This document shows positions 1 to 64,000 of a stretch of DNA of 64,000 nt, one piece after another. The notes under the pieces were generated by a model. The model did not search any database and was not told the origin of the DNA. It was given only the letters and a program-made list of their open reading frames with translations. The position numbers and the translations under genes are program-made. The stretch is taken from assembly GCF_000143415.4 (NCBI RefSeq), contig NW_003314333.1, positions 372,001 to 436,000 on the forward strand. The letters are read 5' to 3'. The DNA comes from Selaginella moellendorffii. Its lineage: Eukaryota > Plantae > Lycopodiophyta. Positions within the stretch are counted from its first letter, which is position 1, and every line of letters begins with the position of its first letter.

Positions 1-2970
1 ATTCCAACTTAGCATATGTTGTTTAAAAAAGAATTTAAAATGACATTTCTCTTAAATAACTATCACCATCAAGGATTATACTCTATATAAAAGGATTTTC
101 TAATAAAGAGAGTTAGTAAATAAATGAGTTCACAAGAAGATTTTTATACACTAAAGAATATTCTATTAAGGTTTTAGTTGTAATATTTTTATTAAACAGG
201 TATTTAAAAAATAATATTTTAAGTATCTAATATTTTGGGAAATACTTGCTCTTTGATATAGGTTTTTCATTATCATCTAATTCAGAAAAGAAATTTTTAT
301 TTAATATTTTATAATCATTACTTATAATAATTATTTAATTTATATATTTACATTAATTTTTTGTTATTACTATAAAGTCCCTTTTATTGTAATCATAAAA
401 AATGCCCTATATTTTTTTCAGTGTAATTTATAGATAAAATTTATTTTAATTTCAAATACAATGTCAATATCTATTTTTTTCACCTCATATTCAGATGTTA
501 TGAGAATCCAAAGTTTAATATTTGGATTCATCCTATGCAAATGTTGAAATACTTTACAATTTTAACATTTAAAGAATTATGTGTAATTGCAACTTTGTTG
601 TAAAGCTTCCCATTTATAGTATCACTTCTATAAATGAGAATTAAATCTGTATTGTTGCTTGATGTTGATCCTTTACTTTTAACTATAATGCCCTTGAGTA
701 TGTTGTCTTTTCTTCCTTTGACCAAATATTTGTAATCTTTGTATTTTTGTTGGTTCTTGTCTACTAATATGAAATCAAGAAAGATTTAAAGAACTTGAAT
801 GCAATTATAAAGTTTGTATATTTGTAAAGAGCATGGTTGAAAGATAAATATAACATCTAATTGACAACAAAATCTCGGAGAAACTTAAGTCCTAAATTTT
901 AATACAAAGAAATTTTGGAAAAAAAGTTCTATATACTAATGTAAACACGTTTATGAATAAGCTTGTATAGAATTAAAGTGACCAAACACTGTAAATCTAT
1001 ATTTGGTTTGCTTGAGCAAACTTGTAGTGGTATTGAATATATTTAAATATGCTTGGATTCCATTCCAACAATCTAATAGTTTTTTATTTGTAATTTATAA
1101 ACTTTCCTAAACACTTTCTAGTATATTCTTTTTTGTTCTACTATTGATATGGAATATATTAATCTTGACTTATAAATTATAAATATGTTTATAACTATTG
1201 ATCAACTCAATGAATGATACTACTGCAAATTAATTTCCTTAGTCCAACTTTTATTGGTGCTGAAGTATATCACGAATAGTGTTGGCATCAGAAGGTTCTA
1301 GGAGTGGGCCTATCCTTGAGGAGTACCAAGTCGGGAAGACATGGCTCTCCATTACAATTCACGTGTGAACTTGTACGCAAGGCGGTGGATAGAAAAGGGC
1401 CAATAATGGAACGACTTTGGGATCTTGGGAACAGTGTAAGGCTTTCCTCATTGAATGAGGATGTGATCCAGATGAACGTTTAATGTAGCAAATGGGCTAA
1501 TATAGTTGTGGTAAACAATTATAGTTGGGATCACGGGAAAGATGTAAGACTCCAAAACAATAAAGGAGTCACATGATTACCCTCATATAGTTGAGGCTGG
1601 TGCTCATAACTTTGAGACCAGAATTGATGACCATAGGAAGTCAAATACAGAAGAGGACACAAGTCTTCGAAATGGTAGCCGGGGCTACCTCTAATAAATG
1701 CTGGAACAACCCAAGGAGTTGGGGGTGTACTCAGGTATTCTCATCACATGGACAAGTGGTCTTAAGGGGCAAAAGGGTGCCCCAAGAGAACAAATCAAGT
1801 GCCAGAGTAACACTTGCAAAGATGGTTCTTGTGAGTAGGACTTGAATACAAGAAGTTGTATTCCAGTGAGCTAGCACCTCAAAGGTAAGACCTCACGGGT
1901 TGTCGGATGATAAAGTCTAAAAAGCTGGATGACTCAAATAAGAGTCAAGGAATAATCCTAAGGGATTGGTTGAAGCATTTGGACTGAGGTGTATGGTGCC
2001 CCATGAGGTATAGGGAGGATCATAAGATCCAAATATGAGAACAATAGGTATCTCATTGATGACAGAATGTGCCATACTAAAGTTATGGGAAAGATGTTCC
2101 CAGAAGAAAGCAACTTTAGCCCAGAGTTGGGTGTAAACACTATGGTGTGGTGTTAACGAATAGTTAGCATGAGAAACAATTATATTGGTCTTGGCAAAGA
2201 CTTAGACATTAATAAGTAATGTTATAAGGGTAGGCTCGTGGGGCCGATGGTGTGGAGACACTAAATGTGCCAAGGTGTGATACCTTGAGGTTATGATGGT
2301 GGGTTCATAAGAACCCCTTGCCAAGGGAATCCCAACGGAAGCAGGAATGGCATGGCCTAAGTTGGAAAACATGTGGTTAGAGTGTGGTGACCTAGATAAT
2401 GATGGAGGTGTGGAAGCACCAAGCAATGAGTTGTAGGACTTGACAACTATGGGGCAATTAAGCAAAAGGTGCGAAGATAATTGGTTAAATGGGTAAAAGG
2501 TAGCTACCCAAGACTTCTTAATGGCATAAAAAAGTTAGATATATTCTTACAGGGGATAAATTGCTTATGTTGCGATATAGTGAATCAATGTCGTAAAAGG
2601 AAATGCTCATTGTCAAGGAAACCATCATTGGGACACCCAAACACTCTGGAACACCAGGAGGTGGTGTTTAGTGTCGTGAGGGCAATAAATAAGGCCCAAG
2701 GGACTAAGTCCTTAGCAAATGATGGATAGAAGGTGCTATCCAAATGTCCAAGGTTGCGAAGATGGGAGAAGACTATCTACCCAAATTGGACAAAGCCAAA
2801 AATGGAATTTTGGCAAGGCTAGTGAAGGCCCATGAGTAGCAACATTAATCCCGGTGTGTGGGATTATAAGGTGAGCATACCTGGATTAAGGAACCACTCC
2901 CTAGGTTATCAGGTAGGTTCATCCCTAAGAATACTTGCTAAAGCATGATAGAAAGTGCAAAGTTATCCTC

Positions 2971-3987
2971 TGTAAGGGACCGACTCCCCAAGATGTCATA
3001 GGCTAAAAGATCCCCAAAAGCATGACCAAAATGACAAAGAGTTCATCAGATGGGACCGAGTGGAAGATCGAGTCCAAGACTGACTCTGAGACCGAGTTCG
3101 AGATAGAGTCCGGGATCGAGCCGAGGCTGAATCGGAGACCGTGTATGAGACCAAGTTTGAGACCGAGTTCGAGACAAAGTCCAATATCCAAATTGGGTCC
3201 GAGACTGAGTACGAGGTCGAGTCCGAAGTCGAGTCCGAGATCAGGTCCGAGATCGAGTCCGAAATCGAGTCTGAGACCGAGTCCGAAGTCGGGTCCGAGA
3301 TCGAGTCCGAGATCGAATCTGAGACTAAGTCCAAATACTAATACGGGTCAAGGGGTGAAAGCCCAAAGCATGTGTCTCCCAGGGGGGGGGGGGGGGGGCT
3401 TCCGGGGGTTCCCAAAATATAGTAGGGATAGTGAGGTCCAGGAATTTTTCTTGAAGGAACTCTCCTGAGGTTTAAACTGGGGCCCAAGGGCCTTGGGTGG
3501 GAATGAACATGGGCTTGGGTGGGGCCCGAAGGGCCCCCCAGGGAAATGCTCAAAAACAGCTCCCTCTCCCCAAAGGGAAACCGACTGTGGTGCTCCCAGA
3601 TCATGTGGAGTGGTGCCCCACTTGAGTACCTTGTGGCTCATTGGTCCTTGCCCTTCCTAGGGGCTTGGGCCTTCCCTTTGGGATGGAAGTGGGGGGGGGG
3701 GGGGGGGGGGCTTAGTGTGCTTGGCTGCTTGTGCCTGCGGGGAGTGTAGCCGAACCTTAAGTCCAGTCTAACTCGGGGAGGGGGATTGGGAGAGATTTGG
3801 GAATCCGTAGATGGATGGCTAACACTCCATTGCTCGTGCAGTGAGTAGCTGAAACCAAGTAGGACCAAGTAGGAGCTGGTACAATAGGTGGGAACCTTGG
3901 CGAGGGAATTTAGCACAATCCAAGGCGGTGTTGGTCGGATAGACGAGGTAAGTTGGCAAATTGGAAAGGAAAAATTTATGGCTTACA
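2971..3987 (+). repeat. 5' LTR of family A copy 1
   Basis: TGTAAGG...GGCTTACA; homologous to 9328-10463 but lacks about 140 bp at the poly-G run near 3690-3710. Confidence 0.93.
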
Positions 3988-3990
3988 ATT

Positions 3991-4002
3991 TGGTATCAGA
4001 GC
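3991..4002 (+). promoter_or_regulatory. Primer-binding site (tRNA-iMet)
   Basis: TGGTATCAGAGC 3 nt after the LTR end. Confidence 0.95.
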
Positions 4003-4693
4003 CTTTTCCTCAGTTCTAGCAAAGGATAGAGGCGGATTGCTGGGAGATGGCAAAGGCAGGGCATAAGCAAACCCAGGCGGAGATGGAACCTCCGCCAGAG
4101 TTGGAGCTTCCGGTCGAACAAGAGGCTATGGATGAGGAATCCATGCATGAGGAGGACTCCAGTGAGGAAACTTCCAAACAGGAGTCCAGTGGCGAGGTTT
4201 AGTCGTCCAAGGCTCGATTGGATGTTCTAGAAGGACAATTGGTGCAGACCAATGCCCTGTTGGAGACTCTTGTACGCAAGCTAAAGCGTGACGAGAAGCA
4301 GAAGAAAAAGCAAAAGACTGCGGATGCTGGCAGTGCAGAAGGTGCGGAACCTTCGGCAGGGACTAAGGCAAAACCAGACAAGGTGGAATAGACCAAAGTG
4401 GAATCAGTCCCTTAGGCAGTTCCCAAGTACAAACCAAAGCCCCCACCGGTCTTCAAAGGAGTGAACAACTATAAGGTGGTGGAGGATTGGTTTTACGATA
4501 TGGAGGACTACTTTCGAGCATTGCGGTTACCGAGCTCAGAGAAGGTCCCATGTGCAAAACCATACTTGGCAGATAATGCCAAGTCTTGGTGGAGAACAAC
4601 AGAAGCCAACAAAGGACCGGTGGCCACTTGGGAAATGATGAAGGCGAGGATCCGCGCAACTTACGTTCCTCCAAATGCTACTCTGCATCTAAG

Positions 4694-4961
4694 GGACGAG
4701 CTGAGTAGGCTGAAGCAGACTGGAACCATTCAGCAGTATGTGAATGGGTTTATGGCAAAGAGGATACTTGTCACGGACATGGGGGATATGGATGCGTTCC
4801 ATGCCTTCATATCAGGTTTGCAAACCTGGACGAGCTGAGTAGGCTGAAGCAGACCGAAACCATTCAGCAGTATGTGAATGGGTTTATGGCAAAGAGGATA
4901 CTTGTCACGGACATGGGGGATATGGATGCGTTCCATGCCTTCATATCAGGTTTGCAAACCT
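4694..4961 (+). repeat. 134-bp tandem duplication inside gag (frameshifting)
   Basis: 4694-4827 is repeated at 4828-4961; the second family A element (~61880-62020) has a single copy. Confidence 0.9.
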
Positions 4962-7900
4962 GGGCTCGCGGTGAGGTGATGCGGTGGAACCCGACCAACT
5001 ACAAGGAAGCGTTGGATGAGGCCATCAAGGTGCATTTCAACGATAACCTGCGAAAGGGGAACACGACAGGGTCGGGATCCATGTTTAGCAAAGGGGCCAA
5101 ACCAAGGGGAATGTATAGCAGAGGGAAATTCAAGAAGAGTTTCTCTAAGAATGAGTCCTCGGGGTTCCGGAAAGGCAAATCTGGTGGCCAGCGAGTGAGT
5201 ACGTGGGGGAGTCAAGCAAAAAGAGACAAACCCATGGATAAAAAGGTCAAGTTGTATAGCAGCGTGGGAAACAACGTATGCTATAACTGCAGTGAAGCGG
5301 GACACTTTTCGAGGGAATGTCCTTACCCGAAGAAGGCTAGAGCCAATATGGCCATCAAGTCGGGTGAAGTCCAAACTGAGGTATGTGATCCAGTCCCTAA
5401 TTCAAAGTTACTCATTACACGAGCAACTTTGGTAGAGAGTCGTTCGCGACATCTATTAGCCCTCCGAGGGAAGCTCGGAGGTAGCTTTGTTAAGATCCTT
5501 ATTGACACGGGTGCTTCGGATAATTTTGTGGCTGCACAGCTAGACTAACGGTGCAGCGGCTAGGCGAACCAAGGACTATAGAGTTTGTTCAAGGTAGCCA
5601 AAGCACCGATGAGGTACTTCGACAAGCGAGAGTCGAAGTAAGGACATGGAAAGTAGACATGGATTTCACTGTGTTGGACATGGCGGGATTTGACGTGATC
5701 TTTGGAATGGATTGGTTCAATCGGTTCGTGGTAGCCCTGCATGAATAAGGTAGGAACCTTGTGGTACTAGCAAATGCCCAAAGAAGAAGATCTAGGGTGG
5801 AGGCCTAGGATCTAAAGGTAGGTCAAAGCAAGGCCAAAGAGTCCTGCTTAAACTTAGTGTCCACGAGAGGACAACTCACTAAAGGAACTAAGGCAGCCTT
5901 TTTGTGCTTACTCTCGGTGAAGAGTGACAAAAAGATAGGAACAGAAGAAGTACCTTTAGTGATCTAACGGGTGTTGGACCAATTCCAGGATACCATGCTG
6001 GAGGAGCTACTGGCGGGGTTGCCCCCCACACGACCGATAGAACATAAGATTGAGTTGGTCAAGGGTGCTGAGGCGGTGGTTCGTCCCCCCTATCGTTTGA
6101 ACGAAAAAGAACTCAAGGAGCTCAAGTGCCAACTAGAGGAGTTGGTGGACAAAGGGTATGTTAGGTTGCGCAAGTTGCCATATGGGGTGCCGGTGTTATT
6201 TGTGAAAAAGAAAGATGGATCTATGTGCATGTGCATAGATTACCGGTTGCTCAAAAAGTATACAAAGTACCCTTTGCCCAGGATTGAGGACCTGTTCGAT
6301 AGGTTGGGAAGGGCAAAATACTTCTCAAGGATTGACCTAAGGTCAGGATACTACCAAATCAGAGTAGCCAAGGAAGATGTCGAGAAGACAACCTGTCGAA
6401 CGAAGTATGGGAGCTTTGAGTTTCTGGTGATGCCCTTTGGGCTGTGCAATACACCGGCAACGTTTTCGGCATTGATAAATCATATCTTTGTACCCTATCT
6501 GGATCACTTTGTGGTCGTCTATATTGACAACATCCTAATCTATAGCGAGAAGCTAGAGGAGCATGCTGAACACTTGGCGAAGGTGTTTGAGAAACTAAGG
6601 GAACACAAATTATATGCTAAAGAGAGCAAATGTGACTTTGCTCAACAAGAGGTAAAGTTTCTCGGGCATGTGGTGGGCCAGGACGGGCTCAAGGTGGACC
6701 CGGAGAAGGTCCAAGCGATCCAGAAATGGGAACGACCATCGAATGTACATGAGTTGAGGGCGTTCTTGGGGCTATGCAACTACTACTGAAATCTTATCAA
6801 ACACTATTCGAGAGTAACCTTGCCCTTAACGGACCAAACAGGGAAAAGGGAAGATGGTATGGACAGCGGAATGTGAGGCGGCATTTGTCCACCTCAAAGG
6901 GAAGTTGAGGAAGGCTCCTATGTTGGCATTACCAGACTTTGGTAAGGACTTTGAGGTAGAAACGGATGCTTCAGACTTTGCGTTGGGCGCAGTTTTGAAG
7001 CAAGACAACCATCCAGTAGCGTTCTTCTCGAAGAAGTTGGACAAGGCTCAAAGGAATTGGCCTGCCCATGAGAAGGAATTGTTTGCGGTGGTTAAGGCGC
7101 TCAAGGAGTGGCGACACTACCTTGGGAGACACTTCAAGGTTTACAGGGACAATGTGGCAACGAAACACTTCTTGTCACAGCCCGACCTGAGAGGGAAACA
7201 GGGTTGGTGGGCCAATGCTTTGGCCGAGTTTGATTGTGAGATTCTGTACAAGCCTGGGAAGAGCAACATCGTGGCGGATGAGCTAAGTCGAAAAGCGAGC
7301 TTGAGGTTGGCGATATCCAGCGCAACAGCAACCTTCTGGGACGATGTGCGGACAGTATATGAGAACGATGGTCTAGCACAAGAAGTGATGCTAAGGAATC
7401 TAGAGGCACGGGAAGCTCACCAGAGATTTGAGCTGCCAACGAAAGAGAAAACGGGCTATGCGGAATGCAATGGACTCATCTATTACAAGCAAACGAGGGT
7501 GTATGTTCCAGAAGGAGAACTAAGGAAGGTAACCTTAGAAGAGTGTCATGACAGACCCCTTGCGGGACACGGCGGAGTGCCCAAGATGATGGGCTTACTC
7601 AAGAGGAAGTACCATTGGCCCGATATGGCTAAGGACGTCCAAGACTATGTAAAGACATGTCTAACATGTCAGCAGGTCAAAGCCGTGACTAAGGCTAATG
7701 GGGGCTTGTTGCAAAGCATCCCAATTCTAGATCGTCCGTGGAAATGTCTTACGATGGACTTCATCACGGGACTCCCACCAAGCGAGGGGTTTGATGCGAT
7801 ATTTGTGGTGGTGGACCGATTTTCGAAAATGGCACATTTCATACCCACCACAATGGAAGTGGATGTAGAAGGTGTGGCAAAGCTGTTCTTCGAACAAGTG

Positions 7901-8033
7901 GTTCGAGTGCGGGGAAGGCCGGAAGTGATCATCTCAGATCGAGATAAGATCTTCACTAGTAGGTTCTGAAGGACTCTCTTGGAACTGTATCGCACATGGT
8001 TGAAATTCAGCACAGCCTATCACCCACAGACAG

Positions 8034-8080
8034 GTATGGGGTATTAAGTCAAGTTTGGTGGCACTAACACTTCTTGACAG
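8034..8080 (+). other. 47-nt spliceosomal-type intron in the integrase core
   Basis: GTATGG...CACTAAC...TTCTTGACAG; removal restores STAYHPQT-DGQTERVN exactly. Confidence 0.88.
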
Positions 8081-8490
8081 ACGGACAAACGGAAAGGGTG
8101 AATAGGCAGCTGGAGGATTATTTGTGATGCTATGTCTCGGGAGACCAAACCGATTGGGTAAGTCATTTGGGATTTGCGAAAATGTGTTATAACAACTCAC
8201 CACATTCGAGTATCGGGGTGAGTCCATGGGAAGTCATCAATGGGCGAGCTATTGAAGGTCCTGTGGAACTCGGCGTGGCTGAGTATCATGGAGAGCTACC
8301 TGCAGTGGAGGCATTCACGGCGGAAAGGCTCAACATTTGGAATCTATTCCTTGGAACGGGCTCAACAAAGGCAAACCAAGTACGCGAACCAAAAGCGCCA
8401 GGATGTAGAGTTCCAAGCTGGGGAGAAGGTGTGGCTAAACACCAAGAACCTTAGGCTACCAAGTGGGATCAACCGGAAGTTGACCCAAAG

Positions 8491-8542
8491 GTAAAAATGC
8501 ATGTATTCCTGTAAATAAATTGATCTTGAGTTCCTTAAGCAG
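8491..8542 (+). other. 52-nt spliceosomal-type intron in the integrase GPY/F region
   Basis: AG|GTAAAA...TTCCTTAAGCAG|G; removal restores RKLTQR-FAGPYEI. Confidence 0.85.
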
Positions 8543-9315
8543 GTTCGCGGGGCCTTACGAGATTGAGGCACGAATCGGTAAAGTGGCTTACCGACTCCGA
8601 CTTCCTCGAGAGATGGGGAAGATGCACCCAGTGTTCCACGTGAACTTACTCAAGCCGTACTTTGAGGATCCGCTTCGCAAGGACCAAGTAAGACCTTTAC
8701 CTAAGGTTATCCAAGGGGAAGAGGAATACGAAGTCGAGGCCATCCTCAATGAGCGCAAGAACAAGCGATAAGGACCCGAGGTGAGAGAGTTCCATGTGAA
8801 GTGGAAAGGATTTCCACACTACGAAGCAACATGGGAACTGGAGGAGAACCTAGCGAACGTGCGAGATCTAGTGGAGGAATTTCTGCAAGGCAGAACTCTA
8901 TGTACTTATGCAAAGTTCAATTAAAAATATCAATTTGCAAAGTTGAGCAAGTGGCATATGTTGGGACCCAAAGGCACGCCGAAGGTAAGTTAATTAGCAT
9001 GGGTTAGCTAGGTTGACCAGGCGTAGGGCACTACGCCTGACTCCCCGCGGGGATGTCGAATCCGTAGACATATTCTAGGGAGGTTGGGTTCGAGTCCCAA
9101 TCCCCTAGTAAAGCAAGGCTGGGTTCAAGTCCTGACCCCATACTAGGGCGTGGTGAGGTGAGGAGTATAGGGACACCTATACTCCGTTGTCATTGGCTCT
9201 TGGCCAGGGAGGCTAACTTAGGCACACCGCTAAGTGGGGGGATGCCCCCGGAGACATGGTCAACAAGTCGTAGGATAAAAAGAGACGTTCGATGTGGGCA
9301 TCGAACTTCTTCTAT

Positions 9316-9327
9316 GGGTGGTAGAGC
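9316..9327 (+). promoter_or_regulatory. Polypurine tract of family A
   Basis: GGGTGGTAGAGC directly before the 3' LTR; nearly the same as the family B PPT region. Confidence 0.75.
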
Positions 9328-10463
9328 TATAAGGAACCAACTCCCCGAGATGTCGTAGGCTAAAGGATCCCCAAAAGCATGACCAAAATGACAAAGAGTT
9401 TATCGGATGGGACCGAGTCGAAGATCGAGTCCAAGACTGACTCTGAGACCGAGTTCGAGATAGAGTCCGGGATCGAGTCCGAGGCCGAATCGGAGACCGA
9501 GTTCAAGACAGAGTCTGAGATCCAAATTGGGTCCGAGACCGAGTCCAAGGTCAAGTCCGAAGTCGAGTCTGAGATCGGGTCCGAGATCGAGTCTCAAATC
9601 GAGTCCGAGACTAAGTCCAAAGTCGGGTCCGAGATCGAGTCCGAGATCGAATCTGAGACTAAGTCCAAATACTAATACGGGTCAAGGGGTGAAAGCCCAA
9701 AGCATGTGTCTCCCAGGGGGGGCGGGGGCTGCAGGGGGTTCCAAAAGTATAGTAGGGATAGTGAGGTCCAGGAACCAGTCTTGAAGGAACTCTTCAGTGG
9801 TGCTTCCAAATTGACTTGAGGTTGAGACTGGGGCCGAGGGGCCTTGGGTGGGAGTGAGCATGGGCTTGGGTGGTGCCGGAGGGGCCACCCAGGGAAGTGC
9901 TCAAGAGCAACTCCCACTCCCGAAAGGGAAACCGACTGCGGTGCTCCCGGCTCATGTCGAGTGGTGCCCCACTTGAGTACCTTGTGGCTCATTGGTCCTT
10001 GCCCTTCCTAGGGGCTTGGGGCTTCCCTTCGGGATGGAAGTCGGGGGGTAGAGGTACCCATACCGAGCCGTTAGGCCACGGTGTTTCGCTCTGACATCCC
10101 GAAGCAAGTGTTGCACCCAAGGCTTGGGATTTAGAGGGTCCTATGATCAAGTCTTCATGTACCAAGGGGTGTTAAGAACCTGGAGGCTTAGTGTGCTTGG
10201 CTGCTTGTGCCTGCGGGGAGTGTAGCCGAACCTTAAGTCTAGTCTAACCCGGGGAGGGGGATTGGGAGAGATTTGGGAATCCGTAGATGGATGGCTAACA
10301 CTTTGTTGCTCATGTAGTGAGTAGCTGAAACCAAGTAGGACCAAGTAGGAGCTGGTACAATAGGTGGGAACCTTGGCGAGGGAATTTAGCACAAGCCAAG
10401 GCGGTGTTGGTCGGATAGGCGAGGTAAGCTGGCAAATTGGAAAGGAAAAATTTGTGGCTTACA
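9328..10463 (+). repeat. 3' LTR of family A copy 1
   Basis: TATAAGG (mutated TG) ... GGCTTACA; homologous to 2971-3987 and 62724-63886. Confidence 0.92.
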
Positions 10464-12759
10464 TTCTTCTAATCTGGAGGAGAATGACTAAAGGAAAGGT
10501 GTGAAGCCAAAAGCAAGTAGTAAGGGGATAGAACCGAACCATAGGAATCGAAGGGCATGACCAAGGCTGGTTATGCCAGCTGGGAGTGGAGAATTAAGTG
10601 GGGGCTTGAGGGTGTTGTTGCTAGCAACCGTGATGCCATGGAGAGTCTAAAATATGGAATTGTCCATATTAGACTATATGGCAACTAGAAAACTTGTGAA
10701 AAGGGAGGCTTTAGTAAGTTAAGGGACAGAGTTCCTTCAAGGTTCCCAAATACGATTCTAGGTAGTTTAGTACCTAGAAAGGCCAAGTGTAAATGGTTCA
10801 TGGAATGCGTGAAACTAGAGTGGCGCAGTAGAAGCGTGGTCTTGAAGCTTGCTATGAGGCAAGGCTATCAAGGTTAGGGAAGTAGTTCCCGAGTGTTCAA
10901 AGAGAGGGCTTTGAACGAAAGTCAATGGTCAAGGACTTTCATGCTTATGCAAGAACCATGATACAGTGGTCGGAGGACTTGCCAAGCGAGATTGGCAAGT
11001 CGGGGGAACAAATACCCTAGTTGAAGGTGATAACTTCAAAAGGGGGTGGGCCATGGGGCCAAGTATGGAGAAGTCCATGCATGATCACAGACGTGTCAAG
11101 TGAGAGGACTTGGTAATGTGGAGGAACTAAGTTCTTAAGCTATAATCTATAGTGCACTTTAAGTATAAGTTGGTGCACTGGCGTGGGGAGTCACGCCAGG
11201 CATCTAGGGTGATGCTGTCCATAGATGCATATACGGAGGTTGGGTTCGAGTCCCAACCCTCTAGTGCTTGGGTTCAAGTCCCAAATCACTAGGGCGTGGT
11301 GATGGTTTGGAATATGAGGACACTCATATTTCAGTAGTCATGGACTCTCAGTGAGGAGATTGATTTGGGCACACTACCAAGCGAGGGATGCCTCGGAGTC
11401 ATGATGCATGGTTAGATTGCTTAGAGTGAAAGCTTGGCATATCTAACTTGAACACTTTAGTGCAAAGGGCACCAAGGACGTGGTGAATGAGATGGGGACA
11501 CCCAGTCTCAGTTGCTATGGATCCTTGGCCGGAAGGGCTGGCTTGGGCGCACCGCCAAGTGTGGGGGATGCCCCCAGGGTCATAGTCAACAATTTAAAAG
11601 GGTTTGGAAGACTTAGTTCCTATTGGTAGACCTGTTAAGGGGTCAAGATGAGATCACCAAGTGATCTTGTGGCTAAACAAAGACAAGGTCTTTGTTTGGG
11701 TTAAGGAATATGATTCCCAGTTCAAAGTGTTGATTTGAACTATTGATAATGGTGTGGCTTGGTCGAGATGACCAAGTGGGAAGGACAACTAAAGGGAAAT
11801 CAATTGTGCCAATACGATGGTATAGTAAGTTTAAGAAAGTAGTTTCGGGGAGACCCATGGGAGGGTCGCAAAGTTTGGCCATGGACGAAGCCCGTAGCAG
11901 AAATTGCTAAAGAGACCTACTAGGGGTGAGCACCCGCTGGACTTAGCAAAGTAGAGCCTTTGCCATGGAACCAAAAGGATACCTTGAGAATGGAGGTAAT
12001 GATCCTATGTTGCTCAGTGCAACAATCAATGGATAAAAGCAAAAGACTAGTGGCCAAGTGTGGGCCATAGAGTTCATTGGAAGGAATCCAAATGGCAAAG
12101 TTAGGCATGGAACACTAATGTGTTGGATGCTAACGGATTGTGAGAAAGGAAGTGTGCTTCCAAGGATGGATTCCCAAATGCTCCAAGTTGGCAAAGGTGA
12201 AAGCTCCAAGGGAGGGAGTGGCGAAGTAGCCAAAGGATAGGGCCGTGGATATCTCTAGCACAACTTACGATGGCTGGAACTTGGTGCCAAAAGTGGCATA
12301 AAATAGAAAGGAGGACGATGGCACCCTCAAGTGGGGAGCTTTCTAGGATGGGAAGTGAAGTGGCACAATATATGCAGTGAAAGGTGTCAAAGACACTAAA
12401 GAAATTGACTTCGAGAAGTCAAAATTAAAAGTTCCAAGGTGAATTGGTTATGTCAATAGAAGTTGGGACTACTCGAGAATGAGTAGTGGGATTGAGCTAG
12501 AGAACGGGTCTCTAATGGGTTTAGCGAGAATAAACCCAATAAAAGGGAGAGAACCACCTGAGGTGGTCAAATGAGTTTCTATGTTGGAGACACTATGCTC
12601 CTTAGAGGTTGGACAAGGCATGGCGAGCCTTTGATGTCAAACCATTGACAAATATTGGCTAAGTGCCAAGGATGGAGAAGGTAATACATGCTAGTGTTAC
12701 TTTATAAAACGGTTTATCATTTGATAAGGACATCGAACTTCGTCTATGGGTGGTGGAGT

Positions 12760-14197
12760 TGTGAGACACAAATCCCTAAGCCCCAAAGTGGAGCCGAAAG
12801 GGTGCCATGTGGTAGTGGCCGAAGCAAAAGCCAAACGAGCGTAACACGTTTGGACTAAAAGGCTCCGACTTGAAAGGTCAAGAGCGAGAGTGGAACTCCC
12901 AACGGAGTGCTCAAGGAACGAGCATGAAGCGAGCAATAAGCGAGGCTCCAAAAAGGGACCCAAAAGGACCAACACATGAAACGTGGAAGTGTCCGAGATG
13001 GAGTTTGAGAAGGACCCGAGATAGAGTCCGAGGTCGAGACCGAGACCGGGACCGAGACCGAGACTGGGACTGAGACCGAGCCCGAGCCCGAGCCCGAGCT
13101 CGAGCCCGAGTCTAATTCCGAGTCCGAGTTCGAGTCCAAGTCTGAGTCTGAGTCCGAGTCTGAGTCTGAGTCCGAGTCCGAGTCTGAGTCCGAGTTCAAG
13201 TCTAAGAGGGTGAAAGCCCAAAGCGTTTGTCTCCCAGACCCTGGGGGGTTTGGTGAGGTCCAAAAGTATAGTAAAGGGGAGGACTGCAGTGGAGCCAGTT
13301 TTGCTAGGAAAGGCCAGTTTGGCCCAGGAAGGCCAGTGTTGGGTGATGAACTAACCACTGGGAAGTCCAAGACTAGAGTGAATATGGACCGACAAGCAGG
13401 GTAGCTTGGTGAAGTGTTCAAGAGCCGGCTCTAGTTCCCCCGGGAGATCGACTAGCCGATGCTCCCAATCCAAGTGTGGGTGGCACTACCTACTTGGATA
13501 CCTGGTGTGGCTCAATGGAACCTCGCTCTAAGCCCATGGCTAGAGCACCTAAAGGCAGAAGGTGGGGAGAGTACCCACGGGGCTTGCGTAGGGCCACAGT
13601 GTTCCAAAATATTGTCCTAAAGTCCCATACGGGGGAAAGGAGGAGGAACAATCCTCTAGTGTAGTGACTACGGATATGGTCACATGGTGAGGAAGTCTCA
13701 GAGGACAATGGGACTTAGTGGCCGGGCCTACGGGCCTTGATCTAGTGGCAGTGTTGGTGAAAATGGCCATGGACGGAAAAGGGACTTGGCAGAAACTGAC
13801 AAAGGGATGTTGGGGAAGGTTATTCCCCATATCTGTAGGCATCCTAAGGATGCTAAGGAGTGGATCTGGGATGACCACTCGTGGACGGACGGCCCAGTTT
13901 TGGAGAGACGGGATTGTGATGCAAGTGGTATTAGACCACCAATGCGGCAAAGGTGAATGGGCATGGCCTTAGCGTAATGGGCCGATATGTCAGTGGTACC
14001 TTTGGGTGTCGGTCTTGGGAGTGGACACGTGGAGCACTTGGACCAAGTGCAAGGGATGAGTGGCATGAATGCCATTCTCAGGACTAGCAAGTCCCAAGTC
14101 CTGAATTGGACTTAAGGAGGTTGTGAATGAGACTCTTCCAAGTGGTCAGAGGTGTAGTTAAGTGACTAAAGTAGAATGAAAAATTTAATCGCTTACA
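12760..14197 (+). repeat. 3' LTR of family B copy 1
   Basis: TGTGAGACAC...TCGCTTACA termini match the LTRs at 47688-49409 and 53386-55095 (reverse complement). Contains a GAGTCC/GAGACC/GAGCCC hexamer array. Confidence 0.9.
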
Positions 14198-14229
14198 AGT
14201 ATGCTTTAAAGAGGATGTTGATCTTCCTT

Positions 14230-14500
14230 AAGGGGGAGAGAGTGTCATGAATGTGACTGTGGGTATCGAAAGTTATTTATTGGCTAGTCCTTTCGGATAT
14301 TCTTTCTTTATTACCATAATAGCAAGAGGTCGGTATTGTTGGTTCCTTTTTCAAGTCATCTTGTTCAAGTGTTAGTAAACTAGGCTTAACATCTATATTT
14401 AGCCACATGAATATAAGGTAAGAACTTTTATATATTTTTTGTTGAGCATACTCGGCCTGGCTTTTAGTTCTCATTTGCTTTATCTTACACTAGCTTGACA
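14230..14500 (+). mobile_element. Possible PPT plus short LTR of another retroelement
   Basis: AAGGGGGAGAGAG followed by TGTCA (14243), with TGACA ending at 14500; no second copy in the window. Confidence 0.4.
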
Positions 14501-14509
14501 AGAACCCTC

Positions 14510-15599
14510 ACGTATTGAGATTAGTCCTTCAATATCGCCAGATGATAATTTACTATGTTTATCAAACACTCTTGCTATCATGCTTCATGTGTTAGTCTTA
14601 TTTAGTTCCATTAGCTATTTATAGAAAGTGTCTAGATTTGTTAATTTGGCATATCTATAGAATGTAGAAATTGTCCTAAATATAATGGTATTGATCTCGT
14701 ATCCAAATTTGCAATCTAACACCATTCCATATTTAATAAATTTTCACACTTGTCCCATAGACTAACTCCTGATCCTAAAGGTGATTGAAGGTGAAAACCC
14801 ATGTTCCTTAGGGTTGTGGGTGGTTTTAAATGTATAGTAGGTAGGTCAAACACGTCCGATCAGCCTAAGGCATAGTCTAGCTTCTACTTGCGTGCTTGTC
14901 TTTGTTTTGCATCCGACTTGGGTTTAAGCCCAAATTCCATACCATACTAACTAGTGGAGTATCTATATCCTCGTGTTATACCACCAGTATACTAAAATAG
15001 TGCTAGACTTGCATTAGGATGCTAGAAGCTTTAAGACTATTCTAATATCACTTCATGCTCTTGTCTCTTTGCTCCTTTGGCTAAACAGTTAGAAGTCACT
15101 CCATGTTCTAGTTCCTTTGCTTTTTCGCTACAAACTTGGGAATTTGGCTCCATTCCTTAATTCAATAGCCTAAGGCCCTGAAACTTGGGTTCTACTCTAT
15201 TGTCCTTAAACACGTGGCATGTGATATATATAGCACATAGAAGGTTTATATTCCACTTTATGGTTATCCTATGATAAATCACTATAGGATAAAATTTAAA
15301 AACCATATACACTACAAGAAAAGGGCATCTATCTAGGCTCACAAAGAGACCACTTTAGCATCTAGAGCCTGAGTATGCTCAACCAGCCCAAACTTGCTGA
15401 CCACTTTATTTAAATGATGACAAAACTATGTTTGTAATACCATCACATGGCAAACACAAGATAAAGCATTTACCACCACATTCAATTTTCCTAGACGATG
15501 CTCAATAAAAAACTCTCTAAATTCCATGAGTTTGACCATGCAACAAGCTTGTCTAATGTTTAACTCCTTTTGTGTGAAAAGATATACAAGAGGTTTGTG
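14510..15599 (-). pseudogene. Old Ty3/Gypsy pol relic (RNase H end / integrase start), left part
   Basis: Joins in frame with 39815 onward across the TSD to give EQELLSSVHALQMWQHYLYGVIFVVLTNHKPLVYLFTQ; left boundary approximate. Confidence 0.7.
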
Positions 15600-15632
15600 G
15601 AGCGCGGACCATAATTGCGCTTACGAGCTAAA

Positions 15633-15660
15633 GAGTTGAGCTCACGAGTTGAGCTCAATT
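15633..15660 (+). repeat. Left subterminal inverted repeat
   Basis: GAGTTGAGCTCACGAGTTGAGCTCAATT. Confidence 0.85.
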
Positions 15661-16448
15661 TTCAATTGTAATTTAGTACAAACATTATAAACTTTAAAAT
15701 TTTAAAGTTATGGCGAAACTAATAATTTCATAACTCTCTATATATTATATAGATAAAAATTTTCTAAAGGATACCTCTTGTTCTAATAATTTAAATATTT
15801 ACTACATGCAATGATAGGGATGTTTGTTAGAACATAAAATAAAATATTTGTAAAAAGAGTATTCTTGTCACTTCTTTAAATTTGTATTTTGTGCTTTCTG
15901 GCTAGTAAATGTTAGGTTTGTCAGAATTTTAAAATTATTAAATTGGAATTAAGATTCTATATAAGGATATATAACCATTTGAAAGGAACAACTGTGATGG
16001 TACATATGCTCTCACAATATATTGTAACATCATACACCCGAAAGACTATCATGAAATATTTTTTGAGATGGTAAAGACAAAAATGGTGACTCACAAATAC
16101 TATGGGCAGTATTGCAAAAAGAACCTCGCAAGTATATGAAATGAAAAGTGAAATAATAAAATATTTTTATTAACTATATAATGTATAATTAGTTTATATT
16201 ATTGATAGAGAATAAACATCGATAGCGCTGGAAAATCTAATTAGCTCCAAAAGTTTTCTGCAACTCGGAAATAGTAAGGCTTGCTTGGTATATATGAATA
16301 TCCACTTTAGGATCCTAGTGCAAGATGTTGATAAAGATGTAGTATATATGCTTGCAAGGAGCATATGCCTTCCCATGTTCCTCGTGCTTCGTAAAGTTTG
16401 GACATGTGCAAGAAGGAAAGTCTTGAATGGCAATTGTGTACTCTCCAC

Positions 16449-19400
16449 CTACTTTGTTTTGACTATGTACTCCTTTGCGAGCGCAGTGATGTACTTCGTG
16501 AAGAGAATCTCATACTTAAGTGTTTGAGCCAAGTTTATTTTACCTTGCTTCTGCTTGGAGACGGTATCAATAAATTTAACTGCCTTACCTTTTCTCGTTG
16601 GCCTCCTATGCATCTTTGTAGGAACAGTTCTGGTTTTATCACTCATGTCTTCAACTCTCCTTTCAAGATTGAAACCAAATTTCTTAAGGTTTTCAATCTC
16701 ATCTGAGGTGAACGCAACCCCATTAGCAACTAGCCATTCTTTAGGTACTGCATCAGGTTTAGTCACTATAGTGTCTTCAAGCCGCTTTGTATGGTTGACA
16801 TCAAAGTTGCAGCAATATAACCAACACCATCTTGAAAATCCTGCTTGCTTTCGTTCCCCATGGAAACATGGGGCTGGAACAGAAGCAGACTTGTCACCAT
16901 GGATCCAAGCCCAACACTTGCCCCTTGGAAGCATCCCCACACACCTTACATTTGATTTTGCTGGCACTCGATGGATTGCCCATTGCTTTGGCTCCACGCT
17001 ATAATAAGCAATTTCAACCTGCTGTGATACACTTTCTTCATTAGCCACTTGAGGTGGCTCGGTTCTGGGGCGATGTCTTGGAGCAGAATGATACTCAACA
17101 TCAGGCCTGTGAGAGCTTTTTGCTCCAAGATCCATGCTAACATCTTCACCAGCAAAGGAAATCAACACTTTGAGCGGACAGTCTTCATATCACTAATAGA
17201 AGCCCGAGGAGTGTAGTCCATAGATGTGCCATGGACCACTTCCTCCACTGCAGTTGCCATTGTTCGTGCTGGTGGAGTCACTTTCTTCTTCATCCGATCA
17301 TGTAACATCTCAACCGAAGGTCCTATTCCCATGTATCTTCCTTCCTCAAATGCCAAGGCTTTTGAAGACTGCTCTACAGTGCGTATCAAATCTGATAGAC
17401 ATGCTTCATATAGACTCATATTCCCTTTCCCTGCCTTAGAGGAATGCCAGCTCCAATGTTTACTCTCTGAGAGATTCACAGTTGGGGTGTATGCAAGATC
17501 CTCAAGTGGTTGATCCTTATAAAAAGATGATATTAAAAAGCAATAAAAAGAGAGGGAAAGAAGAAAAACCAACCTGAAAAGAGTGATGTCCCTATTGGAA
17601 CATTTTAACTTCCCACCACCCCAACCACGACTCAAGTTGTGGTAAACAACTTACATTAGTATGGCCATCTTCACGCCACCACATTCAGTTCTCGTTTGCT
17701 TTTGCCTCATGCTCTTCTTTAGAAGGTGCAGCCTGCCATTGTTTGCACAACTCCTTAAATGTTAATTGGAAATCTGGCTTGATAAGGTGGCAGTGTTGGT
17801 TTAGGCTCTGAGCCCAATGGAACTCACAAGTTCTCTCACGACCTTCTAGGGGTTGACTATTCCCAAAGACTTCCCAGACACCATTCCAATTAGCCCCAGC
17901 CCCATCTGCCATGAAACCGTGAAAGTTGGCAGGCTTACCAGTCCACTTCAATACAATGTCGGAAAGGGACTTCCAAAATATTTCCTGAGCCATCTGGTCT
18001 TGTACTTTAAACTCTGCCGTTGCAATTGTCAAGTTACAATGTAGCTTGTGAAAAGCGCAATGTTTAAAACCATTTTAAGATAATGAAAAAAAAAACTACC
18101 TCAGATCATACACATGAGCTCCCATGGTTGTCTAACCCACCACCCGCTCTATATGGTCAAAATGTACCCATGCATTAACAAGGTCACTCGACCCAGACAT
18201 ATCCATTTGGGAAATAAGATCCACACCAGAGGCAGAGCCTATGGTAGACATTTTGAAAACAAAGGGGCACTCTTACTCACTAACGACTTGATCTGGAAAA
18301 AAACTCCCATGGATAAACTCATAGGGATAAGTCTGTTTTAGTTCAAGGATTGAGTTGATATTTTATTGGAGTTTCCCCTCTCGAGATTCACACATCCAAG
18401 ACTTTATCCTAAATAAAACAAAATGTAAAAGAGATATTATTGAAAAGTATGTAATAATATTTTCATACCTCCTAAGGCTAGTTGTAGGTTGCACATGTCG
18501 TAGTAACTCCCGCAAGCTAGCCTCATCCAGTTGAGTATTCTTGTAGTCCAGATCAAGTAAAGTGTTTGCAATAAAATCCTTGAGCACTATTTTTTGAACA
18601 TGCTTTGGAGTTGTAAATGAGTTTCTCACAGTCTCTATCTACACTGCATCTTTGAAATGGTTGACTGAACTCTTTTGTATCCCTTCCTGCATTGGATGTG
18701 TGTGCGTGCTAATATGTACTGCAGCTCTACTAGCCTCTCCATCCCGTGGAAGAAAATAGTACATCTTGGCCCCGCAGATGGCATGACACAATGGAGCATT
18801 CTTGCAAAACCAACACTTGAATCCAACACCAATGGTGTCACAGAGGGGAGGATTGGTTGCAGATCCTTCAAAAAATATGGAGTTTTTACCACACTCTTGA
18901 TTGCATGCTTTATTCACACAATCCAAATACCCACCACAATGAACCATGGACATTGTGTCTTTGAAATGCTAGAAATGTGTGGTCTTGATCTTGCACCAGT
19001 TGTGGACGTCCTGCTTCGTCTCCATCCCTTTTCGTTTTGAGTTGACAAAAGGTGGTAGTTCAAAGAAGATATTGCCATTGTATATAGATGGGAGCTCGCT
19101 AACAGGCCTATGTAGAAAAGAACGAACATTGATAGAGAGGCGAGAAAACTAGAAAGTGTTGCAAACAGCTTGGAATATTAGTGAAGTTGGAGTTTGGAAA
19201 TTCTTGGCTTGCACTGGACTAACATCTCCGCTAGAACTAGAAGAGGAAGAAATGATGACGACTGACTCTTGCTTCACATTCACTTTATCAGGATCGCAGC
19301 CTTGCACTTTGATTGGAGATCCAAAAACTTGAATCTCTTTCGACTTGGAATGTTGCAAATCCCAATGTTGTCCACCTTCACCTACACCCGAAAGAAGAAA

Positions 19401-19562
19401 CTCCGATCGTTCAACTACACCAATGTTATTGCGAATCACAACTTCCAATGAAATAGAACCAAGAGAAAGATCGAAACGTCGGCAAGCAAAACTTTCTGAA
19501 ATAAGACTTTGGGAGAAAGAAAGCAGTGGGTGATCTTGGTAATGCAAAAGGAAGCCCTCCAT
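16449..19562 (-). pseudogene. Multi-exon Mutator-type transposase with WRKY/GCM1-like zinc finger
   Basis: CGGYLDCVNKAC...CWFC...C...HTHP; WVHFDH..VVG*TTMGAHVYD; FHGFMADGAGANW...RTCEFHWAQSL (MULE D...CxxH); short AT-rich introns, stops and frameshifts. Confidence 0.75.
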
Positions 19563-20409
19563 TTTGTTGCCTTTAGGTTTTGGAACTCTGAACTTTTATA
19601 ACGAAATGTCACCTCACATGTGCTATGCCATTATGTGAAAAGAAAGGGCGATTTTATTCTAGGATCTAACATCTAATAATGTTGTTATAATAAATTCTAT
19701 ATGAAGTATAAAGGACTATGTTGTACAATATTAAAAGTCTATATACATTGAATTCAAAAACATGCTCAAATTTATTATATGCACTAACTTTTGGTAGAAC
19801 GGAAAGAAATATCACCTCAAGTATGTGCTATAATATGAAAGATAGGAATGATTTTATTCTAGGATCTATCATCAACCAACTGTTGCCAAACAAATTAAAT
19901 ATTGTACATATTTTCAGTACTTCATTAAAGCTAGAAATCATCACATTCTTCTGAACTCATTTAAATATATTCCATTTTTGTACTACCATCTATCACCTAT
20001 AGTAAATTATCTATATACATTGCTTTGGAAATAACACCTTACAATTTAATAATCTTATATTTTCTGACAATTTTGTACTGTGATCAATTCAACACATGTG
20101 TCTGTGACATTATTTCACATTATGACATAGTCATATTAGAGCACACCTCCATTATTAAATTACAACTCAAAAGGACTTTGTCACGTGATTAAATCTAGGA
20201 CGGAATAGAAATTGTATAGTGCTAGCAAATATTTGCAGAATGCAATGAAGATTTACTGGATCCACGATGAACGGCTGTGATGAAAGTTAGGTTAGGGTTA
20301 GGTCCGCTGCCGGCATTAGGGTTTTACAGAAAGAGATTGGGAGTGACTGCGAGATCCATTGGCATCGAATAGAATGCCACCAAGAGTAAGTTTTTTCTCC
20401 TCCACTCCC

Positions 20410-21330
20410 ATGCCACGCCTAGCGCCCCCGCGCCCACGCCACGCCCAGCGCCGCCATGGCCAGCACTACCGCCCCCACACCACGCCACGCCCAGTGCCAC
20501 CGTAGCCCAGGGCCACCCAGCACCACGCCACGCCCAGCACAGCGCTGCCTAGGTCCGCTGTTGCCATGACGCTGCTGCCATGTCGCCGCTACCATACCAC
20601 TGCTGCCCAGCATTGCCCACGCCAGTGCTGCGTTGCCTAGGGCCACCACTGCCCAGCACCGCCGCTGCCATGCTGTGCCCAGCACTGCTGCCACTGCTGC
20701 CAAGTGCCCGAGCCGGGCATTTGGCCGGGCACTCTTCTTGGGCCGGCCATGGCAGGCCAGTACGCCGGTAAACCAGCGCTAGAGCCAACTGCCCGCACCA
20801 AGTCTGGGCAGGCCAGCAAAGGCGCTTGGGGGCGGGCCGGTGCCCACGCCAAGTGCTTGTGCCAAATGCCCATGCCGGGCATTTGGTGCAAGCCAGCCAA
20901 GTTCAAGTGCCCAAGCTAGGCACTCCGTGTGGGCTGGCAAAGCGTTTGGGGGCCCTGTGCCAAGTGCCTGTGCCGGGCATTTGGCGCGAGCCGGCCAAGG
21001 GGCTTGGGGGTGAACCAGCGCCCACGCCAAGTGACAAGGCCAAGCGCCCACATTAGGCATTTGGTGCAAGCCGGCCTTGGCACTTGGAGGCGGGCCGGTT
21101 CACTGGCAAACTAGGCTGCCCCCAAGTGCCAAGGCCGGTGCGTGCCAAGTGCCCGGCCCGGGCATTTGGCCCGAGCTGGCCTTGGCACTTGGAGGTGGAC
21201 CGGCGCCCGCACCAAGCGCCAAGGCCAAGCGCCAAGGCAAGGTTCTTGGGCGCTTGGCCTTGGCAAGGGCCGGCCAAGGTGCTTGGGGGCGGGCTGGTTC
21301 GCTGGTGAATCGGCGCTTGCACCGAGCCCA
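20410..21330. repeat. GC-rich degenerate array of CCAAGYGCC / GGCRYTTGG inverted motifs
   Basis: Many CCAAGTGCC, CCAAGCGCC, GGCATTTGG, GGCACTTGG and GGCGCTTGG copies between the divergent genes. Confidence 0.8.
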
Positions 21331-21389
21331 CACCCTGTTCCCCTCTTCTTATGCATTTATAATTTATAATGAGTTTTTTTTATTTTCAG

Positions 21390-24300
21390 AAACGGAAGCA
21401 ACTACAAAAGGAGAGGGATGTTAGATCAAAGAGAAGACATGAAGAAGATGAGATCCAGGACAACAATCAAGTTGACCTTTAAATAGAGATTTCCACAGTG
21501 ACAACTCTACCGTCTTTGCAACCAAATAGCTCCAGTCCATATGCACCCCCACCACCGCCATCGATGCCACCACCACCATTACCACCACCACCACCTTCAC
21601 CACCATTGCCACCTCTACCTTCATCACCACCTTTACCACCACCATCATCACCACCATTACCACCACCACCGCCACCATCATCATCACCACCAATGCAACC
21701 ATTGTCATCACTACCATTGCTGCCACAACCACAAATGCCACTACTCTTAACATATTCACAAAATATGGCAAAAACGGAGTAGTGCCCAAGTGTGCCTGAC
21801 GGGGGTGTTGGGCCCGAGTCAAGGGCTAGATCTGATAATGGTGCTATTGGAGGTGTAGCTGAAGCTGAAAGAGAAGTGGAGCTACCTGAACACATTATCG
21901 ACAAGTGCTTCTAGTTTTGAGAACTAAAGAGAAGGCCATTCACACGACTCTGGAGTCTCTCAAGTGGGAAGGCCCGGGAGACATGATCCGAAAAATCCCA
22001 CTATGTCGATTCACTCAGACAAGCGTCGTTCGGTCTGCTTCACTGCACTTCGTCAACATGGACATCTATAGTCTGTACAAATAGAACGGCCTTGGGACAA
22101 ATATAGGTATGTTCCTTGTTTCGGTCTTCAAGCCAGGAACGACAAATACCCTCTCAGTGTCACCAGAAATTGAGAGGGATTGGGATGACATTTGGAAAAT
22201 GAAGTCCCACGAATTTGACATCAAGCTTATGAGCCATTCTGAGACTCAACAATTTGTGGGGAAAATGTTTTATGACAGCTGTGTGGAGTAAGGTATGTTC
22301 TTCCAAGTATACTTCTTATCATAGAATGTTTGTGTTGCCTTCAGCCATTGGTGAAGGTTAAGCAAGATGCATATGCACAGTTGCATCAAGCTGAAAATGA
22401 TCAAGAACTCTCGGAGCATTTAGCTGCAATTGACAAGAAAATCAACAACACAAAGAAGACAAAGGTAAAGAAATTACTTAGTGTGGCTGACTCTCAACGC
22501 CCAAAGGAGTGGTTTGATATTATAACAGAGATTTCTTGTCATGAAAGTAAGTATTGTTTGTGTTTACATGAAGGTTACTCACAAAAGTTATTTCTTAGTG
22601 GGCAAGACTCTAGATGAGATTATTTACAACATCTCAAAGTCAAAGCTTATATATGAGGAATAGATACACATTTTGAACGACCTCAATAGCAAACTGAGGG
22701 AAGGAGAAAAAGGTTTGGACAGTATGATGGAGACTGTGATGAGGAGGACCGTCTACATTTCACAAACTGTATATGAAGGGGAGATGTTTCTAGCCCCTTT
22801 CATAGGGGATGATCCTGAGCAACTTCCATTTAAGGACTTCGTCACCATTGAGCTTACAAAACTTGCAGAGGACTAGCTGCCAAAGAAGGCCACAAGCACG
22901 ACTCCATTTGATAAACAACTTGGCCAACCTTCATGTGTCAAGCGGCTTTCAGGTAACATACAATTTCTCAACTATACTCAATTGTTTATATTCTATTATA
23001 GGTATCTCCAATATAGAGGTGTTCCTCTCGAAACACCAGTATGCACATGACTCCTGAGGCATGGTGTGAGAGATGGAGGCATGTACCTGACAACAATGAA
23101 GTTTCCAGCAGCAATAAAGCGCACTTGTCCTTGGGAATTAGAGATGCCAGATTATGAACCAACCCACCAAGAGGTTGCAAGAGGCAACAATGATGACAAA
23201 GATGATGGCCATGAGAATGTTGACCTTGTTGGTGCCAATGGTGAGCAAAGTGAAGATGCCAGTGAGAACAAGATTCTTCAAGACGAAGTCGAGCAAGAGA
23301 ACCAAAACGTCTAAGAAGTTCTACCTCGACGAAAGCGTGCAAATCCACATCTGGAGGAATTAATCAACAGTGATGATGATCGTCTAAGACGTCCCCGTAA
23401 CCGAGGAACTTCTCGAGGTATATTTCTTTTAATTCTCTCCTTTTCTTAGTTCCTTAAAATGGTTGCAACAAAAACTGTCGGGAGTAACTTCATTCCAGCT
23501 CGTCTTGATGCCCGAGAAGAGGACCTGGAGGAACTTACATCTACCACACGCCACATGACGGTATGTAAATTTTTCTTAATATCTTTGTCTTCTCCCCTTA
23601 GATTCGCCCTGTTTCTCTAGTGGCATTCCGTGGTGAAGTTGGGATCTTTATTGACTCCTACAGTTCATTAATGGCATCTTTTGAGGACGATGCTGAGAAT
23701 ATGGCTATCTGGCAAAAGTGGGAGCGCTTTTGTTAGAAGATCCATAGGCAACCGCTCAAAAGCACAAACTTCATGCTCTTTGACATGCCAAATGGTCCTC
23801 CAGACGCTAATGGTGATGTCCCAAGCTAGAACAACCTGACTAAAGACCACTTGAAGGATGCATTCCTTTTGGCAGTAATTCTCTTTCACACAACTGGTCA
23901 AGTTGCCTTCATTCTCCCAAATGACCCCATTGGATGTCCTACCTTATGAGGTATGCAACTCGAGTCAACTTCAAGAGGTTCTCTTCCGGGTGTATCATGG
24001 ATAGTGTTGGGGTCAAGACCAAAGAAGCTCTATTTCGTTAAAGTGGGATTTATTCAGTAAAATGGGACTAGGTACAAATTTTCAAGTATTTGAAAATGAC
24101 GTGAAATTATATGTTTTTTGTCCAGGGGCTAGACATATCTGGGGCATGGTGACTAGCACGGTGACTTTGTGTCCAAACTGAGTCCATCTAGTTGTATAAT
24201 AAATCTCATTGTCAAGGTGAACAAGCCAAATCTGAAGCTAAAGAAGAGCAATGGCATGCGCGCACACACTATTTGTTTGTTCATTGAGCGTGTGGTGAGC

Positions 24301-24430
24301 TTTCCAAGATGAACGTCATTCCTATTAGCCAGACATATAACTTAATGGTGAGAACATTTAGATATTATTCAATGTTATCTTTTTCTAACGAATCTAATTG
24401 TGAAGGTGTAGCAAGAGGCATTGCTAGTCT
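21390..24430 (+). pseudogene. Multi-exon ParB-like-family cargo gene (decayed, Pro-rich N-terminus)
   Basis: LKWEGPGDMIRKIPLCRF...GMFLVS...DWDDIWKMKSHEFD...FVGKMFY aligns by eye with the ParB-motif protein at 57660-58000; the DGNHR motif is lost; many ~50-nt GT-AG introns; boundaries approximate. Confidence 0.6.
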
Positions 24431-24743
24431 GGAGAAGTCATTTAACTCATTTGACCCTTAGTGTATTTTCATGAAACTAAATAACATTCATATTATTAAG
24501 GAATTTCTCTAGTACCTTTTTTTTACGACATAGAGGCTTGCATTTCTTTCAAAGGTGATTTAGTAAAAGGCCTGAGGGCACATGCCATTTTATTTCTCAG
24601 ACCGGTATTAAGATATACTAGTGCAAAGGGAAAAAGGTATTTGGTGATCAAGTAAATGGCATGAGGGCACACGCCATTATAAGCCTAAGCGCTAGTGGAC
24701 ACCTCCTTTTTGGTGTCACGCCTCACGCCATCATGCCATGCCA

Positions 24744-27700
24744 TCACGCCTCCTCTGATTCAGATTCGGATTGTTCACCTTGAAATAAAATACATTAGAA
24801 ACTTAGTAAAGGAATATTAATGAATCTCACCTTGAACCCGAGTTATGAATGCTCTTGCTGCATCTCTTGCATGGTCTGGCAAGGTGATAGTGGCACTCTA
24901 CTTCCGCATCCAACCATGCACAACATTATCCACCGATATGCTCATGCTGGGATCCCTTGGATTCAGCACCCATCTCTTTTCTAGGCAATCCTTCGTATAT
25001 CCGGAACGTGGCTTGAACCACTCCACAGTTACATTGAAGGAGTTAGTTTCCGCGTCCTCCTCTACATCAGTGATGCAGCGCCCCACCCATATCATTTGTT
25101 TTTTATTACTGGGTCTGACAAGCACGACCATTCCTTTGCAGACCTGTACTGGATTGAATGCTGAATCCGGCTTCTTGTTCCTCGGCCCACAATAGTGATC
25201 CTCAACATCGTTATCTGTCACTGCATTTCCAGAGGACATTGTTCCGCTACTATCTGGTGCTCTGGGTTCTAGCCAAAAGGACTCTTCCAATTCTTCATAT
25301 ACAACCGGCCCATTTTGGATAGCAGATATAATCTTCTCCCAGTATTCGAGCAAAGGCTTGCACCTCTTAAAATAGGATTCTCCACCAAACACCAACCCCC
25401 TCTTCCAGAAGGCAATATGCTGTCTAATCCCGGCCACTATACTTTCCTGGTCTTTGAGTCCATCCGGGTGCATCGGCCGTGGGGAACCCTGAGGAATCAT
25501 AGGTTCCCCAGTTATGGGATCTCTCTTGAAGAGTTCAATGCCGTCCACTGGCAGCCACACTGTGTCCCATTCTCTCATCTTGTACCTCATCACTGGAGCA
25601 CCGTCACGCATGCTGAAATGAAACTGAAGAGGCTTGGAGTGGCCCATCAGCATTTCGGATCCATCCCTCATATAGCCTCTTACAAACCCCTTAAAGTCTG
25701 GAACCTCTGTCACAAGTGCAGCTTCAACAGTGCCTTTGATGCAATTTTGGAATTCATCGTAGAGTTGTGGGAGGGTGAGGACATTGGATCGCCGGAGGGA
25801 CTCTGCCAGGTGACTGAACATGGCATCGACGTCTTCATGAGTGTGCCCAACCATGAGAAAGCCAAGTGTAACCGTTTCAAATATGCCTTTGGCAACAAGC
25901 ATCGCCAAGTACGCGAAGACGTACATGTTTTTGTTCTCACTGCCAGCATTGTCTGTTTTGAGCAGAAGATGGGGTGGAAGGCCACATCGGCCGCAAGAAC
26001 TTCCTTGAGATTCTGCTTCGTTTGGATGAGGCTGTGCATTCACCGGGCAACCAGCCTCGTCGGAATGGCATGAGGCCTCACGTGATAACCCTACAATCTG
26101 ACGGCCAACATATTCACTGGGATGGCATGGGGCCCCACACGATACTGCAAGCCTTTGCTCCTCCTCCAGCTGAACCCTGTATGGGGTTCGATCAATAAGG
26201 GCCTTATGCAAGGGTTGGCCGTTCAGCTCAGTTTGCGCACTTTGCAGAGACCTTAAGTGCTTTGCTAGGGATGCAATCATCATGTTTGCACCCCCGCCAC
26301 CCCATAGAGGTACAAAGAAGTTCCCATAGTTTTGGGCACCATGCCCATGAGCAATTATGCCAAACAGAGACACAGGCAGCTGCATGGATGAAGAGATAGC
26401 CTTGGGGGCAGGATTGAGTTGAGGTAAGCACGTCTTTTTCTGGTCCATTTTGTCGTGGATGATGCAGAGGTAAGAGTCAGGTCTCTCCATGGAGAGAATC
26501 CTGTTATGATAATATGCAGTCCTGCAGCTTCTCTGCTCGATGTTGTGGTCGAGCCGCCTTCTAACCAACGTCTCTCGCTCTTGAGCGCTGCAAGAATTCT
26601 TCGACAAAGCCATTTTGATAGCAGTGCACTCGTCACACTTTGAAAAGCTGGAGTACTTTCCTATACTCACATCCCTGAACCTGTTGCTCCACAATCTACT
26701 AAATCTAGATTGGCTCAGCTTCCTATAGCCATTACTCTGGAGTTCCCGATTCACATCTTGCAATATGGCCCCCTTGGTATACATGGAAGGGAGAACTTGT
26801 TGGGTGTCTCGTGTTCCATCTTCCAAGAGGCGGGTTTTATGTGGTTGCTGCTCGCTACATGTCTCAACAAACCTCTTGAAGATTGCCTCTCCATATACAA
26901 CATGACCCCTGGTTTTGTGCGTACCGTCGTACCCATGGACTGCCTGTTGAACCCTTTGTTCCTCGAACTCAGTTTTGATTCTGTAGAATGTGCTTCGAGG
27001 GACTCCATAAATGATTCTCCATGCCTTCATGCAGACCAAACACCTCTGGAAGACCATGCCCCCCACCTGATGTTCTGAAGCATCAACAGATGACCGTAAT
27101 GCCTCATACACAAAATTGCGAGCTGCCTTCCAGGACAATGTCTTGTATCTTGCTCTCTCCTCTTCAATAGCATCCCAATCAGCATGTTGACAGCACCTCC
27201 TCTTGCAACAAGCAACTGTCGAGACCATTCGAACCTCCATCGCCATTTTTTGCCTTTTCGGTTTGTTGCTCAGATCCCTTTGGCTGCGCTTTAGGAAGGT
27301 GTACTTTCTTTTCCCATGAAGAGATGTTCTGTCATCAGTTGTAGTGGTGTTTGATTGTGAATCCTTCACATTCTCAAACACTAAATGTTTCAATTTCCAC
27401 TGCACAATGCTTCCAATAGTCAGACTGTTTTCTTCTGTGTCAACAACCTCTAAAATCGCAACTCCAATATCATCCCAGCCCAATTCTTGATTAGCAACCG
27501 CATCTCTTGGATCGACAACTGTGGCTAAGCCCTCAGCTACCACCTCCCCCTCGGGGTTGTTTAGAAACACCTTTGCCTGAATCCATGTAGCACGGTTCTT
27601 AAGATCCACGGAGGGAACATGCGTCGCACTTGCACTGTCCCCAACATCTGCTTTCTTCTGCAGATTTTTCAAGGCAACAACAACATTTACCCCGACGACC

Positions 27701-27885
27701 ATCTCTCCTCGTTCAATAGCGACCACATTCCCATCGAAGACAGTCTCTACTGATACAGCAGCATTGCCTTCCCCAAGCCTTTGATAGTGTATAACAAAGT
27801 TCCAATCCATAGACACAAGGGTCCCTTTTGCAACTCTCTTCCCACCATTCAAAATGTAAACCTTTTCCCCAACCCTGAAGGCCAT
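24744..27885 (-). CDS. Sola-like DDE transposase (995-aa ORF, probably extended through a premature stop and a 52-nt intron at 24779-24830)
   Basis: IIHDKMDQKKT, KTDNAGSENKN, FLMVGHTHEDVDAMFS; CCKRRC and KCDEC Cys clusters; duplicated N-terminal VAKG/VAEG...LG...V.V module. Confidence 0.75.
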
Positions 27886-29163
27886 TCTGAAAGTGCAGAA
27901 AAGAAGTTAAGACCATACAAAAAATGATTAGAGAATGGCCTAAATCATAACATACCAAATAGCATGAGGCCACATGCCATTATTCAAACATGCTATTGAC
28001 ACCCACGTGAAATTTCGCATTCACAAAATTGGCATGAGCCCTCATGCCATCTTGATATACACACAGCTGCAGGCAAGTAAAAACATACATGACAATACGC
28101 TAGCCATGAAATTGCAAGGGCCCAAGATGGCATGTGGCCTCATGCCATTTCTAAATGTGGTCCTAAGCCATTCCATGGTGAACATACCAGGAAGCACAAG
28201 TGCCGAATATCAAGAGGAAGCGGTAGCCACACCAAAGACAGTGCCGCTCGCAACACCGCAACTACTCGTAGCGCCGCTCGCAACACCGCAACTGCTCGTA
28301 GCGCCGCTCGCACAAACTGCCACTCGCATAAACTGCCGCTCGCAATGGTGCTCGCAATGCCGCAACCGCTTGTAGACGCATAAACCACAGCTCACAACGC
28401 CGCTTACACAAGCAGCGCTCACTGCGCTCAGTGGAACCAAGAACACGGCACACAAAAATGATAGACCTAGGAATGAGTTCGAGAATTCAAAAATAACACA
28501 CGCTTGAACGTCACATCAAATCCTCTGACAAACCAGATCTTATGATTCCTCTGAAAAATTTCAAACTGAGTAGCTTCTAGACTTTGCTGTCGGACGTTGA
28601 ACTTTGTCACATCATGTCCTTGCCTCGATCCAGCTGTGCCATGTCAGTGATTCGAACTTTGCCATGCCATGTTAGCGATCCGCGCCAAGATTATTCGCCG
28701 TGTAAAGGAATAATTATGCTGTGTGTGTACGTCCATTTATGGCAATATAAGGCCACACGCCATTCAAAGAATAATGCTAGTTGAGCATTTTTTGGTGCAT
28801 TTTTGGGTTCAAAATTGCATGAGCCCACATGCTACAAAGTTTACCTGTACCAAAAATAGAAACAGCTTTATTTACTTGGGAATTTAAGTGGCTGAGGCAT
28901 TTTTAAACTTACAAATACATGCCCTACTTACATTCCTTTGGTTGCTTAAAATTCAAAAATATTATAAACCTTTCTTTTTGCATTTTCAATGTTTTCAATT
29001 ATGGTTTTTGATTTTCGCAGGACCAACTTAGTAATCTACCGTCATGTTTATAGCTAGCTTTCGTTTGTCCCCTTTGCTAGCCTGAGATACATCTGCTCGG
29101 CATCTGCCTCTTACAGCATTTGCCCAGAAAGGGCATCTTTCTTCACGCAGCATTTGCCACATG

Positions 29164-29189
29164 TTTAGGGTTTAGGGTTTAGGGTTTAG
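29164..29189 (+). repeat. Interstitial plant telomeric repeat / telo-box (TTTAGGG)x3.7
   Basis: TTTAGGGTTTAGGGTTTAGGGTTTAG. Confidence 0.85.
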
Positions 29190-30444
29190 CAATTCAGTAG
29201 CTTGATAAACATGCAAATACAGAACTTGATGCAAAATCCTTTGATATGTCACAATGCCCCTAGGACCATAAACACATTTCAATAGAGAGGGTCCTTTCAT
29301 TTCATAACTCCTTACGTAGACCTTGGTGAAACCAGAGTTAGTGAAGTTGGTTTCTTGTGATCCCGCATCTGATTGTGATGTCCCTTTGCAGTGTCGATGG
29401 AAAGGTCAATGCACACCAAACTGTAGAATCTTGGAGCAAAATAACGGTCGGATCTATGGCAAATGCCCCTGAAACATTGTAAGGCTCGTGTGGTCTCATG
29501 TGGTGTCCGATCGAGATGCTTCTTTGTAGGGTCATCAAGAAGGACATTGTATACCATTCTGTAAAATCTAGTTGCGATCTAACGGTTGGATCTCCAAAAA
29601 ACTCAAAACAATCTCGCGTGTGTCAAAATATTCTAGGAACATACTCTTATGTGCCCCTGAAAATGGCATGCGGCCCCACGCCATTCAAGAGATAACGCCA
29701 GATGACGCCGAGCATTTTTTGGTGCATTTTTTTGGATCAAAATTGCATGAGCCCACACGCTTGAATGTCACATCAAATCCTCTGACAATTTATTTAGCTG
29801 AACATTTGGCATTTTTGGAAATACAAAATGCTTTGGAATATCCAATCATGCATGGTATAAATATAGCGAGGGTATTGAATGATATCCCAATCATGATCTT
29901 TCTTTTGGATTTCGCGTGCATGCAGTCCGAGGAATGATGACGTTGCGGATTTCTTTTGGATTTCACGTGCATGCATGCGCGTGGCGATCCAGAAATTAAT
30001 GGTGGCGCCCACGTCCGAGGAATGATGACGTGGCAGGATTACCAACCGTCGTGACATTTCACGCGTGTGAGGTTAGGTTTTGCATTTTGCTTCGTACTCG
30101 CGCTCGCATCGCGCTCTCACTCACGATCACGCTCACATTCGCGCTCATCTACCTTCTCTACAGGTTTCTTGTGTGCATCGGCGTCCACTCGCGCTTGCAT
30201 CACACTCGCGCTCGCATCGTGCTCGTGTGCATCAGCATCCACTTCAAAACACACCCAGTTTGTAACTTCGCCGCCAACTCCGCCGCCCACTCCGCCACCC
30301 ACACGCAGCCCACTTGGTGTCTCGGGAGATTTCAGCGCCACTCTCCAACTGTAAGTGGCAGAGTAGCCTTGCTGCTATGATCCGCTGCACACACAGTGCA
30401 CATTCGCCAGCGAGTCCGGTTGTCACGCCTCCATTCGGCTTCAA

Positions 30445-33400
30445 ATGGTAAGTCTTTTAGGCCAAGTAGAAAATGGCATGAGGCCACATGCCATTCAGTA
30501 GCAACATTGGCATGCACCGATTGGGCTCTCGAGTGCAGTCTGGTTACAGATGGCGTGTAGCCTCACGCCATCTTAGGATGTAGCCTCAAGACATCTGATG
30601 CAGTGGTGAATGGCGTGTGGCCTCACGTTATTTCCAGCTGCTAGCTTTTCATTTGTCAGCTCTAATTGTTGTGCATTTCTGAACAAGCGAGGAATTGCGT
30701 TCTTCTTCCAGCCACTGTCAATGTGGATGCAGAGAAGGGGGAGGAGCTCACCAGTTGGACTTTCGGGATGGAAGACGAGGATTTGAGGCTAAACAACACA
30801 GATGGTGGGAGAAAAGAATGCATGGGGGTCCTCATCCAAGTGACAGACACTCCATGCAATTCCATGCAAGAATATAGACTGGCACTTGTGGTAGAGACAG
30901 CGTCTGCCTTCAAGATCCACCTTGCACATCCTAGCGGCTTCCCGGAGGGGGGCAGCAACTATGAGGAATTCCTAGAGGGAGCTAGGGAGAGGTTGTCCAG
31001 GAGGCCCACAATTTCAAAGACGCTGCGGGTCTATGAAGATCACATGGAATCCACGGACCTCACCTACGGCGATGTTCAAAAACTATATTCCAACATTGAG
31101 CCGTTGAGAGTGCTTCCAGTTCGCAAAGCGAAGGGGAAGGGGGTCGATCTGGAAATTACCCCGAAGCTGAAAAGGGTGGTCAAGCTCAAGCCGACGTCCG
31201 ACTCTCCTCCAAAAAAGAAGCTACTCGGTGATGCCATTGCCTCGGGTTCGAACACTACACCCACCAAAAAGAAGAGCCGCAAAGAGCAGAAAGAGCAAGA
31301 AGGGGCAGCAAAAATCGTCGCAGATAATAGTACTTGTTACTATTCCAACAAAGTATATACAATCAACGTGAGCCGTATCGACATCCAAAGCAAATACAAC
31401 TGCAGGCTAGTATTTGATGAGTGGGTGGAGAAACTGAAGCAGAAGATGCTGGCAAGTCCAGTAACACCCGACATCGCAGACGTGATTCCCTACTACCGAA
31501 CAATGAAGGGTGAAACGAGGTTTCTAGACTTGATCAATAGGAAGGTGTTGGACGATCAGAACATCCGGTTCTATGCCGTCTCCGGGCAGCATTCTAGCTT
31601 GGCAATGCAAGAGATAGTTGTGGATATTATGGTGGGCGAGGAGGTGAAGAAAGTCTTCAAGACAAGAGTTGTCCACCTGATAAAAGGCAACTCGCCCCTC
31701 CGATCTATCATATACATCTCCCATGCGCAGAATGTCAAGTAAGAAACGTGCTACAAATCGGGTCTGCACGAGACATTGGCACGAACACGGAAGCTCTGGG
31801 TTCAACTGAAGAAGCCACAAAAACCAGGACAAGGACGTGCACTAGCAACTAGCGCCTGGCAGGTAAGCCTCGTTGCATGTGGCATAGCATGTGGCCTCAC
31901 GCCATTTCCATTGCAGGAATTCTCGAGTCTTCTCTCGAAAACACTGGGGGTCAATGACACACTCAGCATCCATAACATTCTACTTGCGACAAAAGTTGTT
32001 TTTGACAAATGGGTAGATGTGCTGAGGAGGTACCATGACGGGGAGTTACTAAACTCAATGGGTGTGGAGGACAGCCGGAAGCCCAATGATTTGAAGCTCA
32101 ACGCCTTGCATTTCTCGCGGTCTCTAGACAACGACGACCTTCTGACAGTGGCTAATGCTCTTCTACGTGGTGAGGTAGTCTTCAACAAGACCAAAATGAC
32201 TCCCGGCCATATTGTGACATACGAGGACTTGTGCACAACTCTGAGAGCTCGTGCGCTATTGAAGGATTGGATCTTCGAGCAAGTGGCCGTGGAGAGGGTG
32301 AGCATCGACACCACGCAAGAGATGATGGAAGCGCTGGAGTTGTCAAATGAAGACATCGACGAGTACGTGAAGGGGGCCCCCAAGTTCATCGATCTGCTAC
32401 GGAATGCTACGAAAAGTAAAGGTGAGAAGTTGGATCAGTATCTAAATTTCATTAAGAGTGATGTCGACCGCCGGCTTCAGAAACAGCTCGACCCCGTAGC
32501 AGAGGCCTATCGAGAACCTTACCAGGTATACTTGAATTCGGATGAGGATCAAAGGTGGAGGAGCATCGTTTCCCGTGGAGATGAGCAGGTCAAGAACATC
32601 TTTTGTGTGATGGACTTCACAAACGAGGAGATCACTCATGCAGACGAAGTCAGCTCCATCATTGACTTAATGGTGGGACTTGCGGAGGTGGAATCTTCAG
32701 TCCACTATATGATCTACGACTCTGAATCCTATCACAAGTTCTGGAAGGCCTTGAACGAGGTGAAGGGTCGGTTGAAAGGCAAGGAGATGCGGGAGATCCA
32801 TGGGATAATGGCTAAGAAGAAGATACCGACGAATGTCCGCATCTTCACACTCGCCCTTGTTATTGGTCCTGCAGCAGAGTGGGACTGAAGTGACTTCCCA
32901 GCTTTGTTCGACAAGGCCGATCGAATTGATCTGAGGGAGGTCAATTTACCCGTGCCTGAGGAACTGAAGACGGCTATGGAGCTTTCGAATCCAAAGAAAG
33001 CTCCAGGTGCAGCATGGGAAATGCTCAGCTGGGTCTTCAACGCAATAGCGGGTGGGTCACCTGCTTCCGACTCCAAGGGCAAATGCGTTGTCGAGTACAA
33101 CTGCAGCGGACTATTCTTTTGAGCCACACTACTCAAGGGTGTCCCGTGTGTTGCGGTGACAAACTCCATTGAAGAGGTGACTTCAATGGAGCATATAATT
33201 ACAGTTGCCAAAGAAAAACAGTATCTTCTCTGCGAACCTAGTGAGTACGCACTTTAATTTTAAATGTTATCTCACAAGCTCTGTATGCAGGAGCGTGGCC
33301 ACCCCCAGATGCTGAAACGGCGTTAACAGCTACTGTTGAAGATACCCATGTTGGGCCGAGCTCACAACCTGCACAAGGTAAGGTCACGTGAGGCCTCACG

Positions 33401-36064
33401 CCATTTTGATTATAGATCGTTGTGAATATTCAGACACGAGGACTGAAAAGCGCACTGGTGGTGCGTCGAAGAAGGATAAACAGACAAGCAATAGGAAAAA
33501 AGGAGGTACAAATTATATTTGCAATGGCGTGTGGTCTCATGCCATTCCTTGCAGGAGACACTTCTTCAAAGGCAAAACAGGCAAGCACCAGCCAAGCTCA
33601 AACTGACAGTGGTCATAAAAAGCAAAAGCACATTGGACAGTCGTTGGGATCAGAGGCGTTTGATTCGAAAAGGAAGAAGGGCAACAAAAAGATGATAGGT
33701 AATGCTTCGCGGTTATGGCGTGTGTGCTCATGCCATTCATTGCAGATCAAGGGCTGAGTGAAAGCAGGCAGTCACCACCTCCTGACTCAGATTCCTATGG
33801 CGGACTCCCCTTCCCCAATCTCAATGGAGAGGTACAATGGATGAGGGATGCTTTTCAAGTCAGGGCCACGTTTTTCTCATCTCGTCGTCTTTGAAGGGTG
33901 CAAGAACGTGCAGAAACCATGTTAAGACAGTCGGGTGAGGATACGGTCCTAGGTCACGCACTAAAACAGGCTATGGATGTCTTGTATTTTGAGATGGAGA
34001 CTCGGCCAGATGATTTTCCCAAGATGGTCCTGGAAGAACAAGCCATCCAGCCTGAGCAACCTATGGAAGAAATGCAGGAGGGGGATGAGGAGCCAAAGAA
34101 AGATAATGAACAGGAAGAGCAGAAGGACGAAGAGGAGGACAAAGAAGAGGAGGACGAAGAAGAGGAGGACAAAGAGGACTTGGATGGTCCTCACAATAGT
34201 GACGATCACAATAACGACGACGACGATGATGACGACGATGGCCAGCCTGAGGTGGCCAAAGACCAGCAGAGGAAGGTCATACAAGACAAACCATCAGGTA
34301 AATAATAGTACATCCATTCCTAACCTTTTACCATTTCTAACATTGTCCATGTAGGTCGCAGAGCAAATGGTAAGTAGAGATTATTCAGTTGAATTTACAA
34401 ACTCTAGCCTTTAGTGTCGAGGAAGGATAGTGCCAAGCAAGGGTCGAAACGTATGTCCAATCCTTCAGAATCAGCAGTGCGCCCAAGTGATATCGGTCCT
34501 AGTTCCTCAATAGCAATTGATGGTAAATACAGTATAGTCGATTCAATGTGCTAATGAGTTTGTTTTTAGTAGCACGGGAGGATACCATCTCAATCGAAGG
34601 GAGATATTTGGACATGCATATGGATCCGCCAGTGGACTCTACTTGCCTGCAAGAGTCATCAGAGCTGGTGGAGGCTACTATCCATATCAACGCCAAGCAA
34701 GCTGACCACGCTCCACTTGATGCTGCCCATACCACTGAGTCAATCTTGTCCACGTATCCAACTGACGGTGACCAGGCGCCATTGGACCCGCATGAGGCCG
34801 CCCCAGCCGCCGAGCCGGTCGTATCCTCATTTCCAACGGACTCAACGTGTGCCCAATCGTCTGACTACGCGCCGTTGGAACCTCCCTACACCGCCCCTGC
34901 TGCCTGTTCGGTCATGTCCACTTTGCCAACGGAGGCACCAGCTGAAATGGCGTGTGATCACACGCCATCGGAACCACCCCATGCCACTGTTGAGCCAGTT
35001 GTACCAGAGTCTACAGCTGAAATGGCATGTGCCCACACGCCATCGAATGCGATTGACCCCACATTGTAGAGGAGAGTATTTCCACCCTTCACGTTTCCTC
35101 GACCAAAACCCTTTCAACGACCATCGGGAGCACCATTCGCTAATATTGTAGATGGTAAAATTGACTTGTACCATTTTTTATGCTGACGCATTTCATTTCA
35201 GAGTCACGGCGAAGGTACTGTATCGTTTTTGATCTGAACGGTGTCCTTTTCTCCCATGAGTGTGGCTCATCCTCGAATGTCACTACACCCTCCAAAGCCT
35301 GCGGTCGCAAGTTGGTCAAAAGAGACAGATTCACATTAATCACACGGGAGAAACTGCGGGATCTAATAATGACCATGCGACACTTAAAACAGAGGGCCGG
35401 GTTCAATTTGCAATTGGGAGTTTGGACATCCATGATGCGCCACAATGCATTAACGTTGCTACAGATGATGCACGATCAGACGCGAGTAATATTACCATTT
35501 GACTTTCTCCTAACGCAGGAGGATTGCTTGACTATGGTCCATGTGAGGGGTAGCAAGCCCATCTTCGTCAAGCCAAAGGCTGTAGTGATGAACCGGACTG
35601 CTAGGTCAAGTGAAATCCTCATCATCGATGACTCGCCGATTAAAATTGCAGCGAACACGCACACATATGCAGTGCACCCCATCTCTTGCAGTATGGAAAC
35701 TAGGGAGAAGAAACCGTATGTTCTGGGGGACCTTGCAAAACGGCTTGGAGCGATGGTGATAGAAAACCGGCCAGTCCAGGAGGTGGCTGCAGAAATCAAC
35801 CAAATGGCAGATGGAACGGTATATCAGAAGCCATTTGATCGGACAGACACCAGTCATCATTTATGGCATGTATATTGTCTAGCCAAGCACTATCCGCATC
35901 TCCATAATCTGCTCAACCGGATGGGTTCTTCGACCACTGAACATGAGCGTGGACGTATTAGAGAAGAGATGGCATTACTATTGGGTTTAAATCCTGATAG
36001 TGTGGAGAGTGATGAAATTCCAAGATTATTGTATAGGTGTTGGAGGCAAAAAATAACAGTCTAA
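30445..36064 (+). pseudogene. Large multi-exon cargo gene: ParB-like domain, diverged MTase-like region, acidic linker, FCP1/NIF (HAD) phosphatase-like domain
   Basis: ORFs at 30666, 31776 and 32904 are in one frame separated by single stops. YNCRLV...FYAVSGQHSSLA (ParB-like). GKCVVEYNCSGLFF*ATLLKGVPCVAV. Intron 35155-35201 joins the Pro-rich exon in frame to IVFDLNGVL...VWTS...IIDDSPIK. Start uncertain. Confidence 0.65.
35202..36064 (+). CDS. FCP1/NIF-like HAD phosphatase domain exon
   Basis: DLNGVL (motif I variant), LGVWTSMMRHN, LIIDDSPIKIAAN. Confidence 0.75.
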
Positions 36065-36603
36065 GATGGCATGTATTTATTTAAAAATGTAACTTATTAT
36101 GGCATGGGGTTCCATGCCATTGTATTAATATTAAAAGACAATTCTTTGAGAGGATTTGCATTATACTAGAAGTGTTACAGCATGTTATTGGAAGTCTACG
36201 AAGTTGTTTTATTAATAAGGGGAAAGTAAAGATTGAATGGGGACTTGGGCTCCACCTAGACTCGGAACAACTGAGCCAATATTAAAAGGATGGAAAGAAA
36301 TTGGACGACGATGACAAGGAGAAGAGAGAGGTGAAGAAGTGGCAGGGGGAGGAGAAGTGATTGAGTAGACATTTCCTTGTTTAAAATAAAATGGCATATG
36401 CCTCAATGCAGTTGAATTTTGTTATATTTATATACTATATAAAGGTTTGGAAACCTTATTTTACAAGTGGGATAATGACAATTCCCACTTTAACGAAATA
36501 GAGCTTAAAGGCGTCCTAGGCATGCCAGAGAAGGTAAGAAATCATCTTCTATTTTGGTTGTCTCTAAAGTTTTATTATTCAGGTTATGATGTGGACCTAA
36601 TAT

Positions 36604-36987
36604 GTGTTCTGCAAAAGAGAAAATGACGGTTTTCGTGATAGCGAGCGTGCTGCAAGGGTTTTGCCAGGGTATGATAGCTTTATTGACATCATACCAAATC
36701 TCATAGACAACGACATCCACAACACATTGTCTGGGTATCGGTTCCAATCTCCATTGGCGATGCATGTCCTACTTGAGCTTTATTGCCCAACTAGGGATGT
36801 TGTCATCGATTGCATAGTAGGTAGTGGTTCGATAGTCAAAGCAGCATGTGACTTTGGTAGATTGGTGTTTGCGATTGAAGAATATGATTTCTTCAAACGC
36901 CGTCTTAGAGGTTTTCGTCCTCTCTATCAGTTTCATCTAGGAGGTAATTTATGGTGTTTTAAAAACTTATATCCAATATATATTTAG
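36604..36987 (+). CDS. N4-cytosine/N6-adenine DNA methyltransferase-like SAM-binding segment (exon)
   Basis: LLELYCPTRDVVIDCIVGSGSIVKAACDFGRLVFAIEE matches the beta-class pattern LI...S..GD.VLDPF.GSGTT..AA...GR...G.E; homologous to 55096-55305; catalytic motif IV not located. Confidence 0.65.
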   Translation: MFCKRENDGFRDSERAARVLPGYDSFIDIIPNLIDNDIHNTLSGYRFQSPLAMHVLLELYCPTRDVVIDCIVGSGSIVKAACDFGRLVFAIEEYDFFKRRLRGFRPLYQFHLGGNLWCFKNLYPIYI

Positions 36988-37366
36988 TTTTCTAAAAGTC
37001 TTCCTAGGTATGCATGGCATATCATATGCAATGTGTAAATTGGGGAATGGTATGAAAAATCAATTTTTTAATGATCCATTAAAAGCCAATTGAATGCATC
37101 CCCTTGCAATGAGATAATGATTGTGCCATTGACAGTGTCAGTGCACCAGATAGTGATAGTGATAGTGTCAGTGACAGAGCCAATTTCAGTGTCAGAGATG
37201 CCAGAGTTACAGGGTCAATCTGTCAAATTTCATAATTACTAGTATTAGGAGTTTATTATCTATAGGTAATACAATTTTGTTAATAAAAAAAAGGCCAGAA
37301 GGGGGGGGGGGGGGGGGGGGATGAATAATATCATAGTGTAAGAATTATTAGTAGCTAGAATTTTCA

Positions 37367-37912
37367 TTAGGATGGCCTGAAAATACCATATTCAGCACTT
37401 GTGGATGTAATATTTACTAACGAAATATTGTTCCTCACTATGAAATGAAAAAAGTTATGGGTTTTTAACCCTTTTTTTATTTTCTTAAACATCCATTTAT
37501 GCCCACCTTCCACACCAGTTCTTGAGCAATTGTGACAGTGTTCTAGAAAAGTTTCTAGACCCATACAGCCTTCTATTTTATCTAAATAAAAGTAGCAGAT
37601 GGGACACTAGAGATAATATGTGTTCATTCTTTCAAAAGTTTCAGCCATATCTGGAGCAAGATCTTGAAGAAACATCTGGCATCACTTTTGAAGCATTTGA
37701 GGCAATCCATCTTTAGTAGCAACATCTAGAACATTATCTAGAAGAGGGATCACTTGTTTAGTCACACTTGGGGCTACAAAAGGAAAAGCCTCACAACAAT
37801 TGTTGTGTGGAGGTAAGGGTGGAATGTTGGTAGAAGTTGGAGACAAAGGTGGAGACTCATATAAAATGCATGGGGGCTAAGTGCGAATAGCAATAGCATT
37901 TTTCCTAGCCAT
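37367..37912 (-). pseudogene. Small Cys/His protein, tandem paralog 1
   Basis: GLETFLEHCHNCSRTGVEGGHKWMFKKIKK...SAEYGIFRP is homologous to 38172-38726. Confidence 0.6.
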
Positions 37913-38171
37913 TCCTACACTCTAAATAAACTGAAATTTCAATGCTGAAAGCATTCCTTGTCAGTATTTATACTAACAAAAGATCTAGGGGTTCTTGAAA
38001 GTTTAAATTGTCAGTCTCAAAAATAGGACTTTAGAATTATAACAGTGTCAGAACCACTTGTATATATAATAATATCTTTATACATGATAAAATACTATCA
38101 TTCTCGAAAATATAAGATTCTACAACTTTACTCATAAAGAATTATACTTTTGAAAAAACTATGCATGACTT

Positions 38172-38726
38172 TCACATTACATTAAAAGGTGGCCTAAATA
38201 TCCCATATTCAGCACTTACTGATGCAGTGTTCACTAATGGAATATTATTCTCCACCATGAAATCATAATAGCTGTGTGTTTTTAATTCTTTCTTGATTTT
38301 CTTATACATCCACGCATGCACACCTTCCAAACCCGCTCTTGGGCATTTGCGACAATGCTCAATAAAATTTACCAAACCCATGCAACCATCTATTTTGTTT
38401 ATATAAAAGTTGCATATAGGACACTGAAGATAATATGTATCTACATTAAGCTCCCCTGCCATATCTGGAGCGAGATTTTGAAGAAAATATTGACATCGCT
38501 CTTAGAGAATTGGAGGCAATCCAACTCTTTTAACAACATTATAAGGAAGAATTTCTTGTTCAGTTGCACTCGAGGTCGCAAATGGAACAGCCTCACAATA
38601 GCCCTTAAAATGAAAAAGAGGATTGTTACGTAGAGGTGAAGGTGGATTATTGGTTGAGATTGGAGATGGAGGTGGAGACTCATATGAAAGGCCTCTAGAA
38701 CCAAAAGTAAACTTTTTCCTAACCAT
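38172..38726 (-). pseudogene. Small Cys/His (putative zinc finger) protein, tandem paralog 2
   Basis: YESPPPSP...; CPICNFYINKIDGCMGLVNFIEHCRKCPRAGLEGVH...SAEYGIFRP; frameshifted. Confidence 0.6.
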
Positions 38727-39769
38727 TGCAACACATAAGAAGAATTAAACTTCCCAGCAATAAGAATTCTTTAATTAATATACTATATTTCAATCTCGGG
38801 AATGATGTTTTATTATGACATGATAATATATTGAATCATTATTGTCAGTCTCAGTAATTTCAACCTACTATGAGAGACAAGTGGTTATAGGGTTTCAGAA
38901 GCTAAAAACTAGCATATAATTAATATGAAGCTTTATTTTATATAGCCGGTCTACCATATATAATAATGGCGAATACACATAGGCACGCGAGTATGCCTTT
39001 TTGCAAGATTACCTTTCAATCCCAAAATCATATATAGATTTAACTCTTTGATTTATCCACATCATATATCTTTGCAAAGACAAAACATATCAAAAGGAAT
39101 AAGATATATATAAAAAACTTACTTTTTTTTATAATAATTTAGTGGATTACAAAAGCCATTGAAAGGTTTATAAAGTGGATTTATTAGTGCTTTCCGCTGT
39201 GTTGTCCATTTCTTCTTTTCTCTTGCTTTGGATTGTTGTTTCGGAAGTAACAAGAGCATTTTTATCAATAGTGACACTGGTCTCCACATTTTCGGATGGG
39301 TAATAAGGACTAGGCATGTAATATGGAAATTGTGGTATTGAAATAAAATTAACATTCTCCCATTTCTATATGCTAAAACTACTTATAGATTTTTTGTCTT
39401 CCTTCCTTCCCATCTCTGTAAACCCTAAAGAATGAACAAGTGAATCAATGTTTTAAATTATTTATATATTTCTGGTCAATTGTTGAAATGTACAATAGAA
39501 ATTTTAGGTTCATTCGAACTTCAATATTCCCATTTTATTTAGGACCAATAAAGCTTAAAATTTTCTATGGGTTCAAACGAACTTCTAATTCTAGAAATAG
39601 TATTTTATTGTATAAATTGCATTAGAAAGATTCAAAAAATAGAAATTTCTCTGAACCATTGATACTTAAATTCATAAATTCAAGTTCACCAAAGAATAAG
39701 ATTTTTTTGACTTAATATTTCCTTATAAAACTTATGGTTGACTATGTTGACTAGCATTGACTTGAGCTG

Positions 39770-39797
39770 AATTGAGCTCAACTCGTGAACTCAACTC
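39770..39797 (-). repeat. Right subterminal inverted repeat
   Basis: AATTGAGCTCAACTCGTGAACTCAACTC is the reverse complement of the left repeat with one mismatch. Confidence 0.85.
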
Positions 39798-39814
39798 AAC
39801 TTTGGACCATCCCC

Positions 39815-40250
39815 GGTTTGTGATTTGTCAACACCACAAATATTACACCATAAAGATAGTGTTGCCACATCTGCAAAGCATGAACACTAGAGAGTAACTC
39901 TTGCTCATTATGGAATAGCGTTACTCTATGGGATTCAAAGTTCGACTGTTATATAAAATATGCTATCCCTTTTGCATAAGAACTCCAAACAAAAAATCAG
40001 ATTAATTTTCATAGATACACTTGATAAACTGCCTTAATAATGCACTCAACACTTTATATGAACAAGTATATTAATGAGAAAATTTATCACTCTTCCCCTT
40101 CTGTAAAGGCATTAATGTGTTCCACTGCTCATTTGACAAAAAGGTCACTTACACAAAGACAAGATCACCCACCTTATACTCTAAGAATTGGTGATGCTCA
40201 TTAGAAAACTTGAACGAAGTTAAGCCCTTATTTTGCCATTTTTGGAAAGC
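39815..40250 (-). pseudogene. Old Ty3/Gypsy RNase H relic, right part
   Basis: GVLMQKG...SRTLNP...EQELLSSVHALQMWQHYLYG on the minus strand; right boundary approximate. Confidence 0.7.
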
Positions 40251-40415
40251 AACCCTAAATAATGGTGGAATTAAAATTGCATTTGGGTAAGGATGTTCAA
40301 GATAAGCTTGAGTCAGATAAATTTGACTCAGAGATGACTTATTTAGCTATAAAAACTAATGAGATTGTGGTGGTGTGCAAATGGAATTTGCAGGTAGCTC
40401 AGGTTAGAGCAAAGA

Positions 40416-40626
40416 TTGTAGGCAAATTACACCAATGGAAGATATAAATTTTAGTTCCATTGTGTTGGCTATTGTTGTAGGCAAATTGCACCAATGGAAG
40501 ACATAAATTTTAGTTCCATTGTGTTGGCTATTGTTGTAGGCAAATTGCACCAATGGAAGATATAAATTTTAGTTCCATTGTGTTGGCTATTTTTGTAGGC
40601 AAATTGCACCAATGGAATATATAAAT
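40416..40626 (+). repeat. 59-bp tandem repeat, about 3.6 copies
   Basis: TTGTAGGCAAATTGCACCAATGGAAG...TTCCATTGTGTTGGCTA starting at 40416, 40475, 40534, 40593. Confidence 0.92.
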
Positions 40627-42970
40627 CTTATTATCTCTACCTTTAACCAAATTTATGGCAAATACACGAATGCCAATAATAGAAGATGTAACCTTATTAT
40701 TAATATCATCTTTATTAAGACTAATGAAATATAATGACATCTTATTATATGCTTTTAAATTTGAACTTCACCCAACCAATACTACTCAAACCCAAGGACA
40801 CTTAACCCTAAATATCTTAAAACCTTTAATAGATTGAAAAAGAAGGTGCACTCTTATTCATGGGCCCTTTCCTTTATATTTGAAGTTTATAGATCATTTT
40901 TCAAGGTGATCTTTTTTGTTGCTTATAATCTATCATATTTCCCTACAAATTCATGCCCTTGTGAATGAAAGTTAAGATAGTTTTGTTGAGAGCCCTCTTG
41001 ACAAATTAGATCCCTATTAAATGTTAATCTCAACATGTGGTATGATTCTTTTACCTAACCAATAGAGTTAGACCTGAAACCGCTTCGATAACAAATGTAA
41101 GCTTTTAAATTTGGACTTCTTATGACGTCATCAAAGGACACTTAACCTCAAATATCCCAATACTGTTAATTGAGTAAAAAAGAGGGTGCACTTTTGTTCA
41201 TGGGCCTTTTCCTTTTATATTTTAACCCTATAGATTGTTTCTCAAGTCATTCTTTTTGGTTGTTTACACTTATTTTATTTTAATCTCAACTTTAATAATG
41301 TTAATATCACAGCATCACCTCAATACTATCAATACCAAAACAAAGTTAGAATAAAGCAAGAGTGAATCACCATTCAAAACTTTTTAACAACCAAGCTAAC
41401 TAAGGTCAAAGATACCTTACTTAATCTTTAAGACCAATTCTTTAATAATCCTCAATTATAGATAACACATAATCAAGGAGTGAATCACCGTGTCTGAGAT
41501 TTAATGTAATCCAACACTATGGACTAAACACAACTATACAATATCAATAGAGGTGGAACTAATATGCAAACATAGAAAAATTATGAAAGCCCAAGAACAC
41601 GATTCTTAGTAATACTATTTGGTAAATAAGCCCATCACTGCTAAATAATCATTGAGCTAAGCAAGTGCTAGTAATCCTTGAAAAAACCTATAAGTAATCA
41701 CTAATCGCAAAACAACCAAACACTAAACTCATATCATTGAGTTATATACTTGTCTAATAAGAAGGTAAGACACTAGGTACAACATATAAAAACTTGGACA
41801 AGTACGAAAAAATGACTACTTGAATCCAATCTAACTGTGATAAGTTCACTAACACATTTAGCTAATAACTCTGAGCATAACTAAAGAGGCTAAGTATGCA
41901 TAATTAACATTTAGTTGAAACTAAAGTGAAGATCATGAGATAGATTTATATGGTATACAACTTCCTAATGGACAAGGCTTCAATATAAGTACTAACATCT
42001 CAACTGCAAACAACTAAATTGGATATCACTATCCTTAACAATGGCACAAGGCCACCAAAACTAAGTCAAAATCAATGAGAACTCACTACTCTCATAGAAT
42101 TTAATGAAATACAAGGTGCAATATGCCATTAAGCATAATGTATAAAAGAAAAGTATAAGTGTCATTTTTCTAGAAAAATGCAACTAACTACTTTTCTACG
42201 CTAATACTAGACCTTATCCAACTTAATTGCCTTAGCTTTAAAAGTTAGTATTCCTTTTGGGCTGCATCATACAAACTATTTATTAAGGATAAGTCAACTA
42301 AAGTTAAGTCTAACCCTTTTACTAGCTTGCAATGGCTCATGAAAACAAAATGGTTTCCAAGAAAAATAATCAATAAATTAGCCATTGGAAAAGTTTAAGA
42401 AATTTTTTGGAAATTTTTCCATCCTAAATAAAAAATGACTTAACCAACTTCCTCCTACTTACAACTTCATATCAATTCATTTCAACACAAATTCTCATGA
42501 CCCAATAAAATGCATAAGCATCTACCAAAATGCCTATATCTTAATATCAAATATTGACATCCACAAAAATGCAAAATAAACATCCAAGATTGGATCATAA
42601 AAACCATATCTTTAGATATCTATATTGCACTAACACTCTTTTTTAATCACTTTCAAGATCAAATATGAAACCAAAACACTAATAATAAAAATAATAGGCT
42701 CTAAGGACAACTTCTCATCACTCAATTCCACTAATACAAATGTTACCAATGCCAATGTTTTAACTACATACTTTCTCCATCTAACATTTAGAGTAGTCCA
42801 AGTGTTAATAACTCCATTAACAAGCTATAATAAATAAATGCTATAACCTTCTTAAAACTCAATATGCAACTCTCAAGGAACTAAGGTACCAACTTAAATT
42901 TAACATAATGGATTACCAACTAAATTACTCAAGGAGCAATAGTAAAGTTCTTTGAGAAAGAATAGAGCAT

Positions 42971-43615
42971 TGTAACTCAAACTTTCCAATGGTAAACCTG
43001 AGTCTGAGTACTAATACAGATTGTGGGTGAAAGCCCAAACAAATTTGGGGTAAAAGGTTGCAAGGACTTTTAAAAGTATAATAAAGATAGTGAAGTTAAA
43101 GATTTAGTCTTGAAAGAATTCTTTAATGGTGCTTCCAAACGAAGTTGAGGCTAGAATTAAGGGTTAGTAATCTTGGGTGGGAGTGAAGATAAACTTGGGA
43201 GTGTTAAAAAAACTCTTTAAAGAAGTGCTCAAAAATAACTTCTACTCATGGAAAAGAAATTAACTAATTATGCTCTTGGTTCATGTGAAATGGTGCTTCA
43301 CTTGAGTACTATAAGGCTCATTCTCTTTCTAGGGGCTTGGGCCTTCCCTTTGGGATAGAGGTGGGGAGTTAAAGTATGTATACTAAGCCATTAGGCCATG
43401 GTGTTAGGATTTAGAGGGTCTCATGAGCAAATTTTGTTGTACCAAAAGATGTTAAAGTTTCATATGCTTGGCTACTTATGCTTAAGGGAGTATAACCTAA
43501 TTTAAATTTAATCTATCCTTGGGAAAGGAATTGGGAAAAAGTGTGAGAATCTATAAAGTGATAGTTAACACCCATTGCTTATGTAATGAGTAGTTGAACC
43601 TAAATAGAATCAAAC
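42971..43615 (+). mobile_element. Highly degenerate (AT-shifted) LTR related to family A
   Basis: Colinear with 9660-10345 (GGGTGAAAGCCCAAA, GGTGCTTCCAAA, CTAGGGGCTTGGGCCTTCCCTTTGGGAT, GGATTTAGAGGGTC); lacks most of the hexamer array; boundaries approximate. Confidence 0.8.
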
Positions 43616-44157
43616 CAAAGTTAATACAATTTAAAACAAAGGCAAAGGTGGTTCATAAATCTAAAGATTGAAGATTGAAGAATATTTTAAGAATCTTTAA
43701 CAAAAGAACTTAAGATTTAGAGATAAGAATGAACTAGAAAAAAAGCACTTGCAAGCATTGACATAAAGAAACAAAGCAAAAACTCAAAAGTATGGGAAAA
43801 ACACTGAGAAAATAATCCAAAATCTTGAGAGATCAAAATGGAATCATGCTCAAGGAAGAAAACATGATTTTTTATTATGTTGCTATGTGTTGCACCAGCT
43901 CTATATTCTTATGCTTCTTGGACTCTCTCCTTAAACTGATACCTAACCTAGGCAATAACAGCAACATTGGCCAGGGGAAGTTGGACTTAGATTTTCTGGA
44001 GCTTCTGCTCTTATTGCAGTTGCAACTATGCAACCCAGGAAGTAGAAGGCTGAAGAACAAAACAAACAAAGAGAAACGAATCCATCAACGTCGAGTGCTG
44101 TTGTCGCAAAGGACGGTCACTAGACTGGTAAGGGAGAGATGTATTCTTAAATCGTTC

Positions 44158-46221
44158 TCATGCAATGTGTGTTCCCCGATGAGCTCGGCAACAGTAAAAG
44201 ACCAGCTGATCAGTGCGAGACCATCTTCGACATGGCCGGGAAATGCCGTTTTCAACCACCGCACCAGGACATTTCTTGATCGCTTTCTTTTCCAGACTCC
44301 CGGCTGGTCTCAGGTTTAGCAACTCATCGAGTGCTAACAAACACCTGTGAACGTCACCCAGCTTTTTGAACATAAGAGGTTGACTGGTGACTGCATTCCA
44401 ATTTACGGACAAAACCTCATTATCTGAATCCTCCTCCTCAGGTTTATCTGAATCCTCCTCTTGTGGATCTGCCTGTGCATTGATGTAGTTGACGACGTTT
44501 GCCTCAATCTCTCCCAAATCATCCTGCGTCACACTCTCAGGCATCAGGTAAACAAACTGATGCTCTACACTTAAATTCCTCGACAGCCATCTTGGCAGCA
44601 CCTGCTCCTGCCAAACACCGTGTGATCTCTTCCTTTGTTTAGTCTTCCATTTTGAAACCGTGATTTGCACTGCCTTGATCGTCAGCACAGAACCCTCTAG
44701 CCTCAGGTAGATGACATCCAAGGCTTTCTCGTTGAACGCCTCAGGTCCAACCAGCACACCGTCAGCGAGCTCTTCTGTCGACAAGTCCCTGAGAAATTTT
44801 GCTTCACGTCCATGCTTGTATGTCTTGTAGTACTTGAACTCTAACCCTTCCCACAGCTTCCCTTGATACCTCATCACTGAAACAATCAAACCTTCCACAT
44901 TCCAGCCGACGCGAGGCGGATTCCTGTTCGTTCCTGTGCAATCCATTCTCACAGCACCTACCCAACGTTGAATGTCTTCATACTGGAGAGTGCTCTTCAA
45001 ATTCTTGTTCTGTTCCATGATGTAGAACTCCGCTCTAGACCGTAAGTATGGGCACAGGAGCCTGAACCTGGAACCGTCCTTGTAAAAACAAGTGAGATCC
45101 ACTGGCCCCTGAAGGAGAGCACTTAGCTCACCCCTTGTAACCAAGTCCAAGGCAGCTGCGAGCTGCTCCTTAGTGGTCTGCAATGCAATGAACTTATCAA
45201 ACAACTTTCTTGTGTAAGTTTCTTCGATCTTCTCCATGAACTTGTTACTGTTTCCCTTCACTTCCTCGAAGAACCTCAAAAGCCGAGGTATTCCACCGGT
45301 TAAACGTTCAAGCGCTTTGAGTTCGGTCTTGTCAAGACTCGACTGCGCAATCCACGTTTCCAGCTCACTGCTGTTGTAAGGTCCATCAAAGTCGAAACTC
45401 GGTAAAGGCTTGTCGGTGACGGTGGTGATCCTGCGCTCCCTACTGTTGGTCGAAGACAGCTTAACAAGGATATGGCGAAACGACACTGCCTCCTTCAAAG
45501 ACGACATTAAGCTTGGAAAATCCTCAAACTTATCCCAGTCGTCTACCACGAACAGCAATGGATCGTTTATTCGGCGCCGACACCAGCCAACCAGCTCACC
45601 CAGCGTAGTCATCTCAGCCACACTTTCGTCACCTCGCGTGGCCACTAACAACGCATGTTGAAGAACGTCAGCCGGAGATTCAACGAAACGACGGGTAGAA
45701 ATGTAGACCACTGGTTTTTTCTGCACCCCGAGCATGTAACCGGTAATGGAGCTCATGACGGTGGTTTTTCCGGTTCCTTTAGCTCCCTGAACCTGCAACT
45801 GAGCACCCCTGCGCAGCCTCGAAATCCTGTCCAGTAAATCCTTGGCTTTGGCCCTGCCTATGTACCTGTATTCTTCGGACTCGTACTCACTGCTAAAGCT
45901 GCGGGTGGGTTGTATGAGAGTTTGGAACTTGGTCGTATCCCACAAGAAATCATCCGGCATGTTGCCATAGACGGCCTCAAGCTCGTCGAGAAGCCCCAAG
46001 GCCTCCTCAATCAAGGAAATACCTGGGTCGCCACGCTGCCGCTTCCTAGATGCGTCTCCCATAGGCTTGAAGCCGCAAAACCTAAGAGGATGATGGTTTT
46101 TATCAATTTCTGCACGGCATAGTCCCTGAGAAACGCAACATACCCATGTCCTCAAATATACGCAGAGATACTTTGGAAACACCGCTTGATCCCTGTAAAA
46201 TTGATTTGATGTTCGCACCAT
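44158..46221 (-). CDS. Crinkler/RHS-type P-loop NTPase + PD-(D/E)xK nuclease protein (intact, intronless; alternative start at 46062)
   Basis: Walker A GAKGTGKT, Walker B LFVVDDW, LTGGIPRLL, PEAFNEKALDVIY...AVQITVS, basic RKRQR, C-terminal Cys/His cluster. Confidence 0.75.
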   Translation of the reverse strand: MVRTSNQFYRDQAVFPKYLCVYLRTWVCCVSQGLCRAEIDKNHHPLRFCGFKPMGDASRKRQRGDPGISLIEEALGLLDELEAVYGNMPDDFLWDTTKFQTLIQPTRSFSSEYESEEYRYIGRAKAKDLLDRISRLRRGAQLQVQGAKGTGKTTVMSSITGYMLGVQKKPVVYISTRRFVESPADVLQHALLVATRGDESVAEMTTLGELVGWCRRRINDPLLFVVDDWDKFEDFPSLMSSLKEAVSFRHILVKLSSTNSRERRITTVTDKPLPSFDFDGPYNSSELETWIAQSSLDKTELKALERLTGGIPRLLRFFEEVKGNSNKFMEKIEETYTRKLFDKFIALQTTKEQLAAALDLVTRGELSALLQGPVDLTCFYKDGSRFRLLCPYLRSRAEFYIMEQNKNLKSTLQYEDIQRWVGAVRMDCTGTNRNPPRVGWNVEGLIVSVMRYQGKLWEGLEFKYYKTYKHGREAKFLRDLSTEELADGVLVGPEAFNEKALDVIYLRLEGSVLTIKAVQITVSKWKTKQRKRSHGVWQEQVLPRWLSRNLSVEHQFVYLMPESVTQDDLGEIEANVVNYINAQADPQEEDSDKPEEEDSDNEVLSVNWNAVTSQPLMFKKLGDVHRCLLALDELLNLRPAGSLEKKAIKKCPGAVVENGISRPCRRWSRTDQLVFYCCRAHRGTHIA

Positions 46222-47687
46222 TTTAGATTTTGCAAAGAGGTGCTACCTTTCCCGATAGTAACAAGCCTGCTCAATTGCGACGTCGGTCTGCTTCCCCCTG
46301 CAATATTTTCCTGTCAATCTCGTCCAAAACGCCACTTACTCATCGTCAGCAGTTAGTGATGAAGAGCGAGCTGAGCTTTTCGTTGCTTCAGCTTCACCCT
46401 GAGCATAAACTCATTTAAGATAGAACAAAGAAAAAAGCAAGTACTTTGTCTTCGGCATGCCAATGCTGGGAAAAGGGATCTCACAAGGTCTGCATCAGAG
46501 CTGGTAGCCAGACTACCAAGGCTCATGGCTGCACGCTTTGAGCTTAGAGGACATGGTTTGCTGATTGGGAGCGCTATTCATGCACGTCCGCTGCTAGAAA
46601 ACGGAACAACGGCTGGCCATGGACCCTGCAACGACATAATCTAAAGCCCAACTGCTGAGGAAGCTCCCTATTTTAAGCAAAAACACGTCTCCTCTCAAAA
46701 TAAGGGAAAAACCGAGCAGACAAAATGGACCTAGCAGTGTCACAGAGTTGAACAGGACATCCTTGATCACCTGCAAGCCATCACTTTGATTTTGAGACAA
46801 AGTGTATATCTATCTTAGTTACTATAGAACAATATAGGTATTTGAATCTGAAACGTGGCCTTCTGCATATATACTCCCATCATGGACATGCACAAAACAA
46901 CTTCCTGGGAAGACATTCACTCAGGATTAATCTAAATGAAGGCTAGAGTAGAGAGTTTTGCATCAGCCTATGCTAAGCAATCACATCGTATGAGAATTTT
47001 ATTGCATTGGAAATTGTTTGCTAAGCATTTAATTAAGTTTATTGGAACCATTAAATCTATAGAAGTTGTATTCATCAATTAGGAATATAAGGAACATCTT
47101 GTTCCTTTATTGATTTATTTAGTTCCTGCCTAAGTGGGAGCTAAGTCTCTGGAGGCAAGAGATTGGCTGATGTTTTTGAGCTAAGATCAAATTAATGAAA
47201 GTCAATGAAAGTCAATATAATCCACCAAATACAAAAGTTGATGTTCAAATGATTGGTTCGGGACAAACCAAAAATTTTAATCAAAACTTAAAACATATTT
47301 TCAGTCCAAGAAAAAACTAAATAATATAAGTCCAATAAGAAAATAAATATTATGAGTCAAAGAAAAAGCTCTATATTACCACTAAAAAATTTAACTAAAA
47401 AAAAACTAAACTTAGTCTTCTTTGGCATCCACATCCATAAAAGGAATTTATATAATATTATGCTCTCTAAATATGGGCTCTTGTTGTATATAAGCTTGTG
47501 CCATTGCTTTTGCATAACATGGCAAATCATAACCCATGTCATCAATCCACTTAATATACACAACCATGATGGAATTACTATAATGAGAAATTTATATTTT
47601 ATTATCACTTGTTATGAAATGTCCCAAGAACACCTTCAAATGTACTCTCCTTATCCAATGCCAAAACTGCACAGCTAGTCTCTTTAG

Positions 47688-49409
47688 TGTAAGCGATTAA
47701 ATTTTCCACTCTACTTTAGTCACTTAACCACACCTCCAACCACTTGGAGGAGTCTCATTCACAACCTCCATAAGTCCCATTCAGGACTTAGGGCTTGCTA
47801 GCCCCGAAGGTGGCATCCATGCCACTCAACCTTTGCACTTGGTCCAAGTGCTCCACGTGTCCGATCCCATGACCGACACCCCAAGGTACCACTGATATAT
47901 GAGCCTGTTATGCTAGGCCACGCTCATTCACCTTGGTCACATCAGTGGTCTAACACCACCTACATTGCAATCCCGTCTCTCCAAGACTGGGCCATCCGTC
48001 CATGAGTGATCATCCCAGATCCACTCGTTAGCATCTTTAGGATGCCCCCAGACATGGGGAATAACATTCACCAATATCCCCTTTCTGGTCCCCACCAAGT
48101 CCCTTTCTGCCCCTGGCCGTGTTTGCCAACACTACCATTGGATTGAGGCCCACAGGCCCGACCACTAAGTCCCATGGTCCTCTGGGACTTCTTCACCACA
48201 CGACTGTGTCCTTGGTCACTACCCCAGAGGATTGCTCCTCTTCCTTTCCACAGTCTAGGCCTTTGGGACAACATTTCGGAACACCGTGGCCTTACGCGAG
48301 TCACCTGGGTACTCTCCCTGCCTTTCGCCTTTAGGTGCTCTAGCCATGGGCTTAGAGCGAGGTTCCGTTGAGCCACGCCTGGTATCCAAGTAGGTAGTGC
48401 CACCCACACTTGGACTGGGAGCATCGGCCAGTCAATCTCCCGGGGGAACTAGAGCCGGCTCTTGAACACTTCGCCAAGCTACCCCGCTTGTCGGTCCGTA
48501 TTCACTCTAGTCTTGGACTTCCCAGTGGTCAGTTCATCACCCAACACAGGGTCTGGCCTTCCTGGGCCAAACTGGCCTTTCCTGGCCAAACTGGCTCCAT
48601 TGCAGTCCTCCCCCTTACTATACTTTTGGAGCTCACCAAACCCCCCAGGGTCTGGGAGACGAACGCTTTGGGCTTTCACCCTCTCAGACTCGAACTCGGG
48701 CTCGGACTCGGACTCGGACTCGGGCTCGGGCTCGGGCTCGGTCTTAGCCTTGGCCTCGGTCTCGGTCTCGGTCCCGGTCTTGGTCCCGGTCTCGGTCTCG
48801 GTCCCGGTCTCGGTCCCGGTCCCGGTCCCGGTCTCGGTCTCGACCTCAGACTCCATCTCGGGTCCTTCTCGGACTCCATCTCGGACTCCATCTCGGACTC
48901 CATCTCGGACTCCATCTCGGACTCCGTCTCGGTCCATCTCGGACTCCATCTCGGGTCCATCTCGGACTCCGTCTCGGTCCACCTCGGACTCCACCTCAGA
49001 CTCCATCTCAGGTCCATCTCGGACTCCATCTCGGACTCCATCTCGGGTCCATCTCGGACTCCGTCTCGGTCCACCTCGGACTCCATCTCGGACTCCACTT
49101 CGGACTCCATATCGGACTCCACTTCGGGTCCATCTCGGACTCCAACTAGGGTCCGTCTCGGACTCCATCTCGGACACTTCCACATGTTATGTGTTGGTCC
49201 TTTTTGGGTCCCTTTTTGGAGCCTCACTTATTGCTCGCTTCGTGCTTGTTCCTCGAGCACTTTGTTGGGAGTTCCACTCCCGCTCTCGACCTTCCAAGTC
49301 GGAGCTTTTAGTCCAAACGTGTTACCCTCATTTGGGCTTTCGCTTCGGCCACTACCACGTGGCACCTTTTCCAGCTCCACTTTGGGGCCTAGGGATTTTG
49401 TGTCTCACA
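47688..49409 (-). repeat. 3' LTR of family B copy 2
   Basis: Direct repeat of 53386-55095 with TG...CA termini. Confidence 0.95.
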
Positions 49410-52400
49410 ACTCCACCACCCATAGACGAAGTTAGATGTCCTCATCGAACGGCAAACCATTTTATAAAGTAACACCCGCATGTGTTACCATTTCCATCCT
49501 TGGCACCTAGCCAATATTTGTCAATGGTTTGACATTGAAGGCTCACCATGCCTTCTCCATATTCATCAATGGTTTGACACCAAAGGCTCACCATGCCTTG
49601 CCCATCCTCTAAAGAGGATAGTCTCTCTAACTTAGAGACTCACTTGACCACCTGGGGTGGTTTGCTCCTTTTTTTTGGTTCAGTTCTCGCTAAACCCGTT
49701 AGAGACACCCTCTCTAACTCAATTCCACTACTCATTCTTGAGTAGTCACAGATTCCATTGATCTACCTTTGCACTTTGGAATGTTTACTCTTGACTTTTT
49801 GGAGTCAATTTCCTAGGTGTCTTCGACACCTTGCCTTGCACATTTTGTGCAACTCCACTTCCCCTCCTAGGAAGTTCTCTACTCGAGGGCACCCTCATCC
49901 TCTTTTCTATTTTTGTGCCACCATTGGCATTACGTTCCATTTATCATTATTTGTGCTAGGGCTGTCCACGGCCCTATCTTTTGGCTACTTAGTTGCTCCC
50001 TCACTTGGAGCCTTTCCTTTGCCAAATTGGAGCACTTGGGAATCCATCCTTGGAAGCCCACTTCTTTTTCTGCAATCCGTTAGCATCAAACACATTAGTG
50101 TTCCTTGGCTAACTTTGCCACTTAGATTCTTTCCAATGGATTCCACGGGCCTATCTTGGGCACTCGTTTTTTGCTCCTATCTTTGGATTGTTGCACCAAG
50201 CAATATAGGATCGCTACCTCCATTTTTGAGGTTTCCTTTCGGTTCCATAGCAAACACTTTGCTTTTGCCAAGTCCAAAGGGTGTTCACCCCTAGTACGTC
50301 TCTTTAACATTTTCTATCGTGGGCTCTATCCACGGCCCAACTCTTTGAGACTCTCCCTTGGATCTTTTATAGAGACTACTTTCCTTGGACTTACTATGCC
50401 ATAGCATTGACATAGCTCATTTCCCTTAGGTGTGCCTCCCACTTGGTCACCTCAACCAAGCCACACCTTTATCAATGGTTCAAATCAACACTTTGAACTT
50501 AAGAATCATATTCCTTAACCCAAACAAAGACTTTGTCCTTGTTTAGCCACAAGATCACCTAGTGATCTTATCTTGACCCCTTAATAGGTCTATCAATAGG
50601 GACTAGGTCTTCCAGACCCTTCTAAGTTGTTGACTATGACCCCGGGGGCATCCCCCACACTTGGCGGTGCGCCCAAGCCAGCCCTTCCAGCCAAGGATCC
50701 ATAGCAACTGAGACTGGGTGTCCCCATCTCATTCACCACGTCCTTGGTGCCCTTTGCACCAAAGTGTTCAAGTTAGATATGTTGAGCTTTCACTCTAAGC
50801 AATCTAACCGTGCATCACGACTCCGAGGCATCCCTCACTTGGCGGTGTGCCCAAACCAGTCTCCACACTGAGAGTCCATGACCACCGAAAAATGAGTGTC
50901 CTCATATTCCAAACCATCACCACACCCTAGTGAGTTGGGACTCGAACCCAAGCACTAGAGGGTCAGGACTCGAACCCAACCTCCGTATATGCATCTACGG
51001 ACGGCATCATCCAGGATGCCTAGCGTGACTCCCCACGCCGGTGCACCAACTTGTACTCAAAGCGCGCTATAGATCATAGCTTAGGAACCTAGTTCCTCCA
51101 CACTGCCAAGTCCTCTCACTTGACAAGTCTATGATCATGTATGGACTCCTCCATGCTTGGCCTCATGGCCCACCCTTTTGAAGTTATCACCTTCAACTAG
51201 GGCATTTGTTCCCCTGACTTGCCAATCTCGCTTTGGCAAGTCCTCCGACCACTGTAACATGGTTCCTGCACAAGCGTGAAAGCCTTTGATCATCGACTTT
51301 CGTTCAAAGCCCTCTCTTTGAACACTCGGGAACTACTTCTCTAACCTTGATAGCCTTGCCTCATGGCAAGCTTCAAGACCACGCTTCTGCTGCGCCACTT
51401 TGATTTCGCACGTTCTTTGAACCATTTACGCTTGGCCTTTTTAGGTACTAAGCTACCTAGAATCATCTTTGGGAACCTTGAAGGAACTCTGTCCCTTAGC
51501 TTGTTAAGGCCTCCCTTTTTGCAAGCTTTCCAATTACCATATAGTCTAACATGGACAATTCCATATTTTAGACTCTCCATGGCATCACGGTTGCTAGCGG
51601 CAACACCCTCGAGCCCCCACTTGATTCTCCACTCCCAGCTGGCATAACCAACCTTGGTTATGCCCTTCGATTCGTATGGTTCGGTTCTACCCCCTTACTT
51701 CTTGCTTTTGGCTTCACACCTTTCCTTTGGTCATTCTCCTCCAGACCAGGAGGATAGCTTTGCACTTTCTATCATGCCTTAGCAAGTATTCTTAGGGATG
51801 AACCTACCCGATAGCCTAGGGAGTGGTTCCTCAATCCAGGTATGCTCACCCTATAATCCCACACACCGAGATTATGTTGTTGCTTATGGGCCTTTACATG
51901 CCCATTGCTAGCCTTGCCAAAATTCCATTTTTGGCTTTGTTCAATTTGAGTAGACAGTCTTCTCCTGTCTTCGCCACCTTGGACATTTGGATAGCACCTT
52001 TTATCCATCATTCGCTAAGGACTTAGTCCCTTGGGTCTTATCTATTGCCCTTGCGACATCAAACACCATCTCCTGGTGTTCTAGAGTGTTTGGGTGTCCC
52101 AATGATGGCTTCCTTGACAATGAGTATTTCCTTCTATGACATTGACTTACTATATCGCAACATAAGCAATTTATCCCCCGTAAGGGTATATCCAACTTCC
52201 CTATGCCATTAAGAAGGCTTGGGTAGCTACCTTCTACCCGTTTAACCAATTATTTTGCACCTCTTGCTTAGTTGCCTCATAGTTGTCAAGTCCTACAACT
52301 CATTGCTGGTGCTTCCACACCTCCATCATTATCTGGGTCACCACACTCCAACCGCATGCTCTGCAACTTAGGCTATGCCATTCCCATTTCCATTGGGATT

Positions 52401-53370
52401 CCTTTGGCAAGGAGTTCTCATGAACCCACCAACATAGCCTCAAGGTATCACACCTTGGCACATTTGGTGTCTCCACACCATCGGCTTCACGAGCCTACCT
52501 CTATGACACTTCTTCTTTGTGTCTACGTCTTTGCCAAGACCAATACCACTCTTTTTCATGCCAACCATCCGTTAGCACTGCACCATAGAGGTCACACACA
52601 ACTTTGTTTCAAAGTTGTTTTCTTTTGGGAACACCCTTCCCACGACTTTAGCATGGCACATTTTGCCATCGATGAGATACCCTCTGTTCTCATCCTTGGA
52701 TCCTATGATCCCCCCCATCCTTCGTAGGGTACCACACACCTCAGTCCAAATGCTTCCATCAATCCTTTAGGATTATTCCTTGACTCTATTGGAGTCATCC
52801 AGCTTTTTGGACTTGGTTAATCCACAGACCCGTAAGGTCTTACTTGTGGGGCACTTGCTCACTGGAATACACTTCTTGCATTCACATCCTACTCACAAGG
52901 ACTATTTTCACAAGTGTTACTCTGACACTTGATTTTGTTCTCTGGGGCAACCTTTGCCCCTTAGGACTACTTGTCCATGTGATGAGAATAACAACTCATC
53001 TCTAGGTACACCCCCCAACTCCTTGGGTTGTTCCAGCATTTATTAAAGGTAGCCCCAGCTACCATTTCAAAGACTTGAGTCCTCTTCCGTATTTGACCTC
53101 CCATGGTCATCACTTCAAGTCTCATATTCATGAGCACTAACCTCAACTATATGAGGATAACTATATACTGTCCCCAAGATCCCAAAGTCGTTCCCTTACT
53201 GGCCCCTTTTCTATCCACCACATCGCGCCCAAGTTCATGCATGAACTCGAGTGGAGAGCCATGTCCTCTCGACGTGCTACTCCTCAAGGATAGGCCCACT
53301 CTTAGGACCTTCCGATGCCAATATCAATGGTGATATACTTGAGCCCCAATAAAAGTCGGACTAAGGAACA

Positions 53371-53382
53371 GCTCCGATACCA
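53371..53382 (-). promoter_or_regulatory. Primer-binding site (tRNA-iMet-like)
   Basis: TGGTATCGGAGC on the minus strand, 3 nt from the LTR. Confidence 0.9.
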
Positions 53383-53385
53383 AGT

Positions 53386-55095
53386 TGTAAGCGACTAAAT
53401 TTTCCACTCTACTTTAGTCACTTAACCACACCTCTGACCATTTGGAGGAGTCTCATTCACAACCTCCATAAGTCCCATTCAGGACTTGGGGCTTGCTAGC
53501 CCCGAGAATGGCATCCATGCCACTCAACCTTTGCACTTGGTCCAAGTGCTCCACGTGTCCGATCCCATGACCGACACCCCAAGGTACCACCGATATATGA
53601 GCCTGTTACGCTAGGCCACGCTCATTCACCTTGGTCACATCGGTGGTCTAACACCACTTGCATTGCAATCCCGTCTCTCCAAGACTGGGCCATCCGTCCA
53701 TGAGTGATCATCCCAGATCCACTCCTTAGCATCCTTAGGATGCCCCCAGACATGGGGAATAGCATTCACCAATATCCCCTTTCCGGTCCCCACCAAGTCC
53801 CTTTCTGCCCCTGGCCGTGTTTGCCAACACTACCACTGGATCGAGGCCCACAGGCCTGACCACTAAGTCCCATGGTCCTCTGGGACTTCCTCACCACACG
53901 ACTGTGTCCTTGGTCACTACCCTAGAGGACTGCTCCTCTTCCTTTCCACAGTCTAGGCCTTTGGGACAACATTTCGGAACACCGTGGCCTTACGCGAGTC
54001 ACCTGGGTACTCTCCCTGCCTTTCGCCTTTAGGTGCTCTAGCCATGGGCTTAGAGCGAGGTTCCGTTGAGCCACGCCTGGTATCCAAGTAGGTAGTGCCA
54101 CCCACACTTGGACTGGGAGCATCGGCCAGTCAATCTCCCGGGGGAACTAGAGCCGGCTCTTGAACACTTCACCAAGCTACCCCGCTTGTCGGTCCGTATT
54201 CACTCTAGTCTTGGACTTCCCAGTGGTCAGTTCATCACCCAACACTGGGTCTGGCCTTCCTGGGCCAAACTGGCCTTTCCTGGCCAAACTGGCTCCACTG
54301 CAGTCCTCCCCCTTACTATACTTTTGGAGCTCACCAAACCCCCCAAGGTCTGGGAGACGAACGCTTTGGGCTTTCACCCTCTCAGACTCGAACTCGGGCT
54401 CGGATTCGGACTCGGACTCGGACTCGGACTCGGACTCGGACTCGGACTCGGGCTCGGGCTCGGGCTCGGTCTCAGCCTTGGCCTCGGCCTCGGTCTCGGT
54501 CTCGGTCCCGGTCTTGGTCCCGGTCTCGGTCTCGGTCCCGGTCTCGGTCTCAACCTCGGACTCCATCTCGGGTCCTTCTCGGACTCCATCTCGGACTCCA
54601 TCTCGGACTCCATCTCGGACTCCGTCTCGGTCCATCTCGAACTCCATCTCGGGTCCATCTCAGACTCCGTCTTGGTCCACCTCGGACTCCACCTTGGACT
54701 CCATCTCGGGTCCATCTCGGACTCCATCTCGGACTCCATCTCGGGTCCATCTCAGACTCCATCTCGGTCCACCTCGGACTCCATCTCGGACTCCACTTCG
54801 GACTCCACTTCGGGTCCATCTCAGACTCCAACTAGGGTCCGTCTCGGACTCCATCTCGGACACTTCCACGTGTCATATGTTGGTCCTTTTTGGGTCCCTT
54901 TTTGGAGCCTCACTTATTGCTCACTTCGTGCTTGTTCCTCGAGCACTTTGTTGGGAGTTCCACTCCCGCTCTCGACCTTCCAAGTCAGAGCTTTTAGTCC
55001 AAACGTGTTACCCTCGTTTGGGCTTTCGCTTCGGCCACTACCACGTGGCACCTTTTCCAGCTCCACTTTGGGGCCTAGGGATTTTGTGTCTCACA
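53386..55095 (-). repeat. 5' LTR of family B copy 2
   Basis: Direct repeat of 47688-49409. Confidence 0.95.
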
Positions 55096-58000
55096 TTTAG
55101 CTGCTAGCACCATCAAACCAAAACCTGTTATAGCATCAAGCACAATTCTTTTAGGAGGACAAAATAACTCTAGAAGGATTTGCATGGCCTTTGATAAACG
55201 GTGTTGATAGTCAGAGAATTTTATATGATGGTCCTCGTCGATGACATTTGGGATGATATCTATTGAGCTATCATATCTTAGCAATGCCAAAACCTCCACA
55301 CTCATCAGCTCGTGTAATATTGTGACAGCAAGAGTAGCGGCAGAGAGAATGGTAATTCCATGCTAAAACCTATAATGTAAAAAGGCAATCAATTTAAGAT
55401 ATGAAAAATAAAGAAATGCAAACTTTTTGGATTCGGCCATCTGCTCCTTTTGTTTCAACTAGGATGTTTGAGAGTAGGTAGCCTAATGCAAACTCAACCA
55501 ATCTAGAGTCATCATTCTCCACCATCATTGTAAGAAGACCTCCCCAAAATAAAGAATGGGGAAGAAGACTAGCATAATGCCCTCATATTGCAACACCTTG
55601 GATGCCACATCCACCGCTTAAGAAATATGGTCTAGTCAAAGGATGTTCCAAGATGGAGTGTCATCTTGTAAAGGTGGTAACCCATCAAGCAAGTTGAAGA
55701 ATGCGAGGTCGATGCTGAAGGTATTGTTCATTCCCAATCCTCGCATCCATCTATGGAACATAAAAGACTCTTGGCTTATGTCATTGAAAAGCTGAAAGTA
55801 GTCCCCAATAACTATTTCCATGTTGCCAACACTTCCTGTAAGAGAAAGAGAACGAATCTGAATAGTGTTCAAAAGTGGGAAATATTAAAGTTAATACATG
55901 TTTTTTTATCATACCTGTTTAAGTAAAGCCGATGAAGATAACTCTTGGAGGTCATCCTCTGATGGAAACAATGCATTTATACGTCAGTGTATAGAGTGTT
56001 GGGTGGTTTCTCTGACATCTATAACCAAATTACAATAAACAAAGTCATTGGAAATCAAGTTCTTACTTTCTTGGAGTCCTCATTATGGAGCTGCCTTTAT
56101 ACATTTCAAGTAGTCAAGGCTGGACGAGCAACAGTAATAGGATCTAGGGAATGAGTAACTGCTGTAGGATGAGATGGGGTAGGAAAGTTTTCAGCCGGGT
56201 TCTCCATTTGTTCCTCTTTGGTCTGCTCAATATGAATTTTGTCCTTATCTTGAGGCATCTCCACTCCCTCTAAAAGTGCTTTTACAATAAAGTAGAAATA
56301 TAAGTTATTGCAAGGAAGTTTTACTCATCAAACCTAGATAACACTCAAGGTAGAGATCAAGCTCAAAAGGTGATGATGGCATTTGCCTCCATAACTCCAA
56401 GTACCATGGATAAAGTTCTTACTCCAGTATAGTGGGACAATGGAACTTTGGTTCATACATGCCAAGTTTCTTCCCACTAGTTAAGAGCATGAGAAAAACA
56501 TTTGTTGTGTACACTAGAGCACCTGGACAATGATTTAAATACCTACAAAAAAGCTATGACAAAATAACAAGTCAATTTCTTGCAATATACCTATATGCCA
56601 TACGGCACAAGAAAAATGGTTGGCCCAATTGGTTCTTGAAATCCATGGAGCTTGAGCTGCCATCAAAAAGCTATCCATCCCCAAGCTCTTGAAGAGAAGC
56701 TTAGATATATTCTAGAAGTGTTATGCCGGTGCAGACACTAGTAAAGAACTTTGTATCCCATGCTTGAAGTAGCTCCTCAGCAACCGCAATACTCTGATAG
56801 ATATGGAGCTTTTCCTTCATAACATTCTCAAGTTTGCTCTCCAACCTTTTATCATTGTTATGATGCCAAATGTTGAGGAGCTCCAAGCAAAAGGTTTGTT
56901 TGTTGAAGGAAAGCTTGCTTTTTGTGATATTATAAATCAATTGTTCAAGTGCTTTACCATTTCCTGCAAGGACAAGGATTTCAAAGTGGAATGAGAAAGA
57001 TAAAAGGGACTAATTTATTGCCACAAGAGCATATCTTTGCAATGCAATCTAGCTAATCTTTATTGTGTCGGATGTCTGCAATCACAAGTAACTTCTTCAC
57101 CTTTGATTTCTTTGAGTTCAAAATGCACTGCTCAATTTATTGTAATTTGAGGTTCTTTTGCATCTCATCCATCACTTGCGTAATCTTCAAATATGAGTTT
57201 TGCTCCACCTTGACAATTGGCTAAAGGGAAAACTTGTGAATAGAAAACACAAGTTCATGCAAGAAAAGGATACCTTTGCCCAAACTGCAATTAAAAAATC
57301 CATAGGCACCTGATACCAAGTAAGCAACTCTTGGCCTTTACGTGCTACAATTTTGCTTGAATTACTTCCATAACCTCACGACTATATAGCATTTGGATTT
57401 CTTGGAGAGAAAGCATGCTAATATATCAAAGGTGCTCGATATCATGGACCAAGGTATGTGCTTGGAAAGCAAATTGATTAAGCCTGTAATATAGTTGGTG
57501 AGAACAAAGGTTACTAGTAAGGGATTTTTATATATTGATCTTGTAACATGCCAAGTTGAGCCTCATAGCTTGGTTTTGATCCTCTAGCTCCACAAGTGTC
57601 ACTAGAACACTTGTCATTGTCCTAGAACTTCTCTTGGATACATCTCTAAAACACTAGCCATTAGTGGTTTCCATCAATAATGAAGAACATCTAGCCTACA
57701 AAGGCTTGTATCTCCTTGTAGCATGCCATCAAAGTATCAAACTCTTGAGATTTCCTTTGCCATATCTGATCCTAAGTCTGCTTGATCTTACGAGTAACCA
57801 TGTCTATGCAATTTGTTTTGGGGAATGATGACGACACAATAAATGATCTAGCAGTGTTCTCGAATCCAACCTCTGTGAAAGAGGTATAAATAGCCATGTT
57901 AAGGTTATAGGCTGAGCACACCCAATGACTCTGCTTAAGACAGAAAAGTGGAATCTGAAGATGTTGGGATCCTTTCCAAGCCATTTCACTTAACACCCTG

Positions 58001-58569
58001 CTGATAGTTTGTTTTTGAGCCTAGACAATAATCTCGTATACTTGCTCATTCAAGATTACGTTGGCCTCTAGCATAGTTGCCATCTCATTTTTGTGACCTT
58101 CAAGAGTAGCAGCATGTCCGCCATTTCCACCACCAAGATCTGCCCCACCACCTATAGCACCAAGTGCCTCATTCTACCACCAAGTTCTGCCCCACCACCT
58201 ATGGCATTAGATGCCTCATTTCCACCACCATTGCTAGCTTCTTCTGTGCTATAGATAGATTTTGCATTTTTGCACTCTCTAGAACTATCTGGCTTCTGCA
58301 TGCTAACACCTAGATCAGGATCAACCATTTTTTGGATCTGGACACCACTGCTCCCACTATAGTCTTCCTCTAAAGTAGCACCTTGAACTTGTGAGGTGTC
58401 CCTAGTGAATCTAGCATAAGGATTTAGTCGTTTTCTTGGAGAATGAGTCCATTGAAGTTGACCGGCATGCTTCTTCTGTTGTGGCACGACTTATATGTCT
58501 ATATAAAAATGACAAAAGAAACTTGAGTAAACATTAAAAAAAAATTTAAAGAAAAATAGGAGCAATTTC

Positions 58570-59031
58570 TTTAGCGTTGGGAAGATCGGTTCATTGCCGA
58601 ACCAATCTTCTAGCACCAAGAGAACAAAAGAAAAAAAAAAAATAACTCCCTTAGTGCTGGGAAGATCAATTTGTTGCTAAACCAATCTTCCAGTACCAAG
58701 GGAACAAAGAAAAAATGAAAAGAAGTAGCTCCCCTACCACTGGGAAGATTAGTTCGGTGGCAAATCAATCTTCCAATGCCAAGAAAATTAAAGAAAAAAA
58801 GAAAAGGAACAGCTCCCTTAGTGCTGAGAAGATTAGTTCGGTAGCAAACCAATCTTTTAGTGCTGAGGTAACAAAAAAAAAAAGAAGAAAAGAAGCAATT
58901 CCCTTGGCACTGGGAAGATTGGTTTATTGCCTAATTGATCTTCTCAGTGCCAAGGGAACAAAAAAAAGAAAAAAAAAAAAAAGCAATTCTCTTAGCACTG
59001 GGAAGATTGGTTTGCCGCCAAACCAATTTTT
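58570..59031. repeat. Array of about 6 imperfect ~52-bp hairpins separated by poly-A (~84-bp period)
   Basis: CTTAGYRCTGGGAAGATTGGTT...AACCAATCTTCCAGYRCCAAG units near 58570, 58650, 58732, 58816, 58902, 58990. Confidence 0.88.
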
Positions 59032-59393
59032 ATTGAGGAAAAAGTGGTTGCCAAGAGAAGATAGTGTTTGGCATCATTCGAGCTGAGCTTGCAAGCTCAT
59101 CCCCTACTCCCCATATCACTGTGGATCCTGCACGAGTTGAGGAAGGAGGCCCACACCACCTTGTCTAGGACAAAAGGCATGGCTTTAAAAGCTCTTCCAG
59201 GTCACCCATCCGGCCAGCCCGTCTCTCTCTACTGCTTTTCCATCTCCGCATCTTTTGCTCCTAGCTCGCGAGAAGCTTGCGTCTCATGGTTACTTCGTAT
59301 TGGAATGATCAATTCAGTAGTGAATCAATCTTCCCAGCATATCAGATTTTGGGTTTTTTTTTCTTGTTGTTCCCTTGGCACTTAGTCTTGACA

Positions 59394-61408
59394 ATCGGTC
59401 CTAGTTCCTCAATAGCAGTTGATGGTAAATATAGTATAGTCGATTCAATGTGCTAATAAGTTTGTTTTTAGTAGCACGGGAGGATACCATCTCAATCGAA
59501 GGGAGATATTTGGACATGCATATGGATCCGCAAGTGGACTCTACTTGCCTGCAAGAGTCATCAGAGCTGGTGGAGGCTACTATCCATATCAATGCCAAGC
59601 AAGCTGACCACGCTCCACTTGATGCTGCCCATACCACTGAGTCAATCTTGTCCACGTATCCAACTGACGGTGACCAGGCGCCATTGGACCCGCATGAGGC
59701 CGCCCCAACCGCCGAGCCGGTCGTATCCTCATTTCCAACGGACTCAACGTGTGCCCAATCATCTGACTACGCGCCGTTGGAACCTCCCTACACCGCCCCT
59801 GCTACCTGTTTGGTCATGTCCACTTTGCAAACGGAGGCACCAGCTGAAATGGTGTGTGATCACACGCCATCAGAACCACCCCATGCCACTATTGAGCTAG
59901 TTGTACCAGAGTCTACAGCTGAAATGGCATGTGCCCACACACCATTGGATGCAATTGACCCCACATTGCAGAGGAGAGTATTTCCGCCCTTCACGTTTCC
60001 TCAACCAAAACCCTCTCAACGACCATCGGGAGCACCATTCGCTAATATTGTAGATGGTAAAATTGACTTGTACCATTTTTTATGCTGACGCATTTCATTT
60101 CAGAGTCACGGCGAAGGTACTATATCGTTTTTGATCTGAACGGTGTCCTTTTCTCCCATGAGCGTGGCTCGTCCTCGAATGTCACTGCACCCTCCAAAGC
60201 TTGCAATCGCAAATTGGTCAAAAGAGACAAATTCACATTAATCACACGGGAGAAACTGCGGGATCTAATAATGACCATGCGACACTTAAAACAGAGGGCC
60301 GGGTTCAATTTGCAATTGGGAGTTTGGACATCCATGATGCGCCACAATGCATTAACGTTGCTATAGATGATGCACGATCAGACGCGAGTAATATTACCAT
60401 TTGACTTTCTCCTAACGCAGGAGGATTGCTTGACTATGGTCCATGTGAGGGGTAGCAAGCCCATCTTCGTCAAGCCAGAGGCTGTAGTGATGAACCGGAC
60501 TGCTAGGTCAAGTGAAATCCTCATCATCGATGACTCGCCGATTAAAACTGCAGCGAACACGCACACATATGCAGTGCACCCCATCTCTTGCAGTATGGAA
60601 ACTAGGGAGAAGAAACCGTATGTTCTGGGGGACCTTGCAAAACGGCTTGGAGCGATGGTGATAGAGAACCGGCCAGTCCAGAAGGTGGCTGTAGAAATCA
60701 ACCAAATGGCAGATGGAACGGTATATCAGAAGCCATTTGATCAGATAGACACCAGTCACCATTTATGGCATGTATATTGTCTAGCTAAGCACTATCCGCA
60801 TCTCCATAATCTGGTCAACCGGATGGGTTCTTCGACCACTGAACATGAGCGTGGACGTATTAGAGAAGAGATGGCATTACTATTGGGTTTAAATTCTGAT
60901 AGTGTGGAGAGTGATGAAATTCCAAGATTATTGTATAGGTGTTGGAGGCAAAAAATAACAATCTAAGATGGCATGTATTTATTTCAAAATGTAACTTATT
61001 ATGGCATGGGGTTCCATGCCATTGTATTAATATTAAAAGACAATTCTTTGAGAGGATTTGCATTATACTAGAAGTGTTACAGCATGTTATTGGAAGTCTA
61101 CGAAGTTGTATTATTAATAAGGGGAAAGTAAAGATTAAATGGGGACTTGGGCTCCACCTAGACTCGGAGCAACTAAGCCAATATTAAAAGGATGGAAAGA
61201 AATTGGACGACAATGACAAGGAGAAGAGAGAGGTGAAGCAGTGGCAGGGGGAGGAGAAGTGATTGAGTAGACATTTCCTTGTTTAAAATAAAATGGCATG
61301 TGCCTCAATGCAGTTGAATTTTGTTATATTTATATACTATATAAAGGTTTGGAAACCTTATTTTACAAGTGGGATAATGACAATTCCCACTTTAAGGAAA
61401 TAGAGCTT
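59394..61408 (+). repeat. 2015-bp duplicate of 34492-36506 (Pro-rich exon and FCP1/NIF-like exon)
   Basis: Near-identical with scattered transitions; abrupt junctions with no TIR or TSD. Confidence 0.95.
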
Positions 61409-62664
61409 TCTACCAAAGTTGCTCGTGTAATGAGTAACTTTGAGTTAGGGATTGGATCACATACCTCAGTTTGGACTTTACCCGACTTGATGGCCATATT
61501 GGCTTTGGCCTTCTTTGGGTAGGGACATTCCCTCGAAAAGTGTCCCGCTTCACCGCAGTTGTAGCATACGTTATTTCCCATGCTGCTATACAACTTGACC
61601 TTTTTATCCATGGGTTTGTCTCTTTTTGCTTGATTCCCCCACCTACTCACTCGCTAGCCACCGGATTTGCCTTTTCGGAACCCCAAGGACTCATTCTTAG
61701 AGAAACTCTTCTTGAATTTCCCTCTGCTAAACGTTCCCCTTAGTTTGGCCCCTTTGCTAAAAGTGAATCCCAACCCCGTCGTGTTCCCTTTTCACAGGTT
61801 ATCGTTGAAATGCACCTTGATGGCCGCATCCAACGCTTCCTTGTAGTTAGTCGGGTTCCACCGCATCACTTCACTGCGAGCCTAGGTTTGCAAACCTGAT
61901 ATGAAGGCATGGAACGCATCCATATCCCCCATGTCCGTGACAAGTATCCTCTTTGCCATAAACCCATTCACATACTCCTGAATGGTTCCGGTCTACTTCA
62001 GCCTACTTAGCTCGTCCCTTAGATTCAGAGTAGCATTCAGAGGAACGTAAGTTGCACGGATCCTCGCCTTCATCATTTCCCAAGTGGCCACCGGTCCTTC
62101 GTTGGCCTCTGTCATTCTCCACCAAGACTTGGCATTATCTGCCAAGTATGGTTTTGCACATGGGACCTTCTCCGAGCTCGGTAATCGCAATGCTCGGAAG
62201 TAGTCCTCCATATCATAAAACCAATCTTCCACCACCTTATAGTCGTTCACTCCCTTGAAGACCAGTGGGGGCTTTGGTTTGTACTTGGGAACTGCCTGAG
62301 GGACTGATTCCACTTCGGTCTGTTCGACCTTGTCTAGTTTTGCCTCAGTCCCTGCCGAAGGGTCCGCACCTTCTGCGCTGCCAGCATCCATTGTCTTTGG
62401 CTTTTTCTTCCGCTTCTCATCACGCTTTAGCTTGTGTACTAGAGTCTCCAGCAGGGCATTGGTCTGTGCCAATTGTCCTTCTAGAACGTCCAATCGAGCC
62501 TTGGACGACCGAACCTCACCACCAGACTCCTGTTTGGAAGTTGCCTCACTGGAGTCCTCCTCATGCAAGGATTCCTCATCCATAGCCTCCTGTTCGACCG
62601 AAGGCTCCAGCTCTGGAGGAGGTTCCGTCTCTGCCTGGGTTCGCTTACGTCCTACCCTTGCCAT
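61406..62664 (-). pseudogene. gag (with CCHC knuckle), premature stops, truncated
   Basis: MARVGRKRTQAETEPPP...VEDWFYDMEDYF...CYNCGEAGHFSREC. Confidence 0.9.
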
Positions 62665-63886
62665 CTCCCAGCAATCCGCCTCTATCCTTTGCTAGAACTG
62701 AGGAAGAGGCTCCGATACCAAATTGTAAGCCACAAATTTTTCCTTTCCAATTTGCTAGCTTACCTCGTCTATCCGACCAACTCTGCCTTGGCTTGTGCTA
62801 AGTTCCCTCGCCAAGGTTCCCGCTTATGGTACTAGCTCCTACTTGGTCCTACTTGGTTTCAACTACTCACTGCACGAGCAACGGAGGGTTAGCCATCCAT
62901 CTACGGATTCCCAAATCTCTCCCAATCCCCCTCCCCGGGTTAGACTGGACTTAAGGTTTTGCTACACTCCCCGCAGGCACAAGCAGCCAAGCACACCAAG
63001 CCTCCAAATTCCTAACACCCCTTGGTACCACGAGACTTGATCATGGGACCCTCTAAATCCCAAGTCTTGGGTGCAGCACTTGCTTCGGGATGTCAGGGCA
63101 AAACACGCGTGGCCTAACGCCCTGGTATGGGTACTTTTACCCCCCCATTTCCTTCCGGAAGGGAAGGCCCAAGCCCCTAGGAAGGGGGGGGCCCAATGAC
63201 CCCCAAGGTTTTCAAGGGGGGCCCCCCTCCCCATGACCCGGGAGCCCCCCATTGGTTTTCCTTTTGGGGAGGGGGAGCTGTTTTTGAGCCTTTCCCGGGG
63301 GGGCCCCTCGGGCCCCCTTAAAGCCCATGTTCATTTCCCCCCAAGGCCCTTGGGCCCCGTTTTAAACCTAAAGTCATTTTGGAACCCCCCCTGGAGAGTT
63401 CCTTAAAGACGGGTTCCGGGCCCCCACTATCCCTAATATATTTTGGGAACCCCCTGCAGCCCCCCCCCCCCCCTGGGAGACGCATGCTTTGGGCTTTCAC
63501 CCCTTGACCCGTATTAGTATTTGGACTTAGTCTCTGGCTCGATCTCGGACCTGATTTCGGATCTGACTTCGGATTCGGTCTCGGACTCGATCTCGGACTC
63601 GATCTCAGACCCGATCTCGGACCCGACCTCGGACTCGACTTCGGACTCGGTCTCGGACCCGATTTCGGATCTCGGACTCCGTCTCGAACTTGGTCTCGAA
63701 CTCGGACTCGAACTCGGTCCCCGAGTCGGTCTCAGACTCAATTCTGGACTCTATCTCGAACTCGGTCCTAGAGTCGGTCTTGGACTCGATCTTCGACTTG
63801 GTCCCATCCGATGAACTCTTTGTCATTTTGGTCATGCTTTTGGGGTTCCTTTAGCCTACGACACCTCGACGAGTTGGTTCCTTACA
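61406..63886 (-). mobile_element. Family A copy 2: 5' LTR (62724-63886), PBS (62709-62720) and gag, truncated before the protease
   Basis: Homologous to 2971-5437; TGGTATCGGAGC PBS. Confidence 0.92.
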
Positions 63887-64000
63887 GCTGTATGTTTTGG
63901 TGTAGTCTAGCCCATGAACTTCAGAGAAACCATGAGCTACAAAATGTGCTTTATAACATTCCACTGTGCCATTAGCTCTGTACTTGCATTTAAATTGCCA

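Follow-up and report, generated by a model that had tools for sequence, protein, structure and literature searches.

Two short GT-AG introns in the integrase of a Ty3/gypsy retrotransposon of Selaginella moellendorffii

Two short inserts that interrupt the integrase of a Ty3/gypsy LTR retrotransposon of Selaginella moellendorffii are GT-AG introns, probably of the U2-type spliceosomal kind, removed exactly in RNA or probable-RNA data. Our best explanation, to which we assign a probability of roughly 0.7, is that the element is a decayed copy of a many-copy family, likely SM1-Galahad, for which unspliced RNA is likely the replicating form and spliced RNA likely the sole source of working integrase. 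All coordinates refer to the window, i.e. the whole 64,000-nt stretch of contig NW_003314333.1 (positions 372,001 to 436,000, forward strand) that was analysed.

Results

Anatomy of the element

The element is a Ty3/gypsy chromovirus, with Gag-PR-RT-RH-IN and a C-terminal chromodomain between two LTRs; the copy occupies 2971-10463 (7493 bp). Pfam domains for gag, zinc knuckle, RT, RNase H, integrase, SH3-like and chromo follow each other in Ty3/gypsy order, the protease was recognised from its DTG motif alone, and Ty3 Gag-Pol (7q5b) was matched with E=4e-17. The copy is decayed and dead: its 4047-8047 frame is disrupted by stops, frameshifts and a 134-nt tandem duplication (4694-4961). The two LTRs are 92.5% identical, counting ungapped columns only, and the G tracts of the LTR are 17 and 20 long. 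We take the primer binding site (PBS) to be of the tRNA-Met type, which is consistent with the 13-bp tRNA-Met PBS published for SM1-Galahad. The features are as follows.

2966-2970 and 10464-10468, flanking the element: 5-bp target duplication, decayed, 3 of 5 bases identical
2971..3987, + strand: 5' LTR, 1017 bp, TG...CA, with poly-G tracts at 3382 and 3691
3948..3999, + strand: candidate leader intron, 52 nt, 33% GC, covering the LTR end and 9 of the 13 PBS bases (read from sequence only)
3991..4003, + strand: PBS, 13 nt, presumed tRNA-Met type
4047..8047, + strand: Gag-PR-RT-RH-partial IN frame of unspliced RNA, closing at a TAA within intron 1
5381..5435 (55 nt) or to 5423 (43 nt), + strand: candidate intron at the Gag/protease border, a weak hint
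8034..8080, + strand: intron 1, 47 nt, in the integrase core, between the second Asp and the Glu of D-D-35-E
8081..8490, + strand: middle exon, with the catalytic Glu and the C-terminal portion of the integrase core
8491..8542, + strand: intron 2, 52 nt, immediately ahead of the GPY motif
8543..8924, + strand: last exon, with the GPY/SH3-like domain, chromodomain and stop codon (Pfam PF24626, PF22938, PF00385)
8897..8945, + strand: AT-rich tract (25% GC) at the pol stop, candidate internal polyadenylation signal
8985..8990, + strand: donor-like GTAAGT, no junction seen
9312..9327, + strand: polypurine-tract (PPT) region, ahead of the 3' LTR
9328..10463, + strand: 3' LTR, 1136 bp
61405..63887, - strand: second family copy, truncated (5' LTR, PBS, gag), ending short of the integrase

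The copy sits within a copy of a long, non-coding-looking LTR family, which is found at 47689-55095 (-) and at 10465-14200 and 1260-2970 (+) and has LTRs of ~1710 bp that are 96.3% identical. It has a TCCGAG repeat tract, the LTR end, the PBS type and the PPT region in common with the Galahad element and is possibly its non-autonomous partner. Both Galahad LTRs contain a hexamer-repeat tract (3050-3340, 9408-9665) with an open, ESE-rich frame of ~100 codons, and longer versions of the tract occur in the related non-coding family (48479-49186, 54177-54860). The untranslated stretch ahead of the PPT (8990-9320) holds many short hairpins, with similar repeats in the non-coding family (11232-11293), and is a candidate packaging signal.

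The family is likely SM1-Galahad

The element is likely SM1-Galahad, a Galadriel-clade family of S. moellendorffii described by Novikov et al. 2012 (PMC3350952); the match is by lengths and features, not by sequence. According to the text of that paper, SM1-Galahad is ~7.5 kb long, has LTRs of 1076 and 1146 bp with poly-G tracts and a 13-bp tRNA-Met PBS, and is present in hundreds of copies of 95% similarity, none of them intact. Its ORF1 of 3885 bp (1295 aa) lacks the chromodomain, which (as group I) is found in the last of two downstream ORFs of 316 and 309 bp (PMC3350952). In our copy ORF1, from the ATG at 4047 to the intron-1 stop, comes to 1295 codons plus stop once the duplication and three indels observed in run X15 are allowed for, an arithmetic that assumes no indels in short uncovered stretches. 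ORF3, from the ATG at 8613 to 8921, measures 309 nt and thus equals the published value; ORF2 is 321 nt with its stop and 318 without, compared with a published 316, which is not a multiple of three. The likeness therefore extends over total length (~7.5 kb vs 7493 bp), LTRs of more than 1 kb, poly-G tracts, the 13-bp PBS, exact ORF1 and ORF3 lengths and a short ORF2 between them, whereas the LTR lengths (1076/1146 published vs 1017/1136 here), the ORF2 length (316 vs 321) and the absence of reported introns set the two apart. Neither 'intron' nor 'splic' occurs in the text of PMC3350952, which treats the coding region as three ORFs; the family, which the original prediction had not identified with any published element, is known, and its introns appear to be unreported.

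Three protein searches (best 120 matches each) returned no family member, with best identities of ~46-49% for RH-IN and 62% for RT; the best ordinary full-length matches, again among the best 120, were flowering-plant polyproteins 45-48% identical. None of the 360 best-matching proteins ends like the intron-1 read-through. A degenerate search pattern for introns placed at HPQT-D gave 0 matches in viral contigs and 3 in metagenomes; none of the three encodes an integrase, and we attribute them to chance. No intact young copy was seen here, and none is given in the text of the 2012 paper (PMC3350952).

An intronless sister lineage, for which the original prediction had proposed a search, is already published: SM2-Galahad of the same species has a single uninterrupted 1577-aa ORF, hundreds of copies and a known intact young copy, as described in the text of PMC3350952. 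It is the closest sister, likewise encoding Gag-Pol with a chromodomain at a similar length (1577 aa vs 1557 codons here after splicing); unlike our element, it has one unbroken ORF and no introns at these sites. The presence of an intronless sister in the same species makes this a polarised case of two intron gains.

The two inserts have the form of host introns

Insert 1 (GTATGG...CACTAAC...GACAG, 43% GC) interrupts the Asp codon of HPQT-D-GQTE and insert 2 (GTAAAA...GCAG, 31% GC) the Arg codon of KLTQ-R-FAGPY, the flanking coding DNA being 49-51% GC. Positions, ends and branch site agree with the original prediction, which had placed GT-AG inserts of 47 nt (with CACTAAC) and 52 nt at 8034-8080 and 8491-8542, and both conserved motifs are split as it described. 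The branch site is clear in intron 1, and intron 2 has loose candidates only. A random 47- or 52-nt piece of the element's coding DNA would have GT..AG ends with a chance of 0.3-0.4%. The lengths fit host intron size, with a median of 59 bp for S. moellendorffii (PMC3729371 table 3). They had also been likened to those of other introns in the window, and similar-sized examples do occur there, all of them candidates read from sequence:

35155-35201: intron candidate, 47 nt, with a duplicate at 60057-60103
18409-18468, - strand: intron candidate, 60 nt, read by eye

Among 120 long homologues, junction 1 is ungapped in 113 of the 114 that cover it, with Asp in 110, and junction 2 in 92 of 99, with Arg or Lys in 88. 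The first motif is present in 82 of 120 near-length homologues, every one of which (82/82) keeps the 9-residue spacing, and neither site is interrupted in any of three distant chromovirus DNA loci. The ungapped homologues and uninterrupted loci together argue that the inserts were gained in this lineage. Removing them had been expected to restore the frame exactly; it does so locally, across both junctions of the homologue alignments, whereas the copy as a whole still carries several stops and, between the introns near 8345, a frameshift.

No match to either intron that would point to its source exceeds 11 nt elsewhere in the window. Intron 1 contains a 6-bp inverted repeat (8048-8078) that brackets the branch site, ends 2 bases ahead of the acceptor and could weaken splicing. 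A direct repeat of 5 nt accompanies junction 1, such as arises when an intron is gained with duplication of its target. Folding z-scores, to be read as leads only, were -2.4 for the intron 1 region (4 of 200 shuffles; the 6-bp stem adjoins the acceptor), -0.5 for the intron 2 region and -3.8 for the 3' region (8860-9330).

A third strong donor had been noted after the chromodomain, near 8984. Donor-like GTAAGT is indeed present, with its GT at 8985; however, no junction uses it and a probable-RNA contig reads through, and we reject the idea that it is used in splicing. The window holds 6 AGGTAAGY motifs vs 3.7 expected, which is no enrichment.

Family DNA keeps both inserts

The inserts are family-wide in DNA. 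In X5, a small DNA contig set (3.3 Mb) that likely consists mainly of repeats, records 17 and 19 (depth 47.5 and 47.7) cross introns 1 and 2 with no gaps. In the DNA run X1, 21,228 contigs of which align to the element, records 1, 2 and 4, which are 81-86% identical to the window, also cross the inserts. Summed X1 depth, which is not a copy number, was no lower inside the introns (93,557 and 81,687 at positions 8058 and 8517) than in the exons (69,948 and 56,873 at positions 8173 and 8437). There is no intron-skipping joint among the 15 of 35 DNA joints listed (all X1, depth 11.8-21.5). Inserts confined to this one decayed copy, which would have spoken against the original prediction, are thus not what the family DNA contains.

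Some RNA lacks the inserts

Six RNA or probable-RNA runs were considered: X22, on record as RNA-seq and examined for ~12% of the run; X15, X17 and X19, which we guessed to be RNA; and X23 and X24, with 2 partial reads and 0 reads on the element, respectively. The RNA and DNA runs may come from different individuals. Intron 1 is skipped exactly in three of the six (X15, X22, X19) and intron 2 in two of the six (X15, X19). In X15 (probable RNA, study P2) a single 1083-nt contig, record 6, skips both the 47 nt and the 52 nt, with GT..AG ends; X19 (probable RNA, P5) has one contig per intron skip. In X22 (P6) one of nine aligned reads skips intron 1, with 41 nt on its short side, and reads at the intron 2 junction number 0. 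The junctions 8033/8081 and 8490/8543, which the original prediction had named as those to look for, are therefore found in RNA or probable-RNA data of three studies, the majority of this evidence coming from runs of guessed RNA status (X15, X19), and the contrary outcome, no spliced reads from any family member, did not occur.

Intron 1 is kept in X1, X5 and X17 and intron 2 in X1 and X5. In X17 (probable RNA, P3) contigs end and start inside intron 2, and the 8985 donor is read through; since this run may hold DNA, it does not make unspliced RNA firm. In two studies the spliced contigs stop at 8881 and 8876, just ahead of the AT-rich tract and with no loose end listed, and the DNA continues; these ends are a weak hint of internal polyadenylation. 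Another X15 contig ends exactly at 5380, ahead of an AG/GTA[AT]G site, of which 5000-9320 has only three; this may be a coincidence at low coverage.

What splicing changes in the protein

The chemistry of D-D-35-E integrases of the retroviral type is well established. Unspliced RNA reads HPQTGMGY and reaches a stop at 8045-8047, and the Glu, separated from the second Asp by 35 residues, is encoded in the middle exon. Since the unspliced frame stops ahead of this catalytic Glu, its product is predicted to be unable to integrate; it also lacks the GPY domain and the chromodomain. The spliced frame is a whole number of codons, 1557 by length arithmetic.

X15 record 6 differs from the window at 61 positions, 40 of which are listed, among them 18 of the 24 that fall in the middle exon and none of the 12 that fall in the last. 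In the middle exon 13 of the 18 listed differences are synonymous in the spliced frame, compared with 34% expected for random transitions (P=0.001), as are 7 of the 9 changes not listed as majority in X1; in the first exon it is 14 of the 22 listed. Eight differences listed for the last exon in a second alignment set fall, counted by hand, at codon positions 1-2, a pattern that reflects the decay of this copy and gives no sign of selection. The synonymous excess argues that selection continued to act on sequence past the intron-1 stop at a time when the introns were in place, and the middle exon looks selected.

Alternative explanations

This apparent selection bears directly on one alternative, namely that the inserts killed the integrase of a master copy, that the family then spread with the integrase of SM2-Galahad, and that the spliceosome removes the AT-rich inserts incidentally. 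A donor of integrase is at hand in intact, intronless SM2-Galahad with its hundreds of copies in the same species, no intact SM1-Galahad being reported in the text of PMC3350952, and the non-coding LTR family of the window indicates that mobilisation in trans probably occurs here. Incidental removal, however, leaves the mostly synonymous differences past the intron-1 stop (13/18, and 7/9 for changes not X1-majority) unexplained, as it does two independent inserts that both have canonical ends and host-typical size, and a spliced frame that is a whole number of codons near the sister's length. We consider this alternative improbable.

We likewise give little credence to the possibility that the joined forms are not splicing products and that one or a few intronless DNA copies, ancestral or retrotranscribed from spliced RNA, are the expressed and possibly master elements. 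The RNA status of X15 and X19 is guessed, in two of three segments the expressed sequence departs from that of the window at 6-8% of sites, the 5-nt repeat on both sides of junction 1 could guide a DNA deletion, and, with 15 of 35 DNA joints listed, transcripts of a rare intronless copy would look spliced. Against this, an intronless master would leave intronless progeny, whereas the highest-depth DNA contigs keep both inserts, no skip is found among the listed joints (15 of 35; depth at least 11.8), and the multi-copy reconstruction in the text of PMC3350952 shows intron-broken ORFs. That intron-bearing copies multiplied by DNA-level duplication and not via RNA, with no special mechanism needed, is scarcely credible: the window is rich in DNA-transposon-like genes with duplicated blocks, but the element lies within another one, bounded by an LTR pair and a decayed 5-bp target duplication of its own, the flanks of the second copy are different, and hundreds of copies at ~95% similarity are reported in the text of PMC3350952.

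Other features of the window

Several further features of the window were recorded. An open 1002-codon frame at 24898-27906 (-) with a DUF7869 domain (E=4.5e-41) likely encodes a DNA transposase, and genes at 30666-36064 together with a duplicate block near 59400-61000 may be cargo of this DUF7869 transposase element. An open 694-codon frame at 44158-46242 (-) has weak NACHT/STAND NTPase matches below curated cut-offs. A decayed transposase-like gene at 16449-19595 (-) contains several short AT-rich intron candidates, e.g. 18409-18468. Three TTTAGGG units of the plant-type telomere repeat lie at 29164-29184, within a transposon block.

Discussion

In our preferred reading, in which the genome is unspliced and the complete integrase comes from spliced RNA, unspliced RNA would serve as the template for reverse transcription, because copying of spliced RNA would yield intronless DNA, yet the family multiplied with both introns. 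Spliced RNA would supply full Gag-Pol, including integrase, to the particle and, less securely, might be kept from replication by a missing cis element. The original prediction had gone further, proposing that unspliced RNA is packaged and that integrase is made from spliced RNA as a splice-controlled switch. What stands is that the inserts are family-wide, exactly removed and needed for a complete integrase; packaging of unspliced RNA is inferred from intron retention in DNA, and a regulated switch, as opposed to simply partial splicing, is unsupported.

How would spliced RNA escape copying? Our first choice, at somewhat less than even odds, is an internal poly(A) site just past the pol stop, upstream of the PPT and 3' LTR, at which the spliced RNA would end; polyadenylation there would give a message without either. 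The unused 8985 donor might then protect full-length RNA, a speculation by analogy with U1 in EVD. Our second choice, at distinctly longer odds, is that splicing of the leader intron removes the PBS: such splicing would entail loss of the LTR end and most of the PBS. The 3948-3999 segment has a consensus donor, kept in all three LTR copies, and a terminal AG that lies inside the primer site and is an obligatory part of this PBS; the acceptor is altered in the second copy. Otherwise, packaging might simply prefer intron-containing RNA.

A 43- or 55-nt intron at 5381 would end the frame ahead of the protease and so yield a Gag-only message. Tentatively, and with considerable doubt, one may picture SM1-Galahad as resembling a host gene with several introns, up to four short ones sorting its RNA into three jobs: RNA with all introns as genome, RNA without the two integrase introns as the sole message for complete Gag-Pol, and RNA without the Gag/protease intron as the message for Gag alone, the leader intron or internal poly(A) making spliced messages uncopyable so that introns are never lost. 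Were this four-intron reading true, splicing would set integration separately from reverse transcription.

An element that gained two introns in its integrase core and reached hundreds of copies suggests that genome and enzyme message can be kept separate in an element of this kind. The introns also explain a published oddity, three broken ORFs and no intact copy, and carry a warning: where a species has very short introns, families that bear them can be mislabelled as dead on the ground of 'no intact ORF'. SM1-Galahad and SM2-Galahad form a natural pair for asking what marks RNA for packaging. In the literature, outside Repbase, two large REXdb files, figure images and subscription papers, we found no report of introns in SM1-Galahad or inside the integrase of any LTR retrotransposon.

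Plant LTR retrotransposons are generally without introns, Ogre and EVADE being the exceptions named in the relevant part of a 2025 review (PMC12786077), and introns placed in such elements are normally lost in one cycle, on which reporter assays depend (PMC12786077). By analogy, the nearest mechanism is that of Ogre of pea and Medicago (Tat lineage), whose one intron between Gag-PR and RT is spliced from some transcripts, as described in passages of PMC6317226, PMC4408406 and PMC12786077. Ogre, too, is a Ty3/gypsy element in which an intron is removed from part of the transcripts so that the whole polyprotein can be translated. It is, however, a non-chromovirus whose intron gates all of RT-RH-IN, whereas here two very short introns, inside the catalytic core of the integrase, would gate only integration and targeting. 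We do not place our element in the Ogre/Tat lineage: probable-RNA contigs have no joint between 5543 and 8028, and a chromodomain is present.

Spliced RNA is found alongside unspliced RNA in EVD and further Ty1/copia elements of Arabidopsis, where splicing is coupled to premature termination and a nearby poly(A) site is suppressed by U1 binding (Oberlin et al. 2017, PMC5580714). The internal poly(A) idea, and any part that the 8985 donor may play, are modelled on EVD; splicing of EVD, however, yields Gag-only mRNA while its unspliced RNA encodes all of Pol, a logic that would be reversed here for integrase. Foamy virus pol mRNA and Penelope-like elements appear to be looser parallels than Ogre. 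Foamy viruses also make enzymes from spliced RNA and keep an unspliced genome, but there splicing removes gag for a separate Pol and the intron is not within a catalytic domain (PMC7828637); Penelope-like elements are likewise retroelements that keep introns after retrotransposition, but they are not LTR elements, have no DDE integrase and replicate differently (PMC8557442).

What the first reader, a model, noticed from the sequence alone, without database searches (positions are those of the whole stretch)
15600..59031. Recurrent transposon-borne ParB-like (+ DNA methyltransferase-like) genes, each with its own palindrome array: candidate self-recognition/epigenetic module
Seen: three ParB-like genes (21390-24430 +, 30445-36064 +, 47605-58490 -). 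Two sit head-to-head with transposases of different superfamilies (MULE-type and Sola-like). Each is associated with a different palindrome array: CCAAGYGCC/GGCRYTTGG (20410-21330), ATGGCRTG-N6-CAYGCCAT (24570-36410) and CTGGGAAGATTGGTT/AACCAATCTTCCAG (58570-59031). N4/N6-MTase-like segments lie in or after genes 2 and 3. Established: bacterial ParB loads on palindromic parS sites; ParB-MTase fusions occur in prokaryotic mobile elements; VANDAL MULEs encode VANC anti-silencing proteins whose target motifs accumulate in their own element. Inference: these TEs may share a portable 'ParB-MTase + cognate palindrome' module that marks or protects the element.
Basis: partly seen in the sequence, partly recalled or inferred. 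Interest (0 to 1): 0.88.

Follow-up and report, generated by a model that had tools for sequence, protein, structure and literature searches.

The report
Nested transposons with ParB–methylase helper genes
In a plant genome, likely a spikemoss, two kinds of jumping gene, one sitting inside the other, each carry a broken bacterial-type helper gene and many copies of their own mirror-image DNA word that the helper protein likely grips to keep its element active; this extends to land plants a design already proposed for algae.

Summary
A 12.5-kb Sola-like element (B, 24025-36506, 4-bp target duplication) sits inside gene 1 of a MULE-like element (A, 15600-39814); contigs of public runs show both empty sites. 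The methylase piece 'after gene 2' is therefore the tail of gene 1. Genes 1 and 3 are homologues; gene 2 is a distant second clade with relatives in liverworts. All three end in a beta-class N4/N6-methylase-like domain whose catalytic motif is degenerate. A ParB/Srx-like front domain is moderately supported for gene 2, seen by motif only in gene 3, and partly deleted in gene 1. All three copies carry stops. The palindromes are far above chance and element-specific; B's 22-bp palindrome (21 sites) avoids conserved coding DNA and sits in short introns. The same architecture and hypothesis are in print for Ectocarpus Sola1-1_Ec32 and red-algal Plavaka elements. What this adds: land plants, two clades on two transposon types, a predicted pseudo-methylase, and related arrays beside related genes. 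No binding or activity is shown.

The parts
15600..39814 (.). Element A, MULE-like DNA transposon (11.7 kb without the nested element B); 8-bp target duplication GGTTTGTG at 15592-15599 and 39815-39822; degenerate terminal inverted repeats
   Evidence: Inverted arms 15633-15660/39770-39797; termini; a loose end at 39815 in run X3 matches the DNA left of A, i.e. an empty site
16452..19595 (-). Spliced, decayed transposase of A; MULE-type by motifs judged by eye (recalled), no Pfam hit
20410..21330 (.). Array 1 between the divergent genes of A; five CCAARYGCC-N7-GGCATTTGG dyads plus single half-sites
21390..24024 (+). Gene 1, 5' part: proline-rich start, ParB-like region with the DGxH segment missing, helical region, first half of the methylase-like domain; several stops
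   Evidence: pieces 26-41% identical to gene 3
24025..36506 (.). Element B, Sola-like DNA transposon inserted in gene 1; 27-bp terminal inverted repeats; 4-bp target duplication AAAG
   Evidence: I14; joint 24020->36507 skipping 12486 bases in 3 of 4 runs laid (two samples)
24898..27885 (-). Transposase of B, open frame of about 995 aa (Pfam DUF7869, E 4.5e-41); weak Transposase_23 hit at the N-terminus (E 0.086)
24251..36120 (.). 21 dispersed copies (<=3 mismatches) of the 22-bp palindrome ATGGCRTGWGSSCWCAYGCCAT: near the ends, between the genes, in short introns, in a variable loop of the transposase and in a low-complexity exon
30445..33243 (+). Gene 2 core: ParB/Srx-like domain (about 31340-31860, motif SGQHS), helical region, degenerate beta-class methylase-like domain (about 32510-33240); three in-frame stops (31740, 32886, 33120); 54-nt intron 31863-31916 with one palindrome
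33244..36064 (+). Predicted 3' exons of gene 2: low-complexity exons, then an exon with a NIF/HAD phosphatase-like domain (Pfam E 3.6e-6, over the cut-off); fusion to gene 2 is inferred from splice sites only
36511..36990 (+). Gene 1, 3' tail: methylase motif X-I region
   Evidence: Pfam N6_N4_Mtase E 6.7e-4, under the cut-off; PHROG DNA methyltransferase E 4e-5; 52% identical to the gene 3 tail over 59 aa
55096..58490 (-). Gene 3, homologue of gene 1 with the motif IIDGNH; many stops and frameshifts
47605..47687 (-). Last codons of gene 3, beyond a Gypsy retrotransposon (47688-55095, 5-bp target duplication) that interrupts it
58540..59385 (.). Array 3 upstream of gene 3: six 84-bp units of a long dyad plus A-tract, and one inverted unit at 59293-59385
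59394..61408 (+). Second, 5'-truncated copy of element B (53 of 2015 bases differ from the first, 46 of them transitions), with its right terminal repeat

Best explanation
These are nested DNA transposons that each carry, opposite their transposase where it is present, a decayed accessory gene predicted to encode a ParB/Srx-like plus methylase-fold protein, which likely binds its own element's palindrome as a dimer and likely keeps that element transcribed or unsilenced without methylating it. Shown: the nesting, target duplications, empty sites, gene layout and element-specific palindromes. Predicted: the two domains and the loss of methylase catalysis. Inferred: binding, dimer, anti-silencing role (by analogy with VANC and TnpA). 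The gene moves between transposon types, and the word it reads drifts with it.
For: Empty sites for A and B. Palindromes confined to their own element. In A and beside gene 3 the array abuts the 5' end of the accessory gene; in A it lies about 5 kb from the nearer terminus, and A's terminal repeats carry a different motif. Homologous genes 1 and 3 have arrays that share CCTTGGCACT (3 and 3 copies, 1 more in the other 62 kb), while the distant gene 2 has an unrelated word. B's sites: 0 of 21 in about 6.2 of 12.5 kb of conserved coding DNA (boundaries drawn after seeing the sites), the two transposase sites lying in a loop that is variable in two relatives; fixed spacing (13 dyads at spacer 6, at most 1 at any other). 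This matches VANC motifs in introns and intergenic DNA (PMC5735166, passages). Methylase fold: profile hits M.RsrI at E 0.003; the model's top VIA match is CcrM (Z 7.6, rmsd 4.0, 156 aligned), with MboIIA, RsrI, PvuII and rotifer N4CMT in the top 13. ParB: hhalign 80-88% to motif-collected phage ParB/DGxHR sets, reversed control <=0.24%; with the motif masked E 0.0017 against 0.8; 8 of 10 Atlas structure rows for relative P0017 are ParB, KorB or DndB clusters. Catalytic motif IV reads DMPN (gene 1), NLLD (gene 3), DLPD (P0007) and is unrecognisable in the gene 2 clade. Read depth is level across B's transposase and gene 2, a hint that they travel together.
Against: No binding, expression or methylation data. 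No Pfam or NCBIfam ParB hit. My ParB-domain model is poor (pLDDT 52) and its fold searches list no ParB. The Atlas rows are all under the tool's bar for naming a family, and the VIA Z is under 8. The canonical-ParB set alone gives only 0.5%, and the second set was chosen on the motif. All three genes are pseudogenes here, so the motif loss in genes 1 and 3 could partly be decay. The gene 2 profile does not detect genes 1 or 3 (hhalign 2.75%), so 'one module' rests on shared architecture. B's transposase has a weak Transposase_23 (TnpA-type) hit and could be the binder. Avoidance of coding DNA is expected under any model. Only two clades and three arrays were seen.
Confidence: 0.45

Rival explanations
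1. The palindromes are binding sites of the element's own transposase (TnpA-like N-terminal repeats in B), used for self-activation or end pairing; the ParB-methylase gene is separate cargo.
For: Weak Transposase_23 hits at the N-terminus of B's transposase and of one of three relatives (E 0.086, 0.19). A 2026 preprint reports that transposases activate cognate copies (10.64898/2026.08.24.746577, abstract only). Level depth across B cannot separate the two genes.
Against: B's sites are mostly internal and absent from the terminal repeats; arrays 1 and 3 abut the accessory gene; the arrays beside two homologous accessory genes share a 10-mer. Three transposase relatives at 31-34% identity show no B motif and no clear dispersed palindrome, but these contigs are almost all coding DNA.
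Confidence: 0.2
2. Intact copies encode an active 4mC/6mA methylase that ParB-like binding targets to the palindromes, marking the element.
For: Beta-class methylase fold and motif order; a glycine-rich motif I is partly kept in genes 1 and 3 (DCIVGSGS, DAITGFG) and in Riccia P0016 (DFFSGS).
Against: The aromatic residue of motif IV is missing in three copies of the gene 1/3 clade and the motif is lost across the gene 2 relatives aligned.
Confidence: 0.15
3. The protein works as in bacterial partition: it loads at the palindromes, spreads and compacts or loops the 12-kb element to help the ends meet during transposition.
For: ParB-like front domain; parS-like, nearly gapless 22-bp palindrome; large elements.
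Against: The CTP-binding arginine patch GERRxR (recalled) reads GQHS or GNH here; the nearest sets are DUF6551/GmrSD-type, not partition ParB.
Confidence: 0.12
4. The motifs have no protein partner: they are splice signals or hairpin-prone words spread by local duplication and tolerated in non-coding DNA.
For: In B's short introns the invariant A of the right half-site lies about 16 nt before the predicted 3' splice site, like a branch point. Array 3 is a plain tandem repeat.
Against: B's sites are single 22-mers without shared flanks, also outside introns, symmetric in both halves with fixed spacing, 18 against 0.05 expected.
Confidence: 0.08

Closest known systems
Accessory gene of Sola1-1_Ec32, Ectocarpus (PMC12477816, passages read)
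   Same: Large Sola-type element; accessory gene on the strand opposite the transposase; ParB-like domain plus N4/N6 methylase domain in one protein; same self-binding hypothesis.
   Different: Land plant; methylase catalytic motif degenerate; extra NIF/HAD exon; the passages read mention no palindromes; a second clade sits on a MULE-like element. Sequence homology to the Ectocarpus protein was not tested.
Plavaka accessory genes PAG2 and PAG3 of red algae (Petroll et al., bioRxiv 10.1101/2025.02.11.637652, passages read; supplements closed)
   Same: ParB-like gene with adjacent inverted-repeat arrays; PF01555 methylase on the same element; cassette moves between transposon superfamilies.
   Different: There ParB is fused to a 2OG oxygenase and the methylase to SET in a separate gene; here ParB-like and methylase-like domains are in one gene, and B's sites are dispersed through introns.
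VANC/VANDAL anti-silencing system of Arabidopsis (PMC5735166, passages read)
   Same: Element-encoded protein with family-specific motifs that gather in introns and intergenic DNA of its own element.
   Different: VANC motifs are short, non-palindromic and in tandem repeats; no ParB or methylase domain is described in the passages read; VANC activity is shown, this one is not.
Beta-class DNA amino-methylases (CcrM, M.RsrI, M.PvuII, rotifer N4CMT, Marchantia MpDN4MT1)
   Same: Fold and motif order.
   Different: Motif IV degenerate; MpDN4MT1 has TSPPY (10.1101/2021.02.12.428880, passages) and is a host gene without added domains (PMC8885841, passage).

Membership tests
ParB/Srx superfamily | Remote profile similarity across the N-terminal domain | tested here: met
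   Gene 2 clade: hhalign 80-88%, motif-masked E 0.0017, reversed controls null. Genes 1/3: only the 12-14 motif columns align.
ParB/Srx superfamily | ParB/Srx fold in a structure search | tested here: inconclusive
   Own model pLDDT 52, no ParB listed; Atlas model of relative P0017 gives 8 of 10 ParB/KorB/DndB rows, all under the naming bar.
Partition ParB (CTPase clamp) | Arginine patch GERRxR (recalled) | tested here: not met
   SGQHS in gene 2, DGNH in gene 3, segment absent in gene 1.
Partition ParB (CTPase clamp) | Sequence-specific binding to a palindromic site | not testable with these tools
   Needs EMSA or DAP-seq.
Beta-class N4C/N6A DNA methylase | Fold and order of motifs IV ... X-I | tested here: met
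   M.RsrI E 0.003; CcrM Z 7.6 top row; Pfam and PHROG hits for the gene 1 tail.
Beta-class N4C/N6A DNA methylase | Catalytic motif IV (D/N/S)PP(Y/F/W) | tested here: not met
   DMPN, NLLD, DLPD; absent in the gene 2 clade.
Beta-class N4C/N6A DNA methylase | Methyl-transfer activity | not testable with these tools
   No modification data.
Algal transposon ParB-methylase accessory class (Sola1-1_Ec32, PAG2/PAG3) | Accessory gene inside a DNA transposon, divergent from the transposase, with inverted repeats nearby | tested here: met
   Elements A and B; the ends of gene 3's element were not found.
Algal transposon ParB-methylase accessory class (Sola1-1_Ec32, PAG2/PAG3) | Sequence homology to the algal proteins | not tested
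   The algal sequences were not obtained; none of the named hits is algal.
Sola superfamily (element B) | 4-bp target duplication and terminal inverted repeats (PMC10741241, passage) | tested here: met
Sola superfamily (element B) | DDD triad and placement among Sola transposases | not tested
Mutator-like elements (element A) | 7-12-bp target duplication | tested here: met
   8 bp, with empty site.
Mutator-like elements (element A) | MULE transposase domain | tested here: inconclusive
   No Pfam hit on the decayed exons; D and CxxH-type motifs by eye.
VANC anti-silencing proteins | Sequence-specific loss of 5mC over the own family | not testable with these tools
   Needs transgenic methylomes.

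The most novel reading that the evidence does not exclude
Seed-free land plants carry a family of transposon-encoded, ParB-derived sequence-specific readers with a dead methylase module that hop between transposon superfamilies, co-evolve with a private palindrome written into the element's introns, and act as a prokaryote-derived anti-silencing system independent of VANC; one ParB-less derivative may have been kept by the Selaginella host.
Probability: 0.3. Interest if true: 0.8.

Novelty: new variant of a known kind. Interest (0 to 1): 0.5.

Why it matters
How DNA transposons escape host 5mC silencing is shown for very few systems (VANC, TnpA). The ParB-methylase accessory class is so far an untested proposal from algae. 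A young, much-repeated land-plant element with a sharply defined 22-bp candidate site, plus a second clade with two related but different arrays, gives concrete protein-site pairs to test, and relatives in liverworts make tests in Marchantia or Physcomitrium practical. If the methylase is dead, the published 'self-methylation' idea needs revising.

Tried and rejected
No genome held, so no genome-wide co-occurrence test. Word-seeded protein searches with gene 2 and with alignment A3 found nothing. Of the 10 hits, two (P0011, a repeat protein, and P0013, low complexity) were dropped as spurious before aligning. Pfam, NCBIfam and PDB-sequence searches gave no ParB hit; PHROG 15713 (unknown function) matched gene 2's front domain at E 0.03 only. 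Foldseek on both models gave no match at E<=0.001; VIA on the ParB model listed no ParB. No relatives of the ParB part in metagenome, viral or prokaryote contigs or in phage records; no paired B motif in viral contigs. No RNA holder listed; run X20 is only guessed to be RNA. Whether other copies of gene 2 have open frames at the three stops is open: the tables were cut and no second laying was obtained. Rejected: the methylase at 36601 as part of gene 2; three independent protein-array pairs; link to MpDN4MT1 (different motif IV). Not-in-print claim for land plants rests on ten searches of an open-access library; Iyer et al. 2011 (cited by both algal papers or the Ectocarpus one), the original Sola paper (not held), Repbase and the Bostrychia supplements were not seen and may already list plant members.
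Full report
Source. The window is a repeat-rich plant region: introns, Gypsy retrotransposons and a TTTAGGG-type repeat at 29163. The only relatives found for gene 3's front exon are three Selaginella moellendorffii hypothetical proteins at 67-80% identity, so the genome is likely a Selaginella. No whole genome is held.

Anatomy. Element A spans 15600-39814, with degenerate inverted ends and an 8-bp duplication. Element B spans 24025-36506, with 27-bp inverted ends and a 4-bp duplication. Contigs of four public runs (at most three samples) were laid on 20001-40000. Three of the four runs hold a joint 24020->36507, the site without B. One holds the DNA left of A joined to 39815, the site without A. 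Summed depth is level across B and roughly 20 to 40 times that over A; the tool warns this is no copy number, so I take it only as a hint that B is much more repeated and moves whole. A second, truncated B copy at 59394-61408 differs at 53 of 2015 bases. B's transposase frame is open over about 995 aa.

Genes. B interrupts gene 1, whose frame resumes at 36511; the methylase piece at 36601-36984 is therefore gene 1's tail. Gene 1 and gene 3 align in five pieces, from the front region (31% identity) to the tail (52%). Gene 3 has IIDGNH; gene 1 lacks that segment. Gene 3 is cut near its end by a Gypsy element at 47688-55095. Gene 2 reads for 859 codons with three in-frame stops and a 54-nt in-frame intron. 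A full HMMER search with it gave 10 hits (E 8e-10 to 7e-4); 8 were kept: Selaginella SELMODRAFT_409495, Calypogeia, Riccia (annotated as an N-4/N-6 methylase domain protein) and five from unnamed assemblies. Three of these end at the same W-x-V position as gene 2's exon, which suggests a conserved intron. The gene 2 profile does not detect genes 1 or 3, so there are two clades with one architecture.

Domains. The gene 2 family profile hits M.RsrI at E 0.003. In the predicted model (pLDDT 55), residues 395-637 match CcrM best (Z 7.6, rmsd 4.0, 156 aligned), with six more beta-class methylases in the top 13 rows, among unrelated Rossmann folds of similar Z. The Atlas places Riccia P0016 with N6_N4_Mtase clusters at 0.91. 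Motif IV is degenerate throughout, so I predict a pseudo-enzyme. For ParB there is no Pfam hit. I collected phage proteins by two recalled motifs (59 and 45 after removing near-duplicates; 19 of 25 scanned from the second set are DUF6551 or GmrSD_N, families I recall as ParB/Srx-fold). The gene 2 clade aligns to them at 80-88% probability, 0.5% to the canonical set alone, and at E 0.0017 with the motif masked. For relative P0017, 8 of 10 Atlas structure rows are ParB, KorB or DndB clusters, all under the naming bar; by features the nearest family is fungal DUF3723. My own model of this domain was too poor to search. ParB/Srx-like is thus moderately supported for gene 2, by motif only for gene 3, and the CTPase arginine patch is absent.

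Palindromes. All three are far above chance and confined to their own element. B's word is a nearly gapless 22-mer, ATGGCRTGWGSSCWCAYGCCAT, at 21 sites; the R/Y positions are CpG versus TpG/CpA, the signature of 5mC decay. Sites lie near the ends (5), between the genes and in 5' introns (8), in predicted short introns of gene 2 (4), in a low-complexity exon (2) and in a variable loop of the transposase (2); none lies in conserved coding DNA. Array 1 holds five CCAARYGCC-N7-GGCATTTGG dyads; array 3 holds seven longer dyads. Arrays 1 and 3 share CCTTGGCACT, three copies each and one elsewhere; 13 of 299 overlapping control windows hold any recurrent array-1 10-mer.

Mechanism. Most likely (0.45) the accessory protein binds its element's palindrome as a dimer and keeps the element active, as VANC does with motifs in introns and intergenic DNA (PMC5735166, passages), without methylating. 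Binding, dimer and role are inferred. The main rival (0.2) is that the transposase is the binder (weak Transposase_23 hit). An active methylase in intact copies (0.15), a partition-like looping role (0.12) and no partner (0.08) follow.

Known work. The Ectocarpus element Sola1-1_Ec32 carries a 1104-aa ParB-like plus N4/N6-methylase gene opposite its transposase, and the authors propose a class of proteins that bind and modify their own transposon (PMC12477816, passages). Red-algal Plavaka elements carry a ParB-like gene beside inverted-repeat arrays and a PF01555 gene, a cassette that moves between superfamilies (bioRxiv 10.1101/2025.02.11.637652, passages). Iyer et al. 2016 list ParB-linked methylases in algae and fungi (PMC4738411, passages). 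Earlier notes of this scan report similar layouts in other eukaryotes (unchecked leads). Ten searches found no land-plant report, with the gaps named above.

Verdict. A real, well-defined land-plant variant of a recently proposed class: two clades on two transposon types, element-wide sites, and a predicted dead methylase. It is not a new kind of system, and no function is shown. Interest 0.5.

Noticed in passing
window 44158-46242 (-): Intact 694-codon frame with a NACHT/STAND-like P-loop NTPase (Pfam E 2e-4, under the cut-off) and a C-terminal part that looks like a restriction-endonuclease fold; resembles Crinkler-type CR proteins (recalled). It lies 1.4 kb beyond gene 3's end and may be cargo of the same element.
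   Followed up: partly
window 37370-37620 and 38175-38501 (-): A third gene in element A: two diverged copies (78% identical DNA) of a small cysteine-rich domain (CPIC...HCxxC); no Pfam hit.
   Followed up: partly
P0009/P0019-P0021 (SELMODRAFT_409495, LOC9650508 and relatives): Selaginella proteins homologous to gene 2's helical and methylase-like parts but without the ParB-like front; four similar records on two contigs; possibly a host-kept derivative.
   Followed up: no
window 31863-31916, 33379-33415, 33506-33554, 33699-33745: Each predicted short intron is little more than one palindrome plus splice sites, with the invariant A at a branch-point-like distance from the 3' end; these introns may have arisen as carriers of the site.
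   Followed up: partly
window 35165-36064 and 60067-60966: NIF/HAD phosphatase-like exon with DLNGVL in place of the usual DxDxT (recalled); if fused to gene 2 it could act on RNA polymerase II. Between the two copies 6 synonymous and 15 non-synonymous changes, close to neutral.
   Followed up: partly
P0017 in the Atlas: Nearest family by features is fungal DUF3723 (0.93), which I recall as a gene of Starship and other fungal mobile elements; it may be another branch of the same ParB-like accessory class.
   Followed up: no
window 24212-24258 / 24737-24783: A 47-bp inverted repeat near B's left end encloses four palindromic sites.
   Followed up: no
window 40416-40630: Tandem repeat of 59 bp, 3.6 copies, 96% identical, unrelated to the three arrays.
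   Followed up: no
window 20410-20560: The left part of array 1 repeats CCACGCCACGCC, which contains the CACGCCA core of B's half-site.
   Followed up: no
L001-L003: Relatives of B's transposase (31-34% identity over most of its length) on short metagenome contigs, too short to show an accessory gene.
   Followed up: partly
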